Below, one piece after another: positions 1 through 64,000 of a stretch of 64,000 bases of DNA (its first letter is position 1; each line of letters begins with the position of its first letter). The position numbers were made by a program, and so were the translations under genes. The DNA comes from an uncultured Clostridia bacterium (GTDB taxonomy: Bacteria > Bacillota > Clostridia > Christensenellales > UBA1242), in contig CAMMFF010000001.1 in assembly GCA_946496065.1 (NCBI GenBank), forward strand, positions 191,681 to 255,680, in the 5' to 3' direction. The notes below the pieces were generated by a model. That model saw only the letters and a program-made list of their open reading frames with translations. It ran no database searches and was not told where the DNA came from.

Positions 1-2
1 AT

Positions 3-308
3 GAAAAGGAATTGGAAAACTGCAATATTCTTTGTGAGTTGTTGTTGAGAATGGGTGGAGACAACAAATTTTACTCCAGTTCGAGAAAGTTTTTGTCGGG
101 ATATAATGTTGATTATGTTAAAAATTTTGACAAAATCTTTTTGTATGACATAGAGCTGTTGGAAATCAATGTGATTGAAGTCAAAAGTATGATTGCAAAG
201 ATTGAAAACAAAATCATCAGAGAAAAACTTAAAATTGTTTTGGACAATAAAAAAGAAAGTTTGAAAAATTTAAAAGAAAATTATTTCAAAAATAATTTAA
301 TTGATTAA
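3..308 (+). CDS. 3' end of an unidentified protein gene that starts left of the window
   Basis: Frame 3 is open from the window edge to TAA 306-308. The ORF track shows only the part after an internal TTG at 12. Lys/Asn/Ile-rich, no family recognised. Confidence 0.45.
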   Translation, partial: EKELENCNILCELLLRMGGDNKFYSSSRKFLSGYNVDYVKNFDKIFLYDIELLEINVIEVKSMIAKIENKIIREKLKIVLDNKKESLKNLKENYFKNNLID

Positions 309-327
309 AAAATATCAAAAATTTAAT

Positions 328-375
328 AAAAATATTAAAAAATATTGATTTTTTGATGCATTTTTTAATATTTTT
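328..375 (+). terminator. all-A/T perfect 16-bp inverted repeat (possible weak terminator of the upstream gene)
   Basis: AAAAATATTAAAAAAT (328-343) and ATTTTTTAATATTTTT (360-375) are exact reverse complements, with a 16-nt loop. It lies 20 nt after the stop codon. There are no G:C pairs, so stability is low. Confidence 0.3.
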
Positions 376-549
376 GATTTTTTAATTATATTTTTTAATT
401 GTTTTAATTACTCATAAATTACGATTCTTTGCATGTTTTTTTGAAAATTAATTTGAGAAAAAATTAAATAAAATCATTTTTAATTTAGAAATGACTTTTT
501 ATTATATAAATAATTATTTATATAAATTCATTTTTTCTTTGTTTTTTAT

Positions 550-579
550 TTGATAAATTTTATTGATAAGTGGTAAAAT
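550..579 (+). promoter_or_regulatory. putative sigma-A-type promoter of the 11-kb gene
   Basis: -35 TTGATA 550-555, 18-nt spacer, extended -10 TGgTAAAAT 571-579. This would give a ~50-nt leader carrying the GAGAGG SD. Confidence 0.35.
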
Positions 580-636
580 AATTTTGAAGATTTAGATAGA
601 CTTAACGGCAGAGAAATTTTTAGAGAGGTTTTCTTT

Positions 637-705
637 ATGAAAAAATTTAGCATTGTGTTGGTGTCAGTTATGACAATTTTGCTGAGCAGCGTACTTATGG
701 CTTGC
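637..705 (+). other. lipoprotein-type signal peptide (lipobox-like LMAC, Cys23)
   Basis: KK n-region, 18-aa hydrophobic core, then L-M-A-C. Met at -2 is non-canonical. Confidence 0.6.
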
Positions 706-3700
706 TCATTGAAAAAAGCCGAAGCCTCATTTTCACAAAATGAGATTGTTGTTTCATTGGGCGAAGATGTTTCACTGGACAACTATCTGAATGTTGTTGG
801 CGCAGATAAAAGTGAAATCTCATACCGCTTTTCAAACTCTTCCATTGTCAAATTGAGTGGAATGGTGGCAATTGCTCAAAATTCTGGAAAAACCTTTGTC
901 TATGCCACATATCAAAACAACAACTTGGCTTCAATGCAAATTGTTGTTAAGAAAAATTTCTCCGCACCTACAGATTTTGCTTTGAGTGAAACGGGACTTA
1001 TGACATGGGGAAGTGTTTCTGGATATTTTGAAAACGAAAAAAATCCAACAGTTGCTCAAAGTTATGTTGTGGAAGGAACGCTCACTACATATTTGGCAAA
1101 TGAGCCAGAAACAGTTGATGAAGTTGTGCCAATCAAAGAAACTGTTTCAACAAACAGTTTTCAATTGACCGACTATGGAGTTTACAGCTTGACAGTTTCT
1201 GCTCAAGGAACAGGCTATTTTGACAACAGCTCAGCATCACAAGTGCAGACTTTGTATTATGGATATATGGACGAGTTGACAGAAGAAGATTTGTCTTGGA
1301 ATGCTGTCGATGGAACCTTGTCTTGGAGTGCAGTCGCTGGTGCAAAATATAAAGTTAAGATGGACGATGTTCTTCTTGATGATTTTCAAACTTCAACGAC
1401 AAAAGATTTGTCGGCATATTTTGATTCTGCTGATGCGGGCACTCATTCAATTTCTGTTTTGGTTTATGATGAAGTTGGACAGAAAATTGCGATGGAAAGT
1501 GAAGAATTGGAAATTGTTAAACTTGATGTTCCAACTGCAAATTATGTTTTTTCAGCAAATGAAGGTGGACTTCTTGAAATTAAATCCGACTCTCAAGTCC
1601 AAAAGTATCAAGTTTCTTTGAAAAACACCGAAACTGAAGATGTTTCAACAATGAATTTTGATAATTCGGGCGTCGACATAAAAACAAATTTGAATGGTCT
1701 TGCTTCGGGCGTTTATGAGGTTGGCGTTTCTGCAGTTAATGAGAGTGGGCTTTTCTATGCAAGCGACACCTTTGCTCTTGGAAAGATATATAAAATGCCG
1801 GCATTGAATTTTGTTGGTGTTGGAGAAAATGAAATTGACGGAACAACTTTTAATGCGAGAGTTTCAACAACATCAAGTTTGATTGAAAGCAATGTCTTGG
1901 TTCTTGGACTTGGAAGCAATGTTGTTATTGAGGGGTTGACTGTCGATGAAACTTCAAAGAATATTTCGATTGAAATTCTTCAATCGGGAAAATATGATTT
2001 GGCGGTTTATAATTCTGCAAAATCTGAGACTAACCAAATTGCTGGAGAAGATGTTTATGTGATCAATTCAGATTTAAGTGCTCAGTTGAAAGTCATTAAA
2101 GTCTCTGCTTTCGATGCTGAATCAGGGATTACACACAGTTATGTTGAAGAAAAATCAGTTTTGACATTTGAAGCTGTCGAAAATGCTACTGACTTTGATT
2201 TATATTTCTGGAATGGCACAGACTTTGAAATTGTTGATGGTGAGAAATATTCACTTGAGACAGTGGAAAACAGTGTGTCATTCAAGTTTACTGACAAAAT
2301 TGAAACTTTGTTTGAAGCAAGTTCTGATGAAGGTGTTGATGTTTACAGATTTAAGGTTGTTGCAAAGACTGATGACGATAACCTTGCAATCAAATCTTCA
2401 CTGACAAAAACTTTGACACTGCTCTCTGCTCCAATTTCTGCTGGTAGTGGAAATTCAACAAACAAAACATACACTTGGAATTCTGTTAACAATGCAGATG
2501 GTTACAGATTGGAAATTTATGAAATAGATAAAGACACTTATGATGCCAATCAAGACGAAATTTCAATTGATGTTGAAGAGCTTTCTAAACAAGAAGAAAC
2601 CACCGTTGATGCAAGTTACACTTTCTCAAAAGTTGGGTATTATTATGTGAGAGTGTTTGCGGTTTCGAACAAAGCGAATGAATACATCTCATCAGTGGAC
2701 TGTCTGGAAGAAGTTTTCTACATTGCAGAACAACTTGTCAATGGAACAGTTCAGTTTGGTTATGATGCAAGTTATGTGAACCACAGTGGTTTCACTGCAA
2801 GCACTGGTTATTTTGTTAAAATTGCCAATGCCGAAAACATCAGCAGTTATGAATTGACCGTTGGAAGCACAAAAGACGACACTTTCAAAATTTCTGAAGA
2901 AGAATTCAGCATCTATTTGCTCTCTGAGGATTTTGCTCAAGGGGACACTGCTGTCAACATTTCTGTGATTGGACATGCTGATGACGAAACGCTTTATGTT
3001 GCAAGCGAACCTACGAATTTGTCCATTGAAAGACTTGGTGCTGTTGCTTTTGAAAATTTGTCGATTGACGAACTTACATCAACTTTGACAATCAATGAAA
3101 AAACTGGTGCCACAGGTGCAAAGATTTGGGAAAGTGACAGCAATTTTGTTGACAAGACTGATGGCACTTATCCAGTGTTTAACATCTCTAAACTCAACAA
3201 CTTTGCCTTGACATTCACATTATATGGAACCAAACTTTCGGGAAACATTTATCAAGAAACAAACGGGAAAATCTATCTTGACAGCGTTGCTTCAACACTT
3301 AACTTTACTCGTTTGCAAGCACCAAGCAATTTCAAATTCTATGATGGAAATCTCACGTTTGAACACGCAGCGATCTCTGGAACAAAATATTATGTTTTGG
3401 ACTTGAATTGCACAACTCCTTCCGGACCTGTTGCTCTCAGTGTCAAATTTGACAGAACTGTTGTTGCAGTTTATGAAGGAACAAGTGTTCAGTTGGGGTT
3501 GCAATCAAACTTCATTTCCTATTCTGGAAGCACAGTTACAATCAAACTTAATGATTTGATTGAGGCTTTGAAAACAAATGAACAAATCTCAGGAATTTAT
3601 AACCAAGCAACAGAAATTAAGTTTTCGGTTTATGCATATCAAACTTTGAGTGACAGTTCTGTTATCACATTGTCTTCACCTTACGCAAGTGTGTATGGCG

Positions 3701-6700
3701 ACTCAGCAAGCACAGAACTTTCTGTTGAAAAAATGGGTGCGACAAAACTTTCGTTCTCAAACACAGCAACAGATTACACACTTTCTTGGGAAGAAGTTGA
3801 TGCAAATGCATCTGTAGCATCAGAAACCACCTATCAAATTTATATGGATGATTCTACTTACGGTTCTGAACTTTCTGGGACATTGTCTTACAGTATGTCA
3901 AGTTCAGGTTTTGAAGAATCAAGATATTACAAATTTTATGTTAAAGTTTCCAATCCATATTATTTGGAATCAAGCAACTCAAACACAATTTCCATTTACA
4001 AATTGAAGAGTTTGACTCAGTTGACACTGACAAATGATGCAAAATTAAGTTATGCAGTTTCAACTTCTGAGCAAGATTTTTATGATTATGTTGAAGTTAA
4101 AACCTCATCAACAGATCAGAACAAAACAGGTCAAATTGAAATCACAGAAAATGGTTCCTATACTTTGAAAGTGGTTGGGAAAAAGATTGAAAATGAAAAT
4201 TCGACTGTATATTATATTGATAGCAACACGACCACTTGGACTTTGGCTGAGATGAACACAATCAAGCCAGAAAATGACACAGTGACATTCTCAAACAATT
4301 TGCTTTCATGGAATGCGTTTGGTGACAACGCTGGCCTTGGAAGTTTGAGTTATATCATCATTTTCAAAGATGAAGCCGGGAAAGCTGCAACTTACAGAAC
4401 AGCAGAAACAAGCGTTAACCTATCAACAAATTCCGACCTTTACGAGGTAATTTCAAACCTTTCAGCAGGGAATATAGAAATTAGTGTTTCAGCTTATTTG
4501 GATAGTTATAGCGTTTCTGCTGGTGGCACAATTTATTATGCCAAAGATGTTGAACTTATCAATGGAAACACAGAAAACAACCATTATTTGTATCAATCAG
4601 ATAGTGTCATCAAAAAACTTACAACACCTGAAGTTACTGAAGTGAAGTATGTTTATGAAGGTTTGCAAAACGCACAATTCCCAAACATTCAAATTTCATT
4701 TGTTGGAAACTATGGAAACAGTGGAAGATTCAGCATTTATATCAACGATAATGACACGCCAGTGCTTACAAGCAACATTTCTTTGGCAGATGGAAAATAT
4801 ACATTCACATTGACCAGAGAAAACTATAACAACAACATCATGCCTGGTGAAAAGATGACCGTCAAGATCATGGCTTTGAGCGACACAGACATTCCTTCTT
4901 CTGAAGGCAGTGTTGATATTGTCAGAGTGGTTGACCTTAAGAGTTTGGCTTTTGATGCTGTTGGAGAAAAATATAATCAAAATCTTGTTATCAATTTTGA
5001 CGCCGAACATCTTGAATACACCGCAGGTGGCGTGATTTTGCAAGTGACATATCAAGAAAATGGTGGAGAAGTTAAAACGGAATATTTGGAAGTTTCAGTT
5101 GGGAGTCTTTCTGAAGAATTGTCTTATGATATGACTTCATTCTTTGAACAATATCTCTCAAAGGGTGGTTCAATCAAGGTTTCTGGTTACATCAACAATT
5201 ATGCCGATGATACAAACAAAATCTATTATCTTGCAACACCTACAGTTGTTGAAAGTTCAACATATAATGTGTTGAATCAAGTTGAAAGTGTGACAAAGGA
5301 AGAAGGCGGATTCTCAATTGATGCGTCACTTAATAATTTGTCAACAATATATGTTGTTGAGTATGGTTCAACAAGATTTGAAGTTGTCGCTGACGAAGGG
5401 AAGTTCTATTTTGAATTCCCAAACAGCTGGCAGAATGACAGTTATGATTTGAAGATCTTTGCGTCAGAAAATGGTTATGTCAATTCCGTTGCCAACACAA
5501 TCAACTTTGTCCTTAACAGAATCGACAGAGTGACAAGTGTGACTATGGAAAGAGATGATGCAGATATGTCTGAAGTTGTTTTGTCTTGGGATTCTGTTTC
5601 AAATGCAAGTGGATATATCTTGAAAATGTATGCTCAATCTGACACTGAAAGAACAAATTTGCTTTACAGTTTCAATACAGTTGACTATCATGCAGAAAAA
5701 GGTGATCAAATGAATCCGGTCAATGGAAAAGTTTCTTATTCATTGTCTGAGATTTTTGGAGAAAACTATCAAGACTTGATAGCTTTTGGGAAACTAACTG
5801 CTTTTGATTTGCTGTCAGATATTGATGTTGTCTTTGACCTTGTTACCATCGGTGGAAATGGTCTTAACAATTCATTCTCATTTGTCTTCAATGCAACAAT
5901 AAAAGGTAACGGAATTCAAACGACAGATATAAGTGTGGATTCCTTTGGAAGCATTGTGTTTGTAAGCGAAACCGGGGTTACATATTTATATAGATTTGTC
6001 GATGCTTCTGGAGCGACAGAGTTGCAAACATGGAAAGCAATTGAAGCAACTGCTGGCACGACAAAACTTGATGCTTCAAGTGTTATTTCAACTGGGACAT
6101 TGTTTAATGTGGAAATCATCGCAGTTGGAAGCGCAGTTGAAGAACCTGCTTCATCAGCAGATTACACATTCATTCTTGACTCAATGCCTTTGACAACAGT
6201 TGGAAATGATTTGACATTTGTTGTCAACGATGAGATTTATGAAGTTGGATATCATGAATTGTTGCCTTCAAGTTTGGCATTCACAATGACACCAAACAGT
6301 TTCACAAATCTTTTTGCAGGACTCAGCGAAGATGCAATCTTAACCGAAAGTGTTGTAAGTTTTGTTCCAACTGAGGCCTTCACAAGTGAAGAAGAGATGA
6401 AATACATTTATTCATATTCTTTCATGGAACTTTTGAGCAAACTCAAAGAAAGTGGATATGAATTGAGCGTGAATGAAAACTTCAAAATTTATTTCTGGTC
6501 ATATAGAGAAACAAGTGATGTTTCGGGAAGTTATATCATTTCAAAACCATACACATTCACATTTAGTTATGTGGCAGAAACTCAATTTAAAGAGATAACG
6601 AAAGTTGGTGATTTGGGAGAAGATTCTGTTTATCCTGAAGATTATGCAAATTCTTTTGCTTTGTTCAATAATGTTGATGTCGACGACAGTTTGCAAACAT

Positions 6701-9700
6701 TAGGCTTCTTCGTCAGAGTGACGCAACTTGCAACTGAAGAAGGAGAAGAAGGTGGCGAAGGAGAAACATTCTCAACCATTAAATTCTTGACAAAAGAGCA
6801 AGTTACAGGAAACACTTATTTTGCAGATCAATCAGTGTTCTCAATCAATTTGACAGAGATTTTTGAACAAGAAGATTTGAAAACACTCACTGGCACATTC
6901 CTTGTTGAATTTTCAAAGATTCAGGTGGAAATTTCTGGTTCTGGCACAGATAAAACATACAAATTTGTTTTGTCAGATTGGTTGTCAGCAAGTGGGGATA
7001 AAACATTCGAATTTGAAAGATTGCCATCAGTCAGAACATTGACATTATCCGCTGGAAATTTGTATTGGAGTCCAAATGGTGACAAAGCCACGAAATATTA
7101 TGTATACTTCATTCAAGACTTAAATGGCGAAGAACTTGGTGAAAAATACAACTATTTTGCAACAACAAACACATATTACAATGCTTCAAGTTTTGTTGGA
7201 ACAGAAAGTGCTTATTATTTGGCTGTTCAGAGCATTTCTGAAGATCCTTTCATGTTGCCTTCAAGCAGAGTGTTCATAACAGATGCTTCGGCTGGGCTTG
7301 ATACACCAATTTTGGTTTATAAAAATCAAATCAATGTTCCTTTGCAATTGGCAGACGGAAAATTGTTCTTTGACTGGGATGCAAACGGAGATTTCTACAA
7401 ATTGATTACCAGCAACAATTCTTATGCAGAAATCGCAACAGCATTGTCAACGACAGTTTTCACAAGTCCATTTACTTTCACATTGCAAGATTTGGTTAAC
7501 AATAACATCACTTTGCGAATCAGATTTACATCTCTTGAAAGTGGCTCGGAAGGTGTCAGAAAAGTTTTTGACATCAATGCAAGATATTTGCTTGCAAGTT
7601 TGACAGATTTTGCGACAGAAAACAGTTTTGATATTTTGAATAGGCTTAATGATATCTATTCAAATGCGGGATCTTCTTCTGTTCAAGAACTTATTTCCAA
7701 GTTTAGAGAATCGGTTGTTGTCAATGGAAGTTTTGGTATTGCAAATGCACAAAAACTGTTTGATGATTTGTTTGAGTCTGTTCAAATGGGAAGTTATAAA
7801 ATTGAATATTGTTTGTTGGGAAGCAGTAAGACCTTGAACTCTTCTTGGTACAATTTCTCAAACAGCAATGGGGAAAATGTTTTGTATGTCAATGGAGAAC
7901 CTTCTGTTAGAGCGACAAAGATTGAAAGCACAACTGACAAATCAATAAATTCATATCAAATTTTGGTTAAGAAGAGTCAAGTTTATGACTACACTTCTGG
8001 ATCATACTCTTTGAGGACAGCAGAAAACTATAACATGAAAATTTATGATGATGCTGGAAATCAATTTGTCTTTGCAATCACAAAGGGCATTTCAAATTGG
8101 AGTTTGAGCTATGTTGGAGAAGATGTCCCAGGAAGCGTCACTGTTTATGAAACAAATGCCACTGGAGAAACGACAACTGGTGGAGATTATTTGATGTTCT
8201 ATCTCAACCACAACAGCGGAGATTCGATTTTGGGAAGATTTGGAGATGTTGTTGGCTCTGGTAAAACATACAAAATGCAAATTTATGCTGTTGGAACTGA
8301 CTATTCTGCTTCAAGTAAGTCAGAGTTCTTCAGTTTGACATTGCTTGGATTTAACAATACATTTGCAATTGCCGACGGAGAATTTGTTTGGGGATCTGTA
8401 AACAACAGAAAAACTAGTGTTATATATAAGAAAAATACGAGCTCAGAAGAAACTGTTGAAGAAATTGATGGAAACATGGCAAATTCAAGATTTTCTTTGG
8501 CCGGGCTTGGATATGGATTGTATGACTACATTAAGTTTGTTTTGTTTGGAGAAGTCAGAGATAAATCAATCTTTGTCGACAGCGAGATCTATCAAGTGAA
8601 TAATGTTTATAAACTTGCAACTCCAACTTTGACAAATGATTTTGGTTACATTGCAATCGACGACTCCGCAAACATCGGTATGCTTGGTGTTGACAGTGCA
8701 ACTGATCCGTCATTGAAAAATTGCTATTCCGATGGAAGTTTGTACAATTATGTGCTTTACAACACTGACGAATCTTTGAACATTAAGTTCTCAGATGCAA
8801 ACAGTGCAAGTGAAATTTTGTATTATGAAACAGGAATCACAGGAATGGATTTAACAAATCCAGACTATGAATACAAAAACACAGAAGAAACTGCAAGTGA
8901 ATTCTTTGTGGCAAGTTTGGGAACAACTGCAGCACTCAACATTGAAGATGATGACAGTTTGTATTATCTCAAACATATCTATTGCAAAGATGTTACAACT
9001 GGAGAATCCAGCGACAAGAGTGTCGCTTTGAAGAGTGAAGTTGCAAGCATCAAAGCGTCTATGATGGACACTGTTCAAAATGTAATCATTGAAAATGGTA
9101 TCTTGAAATGGGGTGAAGTGACAGGTAAGTCTGGTGACACTTCTCTCACAGTTCCGTCAACGGGTGGAGCTGATGTGGTTTATAAAATCACAATTGTTCA
9201 ATATAAGGAATCAAACACCGAAGAAGGTGAAACAGAAACAAATGTTGGCACTGAATATTATTACTATACAACTGACACATCTTTTGATTTTACAATCATA
9301 AATGAAGATCAAATAGTTGCAACTGATGAAAAGACATATCTTAAAGCAACCGTTCAAGCATTGGCACTGAATGTCACAGATCGTGTTCCAATGGGCGATT
9401 ATGTGACCTTGGTTGAAGGTGGATATGCTTATGGCAATTTGCAATATGATGGCACAGGAACTTACATTTTGATGGGCAATGGTGCAATCTTGAGAAGTAT
9501 TGATCGTTTGAATCCTGTTGATACAGATTCATTTGAAATTGTTGATGGTTCACTTTATTGGACATACACAACAAGTTCAAGCATAACTGATGAAAAGATG
9601 TTCTTTGAACAATATTCATTTGTGGTAACGGACAATAATGGAAACGAAATTTCTGGTTCATTTGTTGTAGATTCAGTTAAGATTGACGAGCCAACTGCAA

Positions 9701-11877
9701 CAAGTGTGTTCAAGATTAAGTTTGTTGAAGATCCTGGTGCAATGCCAGACGGAAAACAAATCTTGTATGTTTATGTGACACAAGGTTCAGAAAACAATGG
9801 ATTGTTTATCAAATCATTTGCGAGAACAGTGGAAGTTACAAAACTTAGGACAATAACTTCAGAAGATTTCATCATCACTTCAGACAGTGGTCTTGAAACT
9901 TTGGATTTTGAGTCATATTTTGCAGATTCAAATTCAAACAACATAGTTGCTGAAATCAAAATTATGAGTGCTGGAGAAATTGTTGAAACAAAGACAATTA
10001 CATTCAACAGGGATCAATATAGATTGTACATCTTGAGAGATGAGGAAGATGCAGGGTTGATTACATCTTATCCAGACAAATATGTAAATCAATACATTGT
10101 TATTTCTGAAGACCAAACAGCAACGCTCACATTCAAGGTTAACAATCTTGCAACAGCAAATGTATTGTACAGTGATGTAAGTGAAGAATTTGTCCTTCAA
10201 CGTTCAAACTGGGGTGAGGACAGCAAGATTGTTTGGGACGACGAAACGCAAACATTCTCATGGACTTATAATGGATATTATTCATTTAAAACTTCGACCG
10301 TTGCACAACAAGTCAGAGATGCAAATGTTTTGATTGAAACCACGGTTCTTTATAATGATACGACCTTGCATGAGGCTTCTGAAATCACACTGGAAACGGG
10401 TGAAGAAGTCACTGTGGAAAGTGTGCTTGAGAATTGTGCACAAATTCTTTATTTGGGAGAGCGTTATTACATAAGTTTGGAAAGTTATGAAAATCAAAGA
10501 GTTGTTGTTCAAGAAGAAACATTCGGCACAAGCACATTGTTCAAAATTGTGGCAAATGAGGGCGAGAAAACATTAATCACATTTGATGGCAGAATCAACT
10601 ATTTGGTTGACACAACTGCAATTGTCGAACCTGTTTACATTGTTGAAGTGACATATGGAGAAGAACCAAATCAAATTGTAAGGACATACACAACCACAAA
10701 AACTACATTCACTCCTTCAATCATCACAGACCAAGTAAGACTGAAAATCAGCATCAAACTTGGAAGCACAAACATTCAGTCAAAAGAATTGGTTTACACC
10801 AGTGATGATATGGTCGATTATGTTGCTTTCAATTTGTTTGAAAGTGGAAATGGAACTCAAGATTCACCATACCGCATTATCAATGTTGAACAATTTAAGA
10901 ATTTGGCAAAGCGTATGAAAAAGGACGAAGCGCTTGTTAACTACACTGAAAATGGAATGAATATCGAAGAGGAAGAACAATATTACTTCTCTTTGGAAAC
11001 CAGCATTGTTTTAAGTGAAAGTGGGGACGAGGAGAGTTACATTTCTGGTGTTCTCTTTACAGGGGAATTTGACGGAATTATTGAAGGTAACAACAACACA
11101 ATCACATACATCTCAAGCGGAACTTCAAGATTAAGTCAGGGTATCTTGGTTTCTGAAGGTTTTGTTCTTGGACCAGGAACAGAAACTTCAACAACCTTTA
11201 ACTACGGAACATCATTGTTTGAAACATTGACACAAACCTCTTCAATAAGCAATCTCAACATCAATGTGACCTATGGAACGGCAAACACAATCATTAGAAA
11301 TCATTCTTTGATGGCAGGTTTGGCAATTACAAACAATGGAAAACTTGACAATGTCAATCTTGTTGGCTTCACAAACAACTTTGTTGGTTATGTTGCACCA
11401 AACACAAGAATAATGATGGTTTACAGTGGTTTAGTTTCGAAAAATGAAGGTAGCGCTGCAACAATTTCAAACAGTGGTGTTTCAACTTCAATGATTTTGA
11501 ACGACGGAAATCAATCTCAAGTCATGTTCCTAAGCGGAATTGCGTTCATGAATTTTGCAACGATAGAAGATTGTTCTGTTGGCGGAAACGAAGATGAGAA
11601 CTATTCAATCTATATCACTTGTCAAAAAGCAACAGACACTGTTCAAGTTGCAGGTGTTGTGATCACAAATTCCACATCAGGAACTTTGAGAAATTGTTCA
11701 AACTATTTCGACATAACAGTTGAATGTACACAACAACAAAATCAGGCATCAGTTTATATCGCAGGTGTTGCTGACTATGGTAAGGGAACTTTGGAAGGTG
11801 TTTACAACTATGGAAACATTTCCACTCAGAATATTGGTTCAAGCAACTTGCACAAAGGCGACATAATTGTTGGGTAA
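637..11877 (+). CDS. giant (3,746 aa) surface lipoprotein with an FN3/Ig-like repeat array and a GLUG-like C-terminal region; putative adhesin
   Basis: Uninterrupted 3,746-codon ORF. GAGAGG SD at 623-628, 8 nt before ATG 637. N-terminus MKKFSIVLVSVMTILLSSVLMAC is a lipoprotein-type signal, followed by a BIG2-like segment. There are more than 10 copies of the FN3-like signature L(S/T)W..V..A..Y.(V/I) (e.g. near nt 1292, 2470, 3781, 5581, 7060). No LPXTG and no C-terminal TM. Confidence 0.9.
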   Translation: MKKFSIVLVSVMTILLSSVLMACSLKKAEASFSQNEIVVSLGEDVSLDNYLNVVGADKSEISYRFSNSSIVKLSGMVAIAQNSGKTFVYATYQNNNLASMQIVVKKNFSAPTDFALSETGLMTWGSVSGYFENEKNPTVAQSYVVEGTLTTYLANEPETVDEVVPIKETVSTNSFQLTDYGVYSLTVSAQGTGYFDNSSASQVQTLYYGYMDELTEEDLSWNAVDGTLSWSAVAGAKYKVKMDDVLLDDFQTSTTKDLSAYFDSADAGTHSISVLVYDEVGQKIAMESEELEIVKLDVPTANYVFSANEGGLLEIKSDSQVQKYQVSLKNTETEDVSTMNFDNSGVDIKTNLNGLASGVYEVGVSAVNESGLFYASDTFALGKIYKMPALNFVGVGENEIDGTTFNARVSTTSSLIESNVLVLGLGSNVVIEGLTVDETSKNISIEILQSGKYDLAVYNSAKSETNQIAGEDVYVINSDLSAQLKVIKVSAFDAESGITHSYVEEKSVLTFEAVENATDFDLYFWNGTDFEIVDGEKYSLETVENSVSFKFTDKIETLFEASSDEGVDVYRFKVVAKTDDDNLAIKSSLTKTLTLLSAPISAGSGNSTNKTYTWNSVNNADGYRLEIYEIDKDTYDANQDEISIDVEELSKQEETTVDASYTFSKVGYYYVRVFAVSNKANEYISSVDCLEEVFYIAEQLVNGTVQFGYDASYVNHSGFTASTGYFVKIANAENISSYELTVGSTKDDTFKISEEEFSIYLLSEDFAQGDTAVNISVIGHADDETLYVASEPTNLSIERLGAVAFENLSIDELTSTLTINEKTGATGAKIWESDSNFVDKTDGTYPVFNISKLNNFALTFTLYGTKLSGNIYQETNGKIYLDSVASTLNFTRLQAPSNFKFYDGNLTFEHAAISGTKYYVLDLNCTTPSGPVALSVKFDRTVVAVYEGTSVQLGLQSNFISYSGSTVTIKLNDLIEALKTNEQISGIYNQATEIKFSVYAYQTLSDSSVITLSSPYASVYGDSASTELSVEKMGATKLSFSNTATDYTLSWEEVDANASVASETTYQIYMDDSTYGSELSGTLSYSMSSSGFEESRYYKFYVKVSNPYYLESSNSNTISIYKLKSLTQLTLTNDAKLSYAVSTSEQDFYDYVEVKTSSTDQNKTGQIEITENGSYTLKVVGKKIENENSTVYYIDSNTTTWTLAEMNTIKPENDTVTFSNNLLSWNAFGDNAGLGSLSYIIIFKDEAGKAATYRTAETSVNLSTNSDLYEVISNLSAGNIEISVSAYLDSYSVSAGGTIYYAKDVELINGNTENNHYLYQSDSVIKKLTTPEVTEVKYVYEGLQNAQFPNIQISFVGNYGNSGRFSIYINDNDTPVLTSNISLADGKYTFTLTRENYNNNIMPGEKMTVKIMALSDTDIPSSEGSVDIVRVVDLKSLAFDAVGEKYNQNLVINFDAEHLEYTAGGVILQVTYQENGGEVKTEYLEVSVGSLSEELSYDMTSFFEQYLSKGGSIKVSGYINNYADDTNKIYYLATPTVVESSTYNVLNQVESVTKEEGGFSIDASLNNLSTIYVVEYGSTRFEVVADEGKFYFEFPNSWQNDSYDLKIFASENGYVNSVANTINFVLNRIDRVTSVTMERDDADMSEVVLSWDSVSNASGYILKMYAQSDTERTNLLYSFNTVDYHAEKGDQMNPVNGKVSYSLSEIFGENYQDLIAFGKLTAFDLLSDIDVVFDLVTIGGNGLNNSFSFVFNATIKGNGIQTTDISVDSFGSIVFVSETGVTYLYRFVDASGATELQTWKAIEATAGTTKLDASSVISTGTLFNVEIIAVGSAVEEPASSADYTFILDSMPLTTVGNDLTFVVNDEIYEVGYHELLPSSLAFTMTPNSFTNLFAGLSEDAILTESVVSFVPTEAFTSEEEMKYIYSYSFMELLSKLKESGYELSVNENFKIYFWSYRETSDVSGSYIISKPYTFTFSYVAETQFKEITKVGDLGEDSVYPEDYANSFALFNNVDVDDSLQTLGFFVRVTQLATEEGEEGGEGETFSTIKFLTKEQVTGNTYFADQSVFSINLTEIFEQEDLKTLTGTFLVEFSKIQVEISGSGTDKTYKFVLSDWLSASGDKTFEFERLPSVRTLTLSAGNLYWSPNGDKATKYYVYFIQDLNGEELGEKYNYFATTNTYYNASSFVGTESAYYLAVQSISEDPFMLPSSRVFITDASAGLDTPILVYKNQINVPLQLADGKLFFDWDANGDFYKLITSNNSYAEIATALSTTVFTSPFTFTLQDLVNNNITLRIRFTSLESGSEGVRKVFDINARYLLASLTDFATENSFDILNRLNDIYSNAGSSSVQELISKFRESVVVNGSFGIANAQKLFDDLFESVQMGSYKIEYCLLGSSKTLNSSWYNFSNSNGENVLYVNGEPSVRATKIESTTDKSINSYQILVKKSQVYDYTSGSYSLRTAENYNMKIYDDAGNQFVFAITKGISNWSLSYVGEDVPGSVTVYETNATGETTTGGDYLMFYLNHNSGDSILGRFGDVVGSGKTYKMQIYAVGTDYSASSKSEFFSLTLLGFNNTFAIADGEFVWGSVNNRKTSVIYKKNTSSEETVEEIDGNMANSRFSLAGLGYGLYDYIKFVLFGEVRDKSIFVDSEIYQVNNVYKLATPTLTNDFGYIAIDDSANIGMLGVDSATDPSLKNCYSDGSLYNYVLYNTDESLNIKFSDANSASEILYYETGITGMDLTNPDYEYKNTEETASEFFVASLGTTAALNIEDDDSLYYLKHIYCKDVTTGESSDKSVALKSEVASIKASMMDTVQNVIIENGILKWGEVTGKSGDTSLTVPSTGGADVVYKITIVQYKESNTEEGETETNVGTEYYYYTTDTSFDFTIINEDQIVATDEKTYLKATVQALALNVTDRVPMGDYVTLVEGGYAYGNLQYDGTGTYILMGNGAILRSIDRLNPVDTDSFEIVDGSLYWTYTTSSSITDEKMFFEQYSFVVTDNNGNEISGSFVVDSVKIDEPTATSVFKIKFVEDPGAMPDGKQILYVYVTQGSENNGLFIKSFARTVEVTKLRTITSEDFIITSDSGLETLDFESYFADSNSNNIVAEIKIMSAGEIVETKTITFNRDQYRLYILRDEEDAGLITSYPDKYVNQYIVISEDQTATLTFKVNNLATANVLYSDVSEEFVLQRSNWGEDSKIVWDDETQTFSWTYNGYYSFKTSTVAQQVRDANVLIETTVLYNDTTLHEASEITLETGEEVTVESVLENCAQILYLGERYYISLESYENQRVVVQEETFGTSTLFKIVANEGEKTLITFDGRINYLVDTTAIVEPVYIVEVTYGEEPNQIVRTYTTTKTTFTPSIITDQVRLKISIKLGSTNIQSKELVYTSDDMVDYVAFNLFESGNGTQDSPYRIINVEQFKNLAKRMKKDEALVNYTENGMNIEEEEQYYFSLETSIVLSESGDEESYISGVLFTGEFDGIIEGNNNTITYISSGTSRLSQGILVSEGFVLGPGTETSTTFNYGTSLFETLTQTSSISNLNINVTYGTANTIIRNHSLMAGLAITNNGKLDNVNLVGFTNNFVGYVAPNTRIMMVYSGLVSKNEGSAATISNSGVSTSMILNDGNQSQVMFLSGIAFMNFATIEDCSVGGNEDENYSIYITCQKATDTVQVAGVVITNSTSGTLRNCSNYFDITVECTQQQNQASVYIAGVADYGKGTLEGVYNYGNISTQNIGSSNLHKGDIIVG
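940..10800 (+). repeat. protein-level array of divergent ~90-100-aa FN3/Ig-like modules
   Basis: Recurrent motifs: LSWNAVDGTLSWSAVAGAKYKV, YTWNSVNNADGYRLEIY, LSWEEVDANAS..YQIYM, LSWDSVSNASGYILKMY, LYWSPNGDKATKYYVYF, LKWGEVTGKSG. The DNA copies are highly diverged, with no near-identical nucleotide repeats. Confidence 0.55.
10828..11874 (+). other. C-terminal 'GNGTxxSPYxI' head plus GLUG-like beta-helix rungs
   Basis: GNGTQDSPYRIINVEQFKNL is followed by rungs such as LMAGLAITNNGKLDNVNL, YSGLVSKNEGSAATISNSGV, VAGVVITNSTSGTLRNCSNY and IAGVADYGKGTLEGVYNYGNI (the GG/AG-x-N-x-G-x-I-x-N pattern of GLUG motifs). Confidence 0.55.
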
Positions 11878-11907
11878 CTTTCTGATTTTGTAGAATAATA
11901 GAAATTT

Positions 11908-11960
11908 AAAAAGAGTATAAATAGAATGTGAAAAAATCAATTTATACTCTTTTTTTATTA
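11908..11960 (+). terminator. terminator-like hairpin (15-bp stem, 17-nt loop, T-tract) enclosing the GTG start of the next gene
   Basis: AAAAAGAGTATAAAT (11908-11922) is the exact reverse complement of ATTTATACTCTTTTT (11940-11954). The loop AGAATGTGAAAAAATCA contains GTG 11928. T-run at 11951-11956. Confidence 0.55.
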
Positions 11961-12782
11961 CTGGTTTGTTTGCTTAGTTTTGGTGGTTGTGGACAGTCAT
12001 CTAAAGTGGACAATTCCTTAATTTTTGAGACAAATGCTTTCAGAATTGTCAGACAAGCAACCAACGATGGAAAGATTGCATTGTCTTATATTTTTCCATT
12101 AAATTCTTCCTATTTGTCTTCACTTGGGTTTGAAGAAGATGAAATCAAAACATATAGGTTTTATTTGACAACTTATGTCAATGCTTTGGCACAAAGCAAC
12201 AGAGAAAAAGAAACTGAAGGAACGGCTGTTGGTGTGTGTTCGTATTATACTGATGTTGATGGCATTGGTTTTTCTATTCAATTTGAAAATTTGGAAGCAC
12301 AGAAGAAATTTTTTGGTGTGGAAGACGATGAACAAGCCGGTTCTTCTTCAGGACGAAAGACAAGTGGTTTTTTCATCAAAAAATTGGAGATGACGACGAC
12401 CTTTCCAGTTTCTTCTTCAAAATCTGCAGGCGATTTGAAAATGATTTGTTCTATGGCAATTTCGTCTTGGTGCAATAACAGCAACATTTCGGACATTCAA
12501 AAAAAAGAGATTTTGAAAAGTTTGGACGAGACTGTTTACATCTATGATTTTGCGACACAAGAGAAAGGATTGAAATCGGAACTTATGTATCAAGATGAAT
12601 ATTTCTATCACAACTTTTTTGTCAAAACATTGGAGGATATAGAGCAAGATAACAACATAGTTTTTTGGATAACTTATGCCAATCGTCCAGTTTGGTATGC
12701 TTTTGCATTATTATTAGTTTTGTTTGGAGTTGGGACGAGTCTTGCAATATTGCGAATTAAAAAGGGAAAAAGATCCAAATGA
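11928..12782 (+). CDS. hypothetical lipoprotein with an additional C-terminal TM helix and KR tail
   Basis: GTG is the only start after the in-frame TAG at 11922-11924. N-terminus MKKSIYTLFLLLVCLLSFGGCG (lipobox FGGC). C-terminus WYAFALLLVLFGVGTSLAILRIKKGKRSK. No family recognised. Confidence 0.75.
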   Translation: MKKSIYTLFLLLVCLLSFGGCGQSSKVDNSLIFETNAFRIVRQATNDGKIALSYIFPLNSSYLSSLGFEEDEIKTYRFYLTTYVNALAQSNREKETEGTAVGVCSYYTDVDGIGFSIQFENLEAQKKFFGVEDDEQAGSSSGRKTSGFFIKKLEMTTTFPVSSSKSAGDLKMICSMAISSWCNNSNISDIQKKEILKSLDETVYIYDFATQEKGLKSELMYQDEYFYHNFFVKTLEDIEQDNNIVFWITYANRPVWYAFALLLVLFGVGTSLAILRIKKGKRSK

Positions 12783-12785
12783 CAA

Positions 12786-13103
12786 TTAAAAAGCAGTTGC
12801 AATAACAACAATCAGCACCAACAAACCAAATATTCCCAAAATCTTCCAAAGAGCATAGCCGGTCATGGACAGACTTGCTTTTCTTTGGGTCTTTGATTTT
12901 AGCAAGGAAGACAGAACATCTTGATCTTCATTGGTCAAGATTTTTCCCTTCAAACATTCATTAATGATTTTTTCTGCCTTTTGAGGATCAATGATGTATC
13001 CCATGCCAGAACTGTCAGAGGAATATTCAGTTGCTTCTCTGGAAATTCGTGTTGAAATTTCATTTGCAATTTTTTCTAACTCTTTATCGGTATAATTTCT
13101 CAT
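12786..13103 (-). CDS. small tail-anchored membrane protein, unknown function
   Basis: 105 aa. GAGAGG SD upstream of the ATG. Single C-terminal TM (ALWKILGIFGLLVLIVVIATAF). Its stop lies 3 nt from the stop of the convergent lipoprotein gene. Confidence 0.6.
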   Translation of the reverse strand: MRNYTDKELEKIANEISTRISREATEYSSDSSGMGYIIDPQKAEKIINECLKGKILTNEDQDVLSSLLKSKTQRKASLSMTGYALWKILGIFGLLVLIVVIATAF

Positions 13104-13247
13104 ATAACCTCTCTTGAGTAAATTTTAACATAGTGTTGTTGCTTTATGTCAATCATTTTTGCAAAAACATCTAAAAAAAACTATTACAAATATTGAATTT
13201 TGTCCATAACAAATGTGGTTGTGGGCAAAATTTTTTCTTATAAAATA

Positions 13248-13276
13248 TTGAGTTTTGCGTGAAAAAGTGTTATACT
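13248..13276 (+). promoter_or_regulatory. putative typA promoter TTGAGT-N17-TATACT with TGn extension
   Basis: -35 at 13248-13253. TGt at 13268-13270 precedes the -10 TATACT at 13271-13276. ATG lies 40 nt downstream, preceded by a purine-rich SD. Confidence 0.55.
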
Positions 13277-13315
13277 ATATAAGTTATAGATATTAGAGAG
13301 AAGGAAAAAGAGAAA

Positions 13316-15148
13316 ATGGTAAACGAAGGAATTAGAAATGTTGCAATTATTGCCCATGTTGACCACGGCAAAACATCATTGGTCAACGAAATGCTCAAAC
13401 AAGGGCATGTATTCAGAGAAAACCAAGTCGTTGAAGATAGAGTTATGGACAGCAATGCACTTGAAAGAGAAAGAGGTATCACAATTTTGTCAAAGAACAC
13501 CTCTTGCTTTTATAATGGCATAAAAATCAATGTCATCGACACACCGGGACACGCCGATTTTGGTGGAGAAGTTGAAAGAGTCTTAAAGATGGTTGATGGT
13601 GTGCTTTTGGTTGTTGATGCATTTGAAGGACCTATGCCTCAGACAAGATTTGTCCTTGAAAAAGCTTTGGCATTGAAACTTAAGGTTGTTGTTGTCATCA
13701 ATAAAATTGACAGACCTGATGCAAGAATTAAGGAAGTTATTGATGAAGTTTTGGAACTTTTCTTGGAACTTGACGCCGATGAAGATCAATTGAACTCACC
13801 ATTTGTTTTTGCTTCTGCAAGACAGGGCATTTCATCAACAAATCCAGATGTTCTTGGAACAGACATGAAACCTTTGTTTGAAACAATCATCAAACACATT
13901 CCAGCTCCAGAGGGAGAAATTGACAAACCTTTGAAAATGTTGGTTTCTTCTGCAGAACACAATGATTATGTTGGGAAATTGGCGGTTGGAAAGATTGACC
14001 GTGGAGAAATCAAAGTTGGACAAAATGTTGTTGTTTGCAACTATCATGATGCAACAAAGAAAGTCAGATCCAAAATTGTAAGTTTGTATGTTTATGAAGG
14101 ACTTAAAAGAGTTCCTGTTGAAAAAGCAAGTTTTGGAGAAATTGTCTGTGTTGCTGGGCTTGAAGACGTGACTATTGGTGACACAATTTGTGATGAAAAA
14201 GAAATTGAACCGATTGAGTTTGTCAAGATTGCAGAACCAAGTGTTGAAATGACATTCATGGTCAATGACAGCCCTTTTGCTGGAAGAGAAGGGAAATTTG
14301 TGACTTCAAGACATTTGAGAGATAGACTCTATAAGGAAGCGGTTAAAGACCTTTCTCTCAGAGTTGAGGATGGAGACACGGCTGAAAAGTTTAAGGTTCG
14401 TGGAAGAGGAGAAATGCATCTTTCAATTTTGATTGAAAACATGCGTAGAGATGGTTATGAATTTCAAGTTAGTCAGCCAAAAGTTTTGATCAAAGAAATC
14501 AATGGCGTTAAATGTGAACCTATTGACAGACTTTATCTTGACGTTCCAGAAGATTGCGTGGGAACAGTTATGAACAAAATGGGTGTCAGAAAAGGTGATC
14601 TTCAAAATATGACACCACATGGAAGTCGTATGAGAATGGAATTTTTGATTCCATCAAGAGGTTTGTTTGGTTTCAAATCAGAATATTTGACTGATACACG
14701 AGGCGAAGGAATTATTAATTCAATCTTCTATGATTATGAACCATATAAAGGAGAAATCAACAGAAGAGATTATGGCTCGTTGATTGCTCATGAAGAAGGC
14801 AAATCTATTGTCTATGGGCTTTACAATGCTCAAGAAAGAGGCGAATTGTTCATTGGACCAGGCGTGCCAGTTTATGCTGGAATGGTTGTTGGTTCAAACC
14901 CAAAAGGTGGAGATATTGTTGTCAATGTCTGCAAAACAAAACACCTTTCAAACTGCCGTGCCTCAGGTTCTGATGATGCTTTGAGACTTACACCACCAAG
15001 AGTTATGAGTTTGGAAGATTGTATTGAGTTCTTGGGAGATGATGAATATTTGGAAGTTACACCAAAATCAATCAGAATCAGAAAAATCATTCTTGATCAC
15101 AACTTGAGACTCAGAGAAAGAGGAAAAATGTTGCGTGGAGAAATTTAA
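13316..15148 (+). CDS. typA: translational GTPase TypA/BipA
   Basis: GTPase motifs [22 protein letters not shown] and NKIDR. 610 aa with an EF-G-like domain order typical of BipA. Confidence 0.95.
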
Positions 15149-15171
15149 GAGACTTAATGTCTCTTTTTTTC
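15147..15171 (+). terminator. rho-independent terminator after typA
   Basis: AAGAGAC-TTAAT-GTCTCTT stem-loop followed by a T7 run. Confidence 0.75.
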
Positions 15172-15202
15172 TTGTAATTCTTTTGGAGTTTAAATTTATA
15201 AA

Positions 15203-15231
15203 TTGACAAACGATTGCAATATTGTTATACT
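15203..15231 (+). promoter_or_regulatory. promoter TTGACA-N17-TATACT (TGt-extended) for the small membrane protein-dnaB unit
   Basis: Consensus -35 at 15203-15208, -10 at 15226-15231, TG at 15223-15224. Confidence 0.6.
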
Positions 15232-15251
15232 TTAACTATTAAAGGATAGAA

Positions 15252-15503
15252 ATGAGAAGCACAGAAAAACAAGAACTTAAACGAAAACTAAAAAGATTGG
15301 GACTTTTTATGCTCATCGTTTTTTTGCCGATTATGATTGTTTGCATTTTGATGGTTTGGGGGAACGTGCCTCAATGGTTGAACATTATGGTTCTTGTCAT
15401 TCTTCTTTTCATTCTTTATTTTCTTTTTGCTTGGCTTTGCACCAAACTCGATAAGAAAAAGGAAGAACGTATCAGCAAAAAGAAAGACCCGTTTTCTGAC
15501 TAG
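15252..15503 (+). CDS. small two-TM membrane protein, unknown function
   Basis: 83 aa. AAAGGA SD. Two hydrophobic helices flanked by Lys/Arg-rich ends. Its stop abuts the dnaB SD. Confidence 0.6.
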   Translation: MRSTEKQELKRKLKRLGLFMLIVFLPIMIVCILMVWGNVPQWLNIMVLVILLFILYFLFAWLCTKLDKKKEERISKKKDPFSD

Positions 15504-15514
15504 TGGAGGGTTAT

Positions 15515-16867
15515 ATGGCCGATTATAAAATTTTACCAAACAGTTTGGAAGCAGAACAAGCATTGCTTGGTTGTATTTTGTTGGATAATGATGCTCAGTC
15601 TGATATTTTTTCCAAATTAAACGTGGAAGATTTCTATTCTGAAGCACATCGCAACATCTATGACTCTATGATGAAGGTATACAACAAGAGCATTCCTGTC
15701 GACTTCGTCACACTCACAAACCAGTTGGAAGTTGAGAAAAAGTTGGAAACAATTGGCGGAATTGATTACATCACATATCTCACCAATGTTGTTCCTTCTG
15801 CGGCAAACTTTCAACATTATCTCAATATTGTCAAAAATAGCTCTGTGAGAAGACATTTGATTTCTGAAGCACAAGAAATCATTAAGTCTGCTTTTGACAG
15901 TGAAGATGGCGACAAGGCAATGAGAGAAGCAGAAAAAAGAATTTTTGATTTGTCTCAAAAAGAAACTTCTTCTGATCTTGAACATGTCGGGAAGCCTGGT
16001 GGAACTTTGACAACTGTTTTGAAACAGATTTCTGAACTTGCAGAAAACAAAGGTAAAATGAGAGGTATTCCAACAGGATATAAAGATTTTGATGCAATCA
16101 CGAATGGTTTACAAAAGAGCGATTTGATTTTGCTTGCTGCTCGTCCTGGTGTCGGAAAGACTTCCTTTGCAATGAACATTGCTGTCGATGCTGCTGTCAA
16201 TGAAGGCAAGAAAGTGGCAATTTTTGCACTTGAAATGTCAAAAGAACAACTTATGCAAAGAGCGTTATCATCACTCGCAAGGGTTAACCTTTCTCATGTT
16301 CTTAGAGGGAACATGGATTCAGAAGAATGGAAGAGAATTTGGACGGCAGAAAAGAAACTTGCTCAAAGCGGAATTTATGTCGATGATTCTTCAATGATTA
16401 CGCCATTTGAATTGATTTCGAAATGTAGAAAACTTAAGATGACAGAAGGATTGGATTTGATTGTCATCGACTATTTGCAGTTGATGACCATGGGAAAATC
16501 AAACAGAGAGTCAAGAACTCAAGAAGTCAGCGATTTGACAAGAACTTTGAAAATTGCTGCAAAAGAATTGAATGTCCCAATCATTCTTCTTTCACAACTT
16601 TCTCGTGCGGTTGAAGTGCGTGAAGATCACAGACCTGTCCTTTCAGACTTGCGTGAATCTGGTTCTATTGAACAAGATGCCGACATTGTTTTGTTCTTAT
16701 ACAATCCTGAAAAATATAACGATGTTGTCACAGAAGACGAGCCAGGCACGGTTTATCTTTTGGTTGCAAAACACAGAAGTGGTAGCACTGGAGAAGTTAA
16801 ACTCAAATGGGTTGGAGAATACACAACATATCTCAACCACGATGAAAAAATTCAAATGGAAGAATAG
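15515..16867 (+). CDS. dnaB: replicative DNA helicase DnaB (B. subtilis DnaC type)
   Basis: N-terminus LPNSLEAEQALLGCILLDN. Walker A ARPGVGKTSFAMNIA. LSDLRESGSIEQDADIV motif. I prefer ATG 15515 (GGAGGG SD 15505-15510) over the track's GTG 15503. Confidence 0.95.
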   Translation: MADYKILPNSLEAEQALLGCILLDNDAQSDIFSKLNVEDFYSEAHRNIYDSMMKVYNKSIPVDFVTLTNQLEVEKKLETIGGIDYITYLTNVVPSAANFQHYLNIVKNSSVRRHLISEAQEIIKSAFDSEDGDKAMREAEKRIFDLSQKETSSDLEHVGKPGGTLTTVLKQISELAENKGKMRGIPTGYKDFDAITNGLQKSDLILLAARPGVGKTSFAMNIAVDAAVNEGKKVAIFALEMSKEQLMQRALSSLARVNLSHVLRGNMDSEEWKRIWTAEKKLAQSGIYVDDSSMITPFELISKCRKLKMTEGLDLIVIDYLQLMTMGKSNRESRTQEVSDLTRTLKIAAKELNVPIILLSQLSRAVEVREDHRPVLSDLRESGSIEQDADIVLFLYNPEKYNDVVTEDEPGTVYLLVAKHRSGSTGEVKLKWVGEYTTYLNHDEKIQMEE

Positions 16868-16878
16868 AAGGAGTGAGC

Positions 16879-17691
16879 ATGAAGAAAAAAGGTTTTATCA
16901 TAGTCTTAATTTTGGCAATTGTAGCTGTTGTTTTGACAATTGTTTTCATCAATTTGTTCAAAGAGAGAGATACGCAAAAACTTGCAAAAAGTTTGAATAC
17001 AGCAGTTGCTGAAGGTTATTTGTCTGATGAAAGTGAAGAATATTCAACTATTAATGAATATCTGACTTCAATCTATAACAAGCTTACATCATCAAGTGAA
17101 AAAGCAGAAGTTAAGAATTATCAAGATTCATATAGGGCTTATGCCGTATATGGAGAATTTATGAACAGACAAATTGTTTTCTCAGAATATACTGAAACAT
17201 ACAAAAATGAACGTAAAAAGATTGAAACCGATTTGAAAAAAGGTCAAAATGCGGCAGAACAAATGGCATCATATATTGTTGAAAACAGAGATGTGACTGG
17301 TGGAAGTGACTATTGGCAAGCGAACACTTGGGCAAATTGCAAGGGATACATGAGCGATTTGTTTGCATACACTTCTGATGCATTCAACCGTCTGGGAGAT
17401 GTTTATGCTGCATCTGTCACATCACCATTGATGAACAACGCTTTAACGACTCTTGTTTTCAATACAGCAGAAGAACTTTCAGTAGATGTTTCTGAAAAAT
17501 TGACACAAGATTCAAGTTGTGGACAAACACTCTATAATTTTATTAACAATTATCTTGCTCAAAGCAAAGAAGGAGTTATTTTGAATTTTAACTATAATGC
17601 AGATCAACAAAACACAGTTAAGATAATCAGCGAAAAAGGTAATGGTTGGGAAGCATTATACACTCAATTCCTTCAAGGAAACATTGGTTAA
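16879..17691 (+). CDS. N-terminally membrane-anchored hypothetical protein
   Basis: AAGGAG SD, ATG 16879. N-terminal TM GFIIVLILAIVAVVLTIVFINLF followed by a soluble, probably helical domain. No family recognised. Confidence 0.7.
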   Translation: MKKKGFIIVLILAIVAVVLTIVFINLFKERDTQKLAKSLNTAVAEGYLSDESEEYSTINEYLTSIYNKLTSSSEKAEVKNYQDSYRAYAVYGEFMNRQIVFSEYTETYKNERKKIETDLKKGQNAAEQMASYIVENRDVTGGSDYWQANTWANCKGYMSDLFAYTSDAFNRLGDVYAASVTSPLMNNALTTLVFNTAEELSVDVSEKLTQDSSCGQTLYNFINNYLAQSKEGVILNFNYNADQQNTVKIISEKGNGWEALYTQFLQGNIG

Positions 17692-17703
17692 TAGGAGGGT
17701 GAT

Positions 17704-18786
17704 ATGAAATTTAAGAAAATAATGGCAGGGTTGACTTTGTGCTGTTGCTCGCTTTTTGCATTGCTTGGCCTTGGTGGTTGTGGCGGTGTTACATTGTCAA
17801 CAATTCAAGAAAACTTCGACAAGTTAGATGCAACCTACAAGGAATATTCTTCTGTTTTCACACAGGGTGTGGTTGACAATATAGATACAAATTATTTGAT
17901 TAAGTATGGAACAATTGTTGACGGATACGTGACAGAACAAAAGGAAGGATATGTTGAACTGTTGGATATATATAATTCAACTTTGGTGATTTCAAGCGAT
18001 TATATTGACAATAACAAGGAATATATAAAAAACTTAGACGAAAAAAATCTTTCAAAAGAATCAAAAACTGCACTTAAAGATTTGAATGAAAGTCTGGTTG
18101 AATACACTGACACAATTTCAGATTTTGTTAGAGCGAGAAAAACATTTGTAGATTATTTTGAAGAATTCAATGGACAATTATCGGAAGAATCTAGCAGTGC
18201 ATATCTTCGTAAATTCAAAAAATCATACGGAGAACTTGTAAGCAAAAACATTGAACTTTCAATGAATTTGGCAAGCACGATTGAAACAACAGAAATTTTT
18301 GATTTGTTGAAGAAGACAACTCCAACCGAAAATGATACAAAGATTATGAAAGAATATATCAGAGCAAAGATGTTGCCTATCTTCAGTGAGTTCAAGATCA
18401 CAGAACTTGAGAACAATCTCAACTGGCAAGGTCAGGCAGAAACTGAAACAAAAGACAGAATTGACAATTTGCTTGCTTCATTGGAGAGCAAATTTGCAAC
18501 ATATAAGGCAAGATTTGTAGGTTCAAATGAAAATGTCAGCACATTGACTTCAGAAGAGATGAATCAACTTTTTGATTATGTAGAAAATTTCCTTGCTGAA
18601 ACAGACGCATATATGCAAGCATTAAAAGGATTGAACATTAGTGTTTTGGCTGTTGATTATGACAACAATATGGAAAAATATTTGGAAAAAAATCCTTTGG
18701 CAGAAACATATCTCGAAAAAATGGAACAATTCATTGGAACAACATTGACAAATTTCATGGATCAAGTTGTTAATATTATCTATTAA
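17704..18786 (+). CDS. hypothetical lipoprotein (helical, Glu/Lys/Asn-rich)
   Basis: GGAGGG SD. Signal peptide with lipobox LGGCGG. 360 aa. No family recognised. Confidence 0.75.
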   Translation: MKFKKIMAGLTLCCCSLFALLGLGGCGGVTLSTIQENFDKLDATYKEYSSVFTQGVVDNIDTNYLIKYGTIVDGYVTEQKEGYVELLDIYNSTLVISSDYIDNNKEYIKNLDEKNLSKESKTALKDLNESLVEYTDTISDFVRARKTFVDYFEEFNGQLSEESSSAYLRKFKKSYGELVSKNIELSMNLASTIETTEIFDLLKKTTPTENDTKIMKEYIRAKMLPIFSEFKITELENNLNWQGQAETETKDRIDNLLASLESKFATYKARFVGSNENVSTLTSEEMNQLFDYVENFLAETDAYMQALKGLNISVLAVDYDNNMEKYLEKNPLAETYLEKMEQFIGTTLTNFMDQVVNIIY

Positions 18787-18823
18787 TTGAAGCAAATTTA
18801 AACTCACTTAGGGTGGGTTTAAT

Positions 18824-18832
18824 TGTTATAAT
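18824..18832 (+). promoter_or_regulatory. extended -10 element TGtTATAAT upstream of gltX
   Basis: TG at 18824-18825, TATAAT at 18827-18832. The -35 is weak (TCACTT). Confidence 0.35.
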
Positions 18833-18850
18833 AATGTTAGGAGAATGATT

Positions 18851-20482
18851 ATGTATTATAAAAAATTGGCTGAACTGCTTTTTGCAGACAACAAAATGAC
18901 TGTTGAAGAAATCGAAAAAAAATATCCAAAAAGACAGTTGCCAGAAGGTGCTTATGTGACAAGATTTGCACCAAGCCCTACTGGTTATATGCATTTGGGT
19001 GGATTTTTTCAAGCTTTGATTGATTATAACATTGCAAAGCGTAGCAATGGTGTTTTCTATTTGAGAATTGAAGACACTGACAACAAAAGAGAAGTTTCTG
19101 GTGCTAGTTCAATTATCATGAACATCTTGAATGAATATGGATTGACTCCTGATGAATATCAACTCAAGGGTGGAATCACTGTTGGTGATTATGGTCCTTA
19201 TTATCAAAGTGAACGTCAAGAAATTTACAAGGCGTATGCAAAAAAATTGGTTTCTGAGGGTAAGGCTTTTCCATGCTTTTGTAAAAAGACTGAAGGTTTG
19301 GGAGATGTTAAGGAAAAGAGAGAAAAGAAATTCTCTGTTGGAATCAATGAAGATAAAGATCCTTGCAGAAACTTGACTTTTGAGCAAATTGAGCAATATT
19401 TGAAAGAAGGTAAAAAATTTGCAATTCGTTTGAAAACACAAGGAGACGGAACGAAAAAAATCATGTTCCATGATGGCTCTAAGGGTGATGTTGAAATCAT
19501 CGAAAACTGCTCTGATGCCATTTTGCTCAAGAATGATTTGATGCCAACATATCATTTTGCTCATGCCATTGATGACACCCTTATGGGCACAACAGTTGTT
19601 GTACGTGGAGAAGAATGGTTGCCTTCATACCCATTGCATAAAGAAATTTTTGATGCGTTGGGATACAAACAACCACAATACATTCACACTCCTTTGATTT
19701 ATAAATTTAATGAAAAGGGAAACAAAATCAAAATCTCCAAGCGAAAACATCCAGAAGCAGATATGAGATTTTTTGACAAAGAAGGTTATGATAAACAGGC
19801 AATCATTGAATATTTGATGAATTTGATAAATTCGAATTTTGAAATCTGGCGTTCAAAAAACAAAAACGCTGATATTATGGAATTCCCTTTTGATGGGTTT
19901 AACATAACTGCAAACACACCAATTTTTGACTTTGTCAAACTGAATGATGTTTCAAAAGAAATCATTTCTCATTATACTGCTGAGGAATGTTATGCACAAT
20001 TGCTTGCTTGGGCGAGAGAATATTCTTTGGAAAATGTGGATTATTTGGTTAAAGATAAAGACTACGTGACCAAAGTTTTGAACATAGACAGAGAAAAATC
20101 AAAACCTAGAAAAGATATTTATAAATGGAGTATGTTTTTTGATTTGTTTGATTATATGTTCAGTGCTCCAAAGAAATATGAAATTGAAGAGAAACGCAGA
20201 AAAGATTTTGAGCAAGTTCTGAGAGAATATAAAAAATACATCAACTTGTCTTCAAAAGAAGTATGGTTTGAAAACATCAAAAAAATGGCTGAAAAGTTGG
20301 GTTATGCCGTTGACAACAAAGCATACAAAGCAAATTCTGAAATGTTTAAAGGCAATGTTGCAACCGTTTGTGAATATATCAGAATTGCAATCACTGGACA
20401 TAAGAATTCTCCAGACTTGTTTGAAATTATGACTTTGCTTGGAGAAAAACAAGTTATCGAAAGAATTTCAGAATTTGCATAA
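18851..20482 (+). CDS. gltX: glutamate--tRNA ligase
   Basis: RFAPSPTGYMHLGG (HIGH region), LRIEDTD, and KISKRK (KMSKS-like). ATG 18851 sits 6 nt after AGGAGA; the track's ATG 18845 abuts the SD. Confidence 0.9.
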   Translation: MYYKKLAELLFADNKMTVEEIEKKYPKRQLPEGAYVTRFAPSPTGYMHLGGFFQALIDYNIAKRSNGVFYLRIEDTDNKREVSGASSIIMNILNEYGLTPDEYQLKGGITVGDYGPYYQSERQEIYKAYAKKLVSEGKAFPCFCKKTEGLGDVKEKREKKFSVGINEDKDPCRNLTFEQIEQYLKEGKKFAIRLKTQGDGTKKIMFHDGSKGDVEIIENCSDAILLKNDLMPTYHFAHAIDDTLMGTTVVVRGEEWLPSYPLHKEIFDALGYKQPQYIHTPLIYKFNEKGNKIKISKRKHPEADMRFFDKEGYDKQAIIEYLMNLINSNFEIWRSKNKNADIMEFPFDGFNITANTPIFDFVKLNDVSKEIISHYTAEECYAQLLAWAREYSLENVDYLVKDKDYVTKVLNIDREKSKPRKDIYKWSMFFDLFDYMFSAPKKYEIEEKRRKDFEQVLREYKKYINLSSKEVWFENIKKMAEKLGYAVDNKAYKANSEMFKGNVATVCEYIRIAITGHKNSPDLFEIMTLLGEKQVIERISEFA

Positions 20483-20484
20483 TT

Positions 20485-20525
20485 ATAAAAATTTCAAAAA
20501 AATATAATATTTTTCAAATTTTTAT
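20485..20525 (+). terminator. imperfect all-A/T hairpin after gltX (weak terminator candidate)
   Basis: ATAAAAATTT/AAATTTTTAT (10 bp) plus an inner 5 bp, separated by one C:C mismatch. Confidence 0.3.
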
Positions 20526-20735
20526 TAATTAATTTTGATTATTTATAATTTATTAATTATTTTTTCAAAAAAATATTAAAATAGAGCAAAAATTTCTACA
20601 ATTGCGTGAATTACGCACAAATAAACTATTAAAATTAATTAAAAATTAACTTTTTCTTAATTATTTATTAAATTTTTAATAAAAAATATTGTTTTTTAAT
20701 TAATTTATTAAAAAATTGATTTTGGAGAAAATAAA

Positions 20736-21794
20736 ATGGAAAAAATAATATTGACAGGAGATAGACCCACAGGCAATTTGCATATTGGACATTATGTTGG
20801 TTCAATTGCAAACAGATTGAAATTGCAAAACGTCAATGACTATGATAAGTTCTATATCATGATTGCAGACACTCAAGCGTTGACTGATAATGCAAATAAT
20901 GTTGACAAGGTGAAAAATAACATCATTCAAGTTGCAATTGATTATTTGTCTGCTGGGATTGATCCTGAGAAGGTTAACATTTTCATTCAGTCTCAAGTTC
21001 CAGAACTTGCAGAAATGACTATGTATTTCATGAATTTGGTGACTGTTGCAAGGTTGAACAGAAATCCGACTGTTAAAGATGAAATCAAACAAAGAGGTTT
21101 TCAAAATTCCATGCCTGTTGGATTTTTGTGTTATCCAATAAGTCAAGCATCGGATATTTTGGCTTTCAACACTTCTCTTGTTCCTGTTGGTGAGGACCAA
21201 TTGCCAATGATTGAACAGACAAGAGAAATTGTTAGAAGTTTTCACAATGCTTATGGAAAAGAAATTTTCACAATGCCAGAACCATTGTTGCCAGGCAACA
21301 AGGCTTGCAGAAGACTTTCTGGAACAGACGGCAACTTGAAAATGAGCAAGTCTGCCGGAAATTGTATCTATTTGAAGGACGATCCTGAAGTTGTTAAACA
21401 AAAGATAATGAATGCATATACAGACCCTAATCATATTAAGATTTCTGATCCGGGACAAGTTGAGGGGAATGTTGTTTTTTCTTATCTTGATGCATTTTCA
21501 ACTGATGAATCGTTCAGAAAATACCTTTCGGAATACAAAAATTTGGACGAATTAAAGGCTCACTATAGAAAAGGTGGGTTGGGAGATGTGAAAATCAAGT
21601 TGTTTTTGAACAATGTTTTGCAAGAATTGCTGGAACCAATCAGAAACAAAAGAAAGGAACTTGAAAAAGACATAGATTCAATTTATCAAATGCTTTTTGA
21701 AAATGGTAAAAAAGCAAGAGAAGTTGCGTCCGAAACCTTAAGCAAGATGAAAGATGCTATGGGAATCAACTATTCAAAATTTTTGAACAAATAA
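20736..21794 (+). CDS. trpS: tryptophan--tRNA ligase
   Basis: TGDRPTGNLHIGHYVG (HIGH), KMSKS present, 352 aa. GGAGA SD. Confidence 0.95.
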   Translation: MEKIILTGDRPTGNLHIGHYVGSIANRLKLQNVNDYDKFYIMIADTQALTDNANNVDKVKNNIIQVAIDYLSAGIDPEKVNIFIQSQVPELAEMTMYFMNLVTVARLNRNPTVKDEIKQRGFQNSMPVGFLCYPISQASDILAFNTSLVPVGEDQLPMIEQTREIVRSFHNAYGKEIFTMPEPLLPGNKACRRLSGTDGNLKMSKSAGNCIYLKDDPEVVKQKIMNAYTDPNHIKISDPGQVEGNVVFSYLDAFSTDESFRKYLSEYKNLDELKAHYRKGGLGDVKIKLFLNNVLQELLEPIRNKRKELEKDIDSIYQMLFENGKKAREVASETLSKMKDAMGINYSKFLNK

Positions 21795-21802
21795 AAAACA
21801 TT

Positions 21803-21852
21803 AAAAAATACGCAAAAAAACAAGAAAAAATTGAAAAAATGCGTATTTTTTT
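21803..21852 (+). terminator. terminator-like hairpin after trpS with a large A-rich loop
   Basis: AAAAAATACGCA (21803-21814) pairs exactly with TGCGTATTTTTT (21840-21851). The loop is 25 nt. Confidence 0.5.
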
Positions 21853-22001
21853 ATTATTTTTGCTTTCAAAATAAAATTTTTTATTATTTTAAATTAATGA
21901 TGCATTAATTATTTCTTTTGAAAAACCTTTTTCTATGTAAATTTAGGTTTAAAAATGACATTAATATATATATTAAAATTATAATTTTTCAAAGAAAATA
22001 T

Positions 22002-22031
22002 TTGCTTAGATAGACAATATTTTTGTATAAT
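22002..22031 (+). promoter_or_regulatory. putative promoter of the 19-kb gene, TTGCTT-N18-TATAAT
   Basis: -35 at 22002-22007, -10 at 22026-22031. ~37-nt leader with AGGAGA SD at 22061-22066. Confidence 0.4.
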
Positions 22032-22074
22032 AATTATAGATTTAGGTCTTTGCTAAATCAAGGAGAAATTGTAT

Positions 22075-25000
22075 ATGAAAAGAAAGTCAATTTTTTTTAC
22101 CTTGTTTGTTTTGATCTTTGGGTTTTGTGGAACCCTAAGTTATTTCAATTATGATTCGGGAGTAACTAGTGCAGTCAGTCAAGACGCAAGCGTTTGGGAT
22201 GGTGATTATGTTTCAAGCGAGAGCAATCTGACAGAAAGTGATTGGTTTAATGAAAACGGAAATGATTATTACATCAGAAGTGCCGCTGGACTTTCTTATT
22301 TTGCATACAGTGTCAATCATGGGACAAGCTTTAGAGATAAAAGAATTTATCTCGAAACCGATATTGATTTAAACAATCAAGAGTGGACACCTATTGGCAA
22401 TGGCGAAAATAATTTTCAAGGTTTGTTTCAAGGACAGGGCTATGCAATTTACAACTTGAAGATAAGCAAAGACAATTCTGGTTATGTTGGATTTTTTGGA
22501 AGTTTGACTGATTATTCTCGTGTTGACAATTTGCATCTTAAAAATGTAGATGTAAGTGTTACAGTTTCTTCTTCCGCAAGTGATTATTACATTGGAACGA
22601 TGGTTGGAAATTTCAACAATACTGGCAATACGGACAGAACTTACACCAACTCATACATAACAAATTGCTCAGTTGAAGGGGACATTACTGTGATTTCAAC
22701 TGTATCAGGGAAAAATTATTACATAGGCGGACTTGCTGGTTGCATCAAAAATGCGACAGTGAGAACTTCCAGCAGTGAAGTTGACATCACAACAACATCA
22801 TTGAGGGCGACAAACTTGAGAGTTGGTGGGTTGGCTGGTGAGGTGCAATTTTTGACACTTGCAGATTTTCATTACGATGGAAGCATCGATGTGACGTCTA
22901 CAACCACTTATGGCTATTTGGGTGGATTGATTGGTTTGGCTATTGGGAAAGACGCATCCAACTTGACCACAATTTCAAACGCTTATAGTTTTGGAGATAT
23001 GGTTTTAAACAATACTGGCAGCAGTTTTTATGTTGGTGGTTTGATTGGGAGAGTTGAAAATGCTTACTTTACGATAAATAATATATATCATTTCGGTGAC
23101 ATAGAGTCCAACATAAGTTCAAGTGGAACAAATTATGTCGGAGGCTTGATTGGACATTTGCAAAGTGCAAGTTCAGTTTACACAAAAGTCTTTGATGGTT
23201 TTTATGTTGGAGATATTAGCGGAAGGAATGTAACAATAAATTATCTCTATTCAATCAACAGCAATCTTGGGACATCTCAAATTCCTAATGTCGACGGATT
23301 GTATTATGATGTTGACCAAAAAGATGCAAGTGCGTCAGATGTTTCCAGTCAGATAGTAAACTTGGATGATATTGCTAAGACTAGAGATTTTTATGGAAAT
23401 GAAAGATATTGGACATCTGAGACATCTTGGGATTTTTCTTCGACAACATCTGGTTGGGGAATTTCTTCTGGAATCAACGAAGGATATCCATATTTGATTT
23501 TGACACACAATTTGGGAAATGCTAACAACGATTCGGATTATTCAGAAGAATCACCTTTGGAGGGAAATGGGACTGCAACTTCTCCATATTTGATCAAATC
23601 TGCAGGTGATTTGGGTTACGTTTCTTTCAATTTTGAAGCAGGAGCATATTATTCTCTTCAGAATGATATCGACTTGACTGGCAGAACTTGGCAACCAATT
23701 GGAACAACAGATTCTGCATTTAGTGGTGTGTTTGATGGAAATGGATACACAATTTATGGAATGACTTGCTCTTTGCAAGAACAATTCAGTTACCATGGTT
23801 TGTTTGGGGTAACTGAAAATGCAGTCATTAAAAACTTAAATATTAGAAACGTCCAATATATCAATCAAGGAAGTGAAGGAGCTGGTTATGTTGGAACGAT
23901 GGTTGCGTATGCTAAAGGTGATACATATTTGATTAACTGCACTGACAATGAATATGGTCAAACAGGGACAATGTCTGATGGAAGCAAGGTTTATGCTGTT
24001 GGCCGTGTTGAAAGCGCAAAGTCTGTTTATGTTTTCTATGGAAAATCATCAATCAACTTGATGGGAAATTTGATTCCAAATGGTGAATTCTATGGAAATA
24101 TTGATCTTTCTGGAACAAAATCAACAAGCGTTAATGAATCGGCAAAAATTTATTATGGATATGATATTGAGATTGATGGAAACGGTGGAACTTTCTATGA
24201 TTCAACCAAGACTGCTTATGCTGGGAAATATCATTTGTTAGTATTGCCACAAGGAGAGGAAAATAGAACAAATCCAAACTTCACTGGAGAGGCTGAAAGT
24301 GATGTTATAGATATTTCAGAGATTGATTCAACTTACGGCAAGGCTCTTCCTCAACTTTCACATTTGTTTGGGAAAACAGATACAATCATCAAAAGAGGAC
24401 ATAGAGCGCAAAACTATGTCTATAAATCAAATTCCGAAAACATGTTTTCAGATTCTCTTACTGAAAAGTTTGTAGAGTCCGCTGATACTAAAAATACAAC
24501 TATTAAAAACAACATTAACTCTTATAATTTCAAATATTATGTTAAAAATGAAAAAGGCGAGTTTGTGAAAGCAATCACTTATGATGAAAATGAAACATAT
24601 TATGAATTTGATACAAGTGCGGGGGCAGTGTTGACGATAAATTATTCTTCATCGCCTTTACTTGGGCTTGAAGTTGCTTGGCAAGTGTATGGATATGACC
24701 CTAGCAATCCTAGCGTTGTAGACAAGGACAATGCATTTCAGGTCATTGTGATTTATAATGGATATGAAAAAACCAATTTTTATGCTGAAGAAGGTCATAC
24801 ATCAACCACCTATCATCAAAACTCTGAGGTTAAACTGGATGAGAATGGATTGGTTTACAAAACTTTCTATATGGAGTATGACTCTTTCCTTTCAGACTAC
24901 CCAGAAATTTTTGAAATACCAGAATATATTGATTCGACAGGAAAAACAAAACTGTTAAGAAATGGGGATTTTGAAATTGCTGGCGTTTATGAATATTACA

Positions 25001-28000
25001 ATGACACAAATTCATTGTTCAAAAACGAAATTTTAAATTCTGCACCTTCCGAAAGTGAAGATGACGACAATCTTTATGCGTCAACAACATTGGTAAATTC
25101 AGTTTTGTCAAATGCTGATTATGAAGACAGCCAAGGAATCTATTATGCAAATCTTTACACTGAATGGAAAGGTGTAGAAAAAGATGCCGAGGATATGTAT
25201 AAGTTGACAATAGATTTCTCTACTGTTGGAACTTTTGCGGGAAAATTTGAGATTGCTGATGCGATTGAATCTGTCGTTTTGTCATACCATGGAAATACTC
25301 CAAATCCTTCTGAAGTGAAAGGGGTGGTTGAAAATAACTCTGTAACTTTCTATTTTGACACAATGTATAGTGATAGAATTGACAATTGGTTGCAAATTGA
25401 TGTCAAACTGAAGGTTGGTTATACTTCTGAAAATTTTGTTTTAAATAGTGACGAATATAATGAATCAATTGATTTGAATTTTGGAGAATTATCAGCAGAA
25501 CCGGTGAATAATGTAGAAGGTTATACTTATTCATATAACGAATCTGTTTATACATATGGCAGAAGAATTCAATTTAGAAATTTGTGTCAGGACTACACTT
25601 TGAATCTCACAATAAGAAGAGCACAAGTTTCAAATGATATAAGTATTGGAGAAGGTGTTTATTTTGGTCTTTCTCCAATGGTTGCGGGCTGGACGAACGT
25701 TTCAATGTTTGATTTTCAATCAAATTCTTTTGTCAACTTGCAATCAATGATCGACGAACAATTGAAAGATGAAAATCTTGATACAGTGAGAGACAGTTAT
25801 CTTTCTTCCACAAACACTTCAACAGAAAATCAATATGTAGGTTATGACTTTGTTGATAAAAGAGTTATGACTTCAAACGAAATTTATGATTCGTTTGAAA
25901 TCTCTGCAAACTTCTTTGATAAAGATGGAGAATTTGAGTCTGAAGGGAATTTACTTGAATTTGGACGTGTGTTGTTTAGATATGATTTCCAAAATGGAGA
26001 ATCAAGATATTTCATCTATGAAGGCAGAGAGGAAACAAGTGATGAAGAGGGGCAAAGAGTCACAAGATTGGTTATCTACTTGTATGAAATCAACTACTCG
26101 GCAGGTTTCAATAAAGACACATTAACAGCAGAAGTGGTGACAGATGAATTGGTTAGTCTTGTATATAAAAATGCCTATGAATATATTCTTAACTATTATA
26201 CAAACTCTACTTTTGCTTTTGTTTTCACAACAGATACAAATTCAACTGAATTTGACGATGTCACAAATGTTACGAATGATGGTTCTTTGACAGAAAGGGG
26301 TTCATCTGAACTTAGAGAAATAAAGCACAACGAAAATGTTGAGTGGTCGGAATCAGAGAAACATTTGACAAAAATTTCTATGACATTTGAAGATATGATC
26401 TATCTTGTTAATTCTTCCAATCAGGAAATAACCCTTATAAAGGTTGCGACGGTTTATACAAAGGCATTGTTCAGTTTCAAAGTTAAATATTTGGATGCTG
26501 ATGGTAATTTGGTTGACTTTACATCAAAAGAAGGAGAACCTCAAATTGCAAACAAGCCAACACTTTCTAGAACTAGCGGGGTCTATTCTGTTACATCTTC
26601 AGGAGAAGAAATTGAACTTACGATTACATCAACAAGATATTACAGATTCTTTGCAAACAGAGGAAGTCAGAACGAAACAAACAATGAAGACAAAGGTAAT
26701 GTTGTTCTTTACAATCAAGAAGACCATCGTGATGGTCAAATCTCGGTTGTTGACACAACAAGCACATTTAATATTCAAATTAATGTTTCAAATGCAAACA
26801 TTTATTCCGCTCAAGGTCTTGATGAAGATGATGCTAAAAGAATGAATGAAGCTTATGAAGATTCGTTTAATTCTTATAATGGTTTGTATCTTAACAACTC
26901 ATTGACAAGTTCTACAGATTTGATTTCAATAGAGAAAGGCTATTGGACGACTGATGCAAATGAGCAGTTTATTTATCAAGATGATGTTTATAAAATTAAA
27001 TTCAAATATCAAACTTCTGACAATGATTATGGTCTTCAACCAGGATATTACGAAACGATCATTGTTTGCACAGATGTTCTTTACAATATGGACTATGCAA
27101 CTAAATATGTTGATGCTGATATCAGTGTTGATGAACTTAAAGCAGGGAATATTGAACTCGTTGATGAAGTGAATTCTGAAATATCTACATCAATTTCTGT
27201 TAATGGTGAAACTTATGTTGCAAAAAATCCTACGATTAAATATCAAGACAGTGTGACCATTGAGACATATATGACAAACAAACTTTCTTATGAATTCTGG
27301 GGCTGGTTCATCAAGGGGTCAAATTATTCAAAATACATTGAAAAAGATGCCTCTCTTCCAACATCACCTATTCAAGGGAATTTGGCATCTTGGAACTTTG
27401 ATTATTACAGTCAATTCTTTGTTACAAGGGGAATGAATAACATAAATAAAAATGGTTCTGGAGAAGCAGATTATTCTGAGAATAATCCATACAACATCAC
27501 AATTTATGCTGTTTACATGAAGAAACAGACCACCATTACTCTTTCAAGTCAGGCTATTGTTTATGAAGAAAACGGAACAACCACAGAGGGAAGATATAGT
27601 GCTGGAAGTTTGGGATTGAATTTTTCTATACAACTTGACGAAAAATTTAAAGATGAAAATGGCTCGTCTATGACTAGCAGTATTCTTTACCAATATTTGT
27701 CAGCAGACCAATCTACAGGGGAGAATATCACAGGGCTCACAAATTTCAAATTTGTCATGAGTGGGGACAATGCAAATGGATATTATCTCTCAGGATATAG
27801 GCTTTATAAACAAAATGGAGAAGTGGCAACGGATATTGCTGGGGAAAACATTGAATCTGTTGGCAATAAGGGTGTTGATGTGTCAATACCAAGTGATTAC
27901 GGAATCGACTTATATGCCAAGATTAAAGAACTTGTTGAAGCTGGACAGACCAGTTTAAAATATGAATTTACAATTATTCCAATCATAAGACAAAAGACAG

Positions 28001-31000
28001 CCACTGTCACATTCCATTCTGGAACAGGAGAAGGTAATCCTGGAGATGGAAAGAAGGGCGAAGTCTTTAATGTTGATGGTGAAAACAGCACAAACACATA
28101 CTTCACAACAACGGAAATTTATTTTGGCAGAATTTTATATCTTGATGTTGAGTTGACCGGTTATTTGAACGGTTCAGACACGGCAGAAGAGATTGTTGTT
28201 GACGACTTGTTCAATTCAAGAACGGGATATTCAAGACTGTCAAATAATTATTGGACATCTTCCACTGGAAACACATTGAATGGTTCTTTGTTGGAATTGT
28301 CAACAACATATTTTAATGCAGTTGACACTTTTGCTGATATTCATTTCTATAGAATATGGAAAGCGAACACTTACACAATCACATTTATGCCAAATGGCGG
28401 AACTTTCCTTGGGATTGATTCAATTACAATCACGACTACTTATGACTCGAAAGTCATTGTTTATAATTCAAGTTCAATGAATTCATCTCAACTTGGAAAC
28501 ATTACAAACATCACAAATGTAAGCAGAATTGGTTATCAAGATGTTGGCTGGAGTTTGACAGACGACAATGATACTGCAGGGCAACTTGTTTTTGACGAGG
28601 ATTTGGGTCTTGTTTTAGGTCAAGAATATTCTTTGTTTGATGCTGACGGGAACTACATCAATGCAGGCAATGCAACAGTCTATGCTGTTTGGGTGGAAAG
28701 TCCTTATACAATCAAGGTTATGTTGAATGGCGCAAACAGTTACACAATGCAAAGTCAAAAAACGGACATTCAAGCAGATGAACAAAAAGAATTTGGAATT
28801 GAGTTTAACATTAGATATGGTGACACATTTGAAAACTTGTTTGTTGGTGATGGTGAAGAAAACAAAATAAAAATCGGCGAAATTGTCCCAGTCAGAGAAG
28901 GTTATTCATTCGCTGGAATCTATGCCGTGAGTGGTTCAAGAAGAGAACTTATCACTGATGCCACAGTGTTTACGACAAGCATTTTGTCTTGTTCACAAAC
29001 AATGACCGAGGACATTGTTTTGACCTTGTATGCAAGTTGGGTTTTTGACACATCTTATCTTTCTTTGACTTTGACTTCAAACATCTTGCCAGAGTTGACT
29101 TATAATGCTGGACAACAAACAGTTTATTTGGCAGATTATTTCAAACTTGGACATGAAGAAACCGGTTATGTTGTCAATTTGGACGAAAATGGACGAGATA
29201 TGTCAATTGGACTTTCTCCAAACATGAACTCTTCAATTTTGTTGACATTAACATCAAGCACGGCGACTGTGGATAATTCTCGAGATATGTCATTTAAGGT
29301 TAGAAATGTTGGAAGTTATAGTGTCAATTTGAACATTACTGTTTCTGATGCTTCAACATATTTAAACCTTGGCAACGTTTTTGAAATTAATTATCAATTT
29401 ACAATTTCGGTTCGAGAAGCAGACATCAGCACAACGATTACTGATGATGTTTATTTGGAAAACATTAAGCGAATCATGGAACCATTTTCAACGGAAGAAT
29501 TCAACGCAAAATTGGATAGTTGCTCATCTCTTGACGCTTTGACAACTTTGATGCAAAGTGAAGATGCAACAATTGTTGGAGAAGCAGGCGAAGAACTTAA
29601 TATGCAGGTTTATAAGTATATAATGGTTAAGTACTATATGCTTTTAGACTCTAACGATGGGACAAATCACAGAACATATAAAGAATGGACGTATGCAGAT
29701 TATTTGGCATTTATGGCAGAGGAAAACAATGCGTCTAATGCAGAAAACATTGTATCAAATCTTTACTATTTTGATTTCTATGACTACACAATCACAGACA
29801 ACAATATGGAAATTGCTGGCTATGACAATTTGGGAATAGTTTCCGATGCAGTCCAAAATGTTGGTTTGGAAATTGGAATTGATAAAGTTGTCATTTCGTC
29901 TGGCTCTGTTTCAACAATGAATCCTAAGAATGTCTATGAAATGAGAGTATATTTGAGAAATGTTGTTTCAAGTGTTGACAGCCTTGCAAATTACATTGTT
30001 CAATATGATTCAAATGGTGATGCTTATATCACAGCGGGAACGGCATATTTGTTGCCACAAGTCTTTGAAATTCAAAATCTTGAAGAGACAAAATCAGCAT
30101 ATTTTGATTCTAGCATTGAGAATAAAGAAGTTGAATGGGCAGGAAATAGGGAAAGTGTTGAATATGATGGTAAAACATATTATTTGATTGAAAACAATCT
30201 TTACATTTCTGCAGGTCTTTATACTTCTTCAAATGGAGATTTGTTGACCGACACTGTTTATTCATACACTGATAACACAAATTATTTGTATTTTGACGAT
30301 GTTTCAATTCTTTTGCAATCAACGGTTGATGGTTCAATCTCATATACAAATGTTTCTTCTTATTTCAAACTTACACTTGGAGAAGATGATGTCTTCACAA
30401 TTCTGAACACAAATGGTGTGGCTAATGTCACTGTAACAGCGAAATATTTGACGAATGATGACGGAATGATTTCTTTTGAAACAGTCGAAGACATTATGGC
30501 GTCTGAACTTTTGAGAATTACACGTGTTTACTATAATATCAGTGGAACAGAAGAAAGTGTTTATGATGCAGATGGACTTGATGTAGGATCTTATTCTTCT
30601 GGTGGAGTGCTTGTTTATGAAATAACAGAAAACAACTCTAATAATGTTTCAATCTTCCTTAGTCCAACAGTCACAAAGGTTGTGTTTACTTCAGTTTCGT
30701 TGGATATAACAGATTATGTAAGTCTTTATAAGTGGGCAGATTCTCCTGTCTATAATGTTGACGGAACAATGGACAATCAGGGAAGCATGACTTTGGACAT
30801 GAGCACGATTGAAACTTCGGAAGATGGTTTGAATGAGATTTATTATTACGCAATCTACACCGATTTGGTGCTTGTGAAATACAACTTAAATTTCCCAAGC
30901 AGTTACAATCCAAGTTCAAGCGGAACTGCAACAATGAAACTTGGTGTTTCAACAGCAAGTGACTTGGCAATTCCAAGTGAAAACGGATTTATTATTTCCA

Positions 31001-34000
31001 GCCTTAAAGCAAAAACTCCAACCGGAGAAACTCTTGATTACACAGAAATCTTTACTGGTGCGGACAATGGCTCTGGGAAGACTTATGTGGGAATCACACC
31101 GGAAACCAAACACGCAATCGTGACTCTGGAAGCAAAATGGGAAGTGGAAGAAATTGAATATACTCAAATTTTGGAGGAATACAAAACTGCCGTAAATTCT
31201 TTTACATCTTTAACTGTCGATGAAATTGTTGCAATTTATAACAGCAACACAAACCTTTATGAATATAGTTATGTTTGGTATTTCAATGACAACCAGGTTG
31301 CGACCGGACAAATTATGAGACTTGCAGGACAAGGAAGTTATGAAGAAAGTGGAAATTACAAACTTGTCATCACTGCAACATTAAATCCAGAATTCTCTGT
31401 TTCTCTTGATGACACCACAAAGACATCAACTCAAATTGAACTTAACTTCACTTTGGAATTTATGAAAAACTTGGTTGATAAGGTGACTTTCCCAGATGCT
31501 GAAACAGTTGTCAAAACTTATGATGGGAGAGAACATCTTACAGACTGGAGTGTAAACATTGATTATTATGCTTACAGTTATGTCAGAGACGACTATGAAG
31601 AAACAGTCACGACACAACAACTTTACTATGTCACAACCGGCTCCATCTATTTCAAAATTTTCTTCAATGGTGGAGAGATTTACTCAATGAAGAATGCGGG
31701 AGAGTATCGAATCACCGTATGCTTTGATGAAGGAATGTTTGATTTGTCCGGCATTGACACATCAAATTTGACTTTCATATACACAATCAATCCATATAGT
31801 GTTGATTTGAGTGCATATGATTTCACAGGAGAAAAACAATTCAATGCAGTTGAACCTTCAATGACAAGAGAAGTTTATCTTGCCAACGAAAATGTCTCAT
31901 TGCAATTGAGAAGAGCAGCCGGCGAAGATGTTGGACAATATGACCTCTACTTTGAGGATGTTCTGCAAAGTTACAAGAAAAATTACAACTTTACTTATGG
32001 TGATGTGATTCTGTTTGAAGACGGAGAATTGACCGCTGAGGCAAGCACAACTTCAATCGGAAAATTCAACATCACAACGAGTGGAACTTTGAGATTGTCA
32101 TACACAGTCACTGCTTTGAATCCAGTGGCTATTGAAGCGGACTATAGTGGACTTGGCTATTCTCTGAAATTGACAGATGATTTCAGATTGCAGATATTCA
32201 ATGGAAGTGTGATGTTCAAAGAATTTTCACTTAACTTGTTTGATGTTGCAACTGGTGCAAACATCAGTTCTGATGAAATTCTTAACATTTTGAGAAGCAA
32301 GATTTCTGATCTTCAACCAAGATTCTTTAACACTCAAAATTATGAAACTGCTTATGACAGCATGACCTATACATATAATTTTGTAATGGGTGACGAGATT
32401 TCAAAATATTACACAAACATTGAATTTGACTCTGGTTACACTTTCACAATCAACAAAATCACAATTGATGTTTCCAAGTTTGTGTTTGAAAAAACTTATG
32501 ATGGGGAAACAACCGTTTATATTGATACAAATGGTTCTGAGATTGATTTGGATACATATAGCGGAGTTTATATAACAGCGGTGTATGCAACTGCTCATGC
32601 CGGTTCAAACATCAGAGTTGACTTGACTTTGCAAAGAAAGGATTCAAGTGACAATCTTTCAAACTACTCTCTCACAGCAAGTTATGTGGTTGGAAAAATC
32701 AATAAGCTTGACGCGACAATGTCGTTTAGTATGAGTAAAGATGTCTTCACTTATGGAGAAGTTTCTCTGAGCAACATTTCAAGTTTCATAAATGGCTATG
32801 TCATTATGAACTCAGAGAATGAACTTGTCACAGATTTGCTTGTCAGTGGATATTACACAATTTCATATAATTTGCCTGCCACAGTGACGACAAATGAAAG
32901 AGGATTCATTTATAAAGGCAATTACACAATCAATGTCAATGCAGATTTCCAAGACTTCAATATGACCTTAAACAGACCATCTTTTGAAGTTCAAGCTTTG
33001 CAATACACAAGACAAATTTCTGAGAATTATATCCAAATTTCCGTTTTGGACGAAGTGCAAGAATATTATGAAGATGTTCTCACAATTCAATCAACTGGAG
33101 ATGTTTTGACCTTGAAATTGGTGGCTGAAGGTTTGACACCAGGAGAAACTGCAAGCACCGGAAATTATGATTTGATTTTGGCTGAAACCTCATTCTTGAA
33201 CGGAAGCATCATAGTTTCTGTCAATGATGACAACAATGGTTTCCAAGTTTTGTTTGCAACAGAAACAGTTTATGTGAAAATTGATGACGCATCAATTTTG
33301 ACAAACACATACAATGGGCAAACTTTTGTTGTTGCTGGAGATGTTTCAAAGACAATGTCAGTCACAAACGGAGCAACAAACAAGACAAGCACACTTTCCT
33401 TCTTCTTGAAAGTTGAAGGACCAGATGGAGAAATTGTTGAACAAGCACTTGGAGATGGAGAAATTTCTTTTGCAAACCTTGCAATCAATTTTGAAAATGG
33501 AAGCGGTGAGATTTCAGAAGCGGGAAATTACAAATTGAACATTCTTGCAACCTGCAATGAATATACAAATGTTGTTTTTGCAGAAGATTATTATCTTGCG
33601 GTTGAAAAAGTTGAAATTGATGTTTTTCAATTTACGTTTGAAAAGACATATGATGGTTCTGCTTCTTACATAATTTCTGAATTTAATGAAAAAGTTGTCG
33701 ATGATGTTATCTCAATTTTAGTTCAGTTTGATTCAGCAAATGCTGGAAGTGGAAAGACTGCAAGTTTGTATCTCAGTGGTGCGGATATGAACAATTATGT
33801 TCTTTCTGCAGTAAGCGGAACTGGAACAATCAATAAGGCAACTGCAACTGTTGAACTTACAAAGACAGACCTTGTTTATGGCGAAGTTTCTTTGACACAA
33901 CCTTTGACATATTCAGTCAAAGTAGGCGGCGCAAACTTGTTGCCATCACAATACAACTTAACTCTTGACATTCAACAGGCACAATACAGCAGTGCGGGAT

Positions 34001-37000
34001 ATTTGAATGTTGGAACTTACAATGTTGTTATAAGTTCAGAAAATTCAACAAACTATGATTTGGCGTTGAATCCTGTTCAAATCAATGTGAAAGCATATGA
34101 TTTGACAATTGAATTGAGCGTCAGTGGAGAGATTTCTGTGGAATTTAATTCAACGGAAGCTCAATCTACACAATTCAGTTATCTTTATATGACATCACTT
34201 TATGAAAGTGTTGAAATTACTATGACAAGAGCAAGTGGAACTGCAATTGGATATTACAAAGTCTTGAGTGGAACTTCTCTTGACAGCAACTATAATGTTG
34301 TTTCTGTTTTGGACACAAGTGACCTTGGAGCATTCAGAATCACTCAAGCGAAAGAAAGATTGTATTTGCTTTTGAGTGACGAACAAACAGTTTCTGCTTC
34401 ATCAGGTGGCGACACTGCAACAATTGAATATGATGGAAATCTTTATGACAGTGTTTCTGTCGAAGAAAGAAGTGAAGGTTCTGGAGTTTACAGACTTGTG
34501 TTTACAAACTCTACAGACTCAGGCAAAAGACAACAATTTGATTTGAATTTCTACACATACGATATGGCAACTTCAACATACAACAAAACCGATGTGACTG
34601 TAAGTGGGCTTACAACAAACATTCAATTCTTGTATCCTACAACAGTTAAAAATGTTGGAACATATCAAATCTACGCAAGTGGAACAATCTCTGACAGTTA
34701 TGAAGTCAAGATGGGTAAAGATGGGGCAATTTACTGCTTCTATTTGAAGATCGAAAAGAAAGAACTTTATTTTTTGAACTCTGAACTTAGCAAAATTTTT
34801 GACAACAAAGATGCCATTTTTGAATATGCTGATGCAAGCGAAATATTGAGTGGAATTGTTGATGGCGAAGTGATAGGTTTGAATATGCAATTCACACAAG
34901 ATGGCGATGTTGTGAAATATGCTGGTGTCAATTATAACGTGGTTGCTGAAATTTTCGGTGACACAGTTTCAAACTATAATTTGAATTTGTCTGATGAAGA
35001 TGGAACAGCTCTCAATGCCACAATTTATCGTGCTGATATGACTTTCGTGGTCAACTCTCAATCATACACCTATGGCGATGATTTTGAACTTCAATACAAA
35101 TATCAAACAGATGTTGACCTTACTGACTACGACATGGGAAGATTGAGCATTCAGTTGGTTGCACCTGACACCGCATCATATTATTCAACCAGTGGTGCGT
35201 TGAAGGTGGGCGAATATGACATGATTTTGATCTTCAGTGCACAAGATTTCTCTATAAGTGGATATATTGTAGACAATCAGGAACAGGAAGAACTTACGGC
35301 AAAATTGACAATTGTTGCAAAAGAACTTCAACTTGTTGCAAAAGACATGAGTTTGCAAGAGGTGTTCACAAAGACCTATGATGCAACAAATGATGTCAAG
35401 ATTACTGACGATGAGGGCAATCTGTTGTTTGATGTTTCAGGAATAAATCAAGGAGAAGATGGAACTATTGACTCCGTTCGTGTCAACTCTGCATATTATG
35501 CAAATGAATATGTTGGCCAAGCAATTCAAATAAGTTTCGAATTGGCAGGTGAGGACAGCGGAAACTATATAATCTCTCCTTGGATGTATGGTGTGATTAA
35601 GGCAATCATTATTGGGCTTGAATTTGATTATCATGCAGATGGAAGCGATGTCACATCAAATGTTGACGACAATCAACTTCCAACATTGTCACAGCTTTCA
35701 TTCCCATTCATGTCAACATCATATTTGACAGCAAACTCTGCTTCAACATCAACAAATTCAGTTAAAAACTTCCCAACATCACTTACAGGAAAGACTGGTT
35801 ATGCATTTTTGAATTGGACAATGGATTTTGAAAACATCGGCAATGCATCTGTGGAACTTACATATCTCGAAGGACTTGTTCAGAGATTTGGACTTCAAAG
35901 TTCTTACGATGGCTCAATTTATTCAGTCGTTGTTGACAATGGAGAAAACACTGTCAGATTCTTGAATGAATTGTTGCTTGATGAAAATGATTTGATGGGA
36001 TATTATTATAAAAATCATTCCGATTTGAAATTTACATTCAATGCAAATTGGGATACAAACAAATACAGAATCACAATCATGCTTGCAGATGAATCTGGAA
36101 ACAGTGCAAGTTATGGTCAAGTGGAAATTGATGACGGTGACCCAGATACGGAAAACACCATTGTTACAACAAACTATTTGGGAGATTTTGACTATGACAG
36201 TTCTCTCACATTGAAAGCAACAGCAAACGAACACTGCAATTTCTATGGCTTCTACACCTCTGATGGAAGAAGATACACTGGAACGGAACCATTCATTTCA
36301 ATCACAAGAGATGGTGACGCGGAAGTGTTCACAATCACAAACATCAGACAAGTTTACAATTTGGTTGTCAGATTCACAACACAAAAAGTCAATGTTGTGT
36401 TTGATTTGAGTGAATATAATGACGCAGTTGTTGATTCGGACGATTTTGTTGATATTGGTGGCTCTCGTTATCAATGGTCAACTGATTATTTGACATTGCA
36501 AGACAAATTCTTGTCAGATTTGCCAGAGGTTCTCAGAGCTGGTTTTGAGGTGGTAAGTTTAAGCACAACGACAACAACTATTCAAAAAGACAATTTTGCG
36601 ACAACAAAAATTGTATCCTTACTTCCAGATTCGGACGATGAAACGGTGATTCTGACTTTGACGCCAAACTTTGAACCTGTTGGAGTTGTTGTCACTCTTG
36701 ACTATGGCTATGACAACATAGAGAAAGAGATATCCGTTCCTTATGGACAAGCATATCAAGATGCTGATGATTGGGAAGAAAACCCAACAAGAACAGGATA
36801 CACATTTGATGGCTGGTATAATTCTGCTGGACAAAGAGTTTATGGTGGAGACATTCTCGCCACAACAGAAGCTCACACTTTGACGGCACATTGGACAATC
36901 AACAAATATTCTCTTGAATTGAATTCTCCATTTGCGACAGTTTCAGATGCAAATGTAAACTTTGTGCCTTCAGGTTCAAACTATGTTGCAACTGACATTG

Positions 37001-40000
37001 AATATAACTTCAAAGTCACATTCAAAGTTATACCAAAAAGCGGTTATGAAATTTCTGCAGCTTGGTCGGAAGGTTTTGAGGTTGTTATCAACTCTGATAA
37101 AACTGCAAATGTGACCTTCACAATGCCTGCTGACAATGTGACATATCAATTGCCAGTTGTGGCAATCAAAAACACAATCACAATTCAAGGAGAACACCTT
37201 GGTGAAGTTCTTGCCTACGACATAACAGAAGAAGGAGAAACTCCACTTGATGTCACAGACAATCAGGTTGAAATTGAAACTGGAAAGAAATTGAAACTTG
37301 TTGTGTCTGCTGAAGTTGGATATGTTGTTCTTGACAACATAAATTTGGAAGGTGGCGAAGGTGTGGTTGTTGACAAAGTTGTTGAAAATGGTGTTATGAC
37401 AGCAACCTTTGAAGGGATAAACAGCGACTTGGTTGTCACATTCACCACTCAAGAAAGCAAAAATCAGATTACAATTTCTTTTGACGATTCGACGGTTGTT
37501 GAATCAATTGAAGTTGACGGAAGGACATACAATTCAGTTGATGAATTGCCAACATTTGAGGCAAGCACAAATTCAATATTCAGTTTCTATGTCAAATTCA
37601 AACATGGATACGCACTTGGCTCTTATGAATGTGAAGAATTTGTTGTGAACCATGAATTGATTGAAGATGGGGCTTATGTTGACTATTATTTGTTTGAACT
37701 TTCAGGCATAAGCACAGACGGAAGCATTTTGATTAATTCTGCTTTGGCCAAGTTTACACTGGAAATGGAAGTGATTTCATATGACGAAAACAAAGAGCAA
37801 GTTGACATTCCTGGAAACATTGCACTCGCAAATGGTTTGACTTCAGTTGAAGCGGAATATAATTCAACTGTCATCATAACCTATCAAGTTGCAGATCTTT
37901 ATAGTTTTGCAGGTTGGAGCAAGGACGGACAAAACATCTTCAGTTCAGAGGGTCGACTTACATACACAATCACACAAGATGAAACAATCTATGCAATTTT
38001 CTCAACTTTGAGATTTGATATTGATTTTGGAACTTATAATTATTACACCATTTATGATGAATACAATGATGCACAAAAGACAGAAACTGTTTACACAGAA
38101 ATTTCAGGAGGAAGATATTTTGATGCTGACACTGGAAACGAAATTTCCGGAATAGAACTTTACTATGGTTCAAACAAAACCATCACATACAGAGTTCCAA
38201 CGGGATATATGTATTATGGTTATGGATACAGAAACGGTGAAGACTTTGTTTATCTTGAAATTGAAGAAAAGATTGACAGTGAAGTTGAAATCAATATTTC
38301 AAGTTTGTTGTTGAATGAAAACAACACAGAATTAAAGATCTATATTGTTGTGAAAGCCTACAGTTTGAATGTGGAATTTGAAACAAAAATAGACATTGAC
38401 GGAACAAGAGAACAAGATATTGATGTTGGTTACATTTCCCTTCAAGATTCTGATGGAAATGATGTCAACAGATATGGTTACGTTGACGGAACAAGAGTTC
38501 ATTACTCTGAAAATGACTTCTCAAATGGTCAAGTTTTGAGCAATAAACACTTTGAAGTTGTGGCATACACAGGCGATGTGATTTATCTCAAAGCAAAGAT
38601 TTTGAAAGAAGGTTACAAATTCTCGTCAATTGTGGCAAACAGACAAGACATTTTGATTTCAAAGCTTTCAGAGAATGACGAATACATCTTCTTTGAAATC
38701 AGCAATTTGGTTGGTGGAGTTGATGATATCTACATCGAAGTCTTGTTTAAACCAGTCATCAATGTGATTAATATGTCCTTCACAAACAACAATCTTAAGG
38801 TTGATGGCGGTGCATTCACATTTAACATTTCAGATGACAATAAGAACAAAATTTGGACATCTGGTAGAGAATATTCTTCTGTTGTTGTTTCTGCTTACAC
38901 GGACAGTTATTTTGAAGTGACCGCATTCATTCGTGCTGGATATTATGTGAACAGTTATGATTTGCAAATTGAAGACAGTGCAAACATCATTGTTTCTGAC
39001 AGCATTTCTTATGAAGCTCTCAAAGTTACTGATTCGGGATACACAGGAAAGATAACTTTCAAAGTTGCGAACTATCTGGGAGTTTCAAGCATTGTCATTG
39101 GAGTTAAGCCTTTGACATACACTGTTGCTCTCATGGAAGACACCAATTTGCTTGCAACCATTGACAATGTAAGTTTCAATTCTGCATTGAATTTGACAGA
39201 ATATAACGCTTCAAACATTACGATTGTTGATGAAAGAGTTTATTTCTTGAACGGAAAATTGAAAGTTGATTTGCAAAAAGCTCAACACAATTTTGAAGGA
39301 TACTTCACATATCAAAATGGAGCTGGTGTTCAATACATCAACTCAGAAGGAAATGCAGTAAACACATGGCAAGAAAGTGGATATGTTTTGAACACCCTCA
39401 CTTCAAAATATGAATTGAGCGAAAATGCAAGCGTTGATCCAGAGACAGGAAAAATCACAATCAAACTTTATCTGTATTGGTCATATCTCAAGACAAGAAT
39501 AAGTTTTGAATTTGTTCCTGGCATCAACACAAACTACACAGCTCAAGACATGGTAAGTGGTGTGGACTTTTCAAACTCTTGGTTCTATGAAACCGCTCCA
39601 CTTTATATTGAAGTTTCATTCAATACAGATATTCACATCACAGCTCCAGAGATTGAGGGCTACAAATTCTATAAGTTTGTCATCAGTCAGAAAAATGCAA
39701 GCGGAACTTGGCTCACAGATGTGACATCGTTCTCAAGTGATATTCCTTGGTCAACAAACGAATATGATAGAATTGTGGAATGTAACATTCAAGTGATTTA
39801 TTTCGCGAAAGTTGATGTAACAACATTTGGTGGTGAAGGGACTTACAATATCTATCAAGAATCAAGCGATACACAAGCAAAAGTGTTGTTGCAAGAAGGT
39901 TATGTTGACACTTCAAAAGAGTTTTCAATTGAAGCAGTCCCTGGAGAAGGTTATGAATTCTTGCGTTGGACAAATTCAACAACTGGGCAATCAACGTTTG

Positions 40001-41202
40001 ACAAGACAATGACTTTGAAAATTTCTCAAAAGACAAATCTTGTCATGAATCTGCAAGGTCAAACTGTAAAACTGAATTTTGAAGATTATGACACCACATT
40101 TGGTCAGATGACTAATGCCACGGTTCAATCTTTGGACAACAGTTATAAGTCATACAGGTTGGGCGGATATAGCGGAGACGACTTCTTGAAAACTCTCACA
40201 GAAATTGATGTCAGAGTTGGAGACCAAGTGACCTTTGTGCTCAGTGTTGACTTTGGCTTTGGCATCAAATGGAACAGAACAGACATCACTTTTGTTGAAT
40301 TTACTGGGAATATGTATTATTTCACAATGACAATTTCATCAGAAAGCGCTGGACAGACTCTGGACATTATTCCAACATTTGAAGATGAGATTTTGGCAAT
40401 CTATGTTTCAGGCAGTTTTGTTGAAGAAGACATTTCTGACAATGCGATAGACTACAACAATGTTGGCATGGCCGGATATGTGACATATAATGGTCAAAGG
40501 ATTTCATTTGTAAGTTGCGAGGAAGGTCAAGAAATCAGAATTGTCACAGTGACAAATGATAGATATGAAATCGCAAGCATAACAATCAAAAACTATGACA
40601 ACACCTTTGACAATATGAACGATTTCTTCACAGAAGAAGGAGTGATTGTTCTTTCAACAGATTTCATGGAACACAACAACATTGTTGGAACTGTTCAGAT
40701 TTCAATTGAGTATAGACGTTTGCTTTGGAACGAAGAAATGATTTCCGTAGATGCTTTTGAAGGAAAAGGAACTTCAAGAAGTCCTTACCAGATTTCTACA
40801 GTTGAAGATTTGATTTTGATGATGCGTTATGTCAACAGCGGAACATTCAATTCTGAAGGAATCAAATACAAAGACTGCTTCTTCATTTTGACATCAGATT
40901 TGCAGTTAAATTCAAAATTCTGGACGCCAATTGGAACTTCTGCAAACTCATTTAACGGACATTTCAATTTCAATAATCATAAGATTACTGGAGTATACAC
41001 GGCATACTTCTACAACCCAGTTTCATACAACGGATTGTTTGGTGTGCTTGGAGCAAATGCAGAAATTGTTGAAAACTCAGATTCTTTGTGGTATGTCTAT
41101 TTGATTATTGGCTTGGTTGCTCTGCTCATATTGCTTCTTGTAATTTTGATTTTGGTTAACAGAAAACGCAAGAAACAAAGAGAAGAACTTTCAAAAAGGT
41201 AA
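22075..41202 (+). CDS. giant (~6,375 aa) membrane-anchored mosaic surface protein; putative adhesin
   Basis: Single uninterrupted 19.1-kb ORF. ATG 22075 lies 8 nt after AGGAGA; the track's TTG 22069 is only 2 nt from the SD. N-terminal signal/anchor KRKSIFFTLFVLIFGFCGTL. The body is built from GLUG-like, Listeria-Bacteroides-type, YDG/MBG-like and InlB-B-like modules. C-terminal TM plus KR tail, no LPXTG. Confidence 0.9.
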   Translation: MKRKSIFFTLFVLIFGFCGTLSYFNYDSGVTSAVSQDASVWDGDYVSSESNLTESDWFNENGNDYYIRSAAGLSYFAYSVNHGTSFRDKRIYLETDIDLNNQEWTPIGNGENNFQGLFQGQGYAIYNLKISKDNSGYVGFFGSLTDYSRVDNLHLKNVDVSVTVSSSASDYYIGTMVGNFNNTGNTDRTYTNSYITNCSVEGDITVISTVSGKNYYIGGLAGCIKNATVRTSSSEVDITTTSLRATNLRVGGLAGEVQFLTLADFHYDGSIDVTSTTTYGYLGGLIGLAIGKDASNLTTISNAYSFGDMVLNNTGSSFYVGGLIGRVENAYFTINNIYHFGDIESNISSSGTNYVGGLIGHLQSASSVYTKVFDGFYVGDISGRNVTINYLYSINSNLGTSQIPNVDGLYYDVDQKDASASDVSSQIVNLDDIAKTRDFYGNERYWTSETSWDFSSTTSGWGISSGINEGYPYLILTHNLGNANNDSDYSEESPLEGNGTATSPYLIKSAGDLGYVSFNFEAGAYYSLQNDIDLTGRTWQPIGTTDSAFSGVFDGNGYTIYGMTCSLQEQFSYHGLFGVTENAVIKNLNIRNVQYINQGSEGAGYVGTMVAYAKGDTYLINCTDNEYGQTGTMSDGSKVYAVGRVESAKSVYVFYGKSSINLMGNLIPNGEFYGNIDLSGTKSTSVNESAKIYYGYDIEIDGNGGTFYDSTKTAYAGKYHLLVLPQGEENRTNPNFTGEAESDVIDISEIDSTYGKALPQLSHLFGKTDTIIKRGHRAQNYVYKSNSENMFSDSLTEKFVESADTKNTTIKNNINSYNFKYYVKNEKGEFVKAITYDENETYYEFDTSAGAVLTINYSSSPLLGLEVAWQVYGYDPSNPSVVDKDNAFQVIVIYNGYEKTNFYAEEGHTSTTYHQNSEVKLDENGLVYKTFYMEYDSFLSDYPEIFEIPEYIDSTGKTKLLRNGDFEIAGVYEYYNDTNSLFKNEILNSAPSESEDDDNLYASTTLVNSVLSNADYEDSQGIYYANLYTEWKGVEKDAEDMYKLTIDFSTVGTFAGKFEIADAIESVVLSYHGNTPNPSEVKGVVENNSVTFYFDTMYSDRIDNWLQIDVKLKVGYTSENFVLNSDEYNESIDLNFGELSAEPVNNVEGYTYSYNESVYTYGRRIQFRNLCQDYTLNLTIRRAQVSNDISIGEGVYFGLSPMVAGWTNVSMFDFQSNSFVNLQSMIDEQLKDENLDTVRDSYLSSTNTSTENQYVGYDFVDKRVMTSNEIYDSFEISANFFDKDGEFESEGNLLEFGRVLFRYDFQNGESRYFIYEGREETSDEEGQRVTRLVIYLYEINYSAGFNKDTLTAEVVTDELVSLVYKNAYEYILNYYTNSTFAFVFTTDTNSTEFDDVTNVTNDGSLTERGSSELREIKHNENVEWSESEKHLTKISMTFEDMIYLVNSSNQEITLIKVATVYTKALFSFKVKYLDADGNLVDFTSKEGEPQIANKPTLSRTSGVYSVTSSGEEIELTITSTRYYRFFANRGSQNETNNEDKGNVVLYNQEDHRDGQISVVDTTSTFNIQINVSNANIYSAQGLDEDDAKRMNEAYEDSFNSYNGLYLNNSLTSSTDLISIEKGYWTTDANEQFIYQDDVYKIKFKYQTSDNDYGLQPGYYETIIVCTDVLYNMDYATKYVDADISVDELKAGNIELVDEVNSEISTSISVNGETYVAKNPTIKYQDSVTIETYMTNKLSYEFWGWFIKGSNYSKYIEKDASLPTSPIQGNLASWNFDYYSQFFVTRGMNNINKNGSGEADYSENNPYNITIYAVYMKKQTTITLSSQAIVYEENGTTTEGRYSAGSLGLNFSIQLDEKFKDENGSSMTSSILYQYLSADQSTGENITGLTNFKFVMSGDNANGYYLSGYRLYKQNGEVATDIAGENIESVGNKGVDVSIPSDYGIDLYAKIKELVEAGQTSLKYEFTIIPIIRQKTATVTFHSGTGEGNPGDGKKGEVFNVDGENSTNTYFTTTEIYFGRILYLDVELTGYLNGSDTAEEIVVDDLFNSRTGYSRLSNNYWTSSTGNTLNGSLLELSTTYFNAVDTFADIHFYRIWKANTYTITFMPNGGTFLGIDSITITTTYDSKVIVYNSSSMNSSQLGNITNITNVSRIGYQDVGWSLTDDNDTAGQLVFDEDLGLVLGQEYSLFDADGNYINAGNATVYAVWVESPYTIKVMLNGANSYTMQSQKTDIQADEQKEFGIEFNIRYGDTFENLFVGDGEENKIKIGEIVPVREGYSFAGIYAVSGSRRELITDATVFTTSILSCSQTMTEDIVLTLYASWVFDTSYLSLTLTSNILPELTYNAGQQTVYLADYFKLGHEETGYVVNLDENGRDMSIGLSPNMNSSILLTLTSSTATVDNSRDMSFKVRNVGSYSVNLNITVSDASTYLNLGNVFEINYQFTISVREADISTTITDDVYLENIKRIMEPFSTEEFNAKLDSCSSLDALTTLMQSEDATIVGEAGEELNMQVYKYIMVKYYMLLDSNDGTNHRTYKEWTYADYLAFMAEENNASNAENIVSNLYYFDFYDYTITDNNMEIAGYDNLGIVSDAVQNVGLEIGIDKVVISSGSVSTMNPKNVYEMRVYLRNVVSSVDSLANYIVQYDSNGDAYITAGTAYLLPQVFEIQNLEETKSAYFDSSIENKEVEWAGNRESVEYDGKTYYLIENNLYISAGLYTSSNGDLLTDTVYSYTDNTNYLYFDDVSILLQSTVDGSISYTNVSSYFKLTLGEDDVFTILNTNGVANVTVTAKYLTNDDGMISFETVEDIMASELLRITRVYYNISGTEESVYDADGLDVGSYSSGGVLVYEITENNSNNVSIFLSPTVTKVVFTSVSLDITDYVSLYKWADSPVYNVDGTMDNQGSMTLDMSTIETSEDGLNEIYYYAIYTDLVLVKYNLNFPSSYNPSSSGTATMKLGVSTASDLAIPSENGFIISSLKAKTPTGETLDYTEIFTGADNGSGKTYVGITPETKHAIVTLEAKWEVEEIEYTQILEEYKTAVNSFTSLTVDEIVAIYNSNTNLYEYSYVWYFNDNQVATGQIMRLAGQGSYEESGNYKLVITATLNPEFSVSLDDTTKTSTQIELNFTLEFMKNLVDKVTFPDAETVVKTYDGREHLTDWSVNIDYYAYSYVRDDYEETVTTQQLYYVTTGSIYFKIFFNGGEIYSMKNAGEYRITVCFDEGMFDLSGIDTSNLTFIYTINPYSVDLSAYDFTGEKQFNAVEPSMTREVYLANENVSLQLRRAAGEDVGQYDLYFEDVLQSYKKNYNFTYGDVILFEDGELTAEASTTSIGKFNITTSGTLRLSYTVTALNPVAIEADYSGLGYSLKLTDDFRLQIFNGSVMFKEFSLNLFDVATGANISSDEILNILRSKISDLQPRFFNTQNYETAYDSMTYTYNFVMGDEISKYYTNIEFDSGYTFTINKITIDVSKFVFEKTYDGETTVYIDTNGSEIDLDTYSGVYITAVYATAHAGSNIRVDLTLQRKDSSDNLSNYSLTASYVVGKINKLDATMSFSMSKDVFTYGEVSLSNISSFINGYVIMNSENELVTDLLVSGYYTISYNLPATVTTNERGFIYKGNYTINVNADFQDFNMTLNRPSFEVQALQYTRQISENYIQISVLDEVQEYYEDVLTIQSTGDVLTLKLVAEGLTPGETASTGNYDLILAETSFLNGSIIVSVNDDNNGFQVLFATETVYVKIDDASILTNTYNGQTFVVAGDVSKTMSVTNGATNKTSTLSFFLKVEGPDGEIVEQALGDGEISFANLAINFENGSGEISEAGNYKLNILATCNEYTNVVFAEDYYLAVEKVEIDVFQFTFEKTYDGSASYIISEFNEKVVDDVISILVQFDSANAGSGKTASLYLSGADMNNYVLSAVSGTGTINKATATVELTKTDLVYGEVSLTQPLTYSVKVGGANLLPSQYNLTLDIQQAQYSSAGYLNVGTYNVVISSENSTNYDLALNPVQINVKAYDLTIELSVSGEISVEFNSTEAQSTQFSYLYMTSLYESVEITMTRASGTAIGYYKVLSGTSLDSNYNVVSVLDTSDLGAFRITQAKERLYLLLSDEQTVSASSGGDTATIEYDGNLYDSVSVEERSEGSGVYRLVFTNSTDSGKRQQFDLNFYTYDMATSTYNKTDVTVSGLTTNIQFLYPTTVKNVGTYQIYASGTISDSYEVKMGKDGAIYCFYLKIEKKELYFLNSELSKIFDNKDAIFEYADASEILSGIVDGEVIGLNMQFTQDGDVVKYAGVNYNVVAEIFGDTVSNYNLNLSDEDGTALNATIYRADMTFVVNSQSYTYGDDFELQYKYQTDVDLTDYDMGRLSIQLVAPDTASYYSTSGALKVGEYDMILIFSAQDFSISGYIVDNQEQEELTAKLTIVAKELQLVAKDMSLQEVFTKTYDATNDVKITDDEGNLLFDVSGINQGEDGTIDSVRVNSAYYANEYVGQAIQISFELAGEDSGNYIISPWMYGVIKAIIIGLEFDYHADGSDVTSNVDDNQLPTLSQLSFPFMSTSYLTANSASTSTNSVKNFPTSLTGKTGYAFLNWTMDFENIGNASVELTYLEGLVQRFGLQSSYDGSIYSVVVDNGENTVRFLNELLLDENDLMGYYYKNHSDLKFTFNANWDTNKYRITIMLADESGNSASYGQVEIDDGDPDTENTIVTTNYLGDFDYDSSLTLKATANEHCNFYGFYTSDGRRYTGTEPFISITRDGDAEVFTITNIRQVYNLVVRFTTQKVNVVFDLSEYNDAVVDSDDFVDIGGSRYQWSTDYLTLQDKFLSDLPEVLRAGFEVVSLSTTTTTIQKDNFATTKIVSLLPDSDDETVILTLTPNFEPVGVVVTLDYGYDNIEKEISVPYGQAYQDADDWEENPTRTGYTFDGWYNSAGQRVYGGDILATTEAHTLTAHWTINKYSLELNSPFATVSDANVNFVPSGSNYVATDIEYNFKVTFKVIPKSGYEISAAWSEGFEVVINSDKTANVTFTMPADNVTYQLPVVAIKNTITIQGEHLGEVLAYDITEEGETPLDVTDNQVEIETGKKLKLVVSAEVGYVVLDNINLEGGEGVVVDKVVENGVMTATFEGINSDLVVTFTTQESKNQITISFDDSTVVESIEVDGRTYNSVDELPTFEASTNSIFSFYVKFKHGYALGSYECEEFVVNHELIEDGAYVDYYLFELSGISTDGSILINSALAKFTLEMEVISYDENKEQVDIPGNIALANGLTSVEAEYNSTVIITYQVADLYSFAGWSKDGQNIFSSEGRLTYTITQDETIYAIFSTLRFDIDFGTYNYYTIYDEYNDAQKTETVYTEISGGRYFDADTGNEISGIELYYGSNKTITYRVPTGYMYYGYGYRNGEDFVYLEIEEKIDSEVEINISSLLLNENNTELKIYIVVKAYSLNVEFETKIDIDGTREQDIDVGYISLQDSDGNDVNRYGYVDGTRVHYSENDFSNGQVLSNKHFEVVAYTGDVIYLKAKILKEGYKFSSIVANRQDILISKLSENDEYIFFEISNLVGGVDDIYIEVLFKPVINVINMSFTNNNLKVDGGAFTFNISDDNKNKIWTSGREYSSVVVSAYTDSYFEVTAFIRAGYYVNSYDLQIEDSANIIVSDSISYEALKVTDSGYTGKITFKVANYLGVSSIVIGVKPLTYTVALMEDTNLLATIDNVSFNSALNLTEYNASNITIVDERVYFLNGKLKVDLQKAQHNFEGYFTYQNGAGVQYINSEGNAVNTWQESGYVLNTLTSKYELSENASVDPETGKITIKLYLYWSYLKTRISFEFVPGINTNYTAQDMVSGVDFSNSWFYETAPLYIEVSFNTDIHITAPEIEGYKFYKFVISQKNASGTWLTDVTSFSSDIPWSTNEYDRIVECNIQVIYFAKVDVTTFGGEGTYNIYQESSDTQAKVLLQEGYVDTSKEFSIEAVPGEGYEFLRWTNSTTGQSTFDKTMTLKISQKTNLVMNLQGQTVKLNFEDYDTTFGQMTNATVQSLDNSYKSYRLGGYSGDDFLKTLTEIDVRVGDQVTFVLSVDFGFGIKWNRTDITFVEFTGNMYYFTMTISSESAGQTLDIIPTFEDEILAIYVSGSFVEEDISDNAIDYNNVGMAGYVTYNGQRISFVSCEEGQEIRIVTVTNDRYEIASITIKNYDNTFDNMNDFFTEEGVIVLSTDFMEHNNIVGTVQISIEYRRLLWNEEMISVDAFEGKGTSRSPYQISTVEDLILMMRYVNSGTFNSEGIKYKDCFFILTSDLQLNSKFWTPIGTSANSFNGHFNFNNHKITGVYTAYFYNPVSYNGLFGVLGANAEIVENSDSLWYVYLIIGLVALLILLLVILILVNRKRKKQREELSKR
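22192..23230 (+). other. N-terminal head 1 plus GLUG-like beta-helix rungs
   Basis: DIDLNNQEWTPIGNGENNFQGLFQGQGYAIYNLKI...GFFG, followed by YIGGLAGCIKNATV, RVGGLAGEVQF, YLGGLIGLAIG, YVGGLIGRVENAYF and YVGGLIGHLQS. Confidence 0.6.
23563..23860 (+). other. head module copy 2
   Basis: GNGTATSPYLIKSAGDL...DIDLTGRTWQPIGTTDSAFSGVFDGNGYTIYGM...GLFGVTENAVIKNLNI. Confidence 0.6.
27990..29050 (+). repeat. Listeria-Bacteroides (Flg_new)-type repeats
   Basis: Copies end in the G(Y/F).F.GW / ...Y(A)(V/S)W signature: RIGYQDVGWSL...ATVYAVWV and REGYSFAGIYA...LTLYASWV. Further copies at ~30870-31150 and 36690-36900 (RTGYTFDGWYNSAGQRV...HTLTAHWT). Confidence 0.55.
31480..35630 (+). repeat. block of YDG/MBG-like modules
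   Basis: Repeated (V/F)(E/T)KTYDG...N(Y)xL...G.I.K and TYG(E/D) signatures, e.g. VKTYDGREHL, FEKTYDGETTVY...LSNYSLTASYVVGKINK, FEKTYDGSASY...MNNYVLSAVSGTGTINK and FTKTYDATNDV. This is the pattern annotated as YDG/MBG domains in other giant bacterial adhesins. Confidence 0.5.
36050..40400 (+). repeat. array of ~90-aa divergent InlB-B-repeat-like beta-sandwich modules
   Basis: Periodic '..A.P..GY.F..W..' cores: ANEHCNFYGFY, PKSGYEISAAW, AEVGYVVLDNI, FKHGYALGSY, LYSFAGWSKDG, LKEGYKFSSIV, IRAGYYVNSY, IEGYKFYKFV and PGEGYEFLRWT. Confidence 0.5.
40750..41088 (+). other. head module copy 3, next to the membrane anchor
   Basis: GKGTSRSPYQISTVEDL...SDLQLNSKFWTPIGTSANSFNGHFNFNNHKITGVY...GLFGVLGANAEIVEN. 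Confidence 0.6.
41089..41199 (+). other. C-terminal TM helix plus Lys/Arg-rich cytoplasmic tail
   Basis: WYVYLIIGLVALLILLLVILILV followed by NRKRKKQREELSKR. No LPXTG-type sorting motif precedes it. Confidence 0.75.
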
Positions 41203-41231
41203 TCCAAATATTTTCAACAATAAATCAATAT

Positions 41232-41280
41232 AATAAAGCAAGGAGGCGGTTATGCAATATTTCCTTGCTTTATTTTTTCT
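41232..41280 (+). terminator. terminator-like hairpin (13-bp stem, 17-nt loop, T-tract) enclosing the uppP SD and start codon
   Basis: AATAAAGCAAGGA (41232-41244) is the exact reverse complement of TCCTTGCTTTATT (41262-41274). The loop holds ATG 41252. TTTT follows. Confidence 0.55.
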
Positions 41281-42013
41281 TGGTTTGATTCAAGGATTGA
41301 CCGAATTTTTGCCTGTTTCATCTTCTGGACATCTTGTGCTTTTCAGTCAAATTTTTGGAATTGAAGAGAGTTTGTTCATCAGTATTTTGCTCCATGTTGC
41401 AACACTGCTTTCCATTGTTGTTGTGTTCTACAAAGATATTTGGCAGATGATAAGACATCCGCTTTCAAAACAAACGATGATGCTTGTTGTCGCAACCATT
41501 CCAACTTGTTTGATTGTGCTTGTGATTATGCCTCTTATCAAGCAATCTTTTGCTGGAGGACTTTTGCCAATATGCTTTTTGAATTCTGCAATTTTGCTGC
41601 TTGTTTCTGAGATGCTCTCGAAGAGAAAAACTTGCATGGAAATGAATTACAAAACTGCTTTTTTCATGGGAGTTGCACAAGGTTTTGCAGTTTTTCCAGG
41701 AATTTCTCGTTCTGGCACAACGATAAGTGCTGGACTTATGAGCGGTGGACAGAAAGAAGAGGTTGCCAAGTTTTCTTTTTTGATGAGCGTGCCAATTGTT
41801 TTTCTTTCTTTGATTATGGAGATTTATGAAATTGTCGTTGGGAAAGTGGCATTGGAGATTCAAGTTTTGCCAACGATTGTGTCTTTTATCACTGCTTTCG
41901 TGGTTGGAATTGTTTCAATCAAATTGATGATTAAGCTCACTGTGAAATCAAGTCTCAAATGGTTCTCTGTCTATCTGGTCATCATCGCTGTGGTTTCTGC
42001 TTTTATTTTGTGA
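41252..42013 (+). CDS. uppP: undecaprenyl-diphosphate phosphatase
   Basis: GLTEFLPVSSSGHL and PGISRSGTTISAG signatures. 253 aa, polytopic. Confidence 0.95.
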   Translation: MQYFLALFFLGLIQGLTEFLPVSSSGHLVLFSQIFGIEESLFISILLHVATLLSIVVVFYKDIWQMIRHPLSKQTMMLVVATIPTCLIVLVIMPLIKQSFAGGLLPICFLNSAILLLVSEMLSKRKTCMEMNYKTAFFMGVAQGFAVFPGISRSGTTISAGLMSGGQKEEVAKFSFLMSVPIVFLSLIMEIYEIVVGKVALEIQVLPTIVSFITAFVVGIVSIKLMIKLTVKSSLKWFSVYLVIIAVVSAFIL

Positions 42014-42085
42014 GTTTAACAAAGAAAATTGTCGAAAAGTAATAGTTGGAATTCTTGAAATCGTAAGATATCGCAGGAGTTGTTT

Positions 42086-44707
42086 GTGGAAGATAAAAAC
42101 TATTACAAAAAAAATATAAACCAGTGCTTGTCAGAATTTGACACAAATGTCAGTGGACTAAAGGAAGAACAAGCAAAAGAAAGACTTTTGCAAAGCCAGA
42201 AATATCTCATAAAAAGCGAAAAGAAACAGTCTTTTTTCTCAAAGTTTTTTGCACAAATCAAAGAACTTATGGTTTTGGTGCTTTTGATTTCCGGAATAAT
42301 TTCCATTGTTATTGGTGCAACAGAAAATTCAACAAGTGAAATCATTGATGGTGCCATCATTCTTGGAATTGTTGTTGTCAATGCTCTTTTTGGAGTCTAT
42401 CAAGAACGAAAAAGTGAAAAAGCCATTGAAAGTCTCAAAGATTTAACTCAGCCAGAAACAAATGTTTTGAGAAATGGAAAAGTTGTCAAAATCAAGACAA
42501 CGGAACTTGTTTTTGGTGACATCGTTTGCTTGGAAGCGGGAAGCATCGTGCCAGCGGACTTACGACTTATTGAAACTTCCAACATCAAAGTCAATGAATC
42601 ATCTTTGACAGGAGAAAGTGAGGCGGTTGAAAAATTTGCTGATGTTGTTTACAGCAAAGATATGTCATTGGCCGAAAGGAAAAATATGGTGTTTGCTGGA
42701 AGTGTGGTTGAAAATGGACATGCCAAGGGGATTGTTGTCACTCTTGGGACAGAAAGTGAACTTGGAAAGATAGCTGAAAGTTTGAAAGAAACCAAAAAGG
42801 AACTAACTCCACTGCAAAAGAGCATACAGGGAGTTGGAAAAGTTTTGACATATCTCATTCTTCTTGTTGCGACTGTCACTTTCATCTTGGAAGCCATTGC
42901 AAACCCGTCTGAAATTTTGCAGGCATTTTTGACTGCAGTTGCAATTTCGGTTGCGGCAATTCCGGAAAGTATGCCGGCTGTCATCACAATCATAATGAGT
43001 CTTGGCATTGCCAGACTTTCCAAGCAAAAGGCAATCGTCAAAAGAATGCATGCTGTGGAAACTTTGGGTGCGTGTGATGTCATTTGCTCGGACAAAACTG
43101 GGACAATCACTCAAAATAAAATGAATGTTGAAGATTTTTTTGTTTTTTTTGATAAAAAAAGTGAAAATTTTGACATTTTTTTAAATTCAATGGTTCTATG
43201 CAATGATGCGTCAATTGGAGAAGAAGGATATGTTGGTGGTTCTACGGAAGTTGCGCTTTTGAATTTTGCAAAAAAACATGGAGTGGAGAAGGAGACAGCT
43301 GACAAAAAATATCCAAGGATAAACGAAATTTCTTTCAATTCAGACCGCAAGAAAATGACGACTCTCAATTCTGTCAATGGTGAAAAGGTTTGTTTCATGA
43401 AAGGTGCATTGGACAGAGTTTTGGAGTGTTGTGATTGTTATCTGAAAGACGAAAAAGTTTTGCCACTAGATGAAAGTGTCAAGAGAAAGATTTTGCATCA
43501 AAACAAGAATATGTGTGACAATGCTTTGCGAGTTATCAGTTTTGCATTCAAACAAAATTCTGACAATAACATTGTGGAAGAGCATTTTGTTTTTCTTGGA
43601 ATTTGTGGACTTCAAGATCCGCCAAGACCTGAAATTGAAGATGCTGTCAAAAAGTGCAGAAAAGCAGGTATGCGTCCTGTTATGATAACTGGAGACTATA
43701 AAGATACGGCTTTTGCGATAGCGAAAAAGGTTGGAATTGCCAAAAATGTTGATGATGTCATGTCAGGAGAAGAAATTGAACTCTTGAGTGATGAAGAACT
43801 TTCCAAAGTGGTTGAGAAAAAATGTGTGTTTGCCCGTGTCAGCCCAACTCACAAGGTCAGAATTGTGCAGGCACTTAAGCAGAATGGACATATTGTTGCA
43901 ATGACCGGTGACGGAGTCAACGATGCACCAAGTTTGAAGAAAGCGGATATCGGCATTGGAATGGGAAAAACAGGGACTGATGTTACAAAAGACGTTGCTG
44001 ACATCATCATCACAGATGACAATTTTGCTACAATCATAGTTGCAGTTGAAGAGGGAAGGAAAATTTATAGCAACATTCAAAAAACGGTCAAATATCTTTT
44101 CTCTGCAAACATGGCGGAAATTTTGGCACTTTTCTTTATAACGATCTTGCTTCCAGGAATGACCTTTCTTTTGCCCGTTCAAATTTTGTTTGTCAACATC
44201 ATCACAGACTCTTTGCCAGCAATTGCTCTTGGTGTCGAGCCTGTTGAAAAAGAAATTATGTCAGAGAAACCGAGAAAGAAAAATGACAATTTGTTTTCAG
44301 GTGGAACGGGAGTGAGCATTATGGTTTTGGGGGCAATTCAAACAATTTTGACAATGGCTGCATATTTGTTTGGACTTCTCATGCACAATGAAGCCATTGC
44401 CATTACAATGGCGTTTTACACACTCAATCTTATTCAGTTGTTTTTTATGTTTACTGCCAGAACAAAAGAAAGTTGTTTCAAAAGCAATCCTTTCAAAAAC
44501 AAATTTTTCACCTTTTCTCTTTTGCTTGGGTTCGGCCTCTTGATTTTGATGGCCTGCACGGGATTTGGACAAATTTTGCAACTTGAAAAGTTGAGCACAT
44601 CTTGCTGGTTTGTTGTCATTTTGTGCTCAGTGTCAATCATTTTTATTGGGGAACTTTATAAATGGCTTGAAAACAAAATCAGAAAGAAAAATTGCATTAG
44701 AAAATAA
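42086..44707 (+). CDS. P2-type cation (Ca2+-like) transporting ATPase
   Basis: DKTGTITQNKM phosphorylation site, MITGDYKDTA, and TGDGVNDAPSLKKADIGIGMG hinge. About 10 TM helices. GTG 42086 lies 6 nt after AGGAG; the track's TTG 42080 abuts the SD. Confidence 0.9.
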   Translation: MEDKNYYKKNINQCLSEFDTNVSGLKEEQAKERLLQSQKYLIKSEKKQSFFSKFFAQIKELMVLVLLISGIISIVIGATENSTSEIIDGAIILGIVVVNALFGVYQERKSEKAIESLKDLTQPETNVLRNGKVVKIKTTELVFGDIVCLEAGSIVPADLRLIETSNIKVNESSLTGESEAVEKFADVVYSKDMSLAERKNMVFAGSVVENGHAKGIVVTLGTESELGKIAESLKETKKELTPLQKSIQGVGKVLTYLILLVATVTFILEAIANPSEILQAFLTAVAISVAAIPESMPAVITIIMSLGIARLSKQKAIVKRMHAVETLGACDVICSDKTGTITQNKMNVEDFFVFFDKKSENFDIFLNSMVLCNDASIGEEGYVGGSTEVALLNFAKKHGVEKETADKKYPRINEISFNSDRKKMTTLNSVNGEKVCFMKGALDRVLECCDCYLKDEKVLPLDESVKRKILHQNKNMCDNALRVISFAFKQNSDNNIVEEHFVFLGICGLQDPPRPEIEDAVKKCRKAGMRPVMITGDYKDTAFAIAKKVGIAKNVDDVMSGEEIELLSDEELSKVVEKKCVFARVSPTHKVRIVQALKQNGHIVAMTGDGVNDAPSLKKADIGIGMGKTGTDVTKDVADIIITDDNFATIIVAVEEGRKIYSNIQKTVKYLFSANMAEILALFFITILLPGMTFLLPVQILFVNIITDSLPAIALGVEPVEKEIMSEKPRKKNDNLFSGGTGVSIMVLGAIQTILTMAAYLFGLLMHNEAIAITMAFYTLNLIQLFFMFTARTKESCFKSNPFKNKFFTFSLLLGFGLLILMACTGFGQILQLEKLSTSCWFVVILCSVSIIFIGELYKWLENKIRKKNCIRK

Positions 44708-44727
44708 TGCAATTTTATTTTTGCATT
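44706..44727 (+). terminator. weak hairpin after the ATPase gene (AATGCAA-N8-TTGCATT)
   Basis: 7-bp stem. Its 3' arm is also the -35 of the holB promoter. Confidence 0.35.
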
Positions 44728-44749
44728 TTATGAGTGATTATGTTAAAAT
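44721..44749 (+). promoter_or_regulatory. holB promoter TTGCAT-N17-TAAAAT (TGt-extended), 6 nt before the ATG (leaderless layout)
   Basis: -35 at 44721-44726, TGt at 44741-44743, -10 at 44744-44749, ATG at 44756. No SD. Confidence 0.55.
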
Positions 44750-44755
44750 CATATT

Positions 44756-45712
44756 ATGGATTTGACTGAAATTATAAAAAATCAAGATTATTTCAAAAAT
44801 TTGATGATTCAAAAAGGAAAAAACACACTGAGCAGTGCAATACTTTTTTTCTGTGAGGACGATGTTACTGCTTCAAAAGTGCTGGTTTTGACTGCACTAC
44901 TTTTGGAATATTCAACTTTTGAAATGTTCAATGAAAAAAGTTCGGAATTTATTAAAATTGAAAAAAATGTTGATTTAGATGTCAAAATATATCCAAAAAA
45001 TAACGAGAAATTGTTGGTTGCAGATTCCAATGAGATTGTTGCAGAAGCATATGTCAAGCCTGTCAATTTGCCAAACAAAATTTTCATAATAAAAAATTTT
45101 GATGTTTCAACTGAAGAAGCACAAAACAAACTTTTGAAAATTTTGGAAGAACCACCAAAGAATGTCTATTTTCTTTTGCACGCGAAAAGTGAAGACAGGG
45201 TTTTGCCGACAATAAAAAGTCGTTGTGAAAAAATTAAAATTTCTCCACTTGATGAAGAAACAATTGAAAAATATTCTGACAACGCTTTGGCAAACATTTT
45301 GGGTGGCGGATACATTGGCAAAACACAGTCCCTTGCTCACAATGAAAATTTGAAAGCGGTGACAAATTTCGCAGTGAGTTTGTTGACTGAACTTAAAAAC
45401 AGCAAACAGGTCATCTTGTTCTCAAAAAAAATTCTAGAATTTAAGGACGATCTGAATTTGATTTTGGAGGTTATGTCAATTTGCATTGAAGATATAATCA
45501 AAATCAAATGTGAAAGCGAAAATCTTTGCAAACTCAAACCTTATGGCATGGAATTGAAAGATGTTGAGCCAGAATTTTCTGTCGAAGCGCTTTGTGAGAT
45601 TTCAAGATTGATTTCCGCTTTGAGAGAAAAATTGGAGTTTAACGCAAATTTGACAGTTTCTGTCGATAATTTCTTGTTGAAAATGCTGGAGGTTAAATAT
45701 TTATGCAAATAG
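44756..45712 (+). CDS. holB: DNA polymerase III delta' subunit
   Basis: KILEEPPKNVYFLL...VLPTIKSRC clamp-loader motifs. 318 aa. Followed by ricT as in Bacillota. Confidence 0.85.
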   Translation: MDLTEIIKNQDYFKNLMIQKGKNTLSSAILFFCEDDVTASKVLVLTALLLEYSTFEMFNEKSSEFIKIEKNVDLDVKIYPKNNEKLLVADSNEIVAEAYVKPVNLPNKIFIIKNFDVSTEEAQNKLLKILEEPPKNVYFLLHAKSEDRVLPTIKSRCEKIKISPLDEETIEKYSDNALANILGGGYIGKTQSLAHNENLKAVTNFAVSLLTELKNSKQVILFSKKILEFKDDLNLILEVMSICIEDIIKIKCESENLCKLKPYGMELKDVEPEFSVEALCEISRLISALREKLEFNANLTVSVDNFLLKMLEVKYLCK

Positions 45713-46524
45713 AAGTTGTGGGAGTAAAATTTAAGAACGGCAATCACATTTATTCATTTGACCCAAATGGACTCAAATTGAAAAATGGTGATTATGTTTT
45801 GGTGGACACTGAAAAAGGAACAGACCTTGGTGTTATTGTGAAAGAGAAAGAGAGCATAGACCCAACAAAATTGCTCTCTCCATTGAAAAAAGTTCTTCAA
45901 ATTGCAACAAAAGAAATGGTGGAAAAAGCAGAAAAATATGATAAAGAAGCAGAAAAACTTTATTCAACCGTGAAAAAGATTGTCAAAGAATTTGGTCTTG
46001 AAATGAAAGTTGTCAAGGTCGAAGCAAGTTATGACAACAGCAGATACATCGTAAACTTTACTGCAGAAAATCGTGTTGATTTCAGAGAACTTGTCAAAAA
46101 ACTTGCAGAAACTTTGAAAAAAAGAGTGGAATTGAGACAAATTGGCAGTCGTGATGAAGTAAGAATGCTTGGTGGTTTTGGACCATGTGGAAAAATTTGT
46201 TGTTGTGTTCAAAACATGGGAGAATTTGACCATGTTTCAATGAAAATGGCAAAAAATCAAAATCTATCTTTGAATCCTGCGAGTATAAGTGGATTGTGCG
46301 GAAAACTCATGTGTTGCATTGCTTATGAAAATCCAGTCTATCAAGAAGCAATCAGACTGATGCCAAAAGTGGGGACAAATGTTTCCACAAAAGATGGGCA
46401 TGGAACAGTTGTTTTCAATGACTTGTTGAAACGTGAAGTTGAAGTGAAGTTTGTCAATGGTGACGATTTTGAATATAAGACCTATCCACTTGAAGAAGTT
46501 AAGTTCAAAAAGGAAGAGAAATGA
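45703..46524 (+). CDS. ricT: PSP1-domain protein RicT/YaaT
   Basis: PSP1 C-terminal domain with Cys clusters GPCGKICCC and GLCGKLMCC. Overlaps holB by 10 nt. Confidence 0.9.
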   Translation: MQIEVVGVKFKNGNHIYSFDPNGLKLKNGDYVLVDTEKGTDLGVIVKEKESIDPTKLLSPLKKVLQIATKEMVEKAEKYDKEAEKLYSTVKKIVKEFGLEMKVVKVEASYDNSRYIVNFTAENRVDFRELVKKLAETLKKRVELRQIGSRDEVRMLGGFGPCGKICCCVQNMGEFDHVSMKMAKNQNLSLNPASISGLCGKLMCCIAYENPVYQEAIRLMPKVGTNVSTKDGHGTVVFNDLLKREVEVKFVNGDDFEYKTYPLEEVKFKKEEK

Positions 46525-47240
46525 ATTTAGAAAATGGTGAAAGACTGGAAGATTTGCAATGTCATGGGTTGAAAATTATTCAAAATAAAGACCTTTACAC
46601 TTTCACATCAGACAGCGTGATTTTGGCGAATTTTATTAAGACAAAAGCAAAAGACACTGCTGTTGAAATTGGTGCAGGATGTGGAGTGATTTCTATTCTT
46701 GTTCAAGCGAAAAATAAAGTGGAAAAAATTTATGCTTTTGAATTGCAACAGGAAATGCAACAATTGTGCAAGAAAAATTTGGAATTAAATAATTTGAATG
46801 ACAAAATTACACTCATATGCGATGATGTGAAAAATTTTGAAAAATATATCAAAAAAGAGAGTGTTGACGTTGTTTTTTCAAACCCACCATATTTCAAACC
46901 GACGAATTTTGAACAATCTATGATAAAGAAAATTGCAAAAGAAGATGCCACTTTGCCACTTGATATGTTGGTGGAAGTTGCTGGCAGTATGTTGAGATTT
47001 GGTGGAACATTTTATTGTTGTTACAGTGCAGAAAGAGTTTGTGAACTTATTACAACTTGTCAAAACAAGAATCTGACTGTCAAAGAATTATTTTTCACAG
47101 AAAATGGCAAAGGCGGTGTCAAACTTGCAGTTTTGAGAGCGGTTAAAGGTGGGAAGCAAGGCGTCAAAGTGAGAAGGAATCTTGTTACAAACGACAAAGA
47201 AGGGAACTTTCTTGAGATTTTGCAAACAAAAAATATGTAA
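46521..47240 (+). CDS. SAM-dependent N6-adenine methyltransferase (YabB / TrmN6-like)
   Basis: Motif I VEIGAGCGVIS, motif IV NPPYF. ATGA overlap with ricT. Same position as B. subtilis yabB. Confidence 0.8.
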   Translation: MNLENGERLEDLQCHGLKIIQNKDLYTFTSDSVILANFIKTKAKDTAVEIGAGCGVISILVQAKNKVEKIYAFELQQEMQQLCKKNLELNNLNDKITLICDDVKNFEKYIKKESVDVVFSNPPYFKPTNFEQSMIKKIAKEDATLPLDMLVEVAGSMLRFGGTFYCCYSAERVCELITTCQNKNLTVKELFFTENGKGGVKLAVLRAVKGGKQGVKVRRNLVTNDKEGNFLEILQTKNM

Positions 47241-47252
47241 ACAAAAAACCTA

Positions 47253-47281
47253 TTGTTTTTGTGAAAAATTTGTTATATAAT
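47253..47281 (+). promoter_or_regulatory. putative promoter TTGTTT-N17-TATAAT
   Basis: -35 at 47253-47258, -10 at 47276-47281. TAGGAG SD precedes ATG 47301. Confidence 0.4.
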
Positions 47282-47300
47282 TAATTATAGGAGTTAAATT

Positions 47301-47954
47301 ATGGAAAAGAAAAGAAGGCCATTTACTTTGAGTGGTGGAATTGTTAATATAGTGTTTGCTTCTTTAGATATTCTTGCAACGCTTATCGTTTTGTTTGTTA
47401 TGATAGAATATAGTTCACAGGTTGGACTTGACACAACTTACCTTACTGCGTTGACCGTGACATGTGTTTTTGAATTTGTTTTTGCAATTGTGATAATAAT
47501 TTTGTCAAGTATTTTGTTGGCGAAATGTTCCTTGCCAGTTGAAAGATTTAATAAATACACTGGTCTTATCATAACATTGTTTGTTTTTGATTGCATTGCA
47601 GTGATTGGATCATTGATTAATGCAATAAATGGAAATTATTTTGCGATAGTTGTGTTGCTTGTTTATGCAATGTGTGCAATTTTCATTATGCTTGATTTGT
47701 GTGCAAATAAGAAAGAATTGAAAAATCCTGCAACTGAAGAAAACAAAGAAGTTGTAAAAGTTGAGAAGATGGAGAAAAAAGTTGAGGACAACAAAAAGAC
47801 GCAAGCAGTCCCAGCGCAAAATAATGGCAACACTTCAGTGTCAAAACTTTACCAAACTTTGTCAGAAATTAAAGAAATGAAAGAAAATGAAATCATCACT
47901 GAAGATGAATATAAAAAACTGAAAGCAAAATTGATAGACAAATATGAATTTTAA
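47301..47954 (+). CDS. polytopic membrane protein with a C-terminal SHOCT-like domain
   Basis: Four predicted TM helices, then a Lys/Glu linker and the tail LSEIKEMKENEIITEDEYKKLKAKLIDKY. Confidence 0.75.
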   Translation: MEKKRRPFTLSGGIVNIVFASLDILATLIVLFVMIEYSSQVGLDTTYLTALTVTCVFEFVFAIVIIILSSILLAKCSLPVERFNKYTGLIITLFVFDCIAVIGSLINAINGNYFAIVVLLVYAMCAIFIMLDLCANKKELKNPATEENKEVVKVEKMEKKVEDNKKTQAVPAQNNGNTSVSKLYQTLSEIKEMKENEIITEDEYKKLKAKLIDKYEF

Positions 47955-47997
47955 AAAGAAAAAGGATAATGTTTTTTTAGCATTATCCTTTATTTTT
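47955..47997. terminator. bidirectional terminator between convergent genes
   Basis: AAAGGATAATG (47961-47971) pairs exactly with CATTATCCTTT (47981-47991). Flanked by an A-run upstream and a T-run downstream. Confidence 0.75.
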
Positions 47998-48004
47998 ATG
48001 AATT

Positions 48005-49186
48005 TCAATCTTCTGCATAATTTGTGAAATAATTTTGAATTAAAACAACAGGAGTTCCTTTGTCACCACTTCCACTTGTCAAGTCTGCAAGAGAACCTAG
48101 CAAATCAATATAGCGTCTTGGGGTTGTGCCTTGTGTTTCCATGCTTCCTTTGAGGTTTGCGTTTTTGTTTTTGATTTCTTTTTTCATTGCAGCAATCAAT
48201 TCTTTGCCATGCAAATCTTTAAATTTGTTATCAGATAAGAATTTAAGCTTCAATTCATTTGGGGTGCCATTCAGTCCTTTTGTGTATGCAGGCGAAACAA
48301 TTGGATCAGCAAGTTCCCAAATTCCACCAACAGGATCTTTAAAAGCACCATCGCCATAGATCATGACTTCAACGTTTTTCCCTGTTTTATCAAAAATTGT
48401 TTTTTGAATTTTTTCAACAATTTCTTGACCATTTTCTGGGAAAAGTTTGACTCTGTCTTCAGTTGATTTGTTTGATCCCAAAAGTCCATATTTGGAGTTG
48501 AAACCACTCCCGTCAATACTTTTGTTTAGAATATCACACAAAGTTAAGACATTCTTTCCACCAGCATTTTTTATTAATTTTTGAGTTCTCAGTCTTGTGT
48601 GGATGTCAGCACAAATAACATTTTTCGTGTATTTCAAGATGGCTCTTGGATCGTTTGATAGAATGATTTCTGTGTTTTCTCCACCATACTCTTTGTATAG
48701 ATCAATATAGTTTATTCCTGTGAAGGTGTGAACAGGGTGATTAAATTTTTTATTAAATTCATCTCCTGTGAAAATGTCTTTATAAGGATCAACATCAGAC
48801 TCATAAAATGTTTCGAGATCAACCAGAGAATTTCCAACTTCATCACTTGGATATGACAGCTGAATGATGAGTTTTTTCACTCCTTTGGCGATTCCCTTAA
48901 GAAGCATAGAAAAACGATTACGACTCAAAATTGGAAAAACAAGACCGACAGTTTCGTTTCCAAATTTGTTGTGAACATCTTTTGCTATTTGGTCAATTGT
49001 GGCATAATTGCCTTGAGAAATGCCGACAACTGCTTCAGTGACGGCAATGACATCTTTGTCGTTCAAAGTTATGTTTTCTGTGTTTACTGCGTTCAAAACA
49101 CTGTCGCAAACAATTTTTACTAAATCATCTCCTTCTTTTATAATTGGTGTTCTTACACCTCTTGAAATAGTTCCAAAAACTTTCAT
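48005..49186 (-). CDS. CofE-like (F420-0:gamma-glutamyl ligase family) protein, long form
   Basis: N-terminus ...SRGVRTPIIKEGDDLVKIV... and DVIAVTEAVVGISQGN resemble the CofE fold family. ATG 49186 follows a GGGAGA SD, and I prefer it over the track's TTG 49204. Confidence 0.65.
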   Translation of the reverse strand: MKVFGTISRGVRTPIIKEGDDLVKIVCDSVLNAVNTENITLNDKDVIAVTEAVVGISQGNYATIDQIAKDVHNKFGNETVGLVFPILSRNRFSMLLKGIAKGVKKLIIQLSYPSDEVGNSLVDLETFYESDVDPYKDIFTGDEFNKKFNHPVHTFTGINYIDLYKEYGGENTEIILSNDPRAILKYTKNVICADIHTRLRTQKLIKNAGGKNVLTLCDILNKSIDGSGFNSKYGLLGSNKSTEDRVKLFPENGQEIVEKIQKTIFDKTGKNVEVMIYGDGAFKDPVGGIWELADPIVSPAYTKGLNGTPNELKLKFLSDNKFKDLHGKELIAAMKKEIKNKNANLKGSMETQGTTPRRYIDLLGSLADLTSGSGDKGTPVVLIQNYFTNYAED

Positions 49187-49267
49187 AAAATTCTCCCTTA
49201 TCAATAATAGGAGTTTTTCTTCTTGTGGTCAAATAAATTAAGGATAATTATGAAAAATTTAAACCTT

Positions 49268-49774
49268 TCACATCACTTTGCAGATTAAACAAGCCAAAAT
49301 TGTGCCGACCAATGAGCATAGCAGAGCGACAGGTATGGCATATAACAATTTTTTGACTTTGGTTTGAGAGATATAGACGGTGGCAACATAGAAGATCGTT
49401 TCACTGCAGCCCATAATTACACAAGCACAGCGTGAGATGTAACTGTCCGCGCCATAAGTTGAGAAGATGTTTTCCAAAATACCATAACTGCCACTTCCAG
49501 TGAATGGACGGAGTAATACGAGTTCGCAAAGTTCTGTCGGAATTCCAAGAGCATTGAAAATTGGGGATAACATTTGTGCCAGGAAATTTGTTATTCCGCT
49601 TACTTTCAAAAGTGCGACAGCAATCAAGATAGATGCAATAAAAGGAAAAATGTCAACAACCAATTTGATGGCACCTTTTGCACCTTTAACAAAGGTGTCA
49701 TAGGTGTTTATTCGTTTGTATAGACAATAGGCAAAAAGAAGCAAAAACAAGATTGGCAAAATGTAATTGCTCAT
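49268..49774 (-). CDS. spmB: spore maturation protein B-like nucleoside-recognition (Gate) domain protein
   Basis: 168 aa, polytopic. SpmB-like LLRPFTGSGSYGIL and CSETIFYV segments. ATGA overlap with spmA. Confidence 0.8.
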   Translation of the reverse strand: MSNYILPILFLLLFAYCLYKRINTYDTFVKGAKGAIKLVVDIFPFIASILIAVALLKVSGITNFLAQMLSPIFNALGIPTELCELVLLRPFTGSGSYGILENIFSTYGADSYISRCACVIMGCSETIFYVATVYISQTKVKKLLYAIPVALLCSLVGTILACLICKVM

Positions 49775-50349
49775 GATTTTGCCCTAGCCTTTTTTCGTTT
49801 GAATTTGTCAATTGTGTGAACCAAAATGATTCCAAGAAGAGTTGTGCAAAATGTCACTATCAGTGTTGGAAGAATGATGTCAGATGGATTTTCTGACCCA
49901 GCACTTGCGCGCAAACCAATCACAGTTGTTGGAAGAAGTTGAATTGAAGTTGCATTTATTACGACAAGCATTATCATAGCAAAATTTGCTTTTCCGCTTT
50001 TGTCATCAAGGGCTTGCATGGCTTTGATACCCATTGGAGTTGCTGCGTTTCCAAGTCCAAGCATATTTGCAGAAACATTCAATGCAATGATTTTTTGTGT
50101 TTCAGCATTATCAACTTTGAAAATTTTTTTGATGAGTGGGCGAAGTAGTTTCGCAAGTTTTTCTCCAAGTCCGCTTGCTTCAACCATTTCCAAAAGTCCC
50201 AACCAGACTGCATAGACAGCACAGAGTTCAATGCATAAAGACAGTGCATCAGCCGAAGCATCAATCATTTCTGACAACACTGCACTTGGGTTTGTTATGA
50301 GAAGCACAAGAATGCTCAAAAACATCATGACATACCAGAAAATATTCAT
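49771..50349 (-). CDS. spmA: spore maturation protein A-like nucleoside-recognition (Gate) domain protein
   Basis: 192 aa. NVSANMLGLGNAATPMGIKAMQAL is typical of the SpmA/Gate domain. Confidence 0.8.
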   Translation of the reverse strand: MNIFWYVMMFLSILVLLITNPSAVLSEMIDASADALSLCIELCAVYAVWLGLLEMVEASGLGEKLAKLLRPLIKKIFKVDNAETQKIIALNVSANMLGLGNAATPMGIKAMQALDDKSGKANFAMIMLVVINATSIQLLPTTVIGLRASAGSENPSDIILPTLIVTFCTTLLGIILVHTIDKFKRKKARAKS

Positions 50350-50352
50350 ATA

Positions 50353-50373
50353 AGAAATTTATGCGAAATTTCT
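50353..50373. promoter_or_regulatory. palindrome AGAAATTT-N5-AAATTTCT directly upstream of spmA (operator candidate)
   Basis: Perfect 8-bp arms at 50353-50360 and 50366-50373, 4 nt from the spmA start codon. Confidence 0.3.
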
Positions 50374-50451
50374 CGAAAAAAGAATAAAAATCAAATATTT
50401 TATTAAGTACTGTGATTTAATCAAAAGCTTTAAGGAAAAACGAGGACATAC

Positions 50452-50480
50452 TTGACTTATTTTTGTGATTTTGATAGACT
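50452..50480 (+). promoter_or_regulatory. tatD promoter TTGACT-N17-TAGACT, 6 nt before the ATG (leaderless layout)
   Basis: -35 at 50452-50457, -10 at 50475-50480, ATG at 50487. No SD in TTTTCT. Confidence 0.55.
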
Positions 50481-50486
50481 TTTTCT

Positions 50487-51254
50487 ATGGAATTTGTTGA
50501 TGTACATGCACATATCTTGGATGAATGTTTCAAAGAAGATGTTGAAGAAGTTGTCAAAAGAGCAAAAGAAAAGGGAGTAAGAAAAATCATCTGCTCTGCT
50601 TATGACATGCAGTCATCAGAAAATGCAATTGGTCTTGCATATAGATTTGCAAATGTGTATGCAACAGTTGGCGTCCATCCAGAAAATGTTGATGGCGTTG
50701 ATTTTGAACGAGCAAAACAACATTTAATTGATCTTGCAAGCGAGAAAAAAGTTGTTGGGATTGGCGAAATTGGACTTGACTATCACTTCACTGTTGAGAA
50801 TAAATACCTTCAAAAGATGATCTTTGAAAAACAAATTGAATTGGCAAACGAAGTGGGATTGCCTGTTGTTGTGCACAGTCGTGACGCGATGGGGGACACC
50901 ATTGAAATTTTGAAAAAAACAAAGGTTAGAAAAGAAAGTTTGATGCATTGTTACAGTGGAAGTTTTGAAAGTGCAAAAATTTTGATGAATCTTGGATTTT
51001 CCTTCTCTTTTGGTGGTGTTGTGACTTTCAAAAACGCAAAAAACGTTGTTGAAGTTGTGAAAAATTTGCCAATGGACAGAATTTTGCTTGAGACAGATTG
51101 CCCATACATGACTCCAGTTCCTTTTAGGGGGCAAAGAAATGAACCCAAAAATGTCGTTTATGTTGCCGACGAAATTGCAAGAATTAAAGGGATAAGCATT
51201 GAAGAGGTGGCAGTAATCACAACAGAAAATGCAAGAAGGGTGTTTGGAATATGA
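50487..51254 (+). CDS. tatD: TatD-family metal-dependent hydrolase/DNase
   Basis: N-terminal DVHAHI (HxH), GEIGLDYH, and HSRDA motifs. 255 aa. Confidence 0.9.
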   Translation: MEFVDVHAHILDECFKEDVEEVVKRAKEKGVRKIICSAYDMQSSENAIGLAYRFANVYATVGVHPENVDGVDFERAKQHLIDLASEKKVVGIGEIGLDYHFTVENKYLQKMIFEKQIELANEVGLPVVVHSRDAMGDTIEILKKTKVRKESLMHCYSGSFESAKILMNLGFSFSFGGVVTFKNAKNVVEVVKNLPMDRILLETDCPYMTPVPFRGQRNEPKNVVYVADEIARIKGISIEEVAVITTENARRVFGI

Positions 51255-52036
51255 AAGATTTTGTTTTCAAAAAGAAGTTTGGACAGAACTTTATAAGTGA
51301 TAAAAACTTGTTGAATGCGATTGTGTCGGACGCAAACATATATGCGGATGATGAGGTTTTGGAAATAGGTCCAGGAGCGGGAAGTTTGACGCAGGTTTTA
51401 TCAGAAAAAGCAAAAAAAGTTGTGGCATACGAAATAGACAAAGATTTGCAAGAACATCTCTTGGGGATGAATCTAAAAAATGTTGACTTTGTCTTTGAAG
51501 ATTTCATGAAAGCCAGTATGGAAGATGTTGAGAAAAAGTTTGCGAACAGTTACAAAGTCGTTGCAAACCTGCCTTATTACATCACAACACTGATAATTTT
51601 CAAATTGCTGGAAGAAGGAGAAAAAGTTTCTTCTTTGACAATCATGGTTCAAAAAGAAGTTGCAGAAAGAATTTGCGCTGATTTTGGTGGAAAGGACTAT
51701 GGAATTTTGACGGTTATGACATGGCTTTACGGAACACCAAAAATCACAAGAATAATAGGACGACAAATGTTTTATCCAGAGCCGAATGTCGATTCCGCTC
51801 TTTTGCACATTGAAATTGACAGAGAAAAATTTAAAGATATTGACAAAAAAGAGTTTTTGAAATTCATTAAGGCATGTTTTTCAATGCGAAGAAAGACAAT
51901 TCTAAACAATCTTTCATCTGTTTATGACAAAAACAAACTCAAGGCAAAATTTCTTGAAGAAGTTCTAAGAAAAAGGCCAGAGCAATTTTCACTGAACGAA
52001 TTTGTTGAACTTTTCAAAAGTTGTAAAGAACTTTAA
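51251..52036 (+). CDS. rsmA: 16S rRNA (adenine1518/1519-N6)-dimethyltransferase
   Basis: KKKFGQNFI, EIGPGAGSLT, NLPYYIT. ATGA overlap with tatD. Confidence 0.95.
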   Translation: MKDFVFKKKFGQNFISDKNLLNAIVSDANIYADDEVLEIGPGAGSLTQVLSEKAKKVVAYEIDKDLQEHLLGMNLKNVDFVFEDFMKASMEDVEKKFANSYKVVANLPYYITTLIIFKLLEEGEKVSSLTIMVQKEVAERICADFGGKDYGILTVMTWLYGTPKITRIIGRQMFYPEPNVDSALLHIEIDREKFKDIDKKEFLKFIKACFSMRRKTILNNLSSVYDKNKLKAKFLEEVLRKRPEQFSLNEFVELFKSCKEL

Positions 52037-52077
52037 TAGACTCACAAATATTTGTCTCAATTAATATAAAATTATAT

Positions 52078-52251
52078 ATGGCGTGTAAAGAAGAAGAGCT
52101 TATTTTGCTTGCGACATCAATTGCGATGGAACTTGCTCGTGGACTTGAACTTGACGAATTGGAAGATTTGAGAAACTTGGTAAATCAGGTGTCTTGCTCA
52201 TTGACCACGCTTATTAACAGCAAATATAATGTGTTGAAAAGAAAAAAATAA
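52078..52251 (+). CDS. possible 57-aa small protein (below the ORF-track cutoff)
   Basis: MACKEEELILLATSIAMELARGLELDELEDLRNLVNQVSCSLTTLINSKYNVLKRKK. It fills the rsmA-rplI gap and ends at the bidirectional terminator. No SD. It vaguely resembles small helical proteins of Clostridia. Confidence 0.4.
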   Translation: MACKEEELILLATSIAMELARGLELDELEDLRNLVNQVSCSLTTLINSKYNVLKRKK

Positions 52252-52278
52252 CCAACTGTTTCCAGTTGGTTGTTTTTT
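52243..52278. terminator. bidirectional terminator (small ORF / rplI)
   Basis: AACCAACTG (52250-52258), TTTC loop, CAGTTGGTT (52263-52271). A-run upstream and T-run downstream. Confidence 0.75.
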
Positions 52279-52723
52279 ATTGCTCTGCTTCAACACTTAC
52301 AGTAAATTTTGCGGAGATTTCAGGATAAACTTTTGCAACAACACTGTAATTTCCAGTCATTTTGATTGGTTCCTTTAAATCAATTTTCTTTTTATCAATT
52401 TGAATGGAAAGTTTTGCAAGTTCATCAGAAATTTCTTTGCTTGTGATTGAACCAAAAGTTTTTCCATTGCTTCCACATTTGATTTTGAGATTAATGGTTT
52501 TTCCTTCTATCTTTTTGGCAAGTTCTTTTGCAGCAGCAATTTCTTGAGCTTTATGAAATTTTGCTGCTTCATTTTGATTTTGATTTTCATTTAATGCACT
52601 TCTGTCTGCAAGTTTTGCAAGATTATTCTTAAACAAAAAGTTTTTTGCATATCCATCGGCAACTTCCTTGATCTCACCTTTTTTGCCTGTGCCTCTGACA
52701 TCTTTAAGTAATACAACTTTCAT
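52277..52723 (-). CDS. rplI: 50S ribosomal protein L9
   Basis: [31 protein letters not shown]-terminal signature. AAGAGGTG SD. Confidence 0.95.
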
Positions 52724-52802
52724 ATTTCACCTCTTTAATTTAAGTTTACTATATTGTGGTTTGTTTTGTCAACAAATGGAAATACTAACAGTTGGAGGAA
52801 TT

Positions 52803-53114
52803 ATGGATATTAGATGCAGAAAAACAAGTTGCAAGTATAACGACAAATATACATGCAAAGCTAAGGAAATCTTGATTAAGAAAAATGTGGAGTGTGCAAA
52901 ATATGAAAAAGGAAATAAGCCTGCAGTTGACAAAACAAAATGGCTTTTTTCTGACAAACCACCAGTCTATGCTCCACAAAGAGATTCTGCAACAATAGGG
53001 ATTGGATGCAATGCACATTGCCTGTTTAATGATAATGGAAAATGTGTGGCAAATGGCATAACTCTTAATGACATTGAGAATAAGCCTTTGTGTGTGACAT
53101 TTTTAAGGAAATAG
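52803..53114 (+). CDS. Cys-rich DUF1540-like protein
   Basis: Two halves with C-x6-C..Y...C.A and GC.A.C.FN..G.C.A patterns. ATG 52803 follows a GGAGGA SD. The track's longer ORF (52668) would overlap rplI. Confidence 0.7.
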   Translation: MDIRCRKTSCKYNDKYTCKAKEILIKKNVECAKYEKGNKPAVDKTKWLFSDKPPVYAPQRDSATIGIGCNAHCLFNDNGKCVANGITLNDIENKPLCVTFLRK

Positions 53115-53149
53115 TAAATTTCCCTTGCAAGAAGAATTTTGAAAATGTC

Positions 53150-53178
53150 TTGCAAATGAAAAATTTGTATAGTATAAT
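53150..53178 (+). promoter_or_regulatory. promoter TTGCAA-N17-TATAAT, 6 nt before the ATG (leaderless layout)
   Basis: -35 at 53150-53155, -10 at 53173-53178, ATG at 53185. No SD. Confidence 0.55.
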
Positions 53179-53184
53179 AAGAAT

Positions 53185-54456
53185 ATGAGAAAGAAGACAA
53201 AAGAAGCAACTTTCGGTGTCGTAGAAGGGCAAGGAGCAAATGTTAATGATCTTGACACCGAAAAAGTTAAAAAGGAATACCAAAGTGTGTTGTTGTATCA
53301 AACAAAGCAACGCAACAATTTGTTGGGCGAATTTTTGCCTGATGGAACATACAAAATTTCAGATGCAAAAATTTTAAGTTCGCTCATTTCTGTTCCAAAA
53401 AAGTTTGATGACAAAAATAACAACATTGTTTATGCAACAACAAAGATTGATGATGTTGTTTTGAATTTCAAGATAGAATTAAATATGGCTGAAACATATT
53501 GCAATGCCAACCTTTCAATCATTGAGATTGAGCAAGGAATAGAAAAAGATATTAAGCACGTAACAAATTTGGACAGTTTTGTTGATGTGTATTCTCCAAA
53601 ATTTAAAGAAGAAGTGTATTCTCGTTGGAAAGTTTATTTTGACGAAGAAGTTTATGAAAAAGATGATTATTTGAAAAACTATTTAAGAAAACAAAGAGAA
53701 GAATTTTTGTTTAATAAAGAGTTGACAGAGATTCTTTCTCAATTGTATATGGTTAGGATGTTGAAACTTTTAGATGGCTGTGGAGAACTGGGCGAGAAAA
53801 TAAAACTGGAATATAAGATGTTGGTAGAGAAGTTTCTGGAAAAAGATGCAAGCATCATGCAGAACCATACTAGACTTAAAAACATTTTAGATTATGTTAT
53901 CGCAAAAAATAATGCGATGTCAGAACTTTTGCAAATTCAAGAGGCAAAAACGATTTTTGTGGGCTACAGCACACCAATTCAGAGAGTGAGAGACAAGACG
54001 GCTCCACCTCGTGTTACAGAAACGGCTGGACTTCCTAAAAAAGAAGAAAGGAAAGTTGAAAAGAAAAGTTCTCCTGCAAAGAAAAAAGGCAAGGCAAAAG
54101 GTGGCGGAGGCAAGAAGCTTAAGCCATTTGTTTATGATTTCAAAAAATTTAAAGCGGAAAATTTGGGAAGTGCTAAAATTTATGATTATGGAAAACCAAT
54201 TTCAAAGGCTCCTCCAACTGTGGCTCCACCAAAAATATCAACACCAACGCTGGAAACACCAGAGATAACCATGCCACCAAAACCGAATGTCAGGGAGCCG
54301 AAAGTTGCTGTTTTGCCAATGGTGAAAGACGAAAAAATGAAAAAAGCAGGAATGATGTTTGGAGAAAGTGAAGAAGAAATAAAAAAGGATAATTTGGAGA
54401 AAGAAACTGCTTCAAATTCAAGAGACAATTTTTCTGATGAGCTCACAAGAGTTTAA
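53185..54456 (+). CDS. hypothetical protein with a Lys/Pro-rich low-complexity C-terminal third
   Basis: 423 aa. The N-terminal ~270 aa look globular and helical. The C-terminus contains KKEERKVEKKSSPAKKKGKAKGGGGKK and APPTVAPPKISTPTLETPEITMPPKP. No TM or signal peptide. Confidence 0.7.
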   Translation: MRKKTKEATFGVVEGQGANVNDLDTEKVKKEYQSVLLYQTKQRNNLLGEFLPDGTYKISDAKILSSLISVPKKFDDKNNNIVYATTKIDDVVLNFKIELNMAETYCNANLSIIEIEQGIEKDIKHVTNLDSFVDVYSPKFKEEVYSRWKVYFDEEVYEKDDYLKNYLRKQREEFLFNKELTEILSQLYMVRMLKLLDGCGELGEKIKLEYKMLVEKFLEKDASIMQNHTRLKNILDYVIAKNNAMSELLQIQEAKTIFVGYSTPIQRVRDKTAPPRVTETAGLPKKEERKVEKKSSPAKKKGKAKGGGGKKLKPFVYDFKKFKAENLGSAKIYDYGKPISKAPPTVAPPKISTPTLETPEITMPPKPNVREPKVAVLPMVKDEKMKKAGMMFGESEEEIKKDNLEKETASNSRDNFSDELTRV

Positions 54457-54490
54457 AAAAAGAAGGTTGATTAACCTTCTTTATTTCTTT
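54455..54490. terminator. bidirectional terminator between convergent orphans
   Basis: AAGAAGGTT (54460-54468), GATT loop, AACCTTCTT (54473-54481). Flanked by an A7 run and a T-rich tract. Confidence 0.7.
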
Positions 54491-54975
54491 ATTTCTATTT
54501 CTGGTTCTTTCAAAATTCCATTGGCATATGCTGTTCTATTATTTTCATTAACAATGGTTGCCATTGATTCTCCCATTTCTCTAACTTGTTGTCTTAATGC
54601 TTCATTGAAATCTGTTGCATCTTTTGTTGTTTTTTTGCTGCTTGTATAAGTTCTATAGGCTTTTTTATATTCTTCTGCGAAATGATTTGCATCAAGTAAG
54701 AATACTGGCAAACATTTTATTTTAAGTTGGTTAGCAATTCCGTCTTCATCAATTTGTTTTAACAATGCCTTTCCTGATTTTACAAACAATTTCCATGATT
54801 CGGCGTCGGTAAGACATGCATTTTTGTATGCTTTAAAAATATCTTCGTCTCCAAACAAATCAAAGATTGCTCTTTTAAGGTCATTATATTTTTTAGGATC
54901 AAAAATATCATCAGTTGCACTTATATCTTGAATTGATAAAGTGTGATTTGAATATGTCTTATATCTTCCTGCCAT
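54481..54975 (-). CDS. hypothetical cytoplasmic protein
   Basis: 164 aa. AAGGAGAA SD. No family recognised. Confidence 0.7.
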   Translation of the reverse strand: MAGRYKTYSNHTLSIQDISATDDIFDPKKYNDLKRAIFDLFGDEDIFKAYKNACLTDAESWKLFVKSGKALLKQIDEDGIANQLKIKCLPVFLLDANHFAEEYKKAYRTYTSSKKTTKDATDFNEALRQQVREMGESMATIVNENNRTAYANGILKEPEIEIKK

Positions 54976-55115
54976 ATCAGTTCTCCTTATATTTTTTATT
55001 CAAAGCAATTATATCATGTTAATTTTGATTTGTAAATACCCTTTTTTAATTTTTTTGAATAATTCCTTTTCTATTTAGCACCATAAATCTAAATTTTTGT
55101 TTGAGGTTGGTTGTT

Positions 55116-56654
55116 ATGAAAAAAGTGAAAAGTCAAAATCGTTTGGGTGTGAGCGCCTTGATTCTGCTTATCAGTGGATTTGTTTGCAAATCTCTTGGAG
55201 CATTGTTTAGATTGCCACTTACAAACCTTATAGGCATTGAAGGGATTGGAATCTTTCAACTCATTATGTCGCTCTATGCTTTTGCATTGGTCCTTACAAG
55301 TGGCGGAATAACAAATTCTTTATCTAAGTTAATTAGCGGGGCAAGAGCAAGAGGAGAAAATGCCAAGATAGCCACATATTTGAAAAGGGCATTGTTTGTT
55401 GGTGTTGGAATTGGCTTGTTGTTGGGGCTTGTCTTTCTTATCTTTGGAAAATACATCTCCACATTTCAAGGAATTGCAAACAACAAAAGTTATTATCTCT
55501 TTATTTTGTTGTTGCCATTAGGTGCAGGACTCAGTGCGTTGAGAGGTTATTTTCAAGGTTATGAAAACATGGTGCCAACCGCTGTCAGTCAAGTCATAGA
55601 GCAAGTTTTTAAGTTTGTTTTTGGTTTGCTCTTTTCTTTCTATTTTGGGAAATTTGGTGTGACCGAAGGTGTCTTTGGTGCATTTCTAGGCATTACATTG
55701 AGTGAAGTTGTGTCATTGTCGTATCTTTTCATTCTTCAAATATATAAAAACAAAAACACGCAGACACTTCAAAATTTGCAGGAAATTAAGTTTGCAAGAA
55801 AAGAATTTGACAAAGCAAATTTTCCGCTTATGTTTTCGGCATCAATTTTGCCCCTTGTCAATGCTTTTGATGGTTTGGTTATTGTTCCAAGACTCATTAA
55901 GGCGGGTTTCACGAATGGTCTGGCGACCAAACTTTTTGGATTGCAGGCTGGAATTGTTGGTGCGATTTTGAACTTTCCATTGATTATTTCAATGGCTGTC
56001 ACAACAACTTTGCTCCCAAACATTTCCTATTTGATTTCAAGGGGAAGCGGAGGGAAGAAAACCATTGAAAAAGGCTTGAAATTGCTGTTGTTTTTGATAT
56101 TGCCAACAACTTTTGGTGTCGTTGCAATTTCAAAGCAGGCGTTTATGTTGGTTTACAAAGACATGACAGGGGCAATCTTGGATACGGCCTTTGATTTGAT
56201 GTTGTATGGAGCATTCTCCATCATTTTCACTGCCATTATGCAATATCTCACGATGTTGCTTCAAGCGAATGGAGAATTTAAATTTATATTAGCAATCACA
56301 GCTTTGGGTGGGGTTGCAAAAGCAAATTTATCCTTTTTCTTGTCAGCAGTTCCATCAATAAACATTTTTGCACTTGTGCTTGGCAACATTGCATTGTCAT
56401 CAATTGTTTGTTTGCTTGCATTGTGGAAATTGAAACGATTTGTCAATTTTTCTTTGTCATTCAGCGAGTTGTTCATGTTGATATTTGCCACTTTTGCGAT
56501 GTTTTTGACAGTTTACACATTTATAAATTGCAACTATTTTCACATCATATTAAACATTCTTTTTGCGGTTGCACTTGGAATGTTGGTGTATTTAGTCTTG
56601 ACAATACCTTTCATGTTGAGATTGAAAACAAACAAAAGTAAGGTGAGAGCATAA
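55116..56654 (+). CDS. MOP-superfamily flippase (SpoVB / YtgP / MurJ-like polysaccharide biosynthesis protein)
   Basis: ~14 TM helices. N-terminus GFVCKSLGALFRLPLTNLIGIEGIGIFQL is typical of the SpoVB/YtgP group. I prefer ATG 55116 (GAGGT 8 nt upstream). Confidence 0.8.
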   Translation: MKKVKSQNRLGVSALILLISGFVCKSLGALFRLPLTNLIGIEGIGIFQLIMSLYAFALVLTSGGITNSLSKLISGARARGENAKIATYLKRALFVGVGIGLLLGLVFLIFGKYISTFQGIANNKSYYLFILLLPLGAGLSALRGYFQGYENMVPTAVSQVIEQVFKFVFGLLFSFYFGKFGVTEGVFGAFLGITLSEVVSLSYLFILQIYKNKNTQTLQNLQEIKFARKEFDKANFPLMFSASILPLVNAFDGLVIVPRLIKAGFTNGLATKLFGLQAGIVGAILNFPLIISMAVTTTLLPNISYLISRGSGGKKTIEKGLKLLLFLILPTTFGVVAISKQAFMLVYKDMTGAILDTAFDLMLYGAFSIIFTAIMQYLTMLLQANGEFKFILAITALGGVAKANLSFFLSAVPSINIFALVLGNIALSSIVCLLALWKLKRFVNFSLSFSELFMLIFATFAMFLTVYTFINCNYFHIILNILFAVALGMLVYLVLTIPFMLRLKTNKSKVRA

Positions 56655-56706
56655 AAAGATGTTTAATTATTCTCTTTTTTGTTCATCATTTTTCTGGAGG
56701 TTTGTT

Positions 56707-56982
56707 ATGAATAAAACAGAGTTTGTAAGTCTTATGTCGAAAAAGACCAAAATGCCAAAGACAAAATGTGAATTATTCTTAAATGAGTTCAAATCCATGA
56801 TTTTGGAAGTTTGTTCAAAAGGAGAGGAAATCAATTTAAGAAATTTTGGAAAGTTTTCTATGCAAGAGAAAAAAGCAAGAAAATTTTTGAATCCACAAAC
56901 GAAACGATATTACATCTGTCAACCAAAGAAGATGATAAGTTTCAAGGGATACAAAAATTTTAAATATGCTGTGAATGGTTGA
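56707..56982 (+). CDS. hup: HU/IHF-family DNA-binding protein
   Basis: 91 aa. MNKTEFV... N-terminus and NPQTK arm motif. GGAGG SD before ATG 56707. Confidence 0.85.
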   Translation: MNKTEFVSLMSKKTKMPKTKCELFLNEFKSMILEVCSKGEEINLRNFGKFSMQEKKARKFLNPQTKRYYICQPKKMISFKGYKNFKYAVNG

Positions 56983-56990
56983 TTGAAGTT

Positions 56991-57016
56991 AAGACACGGA
57001 AAAATCCGTGTCTTTT
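56991..57016 (+). terminator. rho-independent terminator after hup
   Basis: AAGACACGGA, AAAA loop, TCCGTGTCTT (10-bp G:C-containing stem), then a T-run. It lies inside the track's extended dusB ORF, which argues against that upstream start. Confidence 0.8.
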
Positions 57017-57032
57017 ATACATATTCAATGGT

Positions 57033-57062
57033 TTGCATTGTTGTTTCTTTTTGTGGTATGAT
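57033..57062 (+). promoter_or_regulatory. dusB promoter TTGCAT-N18-TATGAT (TGg-extended), 6 nt before the ATG (leaderless layout)
   Basis: -35 at 57033-57038, TGg at 57054-57056, -10 at 57057-57062, ATG at 57069. Confidence 0.55.
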
Positions 57063-57068
57063 ATTGAA

Positions 57069-57992
57069 ATGATAGTCAAAGGCATTGATTTTTCGGATAA
57101 TCCGCTTATTCTTGCACCTATGGCTGGAGTCAGTGATGTTGGGTTTAGGGCACTGGCTTCTTCTTTTGGCGCAGATGCAACAGTGACAGAGATGTTGTCG
57201 GCAAGAGCAATGGCTCACAATCCAAAAAAGACAGAATTTATGACTCTTACAACAGAGGAAGAAAAGATTTTGATTGCTCAAATTTTTGGACACGAAGAAG
57301 ATTTCATGCAAAAAGCAATTTCTTCTCCTTTGCTTGAGAAATTTCAAGTGATTGACATAAACATGGGGTGCCCTGCTCCAAAGATTGTCAAAAATGGTGA
57401 AGGTGTGGCTTTGATGGACAATATTCCACTTGCAAGCAAAATCATTTCAACTTGCAAAAATTCAACAGGCAAACCACTTTCAGTGAAATTTAGGAAAGGC
57501 AACAAGTCTGAAAACTTCCTTGACTTTGCAAAAATGTGTGAAGAATGTGGCGCGGATTATGTGACTTTTCATGCAAGAACGGCATCACAAGGATACAGTG
57601 GACATGCTGATTATGATGCAATTGCGAGCGTCAAGGCAAAGCTCAAAATTCCAGTGATTGGAAATGGCGATGTTGTGGACAAAAAAAGTTTTGAAGAGAT
57701 GAAGGCAACTGGCGTTGATGGAGTTATGATTGGACGTGGGGCAATGGGCAAACCTTGGATTTTTGCTGAGTTGAAAGGAAACAATGTTGAAATTGACAGA
57801 TTTAAAGTTGTGCAAAGGCACGTTCAAATTTTGCGAGAACATTTTGACGAAAATTGGCTTAAACTTTACATAAGAAAACATCTTCTTTGGTATGCGTCAA
57901 ATTTGCCAATGTCTGCTTCGTTGCGCTTGAAGCTTGCAACTTGCGAGAATATTGACGAATGCCTGGAAATTCTGAAAAATGCATTTGATTAA
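57069..57992 (+). CDS. dusB: tRNA-dihydrouridine synthase
   Basis: LAPMAGVSDVGFR, the INMGCPAPKI catalytic Cys loop, and HARTASQGYSG. Confidence 0.9.
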   Translation: MIVKGIDFSDNPLILAPMAGVSDVGFRALASSFGADATVTEMLSARAMAHNPKKTEFMTLTTEEEKILIAQIFGHEEDFMQKAISSPLLEKFQVIDINMGCPAPKIVKNGEGVALMDNIPLASKIISTCKNSTGKPLSVKFRKGNKSENFLDFAKMCEECGADYVTFHARTASQGYSGHADYDAIASVKAKLKIPVIGNGDVVDKKSFEEMKATGVDGVMIGRGAMGKPWIFAELKGNNVEIDRFKVVQRHVQILREHFDENWLKLYIRKHLLWYASNLPMSASLRLKLATCENIDECLEILKNAFD

Positions 57993-58006
57993 ATTGTCTA
58001 AATTGT

Positions 58007-58034
58007 TTTGAATTATTTTTCAAATGTAGTAAAC
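58007..58034 (+). promoter_or_regulatory. putative pgk promoter TTGAAT-N16-TAAACT
   Basis: -35 at 58007-58012, -10 at 58029-58034. GGGGAGAGAG SD before ATG 58069. Confidence 0.35.
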
Positions 58035-58068
58035 TAATATAGAAAATATTTTTATTTAGGGGAGAGAG

Positions 58069-59235
58069 ATGAAGAGAACAATAAGAGATTTAAAAAACAT
58101 TGAGGGGAAACGCGTTCTTTTGAGATGTGACTTCAATGTGCCTCTTGATAAATACGGAGATATTTTGGACGACACTCGTATCTCTGCGGAATTGCCAACA
58201 ATCAAATATTTGGTGGAAAAGAATGTCAAACTTATTGTGTGTTCTCATCTTGGCAGACCTAATGGCTATGACAAGTATTTGTCAATGTTTCCTATTGCAG
58301 TCTATTTAATGAAACACTTTCCAAACAAAGTTAAGTTTTGCAACAAGGTTGTTGGACCAGAGGTTGACAATGCTGTCGCAAAAATGAAACCGGGCGAAAT
58401 TATAGTTTTGGAAAATTTGCGTTTTCAAAAAGGTGAAGAGGAGAACTCTCCAGAATTTGTTGCAGCACTTGCTCGTCTTGCAGATATTTATGTTGACGAT
58501 GCGTTTGGTGTGACTCACAGAAAACACGCTTCAAACTATGGTGTGGCACTCAAACTTCCAAATGCAATTGGTTTCTTGATTGAAAAAGAATTGACTGTTT
58601 TCAAAAAAGCGTTTGAACATACAGAGCACCCATTTGTCGCCATTTTTGGAGGGGCAAAGGTTGCGGATAAATTGAATTTGATCAACAATGTGATGGATAA
58701 AGCTGACACAATCATTATTGGTGGAGGCATGGCATATACTTTCTTGCAAGCACAGGGATATAACATTGGAGATTCGATTGTGTCTCTTGACCAAATTGAC
58801 AATGCTGTTGAAATTTTGAAAAGAGCAAAAGAAAAAGGTATAGAAATTTTGTTGCCTGTTGATCATATTGCACTTTCAAAAGATAGAGCCGTTAAAACCT
58901 CACAACTTTCAAAGGGTATGGTTGGACTTGATATTGGACCAAAAACAATCAAACTTTTTACTGATGCAATTATGAATGCTAAGCAAATCATTTGGAATGG
59001 TCCATTAGGGAAATATGAAGATGCAAGATTTAAGAAAGGAACAATCAAAATTGCCAAAGCTGTGGCAAAAAGTGGGGCATATTCCATCGTCGGAGGCGGT
59101 GACAGTGTCAGTGCTGTCAAGGCAAGCGGAGTTGCGGACAAAATCAACCATCTTTCAACAGGTGGCGGAGCAAGTTTGAAACTTATGGAAGGAAAAGTTT
59201 TGCCTGCAATTGAAGTGATTGACACATTAAATTGA
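58069..59235 (+). CDS. pgk: phosphoglycerate kinase
   Basis: RCDFNVPL, SHLGRP, GGGDS, STGGGASL. Confidence 0.95.
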   Translation: MKRTIRDLKNIEGKRVLLRCDFNVPLDKYGDILDDTRISAELPTIKYLVEKNVKLIVCSHLGRPNGYDKYLSMFPIAVYLMKHFPNKVKFCNKVVGPEVDNAVAKMKPGEIIVLENLRFQKGEEENSPEFVAALARLADIYVDDAFGVTHRKHASNYGVALKLPNAIGFLIEKELTVFKKAFEHTEHPFVAIFGGAKVADKLNLINNVMDKADTIIIGGGMAYTFLQAQGYNIGDSIVSLDQIDNAVEILKRAKEKGIEILLPVDHIALSKDRAVKTSQLSKGMVGLDIGPKTIKLFTDAIMNAKQIIWNGPLGKYEDARFKKGTIKIAKAVAKSGAYSIVGGGDSVSAVKASGVADKINHLSTGGGASLKLMEGKVLPAIEVIDTLN

Positions 59236-59283
59236 AATCTTTTCGTCTTGCAAAATCAATAAAGTTAATTATAGGAGAGAGAA

Positions 59284-60033
59284 ATGAAAAAAATAATCAT
59301 TGGTAATTTCAAAATGAACACCAAGCCAAGTGAACTTAAACCTTATGCGATGTCACTTGCGACAAAAACCAAGGGTTGTAAAAATGAAATTGTGATTTGT
59401 CCTCCTTACACACATTTATCTGTTGCTAGAGAGTTTCTTACTGGAAGTGATGTTGCATTTGGAGCACAAAACATTTCAGAAGAAGAAAAAGGTGCCTTCA
59501 CTGGAGAGATCAGTGCAAGCATGATCAAAGACCTTGGAGCAACCTATGTTATTATTGGACATTCAGAAAGACGTTCAAAATTTAAAGAAACAGACAAACT
59601 TATCAACAAAAAAATCAAAACTGCATTGGCAAATGGACTTAAGGTGATTTTGTGCATTGGTGAGAGTTTGCAAACAAGGGAAAGCAAACAGGCATATGCC
59701 TTCATCAAAAAACAACTTGATGATGATTTGAAAGGAATTTATGAAAACGAACTTGACAGTGTCATCATTGCTTATGAACCTATTTGGGCAATCGGCACTG
59801 GCAAGACAGCAACAAACAAAGATATCACAAAAATGATTGAAACAATCAGAAAAGAAATTGAATATCTTTATTCAGAAAAGGCTGGAAAAGGTGTGACAAT
59901 CATCTATGGCGGAAGCGTTAACATCAACAACTATAAGAAAATCATTTCAAATGAAGCGGTTAATGGTGTTTTGATTGGTGGCGCTTGCCTTGATGTTGAT
60001 GCGTTTGCTGTCATTTGCAGAGAGAATTATTAA
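59284..60033 (+). CDS. tpiA: triose-phosphate isomerase
   Basis: GNFKMN, IIGHSERR, AYEPIWAIGTG, YGGSV. Confidence 0.95.
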   Translation: MKKIIIGNFKMNTKPSELKPYAMSLATKTKGCKNEIVICPPYTHLSVAREFLTGSDVAFGAQNISEEEKGAFTGEISASMIKDLGATYVIIGHSERRSKFKETDKLINKKIKTALANGLKVILCIGESLQTRESKQAYAFIKKQLDDDLKGIYENELDSVIIAYEPIWAIGTGKTATNKDITKMIETIRKEIEYLYSEKAGKGVTIIYGGSVNINNYKKIISNEAVNGVLIGGACLDVDAFAVICRENY

Positions 60034-60045
60034 TACGGAGAAAGA

Positions 60046-61149
60046 ATGAATCATATTGCGCTTTACAGAAAATACCGACCAAAAACTTTTGAAGAGGTCA
60101 TTGGACAAGAACACATAACCAAAACTCTTCAAAATCAGATTGAAAATGACCAGATTGGCCATGCTTATCTTTTTACGGGCACAAGAGGGACTGGAAAGAC
60201 AAGTGTGGCAAAAATTTTTGCAAAATCTGTAAATTGCCTAAGTCCAGTTCATGGTTCTGCTTGTGGACAATGTGAAAATTGCAAAAGATTGGAACAAGAA
60301 AATGACATTAACATAATTGAAATTGATGCTGCTTCAAACAACAAAGTTGATGACATCAGAAACATAAGAGACAAAGTCAAATTCATGCCTGTTGGGGCGA
60401 AATATAAGGTTTACATCATTGACGAAGTTCATATGTTGTCGGACAGTGCGTTTAATGCACTTTTGAAAACATTGGAAGAACCACCTTCTTATGTCATTTT
60501 CATTTTGGCAACAACGGAAGTGCACAAACTTCCTCAAACAATTCTTTCAAGATGTGTGAGATTTGATTTCAGGTTGGTTTCTGCAGAAATGCTTGCAAAA
60601 CATTTGGCAAAAATTTTTGACAAAGAAAACATCAAATATGATGAAGAGAGTTTGAAGATCATTGCAAGTGCAGGAGAAGGCAGTGTGAGAGACACTCTCT
60701 CTATTGCAGACTCCATCGCTTCTTATTGCCAAGGCAATGTCACAAAAGAGAAAACTTTGAGCGTTTTGGGAACAACGGACCATGATTTGATCATCAATTT
60801 CTTCGACAAAATTCAAGAAAAAGATGTTGGTCAAGTTTTGAGTTTGATTGATCGTATCGAAAAAGAAGGAAAAAATTTGGCTGTATTTTCAAAAGATTTG
60901 TCCAAACATGCAAGAAATTTGTTGGTGTGCAAATCTTGTGAAAATGCAAATGAAATACTCAATTTGACAGATGATGTGTTTGCAATGTATAAAGAGCAAT
61001 CACAAAAGTTTGAAGAGAAAGATTTGATTCGATATATGCAAGTTTTCTCAAGTGCTGAGAGTGAACTTAGATACACTCTTTCTGTCAGATTGCTTCTTGA
61101 GACAACTTGTCTTACTGCGATGCTGGGTTTTGATGTAAAAAAAAACTGA
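60046..61149 (+). CDS. dnaX: DNA polymerase III gamma/tau subunit, domains I-III only (367 aa in the zero frame)
   Basis: YRPKTFEEVIGQEH, Walker A GTRGTGKTS, Zn module CGQCENC, DEVHMLS, SRC. It stops at TGA 61147-61149 right after an A9 run. Confidence 0.9.
   Translation: MNHIALYRKYRPKTFEEVIGQEHITKTLQNQIENDQIGHAYLFTGTRGTGKTSVAKIFAKSVNCLSPVHGSACGQCENCKRLEQENDINIIEIDAASNNKVDDIRNIRDKVKFMPVGAKYKVYIIDEVHMLSDSAFNALLKTLEEPPSYVIFILATTEVHKLPQTILSRCVRFDFRLVSAEMLAKHLAKIFDKENIKYDEESLKIIASAGEGSVRDTLSIADSIASYCQGNVTKEKTLSVLGTTDHDLIINFFDKIQEKDVGQVLSLIDRIEKEGKNLAVFSKDLSKHARNLLVCKSCENANEILNLTDDVFAMYKEQSQKFEEKDLIRYMQVFSSAESELRYTLSVRLLLETTCLTAMLGFDVKKN
61137..61145 (+). promoter_or_regulatory. dnaX: A9 run / A AAA AAA slippery heptamer (candidate -1 frameshift or transcriptional slippage site)
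   Basis: ...GAT GTA AAA AAA AAC TGA. The -1 frame opens at 61134, directly after TGA 61131-61133, and runs into ORF 61164-61484. Confidence 0.5.
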
Positions 61150-61163
61150 AAATTGAAAAAGAT

Positions 61164-61484
61164 GTGACAAAGCTTTCTGCAAACAATGTTTGGGGAAAGG
61201 TTGTGCTTTATTTGAAAGAGCATAAGAAAGTTGCTTTGCATGTGGCTTGTGGAGACATTACAAATGCAAAGATTGAAGATGGAAAATTGATTATCCGTTC
61301 GAGCGATGATTTCTTGATTGATGTTCTTGAAAATGGACGAAAGGAAATTGAAAATGCAATCAGATGGCAAGGGCTAAACCTTAGTTTTGTTGTGGTTAAG
61401 TTTGAAAGCGATGAACAAAAAATCAACAAGGACATCAAAAAACTTGAAAATTTCTTTGGAAACAAAGTGGAAATTAATGATTGA
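61164..61484 (+). CDS. 106-codon ORF in the -1 frame of dnaX; probable DnaX C-terminal domain
   Basis: Its own start is only a GTG, with no clear SD. The sequence VWGKVVLYLKEHKKVALHVACGD..EDGKLIIRSSDDFL..IENAI resembles (from memory, not aligned) the C-terminal domain fused to DnaX in other Bacillota. Confidence 0.55.
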   Translation: MTKLSANNVWGKVVLYLKEHKKVALHVACGDITNAKIEDGKLIIRSSDDFLIDVLENGRKEIENAIRWQGLNLSFVVVKFESDEQKINKDIKKLENFFGNKVEIND

Positions 61485-61501
61485 AAATAAAGGAGAATGA
61501 A

Positions 61502-61816
61502 ATGGGATACGGTTTTGGTGGTTTCGGTGGTGGAAATATGCAGGCTTTGATGCGTCAGGCACAAAAAATGCAAGAAGATATGAAGAGAATTCGTGACGAG
61601 ATTGACAGCACAGAATATAAGTCATCTGTTGGCGGCGGTATGGTTGAAGTTTGTATGCTTGGAAACAAGACTGTCAAAAGTGTCAAGATCAAACAAGAAG
61701 TTGTTGACCCAGACGATGTTGAAATGTTGGAAGACTTGGTCACAAGTGCTGTCAATGATTGTTTAAACAAAATTGCTGAAGACGAAAAGAACAAGTTGCC
61801 AAATCTTGGAATGTGA
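61502..61816 (+). CDS. ybaB: nucleoid-associated protein YbaB/EbfC
   Basis: Gly-rich N-terminus, then MQALMRQAQKMQEDM. AGGAGA SD before ATG 61502. Conserved dnaX-ybaB-recR order. Confidence 0.9.
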   Translation: MGYGFGGFGGGNMQALMRQAQKMQEDMKRIRDEIDSTEYKSSVGGGMVEVCMLGNKTVKSVKIKQEVVDPDDVEMLEDLVTSAVNDCLNKIAEDEKNKLPNLGM

Positions 61817-61842
61817 CAGTTTGACAACTTTTGAAGGTGTTT

Positions 61843-62436
61843 ATGAGTGAATTTGACGAACCAATTGAAAGATTGATTGAATATTTCAGAGCGTTGCCGG
61901 GTGTGGGAAAGAAAACCGCACAACGCTATGCTTTCTATGTGATTGAAAATGACAAAGCAAAAGCAGAAAATTTTGCAAAGGCAATCATTGATGTCAAAGA
62001 GAAAGTTAGACTTTGCAGTGTGTGTGGAAATTACAGTTCAAGTGAAGTTTGTCCAATTTGCCAAAAACGAAACAGACAGATTGTTTGTGTTGTTCAAGAG
62101 CCAAAGGACATCATTTCTTTGGAAAAGGCGAGAGGGTTTGACGGAGTTTATCATGTGCTCTTTGGGTGCATAAATCCACTTGAAAACAAAGGTCCAAATG
62201 ACATCCGCATCAAAGAATTGTTGGCAAGAATTGGAAAGGACAATGTCAAAGAAGTCATCATGGCAACAAATCCTGATGTTGAAGGAGAGGCAACAGCGAT
62301 GTATGTTGCAAAAATTCTCAAACCTATGGGGGTTAAGGTCACAAGACTTGCACAGGGAATTTCCATGGGAAGTGACATTGAATTTGCTGACGAGGTGACA
62401 TTGAGCAAAGCATTGGCAGACCGAAAAGAAATGTAA
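61843..62436 (+). CDS. recR: recombination protein RecR
   Basis: LPGVGKKTAQR HhH motif, C4 zinc finger CSVCGNYSSSEVCPIC, and Toprim VVQEPKD...EGEATA. Confidence 0.95.
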   Translation: MSEFDEPIERLIEYFRALPGVGKKTAQRYAFYVIENDKAKAENFAKAIIDVKEKVRLCSVCGNYSSSEVCPICQKRNRQIVCVVQEPKDIISLEKARGFDGVYHVLFGCINPLENKGPNDIRIKELLARIGKDNVKEVIMATNPDVEGEATAMYVAKILKPMGVKVTRLAQGISMGSDIEFADEVTLSKALADRKEM

Positions 62437-62457
62437 GTGGCATTGCCACTTTTTTTG
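62435..62457 (+). terminator. rho-independent terminator after recR
   Basis: AAGTGGC, ATT loop, GCCACTT stem-loop plus a T-run. Confidence 0.7.
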
Positions 62458-62475
62458 TTAATCATTTTGTGTCCT

Positions 62476-62503
62476 TTGAGAGATTTGTTAGAATAGATAT
62501 AAT
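62476..62503 (+). promoter_or_regulatory. putative promoter TTGAGA-N16-TATAAT, 4 nt before ATG 62508
   Basis: -35 at 62476-62481, -10 at 62498-62503. No SD. The spacing to the ATG is shorter than in the four clear leaderless cases. Confidence 0.3.
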
Positions 62504-62507
62504 TTAT

Positions 62508-63182
62508 ATGAAAAAAGTTAAAGATTATATATATTTAATTACTCATGATTACGATGTTAGAGCCATGTTTTTTGTCTTTAATTCTTTGCTTATTGATTTA
62601 GGTTTTATGCTGACATATCTAATCATGTTTCTTTGCAGTCCTTCGCAAAAGAACTGGTATGGAGAACTGGCGATTTATTATTTATTTTTAATTATCGGAT
62701 ATGGTTACATATTTTATAAATATCAAAAATTCAAGAAATTGCCGCAACAAGAAAAGATTCAAGAAGAAAAGAAATTGTTTTTGCCACTTGGAATCATTAT
62801 GTTTTTCTTGGCACTTGTCGTTTTGACTTTGACATACATTCTTTATTATTACGAAATCGACACAAGTTTGCCAACAAGCATGATTATCGTCCATGGTGCT
62901 TATGTGGTTTACGTCTTTGTGAGAGTGATTGTCTCGCTTGTTCTACTTATCAAAAACAGACGCAAGAAGCTTGACAATCATCCACTGTCATTCATTGCAA
63001 AACATCTTTCATACATAAGTATTTTGATGTCATTTCTGTTGATGACCAATGCATTTAAAGAAATCAATGGTGCCAGTGCATATTGGAGCAGAATTGTTGT
63101 GCTTCGTGGTGAGTTTTTTGGAATTGTCATTCTTTGCTCCGCCATCAATTTTGTTGTAAAAGGGTTTAAGGCAAGAAAATAA
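62508..63182 (+). CDS. polytopic membrane protein, unknown function
   Basis: ~224 aa from ATG 62508, with 5-6 hydrophobic helices. The track's GTG 62469 start is also possible. Confidence 0.6.
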   Translation: MKKVKDYIYLITHDYDVRAMFFVFNSLLIDLGFMLTYLIMFLCSPSQKNWYGELAIYYLFLIIGYGYIFYKYQKFKKLPQQEKIQEEKKLFLPLGIIMFFLALVVLTLTYILYYYEIDTSLPTSMIIVHGAYVVYVFVRVIVSLVLLIKNRRKKLDNHPLSFIAKHLSYISILMSFLLMTNAFKEINGASAYWSRIVVLRGEFFGIVILCSAINFVVKGFKARK

Positions 63183-63193
63183 GCAATTTGTTT

Positions 63194-63223
63194 AAAGCAG
63201 GAATTGTTTTCTTGCTTTTTTTT
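63194..63223 (+). terminator. rho-independent terminator
   Basis: AAAGCAGGAA pairs with TTCTTGCTTT (10 bp, one G:U), 5-nt loop, T8 run. Confidence 0.65.
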
Positions 63224-63240
63224 GGTCTGTTTGCTATACT
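63212..63240 (+). promoter_or_regulatory. argS promoter TTGCTT-N17-TATACT (TGc-extended)
   Basis: -35 at 63212-63217 (inside the terminator's 3' arm), -10 at 63235-63240. GGAGA SD before ATG 63267. Confidence 0.5.
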
Positions 63241-63266
63241 TAGATGTATTTTGATTGGAGATTGCT

Positions 63267-64000
63267 ATGAATTTGAAGAACGATATTACAAAAATCATTA
63301 AAAAGACCGCAGAAAAATTGAAATATGACGATTTGGATAAAATTGTTGTTTCTTTTTCCAACCGTCCAGAGCTTTGTGACTTTCAAACAAACTATGCAAT
63401 GTTGATTGCAAAAAAAATGGAAATGAAACCTATTGATGTTGCAAACAAAATTGTTGAGAATGTCGGCGAAAATGTTGACTTTGAGTTTTCTGCTGTTATG
63501 CCTGGATTTATCAATGTCAAGGTCAAAGACAAAATGTTGAGCGAGGTTTCAAATTTTGTTTTAAACGATGAAAATCTTGGAATTGAGAAAGTTAAAAATC
63601 CAAGATTGGTGTTTTTTGATTATGGAGGAGCAAATGTTGCAAAAGAATTGCACGTTGGGCACTTACGTTCTCCAATTGTTGGTGAAGCATTGAAAAGGGT
63701 TCACATGATTTTGGGGGACAAAACTTTGTCCGATGTCCATTTGGGTGACTTTGGTCTTCAGATGGGGCTGACAATTTTGCAATTGAAACTCGATGGCTAT
63801 CTTGACAAATTTTTTGAACCGGGTGCTGATTTTTTGAACTTAAAGATTGAAAATGTCACACTTGATGTTTTGAATGATGAATATCCAAAAGCAAGCAAGC
63901 GCAAAGATGAAGATGCCGAATTTAAGAAAATGGCAGATGACTTTACGCTTTACATTCAACAACACAAAGAACCTTATTACACAATCTATCAAAAGATTAA
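63267..64000 (+). CDS. argS: arginine--tRNA ligase, 5' part (runs off the window)
   Basis: Not in the ORF track because there is no stop in the window. My translation is MNLKNDITKIIKK...FFDYGGANVAKELHVGHLRSPIVGEAL...HLGDFGLQMG, which carries the class I HIGH signature of ArgS. Confidence 0.9.
   Translation, partial: MNLKNDITKIIKKTAEKLKYDDLDKIVVSFSNRPELCDFQTNYAMLIAKKMEMKPIDVANKIVENVGENVDFEFSAVMPGFINVKVKDKMLSEVSNFVLNDENLGIEKVKNPRLVFFDYGGANVAKELHVGHLRSPIVGEALKRVHMILGDKTLSDVHLGDFGLQMGLTILQLKLDGYLDKFFEPGADFLNLKIENVTLDVLNDEYPKASKRKDEDAEFKKMADDFTLYIQQHKEPYYTIYQKI

What the first reader, a model, noticed from the sequence alone, without database searches (positions are those of the whole stretch)
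22075..41202. 19.1-kb single ORF: a ~6,375-aa mosaic, membrane-anchored surface protein
One uninterrupted reading frame covers 30% of the window. Reading the translation, I see the following order. (a) A signal/anchor. (b) Two 'GxGTxxSPYxI ... W(T/Q)PIG ... FxGxFxGxGYxIxxL ... GLFG' heads with GLUG-like GG(L)(A/I)G rungs. (c) About 1,400 aa with no signature I recognise (~nt 23900-27900). (d) Listeria-Bacteroides-type repeats. (e) A ~1,400-aa YDG/MBG-like block. (f) About 15-20 InlB-B-like ~90-aa modules. (g) A third head. (h) A TM helix plus KR tail. There is no LPXTG, S-layer or choline-binding anchor. The nucleotide copies of the repeats are diverged, which argues against assembly collapse and for long-term maintenance. 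Proteins of this size are rare in bacteria, and I do not know this domain combination and order as a described family.
Basis: partly seen in the sequence, partly recalled or inferred. Interest (0 to 1): 0.7.

Follow-up and report, generated by a model that had tools for sequence, protein, structure and literature searches.

The report
Giant membrane-anchored surface protein gene
This is a real, conserved 19-kb gene for a 712-kDa cell-surface fibre, anchored by its tail and tipped with beta-helix "heads". It probably lets a tiny-genome gut bacterium stick to something; the kind of protein is familiar, but this family is unnamed and about a third of it matches nothing known.

Summary
One open frame runs from ATG 22075 (good RBS) to the stop at 41202 and encodes 6,375 aa. 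It is intact in at least 12 independent metagenome assemblies. Against a 97%-identical strain, dN/dS is 0.10.

The protein has these parts:
- an N-terminal signal;
- two GLUG-type right-handed beta-helix modules (AF2 pLDDT 81; best PDB matches are 3n6z and the IgA1-protease N-terminal domain);
- 1,060 aa and 800 aa of sequence with no detectable relatives outside a four-lineage family;
- Listeria-Bacteroides/InlB-B-like modules, about 15 of them in the C-terminal array;
- at least 3 YDG-like units;
- a third, cap-only "head" directly before a single TM helix and a KR tail.

There is no LPXTG and no HEXXH.

The host is most likely a Candidatus Caccovivens-like member of family UBA1242 (Christensenellales). 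That family has genomes of about 1 Mb and is proposed to be partner-dependent. The gene would then be about 1.7% of the genome.

Best reading: a Sec-exported, tail-anchored fibrillar adhesin. It is a new member of a known kind, the giant Gram-positive surface proteins. The ligand and the two dark regions are unresolved. Interest is moderate.

The parts
22060..22065 (+). Ribosome-binding site AAGGAG, 9 nt before the ATG
   Evidence: Read directly from the sequence. It supports ATG 22075 over the TTG at 22069 listed.
22075..41202 (+). Whole CDS: 6,375 codons plus stop; 712 kDa, pI 4.2
   Evidence: Intact in independent assemblies. dN/dS 0.10 against L005.
22075..22182 (+). Signal peptide region, aa 1-36 (MKRK, hydrophobic aa 5-24, possible AxS cleavage sites before the conserved NASVWDG). 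Cleavage was not tested.
   Evidence: Kyte-Doolittle scan. Orthologue sequences.
22246..23508 (+). Beta-helix module 1, aa ~58-478: cap (WTPIG...FQGLFQGQGYAIYNL...GFFG), five GGL(A/I)G GLUG rungs, and a closing 'WDF...W...GYPYL' element
   Evidence: Pfam Glug 36.9 bits. Motif positions. 365 GLUG-family homologues. Family consensus. AF2 pLDDT 81 with a beta-helix, and Foldseek matches to 3n6z and IgA1 protease.
23557..23994 (+). Beta-helix module 2, aa ~495-640: cap GNGTATSPYLI...WQPIG...FSGVFDGNGYTIYGM...GLFG, followed by a short helix without canonical rungs
   Evidence: Self-BLAST, HMM, AF2 model.
23995..27174 (+). Unassigned region 1, aa 641-1700. It is the most variable and indel-rich part between orthologues (20-45% identity).
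   Evidence: No Pfam or NCBIfam hit. Only 4 relatives in 1.84e9 representatives. No PDB sequence match. AF2 pLDDT 41. Foldseek found nothing. Conservation profile.
27175..29064 (+). Listeria-Bacteroides (Flg_new)-like modules, aa ~1701-2330; about 4-5 modules by motif
   Evidence: Sub-threshold Pfam Flg_new at aa ~2100. hhalign 88-92% for aa 2201-2350. Module profile hit at 2211-2319, iE 2.9e-5.
29065..31464 (+). Unassigned region 2, aa 2331-3130. It is well conserved among orthologues (47-62% over the block).
   Evidence: No Pfam hit. A profile of 3 orthologues found nothing in the protein index or in PDB sequences.
31465..35634 (+). YDG-like block, aa 3131-4520. Units at aa ~3455-3555, 3840-3940 and 4420-4520 are interspersed with other beta-rich segments.
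   Evidence: Internal repeats 3446-3600 against 3830-3976. hhalign against the Pfam YDG domain of P0005: 85%, P 6e-6. No direct Pfam hit.
35635..40719 (+). Array of about 15 Flg_new/Flg_new_2 (InlB B-repeat-like) modules of 74-131 aa (aa 4664-6215), preceded by a conserved linker module (aa 4521-4663)
   Evidence: Pfam Flg_new 36.4 bits, Flg_new_2 42.8 and 31 bits, TIGR02543 39.9 bits. Leave-one-out test, 10 of 15 pass. The joint profile picks out Flg_new-annotated proteins.
40720..41085 (+). Third GLUG-type cap, aa 6216-6337 (GKGTSRSPYQI...WTPIG...FNGHFNFNNHKITGV...GLFG). It has no rungs and abuts the TM helix.
   Evidence: Self-BLAST. GLUG-family HMM iE 4e-18. Conserved in P0121 and P0122.
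41086..41157 (+). Single C-terminal transmembrane helix, aa 6338-6361
   Evidence: Hydropathy 3.7. Coordinates.
41158..41199 (+). Basic cytoplasmic tail NRKRKKQREELSKR, aa 6362-6375
   Evidence: Near-identical in P0121 and P0122.

Best explanation
The gene encodes a Sec-exported, type-I (tail-anchored) fibrillar surface protein of 712 kDa.

The N-terminal signal takes the chain across the membrane. The single C-terminal helix stops transfer and leaves a 14-residue basic tail in the cytoplasm. About 6,300 acidic, beta-rich residues then form a long stalk of small domains: about 15 InlB-B/Flg_new-like modules nearest the membrane, then YDG-like units and lineage-specific segments.

The stalk holds out two GLUG-type right-handed beta-helix modules and a fast-evolving ~1,000-aa region at its far end. 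Those distal parts most likely bind a ligand, probably a glycan or surface polymer on a partner or host cell, or mucus. That makes the protein an adhesin of a genome-reduced gut Christensenellales bacterium (family UBA1242, Candidatus Caccovivens-like).

Shown here: gene integrity and purifying selection, signal/TM topology features, the beta-helix fold class of the heads, the domain types, the conservation gradient, and restriction to a small family.

Inferred: the extended fibre geometry, the binding function and the ligand.
For: - Integrity. The 6,375-aa gene is called in 4 assemblies next to trpS and in 7 more next to uppP. The last 9,951 nt are stop-free in 8 assemblies, with 0-14 differences.
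- Selection. A 97.2%-identical MAG keeps the frame through 2 in-frame indels and gives dN/dS 0.10.
- Topology. Hydrophobic aa 5-24, a TM helix at aa 6338-6361 followed by a KR tail, and no LPXTG.
- Heads. Pfam Glug; 365 'GLUG motif-containing' homologues carrying PF05342 and PF07581; AF2 pLDDT 81 and pTM 0.76. Foldseek top hits are 3n6z (E 1.2e-6) and the pneumococcal IgA1 protease (prob 1.0). Beta-helix adhesins PfbA 4mr0 and L. reuteri SRRP 5nxk are also in the list.
- Stalk. Flg_new, Flg_new_2 and TIGR02543 score above their thresholds. Module tests. YDG hhalign 85%.
- Gradient. Orthologues are collinear. They are 60-89% identical in the membrane-proximal half and 20-45% identical, with indels, in aa 800-1900.
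- No catalytic motif. No HEXXH and no enzyme family in Pfam or NCBIfam.
- Host context. A BipA at least 90% identical to the window's is named Candidatus Caccovivens sp.. That genus is GTDB UBA11517 in family UBA1242, with a type genome of 34.2% GC and 1.1 Mb (PMC8035907). UBA1242 is proposed to be an obligate symbiont or parasite (PMC12306168).
- The same design (distal beta-solenoid, rod, C-terminal anchor) is described for A. kunkeei Giant1-4 (PMC12863079) and, with a C-terminal TM anchor, for Embp/Ebh (PMC7587433).
Against: - There is no direct evidence of expression, surface location or binding.
- The ligand is unknown.
- 29% of the protein (aa 641-1700 and 2331-3130) has no assignable fold and could hide an activity. 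AF2 on the first block failed (pLDDT 41).
- Within the species, even the distal region is under purifying rather than diversifying selection (dN/dS 0.04-0.21).
- The beta-helix fold is shared with many enzymes (PL6 lyases, epimerases, tailspikes), so the fold alone does not prove binding.
- A cap placed right at the membrane (aa 6216-6337) is not explained by a simple 'tip binds, stalk spaces' model.
- Signal-peptide cleavage was not tested.
- The taxonomic placement rests on one named cluster member plus GC content.
Confidence: 0.6

Rival explanations
1. Envelope structural protein. The fibre mainly builds a protective or spacing coat (S-layer-like fuzz, or a cell-cell or cell-wall scaffold) rather than recognising a specific ligand.
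For: The membrane-proximal two-thirds is strongly conserved. Selection within the species is purifying throughout. A GLUG cap sits at the membrane or wall level. The gene lies directly upstream of uppP, a cell-wall lipid-carrier phosphatase, with no terminator between them. A second giant lipoprotein is nearby.
Against: No SLH, SlpA or other self-assembly domain reaches threshold; SlpA scores 18.6 bits against a cut-off of 23. The distal beta-helix heads and the variable distal block fit a recognition role. One membrane-tethered chain per molecule is an expensive way to build a coat.
Confidence: 0.15
2. Surface-displayed carbohydrate-active enzyme. The beta-helix modules, or an unassigned block, are polysaccharide lyases or hydrolases held out on a stalk to feed a metabolically poor cell.
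For: Foldseek lists PL6 alginate lyases, chondroitinase B, GH87, polygalacturonases and phage tailspike depolymerases after the IgA1-protease-type hits. The unassigned regions could hide an activity.
Against: Those matches are weak: E 1e-4 to 0.1, TM 0.11-0.25, rmsd 12-24 A. They are typical of generic beta-helix resemblance. The best matches are the non-catalytic GLUG/M26_N type. No CAZy-type, peptidase or lyase family appears in Pfam or NCBIfam. There is no HEXXH.
Confidence: 0.1
3. Doubly tethered loop. The N-terminal hydrophobic segment is an uncleaved signal-anchor, so both ends stay in the membrane and the protein forms a giant loop. The middle of the chain, not the N-terminus, is then the most distal part.
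For: The hydrophobic segment ends at aa ~24, but the first conserved mature motif (NASVWDG) starts only at aa ~37. This would place head 1/2 and head 3 side by side at the membrane.
Against: AxS-type sites precede NASVWDG in all four relatives. The conservation gradient (variable near the N-terminus, conserved near the C-terminus) fits a single C-terminal tether better. In most GLUG homologues the caps follow ordinary signals.
Confidence: 0.1
4. Assembly artefact or decaying pseudogene read as one ORF.
For: One distant relative (L015) carries a single in-frame TAA after codon 1747.
Against: The same 6,375-aa call appears in at least 11 independent assemblies. The 8 loci that could be checked have no stops. 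There are no nucleotide repeats that could collapse. dN/dS is 0.10 and the indels are in-frame. Full-length orthologues share 43-62% identity.
Confidence: 0.02

Closest known systems
GLUG-motif / Peptidase_M26_N-type beta-helix domain proteins (e.g. Bacteroides ovatus BACOVA_03286, PDB 3n6z; N-terminal domain of S. pneumoniae IgA1 protease, PDB 6xja/6xjb/7uvl)
   Same: The cap motif GxGTxxSPYxI...WxPIG...FxGxFDGNGxxIxNL...GLFG, the GGLxG rungs and the closing WDF...YPxL element. The predicted right-handed beta-helix. Tandem duplication of the module is also common in the family.
   Different: There is no M26 catalytic domain and no HEXXH. Homologues in the index are about 400-1,100 aa, whereas here the modules cap a 6,375-aa chain. 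A third copy is reduced to the cap and placed at the membrane.
Staphylococcal Embp / Ebh giant matrix-binding proteins
   Same: Very large size (Embp is 1 MDa). An N-terminal export signal and a predicted C-terminal transmembrane anchor instead of LPXTG. A fibre-like repetitive body with an adhesin role (PMC7587433).
   Different: Embp and Ebh are alpha-helical FIVAR/GA repeat rods with DUF1542 and a YSIRK signal. None of these is detected here. This protein is beta-rich with highly diverged modules.
Apilactobacillus kunkeei Giant1-5 (especially Giant4)
   Same: 3,000-8,000-aa extracellular proteins with an N-terminal beta-solenoid head followed by a long rod (in Giant4, an array of beta-sheet domains) and a C-terminal attachment region. 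They make up several percent of a small genome (PMC12863079).
   Different: Their solenoid is SRRP-like and their C-terminus is DUF5776/SH3b-like and wall-associated. Here the heads are GLUG/M26_N-like and the anchor is a TM helix. No sequence relationship was detected.
Giant (10,000-30,000 aa) Clostridia proteins from mammalian gut metagenomes with Listeria-Bacteroides repeats
   Same: Class Clostridia, gut origin, use of Listeria-Bacteroides repeat domains, and a proposed adhesion role (bioRxiv 10.1101/2023.11.21.568195).
   Different: Those are larger and are reported with YG repeats, dockerins and LRRs. No relationship to this family was tested or found. This one comes from a ~1-Mb-genome lineage.
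Beta-solenoid adhesins PfbA (4mr0) and L. reuteri SRRP binding region (5nxk)
   Same: A right-handed beta-helix used as the distal binding module of a Gram-positive surface protein. Both appear in the Foldseek list.
   Different: The matches are weak (E 6.5e-3 and 6e-2; TM 0.16-0.34). They have LPXTG anchoring and serine-rich repeats, which are absent here.

Membership tests
GLUG-motif beta-helix domain family (Pfam PF07581 Glug, with PF05342 Peptidase_M26_N-type cap) | Pfam Glug match above the gathering score | tested here: met
   36.9 bits against a cut-off of 20.5, 2 stretches, aa 214-239 best.
GLUG-motif beta-helix domain family (Pfam PF07581 Glug, with PF05342 Peptidase_M26_N-type cap) | Significant sequence homology to annotated family members over cap plus rungs | tested here: met
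   365 hits at E<=1e-5, best 5.6e-32, many covering 80-90% of aa 1-640. They are named 'GLUG motif-containing protein' and carry PF05342 and/or PF07581. The cap maps to Peptidase_M26_N positions 179-250 in P0001. The window protein itself gives no direct PF05342 hit.
GLUG-motif beta-helix domain family (Pfam PF07581 Glug, with PF05342 Peptidase_M26_N-type cap) | Right-handed parallel beta-helix fold like solved members | tested here: met
   AF2 pLDDT 81, pTM 0.76. Foldseek: 3n6z E 1.2e-6, TM(target) 0.54; IgA1 protease chains at prob 1.0.
M26 IgA1-specific metalloendopeptidases (ZmpA/B/C) | Zinc-metalloprotease catalytic domain with HEXXH | tested here: not met
   There is no HE..H anywhere in the 6,375 aa. 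No peptidase family appears in Pfam or NCBIfam.
Listeria-Bacteroides repeat / InlB B-repeat proteins (PF09479 Flg_new, PF18998 Flg_new_2, TIGR02543) | HMM matches above curated thresholds | tested here: met
   Flg_new 36.4 bits (cut-off 27). Flg_new_2 42.8 and 31 bits (cut-off 23.6). TIGR02543 39.9 bits (cut-off 20.95).
Listeria-Bacteroides repeat / InlB B-repeat proteins (PF09479 Flg_new, PF18998 Flg_new_2, TIGR02543) | All ~15 modules of aa 4664-6215 belong to the repeat family | tested here: inconclusive
   Only 3 modules reach Pfam significance. Pairwise hhalign of tiles mostly fails. Leave-one-out HMM: 10 of 15 score above all controls. The joint profile's top hits among 120 unrelated proteins are Flg_new/Flg_new_2-annotated ones. 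No structure models were available.
YDG domain (PF18657) | Match to the Pfam model or to a bona fide member | tested here: inconclusive
   No hmmscan hit at E<=1. hhalign of 9 aligned units against the PF18657 domain of P0005 gives 85% probability, P 6e-6, 73 columns, with negative controls. The match to P0114 is weak (9%).
MBG domains (Pfam MBG / MBG_2 / MBG_3) | Match to the Pfam models | tested here: not met
   No hit at E<=1 in any tile. No exemplar was available for a profile-profile test, so remote similarity is not excluded.
Sortase-anchored (LPXTG) Gram-positive surface proteins / MSCRAMMs | C-terminal LPXTG motif before the hydrophobic segment | tested here: not met
   A regex for LP.T[GAS] finds none. 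The TM helix follows the third cap directly.
Embp/Ebh family | FIVAR / GA / DUF1542 repeats and a YSIRK signal | tested here: not met
   None was detected in Pfam. Only the C-terminal TM anchoring principle is shared (PMC7587433).
S-layer / SLH / choline-binding anchored proteins | SLH, SlpA or choline-binding (CW_binding_1) repeats | tested here: not met
   The only hit is a sub-threshold SlpA fragment of 20 residues (18.6 bits against a cut-off of 23). No SLH or CW_binding repeat was found.

The most novel reading that the evidence does not exclude
The protein is the partner-attachment organ of an obligately dependent, ~1-Mb-genome gut Firmicute (family UBA1242). It would be analogous to the giant surface proteins of Patescibacteria, DPANN archaea and Omnitrophota. 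Its two lineage-restricted blocks (1,860 aa) would be new folds that recognise the partner cell. With the neighbouring 3,746-aa lipoprotein it would take up about 2.8% of the genome.
Probability: 0.3. Interest if true: 0.7.

Novelty: new member of a known kind. Interest (0 to 1): 0.42.

Why it matters
UBA1242 bacteria are widespread in animal and human guts, have never been cultured, and are proposed to live off other cells. No attachment machinery has been described for them (PMC12306168 mentions only 'hypothetical membrane-bound proteins').

A conserved 712-kDa tail-anchored fibre with beta-helix heads, costing about 1.7% of a ~1.1-Mb genome, is the obvious candidate. It gives a concrete handle for finding the partner or ligand: recombinant heads, antibodies, peptides for metaproteomics.

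It also adds about 1,900 aa of sequence with no relatives among 1.84 billion representative proteins, which are targets for structure discovery.

If it is just one more gut adhesin, the value is mainly better annotation of a recurrent 'hypothetical protein'.

Tried and rejected
- Index searches with aa 601-2000 and with a 3-orthologue profile of aa 2330-3140 found nothing. All 120 hits listed are 1,117 aa or shorter. Neither the protein itself nor its 6.2-kaa orthologues were returned. The index probably lacks giant proteins, so these nulls are weaker than they look. The exhaustive 1.84e9-representative search is the reliable null for aa 620-1819.
- Genome and metagenome contig scans found only the same species (L005 and L006, 96%).
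- AF2 on aa 640-1720 with a 5-sequence alignment gave pLDDT 41. Its Foldseek hits (binary-toxin pores, E>=0.027, TM<=0.07) are meaningless and were discarded.
- PDB sequence searches for aa 1-642, aa 3100-4550, A1 and A3 found nothing.
- Single-seed iterative HMMs and 3-sequence tile HMMs recovered only the caps and one YDG pair.
- An all-against-all hhalign run was too slow. The reduced run against three templates recognised few modules.
- IgA1 protease, LPXTG adhesin, S-layer protein and Embp-family membership were considered and rejected on their defining features (see membership tests).
- Relationship to the neighbouring 3,746-aa ORF was rejected at the sequence and profile level.
- No Rfam family was found in the window.
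Full report
**Observation.** The window holds one open frame from 22069 (TTG) to 41202. The ATG at 22075 has AAGGAG 9 nt upstream and is the likely start, which gives 6,375 aa (712 kDa, pI 4.2). GC content (33-38%) and GC skew match the flanking housekeeping genes. Those genes are bipA, dnaB, gltX and trpS upstream and uppP, a P-type ATPase, holB and others downstream, all on the same strand. The gene contains no tandem repeats and no direct nucleotide repeats longer than 42 nt.

**Is it real?** Yes.
- The same 6,375-aa product is called next to an identical TrpS in four independent assemblies.
- It is called next to an identical UppP in seven more. An eighth is cut by a contig end.
- The last 9,951 nt of the gene are stop-free in all eight loci, with 0-14 nucleotide differences.
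- A MAG of a related strain (L005, 97.2% nt identity) keeps the frame open over 5,328 codons despite two indels, both in-frame. It gives dN/dS = 0.10 overall and 0.03-0.21 in 400-codon windows where there is enough divergence. The segment without any known signature is included in that range.
- An exhaustive HMMER scan of 1.84 billion representative proteins with aa 620-1819 found just four relatives: two proteins of 6,235 and 6,208 aa (42-43% identity), a 1,747-aa protein and a 520-aa fragment.
- The two giants are collinear with the window protein from the signal peptide to the ...KRKKxREELSK tail.
- The 1,747-aa relative is the first part of a longer homologue interrupted by a single in-frame TAA. 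The same frame continues and matches aa 1896-3598 at 33% identity.

**Anatomy.**
- aa 1-36: signal region (MKRK, hydrophobic aa 5-24).
- aa ~58-478: a complete GLUG-type module. It has a cap, five GGL(A/I)G rungs at aa 218-360, and a closing WDF...GYPYL element.
- aa ~495-640: a second cap with a short helix.
- The three caps (the third at aa 6229-6331) are mutually homologous at 30-39% identity.
- The first 640 aa have 365 homologues at E<=1e-5. Where these are named, most are called 'GLUG motif-containing protein'; many carry Pfam PF05342 and most carry PF07581. In one of them the cap corresponds to positions 179-250 of Peptidase_M26_N.
- An AF2 model of aa 25-640 built on 41 sequences is confident (pLDDT 81, pTM 0.76) and is a right-handed beta-helix.
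- Its best PDB matches are the 'putative IgA1 protease' BACOVA_03286 (3n6z, E 1.2e-6) and the pneumococcal IgA1 protease (prob 1.0). Weak, generic beta-helix matches follow: PL6 lyases, PfbA, SRRP and tailspikes.
- The protein has no HEXXH and no catalytic family hit, so it is not an M26 protease.

**The body of the protein.**
- aa 641-1700 has no Pfam, NCBIfam or PDB-sequence match, and no relatives beyond the four-member family. AF2 with five sequences failed (pLDDT 41), and the Foldseek output for that model is noise.
- aa ~1701-2330 contains Flg_new-like modules, supported only weakly.
- aa 3131-4520 contains an internal duplication (3446-3600 against 3830-3976) with K(T)YDG-type units. 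These give no Pfam hit. As a 9-sequence alignment they match a bona fide PF18657 YDG domain at 85% hhalign probability over 73 columns, with clean negative controls. MBG similarity could not be shown.
- aa 4664-6215 can be cut into 15 modules of 74-131 aa. Three reach Pfam or TIGRFAM thresholds for Flg_new or Flg_new_2. Ten of 15 score above all shuffles and unrelated controls in a leave-one-out HMM test. The joint profile picks out exactly the Flg_new/Flg_new_2-annotated proteins among 120 unrelated sequences.
- The third cap (aa 6216-6337) abuts the only TM helix (aa 6338-6361), which is followed by NRKRKKQREELSKR.
- There is no LPXTG, SLH, SlpA or choline-binding anchor.

**Conservation gradient.** Against the two full-length orthologues, identity is 60-89% and 43-80% in the C-terminal, membrane-proximal half. 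It falls to 20-45%, with many indels, in aa ~800-1900 near the free end. That is the pattern expected of a tethered fibre whose distal part meets a variable ligand or an immune or phage pressure. Within the species, however, selection is purifying everywhere.

**Host.**
- The closest MAG is labelled 'uncultured Catabacter sp.', which NCBI maps to Christensenella, order Christensenellales.
- A BipA at least 90% identical to the window's is named Candidatus Caccovivens sp..
- That genus is GTDB UBA11517, family UBA1242, order Christensenellales. Its type genome is 34.2% GC and 1.1 Mb (PMC8035907), which matches the window's 35% GC.
- UBA1242 genomes are mostly under 1 Mb and lack most biosynthetic pathways and standard transporters. 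The authors propose an obligate symbiont or parasite lifestyle (PMC12306168).
- On that basis the gene is about 1.7% of the genome. With the neighbouring 3,746-aa lipoprotein ORF the figure is about 2.8%.
- This placement is an inference from one named cluster member plus composition.

**Mechanism.** The best-supported reading is a Sec-exported, C-terminally tail-anchored fibrillar adhesin. The stalk of small beta-rich modules projects the twin beta-helix heads and the variable block away from the cell, where they bind a glycan or surface polymer of a partner, host or mucus.

Topology features, fold class, domain types, the gradient and selection are shown here. Fibre geometry, binding and ligand are inferred.

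The rivals are:
- a structural coat;
- a displayed carbohydrate-active enzyme (only generic beta-helix resemblance, no catalytic signature);
- a doubly tethered loop, if the signal is not cleaved;
- an artefact or pseudogene (contradicted by the assembly, selection and orthologue evidence above).

The membrane-adjacent third cap is unexplained.

**Comparison with what is known.**
- The design 'signal - distal beta-solenoid - long rod - C-terminal anchor' is established for A. kunkeei Giant1-4 (PMC12863079).
- C-terminal TM anchoring of a giant adhesin is predicted for Embp/Ebh (PMC7587433).
- Giant Clostridia gut proteins with Listeria-Bacteroides repeats have been reported (bioRxiv 10.1101/2023.11.21.568195).
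- The protein is a member of the GLUG and Flg_new domain families at domain level. It fails the defining features of M26 proteases, LPXTG adhesins, S-layer proteins and Embp.

As a whole it belongs to a small unnamed family of four divergent lineages. I file it as a new member of a known kind. Interest is moderate, raised somewhat by the reduced-genome host and the ~1,900 aa of orphan sequence.

Noticed in passing
window 637-11877 (+): A second giant ORF of 3,746 aa. It has a lipoprotein-type signal (...LLSSVLMAC), no significant Pfam hits, and no sequence or profile similarity to the 6,375-aa protein. Its last ~350 aa begin with a cap-like GNGTQDSPYRIINVEQF motif followed by beta-helix-like rungs, but the match to the GLUG-family HMM is not significant (iE 1.2). 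This mirrors the big protein: N-terminal lipid anchor, C-terminal head.
   Followed up: partly
L015 5380-5500 (NCBI GCA_054291705.1, JAZPIX010000019.1): A divergent relative of the giant gene (30-33% identity, GC 39%) has one in-frame TAA after codon 1747. The same frame continues for at least 1,701 more codons homologous to aa 1896-3598. It could be a nonsense mutation, a sequencing error or read-through; this was not resolved.
   Followed up: partly
window 41203-41251: Only 49 nt separate the giant gene's stop from uppP (bacA), which has its own AAGGAGG. I saw no terminator hairpin or T-run in this gap (by eye; the terminator scan was not run here). The giant gene and the undecaprenyl-pyrophosphate phosphatase gene may be co-transcribed.
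   Followed up: no
window 40720-41085: The third GLUG-type cap lacks rungs and sits immediately before the TM helix. It is conserved at 62-81% in the orthologues. Its role at the membrane or wall level is unexplained.
   Followed up: partly
whole window; L005: The taxon labels disagree. The closest MAG is 'uncultured Catabacter sp.', while a BipA at least 90% identical is 'Candidatus Caccovivens sp.'. The window's 35% GC fits Caccovivens/UBA1242 (34.2% GC, 1.1 Mb).
   Followed up: partly
window 11928-12782, 16873-17691, 17704-18786, 47301-47954, 53185-54456 (all +): Five ORFs of 217-423 aa among the housekeeping genes have no Pfam match at the thresholds used.
   Followed up: no
window 48005-49204 (-): A 399-aa protein matches Pfam F420_ligase (CofE-like, E 9e-55), with the match spread over the whole length. 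This is unexpected in a fermentative, genome-reduced Firmicute. It may be a nitroreductase-fused or non-F420 homologue.
   Followed up: no

Follow-up and report, generated by a model that had tools for sequence, protein, structure and literature searches.

An invariant A9 run in dnaX of Candidatus Caccovivens and related Clostridia as a probable site of recoding with the long form as shifted product

In E. coli the two products of dnaX are made from a gene with an in-phase lysine heptamer, A_AAA_AAG, an upstream SD-like element, a downstream stem-loop and a stop codon one codon past the site, which is a precedent for programmed ribosomal frameshifting (PMC5009743). In Thermus thermophilus the same gene is subject to transcriptional slippage (Larsen et al., 2000; summaries in PMC5009743 and PMC3711429): according to these summaries a nine-A run, with nearby stops in both alternative frames, gives rise to mRNAs with extra A's and thereby to two products, tau from unslipped and gamma from slipped mRNAs.

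In 2013 Antonov, Coakley, Atkins, Baranov and Borodovsky reported in NAR on two-ORF dnaX genes that can form tau only through recoding (PMC3711429), a layout that was restated in 2016 by Atkins et al. (PMC5009743). Their set comprised 17 genes from 12 genera; the examples with poly-A are from Chlorobi, Bacteroidetes (Flavobacterium, Cytophaga, Capnocytophaga) and Coraliomargarita (Verrucomicrobia) and mostly have a G after A10 (supplementary Fig. S3 of PMC3711429). By analogy with Thermus these authors proposed transcriptional realignment (PMC3711429). Conserved frameshifted poly(A) tracts that are rescued by polymerase slippage are also described for the insect endosymbionts Buchnera and Blochmannia (cited in PMC5009743 and PMC3017870); these frameshifts are scattered, mostly lineage-specific and "tolerated".

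We analysed a stretch of 64,000 nucleotides from an uncultured gut bacterium of the Clostridia, here called the window, in which nine consecutive A's mark the point where dnaX is split between two frames. The features discussed below are the following, all on the plus strand:

60046..61149, +, dnaX zero-frame ORF, predicted by standard decoding to give a 367-aa gamma-like product with clamp-loader domains I-III
61131..61133, +, TGA stop in the -1 frame shortly 5' of the run, read from the sequence
61137..61145, +, A9 slippery run and putative recoding site, zero-frame phase GT[A AAA AAA AA]C
61143..61484, +, C-terminal extension in the -1 frame, 113 codons plus stop
61147..61149, +, zero-frame stop TGA, one codon past the A9 run, which ends the short form
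61154..61156, +, third-frame stop (ACT GAA AAT TGA), which would end the products of A8 and A11 transcripts
61502..61816, +, ybaB/ebfC, operon context 3' of dnaX (Pfam YbaB_DNA_bd, E = 7.9e-28)
61843..62436, +, recR, operon context (Pfam RecR_HhH, RecR_ZnF, Toprim and RecR_C)

The zero frame of dnaX ends with GAT GTA AAA AAA AAC TGA, and the -1 frame is open from the A9 run until the TGA at 61482-61484. The extension consists of an 18-codon linker that leads from the run to a conserved Trp (61191-61193), followed by a domain of about 90 aa resembling domain V of tau. A -1 shift, or the addition of one A, would yield a fusion of 479 aa with the junction ..FDVKKKLKIEKDVTKLS.. / ..FDVKKKLKIEKDVTKLSANNVWGK... 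An earlier note on this DNA had given the same position of the run, the same frames and the same lengths of the short and the fused product, all of which we could reproduce. Pfam recognizes DNA_pol3_delta2, DNAX_ATPase_lid and DNA_pol3_gamma3 in the 367-aa product, and NCBIfam PRK05563 aligns with residues 3-356 at model positions 2-354 of 567; since the match ends at position 354, the C-terminal third is missing from the zero-frame product. The gene order around the locus is pgk-tpiA-dnaX-ybaB-recR. In one of the metatranscriptomes (X25) a 4359-nt RNA contig with a depth of 34 covers 58068-62426, exactly from the start of pgk to the end of recR, and this single contig suggests that the five genes are co-transcribed.

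The earlier note had named a homopolymer miscall (true A10) as the trivial alternative. DNA contigs from Logan (four runs from four different studies) are identical to the window over 60900-61400, have no indel and read A9; since four independent DNA assemblies agree, the run is not a one-off homopolymer miscall, and that alternative finds no support. The A9 at 61137-61145 is also the sole A/T run of nine or more within the 64-kb window, against 17.9 ± 4 such runs expected from a first-order Markov model, an approximately 18-fold depletion. Apart from the one in dnaX, such runs are therefore strongly avoided, which is consistent with selection against slippage-prone homopolymers in this genome of 35% GC.

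A scan of the GTDB species representatives gave 80 loci from a Caccovivens/Christensenella-like clade. In 79 of the 80 species the N-part of DnaX and the C-domain are in frames that differ by -1, so that the layout that the note had described for one genome is kept among its relatives. In these 79 species the junction is A9 followed by C-TGA or C-TAA, save one that reads CTCCAAATGA. The 11 nt of A9CT are invariant, at identities that range from 100% down to 65% in the N-part of DnaX and fall to 46% in the C-part; when 279 nt (-150 to +129) are stacked without gaps, no stretch of at least 4 nt other than A9CT is invariant. Outside the run AAG makes up 26.6% of the Lys codons, and at the 18 further positions with a conserved Lys it is used in 9 to 66% of the species. 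AAG being tolerated elsewhere, the invariance of A9 must reflect a constraint at the level of the nucleotides rather than of the protein.

The stops around the run are conserved as well. A zero-frame stop (TGA or TAA) follows AAC immediately in 78 of the 79 species. In most relatives the open -1 frame and the zero frame overlap, up to the stop of the latter, by no more than 16 nt. The third frame is closed within 10 codons of the run in all 79; in 77% it takes at most 3 codons, as compared to 32% for the same frame farther downstream. Upstream of the run the zero-frame phase has the highest third-position entropy (1.22 vs 0.48 and 0.22), and downstream the -1-frame phase (1.24 vs 0.57 and 0.33). 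Judged from this substitution pattern, both halves of dnaX are under purifying selection, each in its own frame, with the change of phase at the run. In 77 of the 79 species 18 codons separate the conserved Trp from the run. Between these two points 35 of the 79 have no ATG, GTG or TTG at all, and a start codon preceded by an SD-like sequence is found in only 3.

The same cassette is present in distant lineages, as GT-A9-CTAA (L083), TCA-A9-CTGA (L085) and G-A10-CTAA with the same 3' phase (L081 and L082), and ends dnaX domains I-III at L081:725-734, L083:559-567 and L085:2453-2461. In L081-L083 and L085 the linkers before the C-domain are much longer (ORFs of 180-233 aa in L081, L083 and L085). 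More distant short ORFs begin with ..KKKL(I/K).., and a profile made from the distant sequences matched only short "hypothetical" ORFs of Clostridia MAGs. From its presence in distant lineages it follows that the cassette is much older or wider than the Caccovivens clade.

A search with the 116-aa product of the -1 frame retrieved 282 homologues. The 120 matches listed are without exception short ORFs, 83-125 aa in length; those among them that have a name are entered as "hypothetical protein" of MAGs of Ca. Caccovivens or Clostridia. The versions of 124 and 125 aa start 5' of the run and are unconserved before the motif KKKLKIE and conserved from the motif on. Searches of Pfam, NCBIfam and PDB sequences with the 116-aa C-part found no significant family. 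An HMM of the C-part domain was then run against a metagenomic protein collection with 1.84 billion cluster representatives, where it matched 129 proteins, mostly short ORFs, together with several DnaX proteins that have the domain as their in-frame C-terminal part. Two of these, P0239 (507 aa) and P0245 (514 aa), are full-length DnaX with the Pfam domains I-III followed by the C-domain in frame; P0160 and P0227 are DnaX fragments in which the C-domain is likewise in frame. By this comparison of sequences the ORF of 106/116 aa and the C-terminal domain of full-length DnaX are homologous, as the note had supposed for 61164-61484.

The AlphaFold2 model of the C-domain has an alpha/beta fold with a pLDDT of 72. 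Its best fold match in the PDB, a weak one, is domain I of DnaA (4tps; TM 0.54/0.71, E = 0.02); further weak matches are DciA (8a3v and 7ykm) and the C14 fragment of E. coli tau (2aya/5fku), with E = 0.2-0.3 for 8a3v and 2aya/5fku. Domain V of tau, domain I of DnaA and DciA reportedly share a KH-like fold. We take the C-domain to be the equivalent of tau domain V. The C-terminal domain of E. coli tau binds the replicative polymerase; by analogy with E. coli tau only, the C-domain may bind PolC/DnaE.

The locus resembles the type described by Antonov et al. in that domains I-III stop directly past the poly-A, the tau part lies in the -1 frame and the run is conserved. It differs in the host, which belongs to Bacillota/Clostridia (Ca. 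Caccovivens and relatives), in the strict A9-C-T(G/A)A, and in the extension, which at 113 codons is very short and would comprise domain V only. With Thermus dnaX it has in common the nine-A run and the nearby stops in both alternative frames; the extra A's are found here in consensus RNA contigs, and two products are predicted. The assignment of the products is the reverse of that in Thermus, save in the A10 variants L051 and L084 described below. With E. coli dnaX it shares, besides the gene, the in-phase lysine heptamer, the stop one codon past the site and the two products, here predicted; neither A_AAA_AAG nor the SD-like element nor the stem-loop is conserved, however, and the shifted product would be the long instead of the short form. 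The endosymbionts are similar in having a low-GC genome, an essential gene broken at a long A tract and a rescue at the level of the RNA, which is here proposed; unlike theirs, the site is a single one, invariant in at least 79 species, with two isoforms predicted.

No paper was found in the literature that describes a reversed dnaX layout in Firmicutes. Because of the precedent of Antonov et al. (PMC3711429) the locus is a new member, in Bacillota, of an already known reversed dnaX layout: the layout is known from other phyla and its occurrence in Bacillota is new. The inverted logic pointed out in the note, with standard decoding giving the short and recoding the long form, stands in its substance and falls as a novelty.

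The run also occurs with other lengths. In a MAG of Ca. Caccovivens faecavium (L051:3000-3009) it is A10 and dnaX is in frame; DNA run X35, assembled independently, has A10 too, and the DNA runs X38 and X44 have A9. Strains of this species seem to differ naturally in the length of the run and hence in which DnaX form is the default. A metagenomic relative (L084:625-634) has a full-length in-frame dnaX with GTC-A10-TAACTGA, and both other frames stop immediately after the A10, a Thermus-like layout inside the same C-domain family. Antonov et al. used the presence of both directions as a criterion for transcriptional realignment (PMC3711429).

The RNA data are consensus contigs of four chicken-gut metatranscriptomes (X25-X28). 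At the run they read A9 (X25), A10 (X27) and A12 (X26), and the X28 contig stops 12 nt short of it. On 9-nt runs of A or T, slippage of the bacterial polymerase inserts as many as 6 extra nucleotides (PMC5009743), with which A10 and A12 agree. Extra A's in the RNA, envisaged in the note, are thus found, in consensus contigs that could also stem from strain-level DNA polymorphism or from slippage of reverse transcriptase or during PCR. The differences in length between the RNA contigs could be strain differences, since an A9/A10 polymorphism exists in the DNA of the sister species. The RNA contig of Ca. Caccovivens faecavium (X51) has a plain A9.

As a control, 40 kb of sequence were inspected in the same RNA runs, and all homopolymers of 7 or 8 nt were free of indels. 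Single-base insertions were seen in X27 and X28 contigs at seven 6-nt runs (six A6 and one T6; 12367, 19411, 46250, 47774, 53396, 56868 and 62510), each in one library at a depth of 3-9. They could be library noise or a low level of general slippage and set the background for the A9 result. For a second species (L008) the four RNA runs gave no coverage, and for this reason the RNA result is without replication there.

Very probably, the A9 in dnaX serves programmed recoding of some kind. As the best explanation of the whole we propose, with a confidence that is high but a little lower, programmed recoding of dnaX, with transcriptional slippage as the most likely mechanism. Ordinary transcription and translation would yield the 367-aa gamma-like subunit, which stops one codon past the A9, and the 479-aa tau-like subunit would require a net frame change of -1 at the run. 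RNA polymerase would reiterate on the T9 template and thus generate a mixed population of mRNAs. Of these, A10 (and A13) mRNAs would give tau by normal translation, A9 and A12 mRNAs the short form, and A8 and A11 mRNAs the short form with three extra residues. Tandem -1 slippage of the ribosome on A_AAA_AAA might add a share, a contribution that is possible because this heptamer is always in phase for it.

If the recoding is programmed, it is rather likely to proceed mainly by transcriptional slippage and unlikely to proceed mainly by ribosomal frameshifting. Transcriptional slippage is favoured because the RNA contigs vary in length, stimulators are not conserved and both layouts occur among the relatives. 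RNAalifold found no consensus pairs at the site in the 79 species, and single-sequence folding no conserved stimulatory structure; the 55 nt 3' of the run have an MFE z-score of -0.65 on average. An SD-like 4-mer 5' of the run is present in only 8 of the 79 species, Rfam had no match at the site at E ≤ 10, and the heptamer contains a G in none of the 79 species, being always A_AAA_AAA and never A_AAA_AAG.

That transcription is faithful and the shift occurs mainly by -1 programmed ribosomal frameshifting on the unedited A9 mRNA is a reading which we consider distinctly doubtful. Two tRNA-Lys would slip on A_AAA_AAA, or the P-site tRNA would slip while the nearby stop is slowly decoded. The correct phase of the heptamer in 79 of 79 species, the same -1 direction throughout, the zero-frame stop one codon past the site in 78 of them and the precedent of E. 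coli dnaX with A_AAA_AAG (PMC5009743) all agree with it. However, positions 8 and 9 of the run, which lie beyond the heptamer, are equally invariant; neither a downstream structure nor an upstream SD-like element is conserved; A_AAA_AAA is much less shift-prone in E. coli than A_AAA_AAG (PMC5009743); and the length of the run varies between RNA contigs. The in-frame A10 relatives with stops in both other frames would make sense only if the run length is edited. Very improbable is a split gene, the C-domain being a separate protein of about 12 kDa that joins the clamp loader non-covalently and is translated by independent initiation or by termination-reinitiation at CTGA, with the A-run as an unstructured A-rich landing site for ribosomes. 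The overlap of the stop with the first -1 codon in CTGA does resemble coupling of the ATGA type, and in every assembly the gene callers annotate the downstream part as an ORF of its own, 83-125 aa long. Yet, as noted above, 35 of the 79 species lack a canonical start before the conserved domain and only 3 combine a start with an SD-like sequence, the overlap is CTAA in a dozen species, CTA not being an initiation codon, and a landing site would allow G substitutions and changes in length, of which none were seen. The in-frame A10 variants show in addition that a fusion is viable.

The note had ascribed to the downstream ORF only a GTG start and no convincing SD. That there is no convincing start is correct; the GTG at 61164 itself is not conserved, 35 of the 79 species having neither ATG nor GTG nor TTG ahead of the conserved domain, and for lack of conservation independent initiation at this codon was rejected. 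Genetic code 4 was likewise rejected: past the run the zero frame has several TGAs and then a TAA, and the neighbouring genes are all normal in table 11. The probability is practically negligible that the split stems from an error of sequencing or assembly (true A10) or from decay of the gene into a pseudogene. Homopolymers are error-prone and the MAG L051 does have A10, but A9 was found in four independent DNA assemblies and in 79 species from many groups, and purifying selection acts on both halves of the gene, each in its own frame. Against a pseudogene it also counts that dnaX is an essential single-copy gene.

Coming back to programmed recoding chiefly through transcriptional slippage, we put forward tentatively, as a possibility rather than an expectation, its most far-reaching form: the whole clade would make a gamma-like and a tau-like DnaX, the short one by default and the essential long one through slippage of RNA polymerase at the invariant A9, with natural A9/A10 variants that flip the default. 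If tau depends on slippage throughout the clade, an efficiency of slippage near 50% would be implied, and the ratio of tau to gamma would be set, and possibly tuned, by the fidelity of transcription. Strains with A9 and strains with A10 offer a natural comparison of how far the cell relies on RNA-polymerase slippage for an essential replication protein.

To our knowledge a gamma form has not been reported from Bacillota, and the layout suggests a gamma-like clamp-loader subunit in a lineage of Firmicutes. It would extend reversed dnaX recoding to Bacillota, and with 11 invariant nucleotides in at least 79 species the site is conserved about as strictly as could be wished of a recoding site. 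Hundreds of public MAG annotations would be wrong here, giving a truncated dnaX and a "hypothetical protein".

Contigs that join distant parts of the window were also present among the RNA contigs of X25 and X26 (49740/59810, 56137/60961 and 55060/64000); they skip 4.8-10 kb or switch strand. Each join is represented by one contig with a side of 21-38 nt, for which reason they are probably assembly chimeras.
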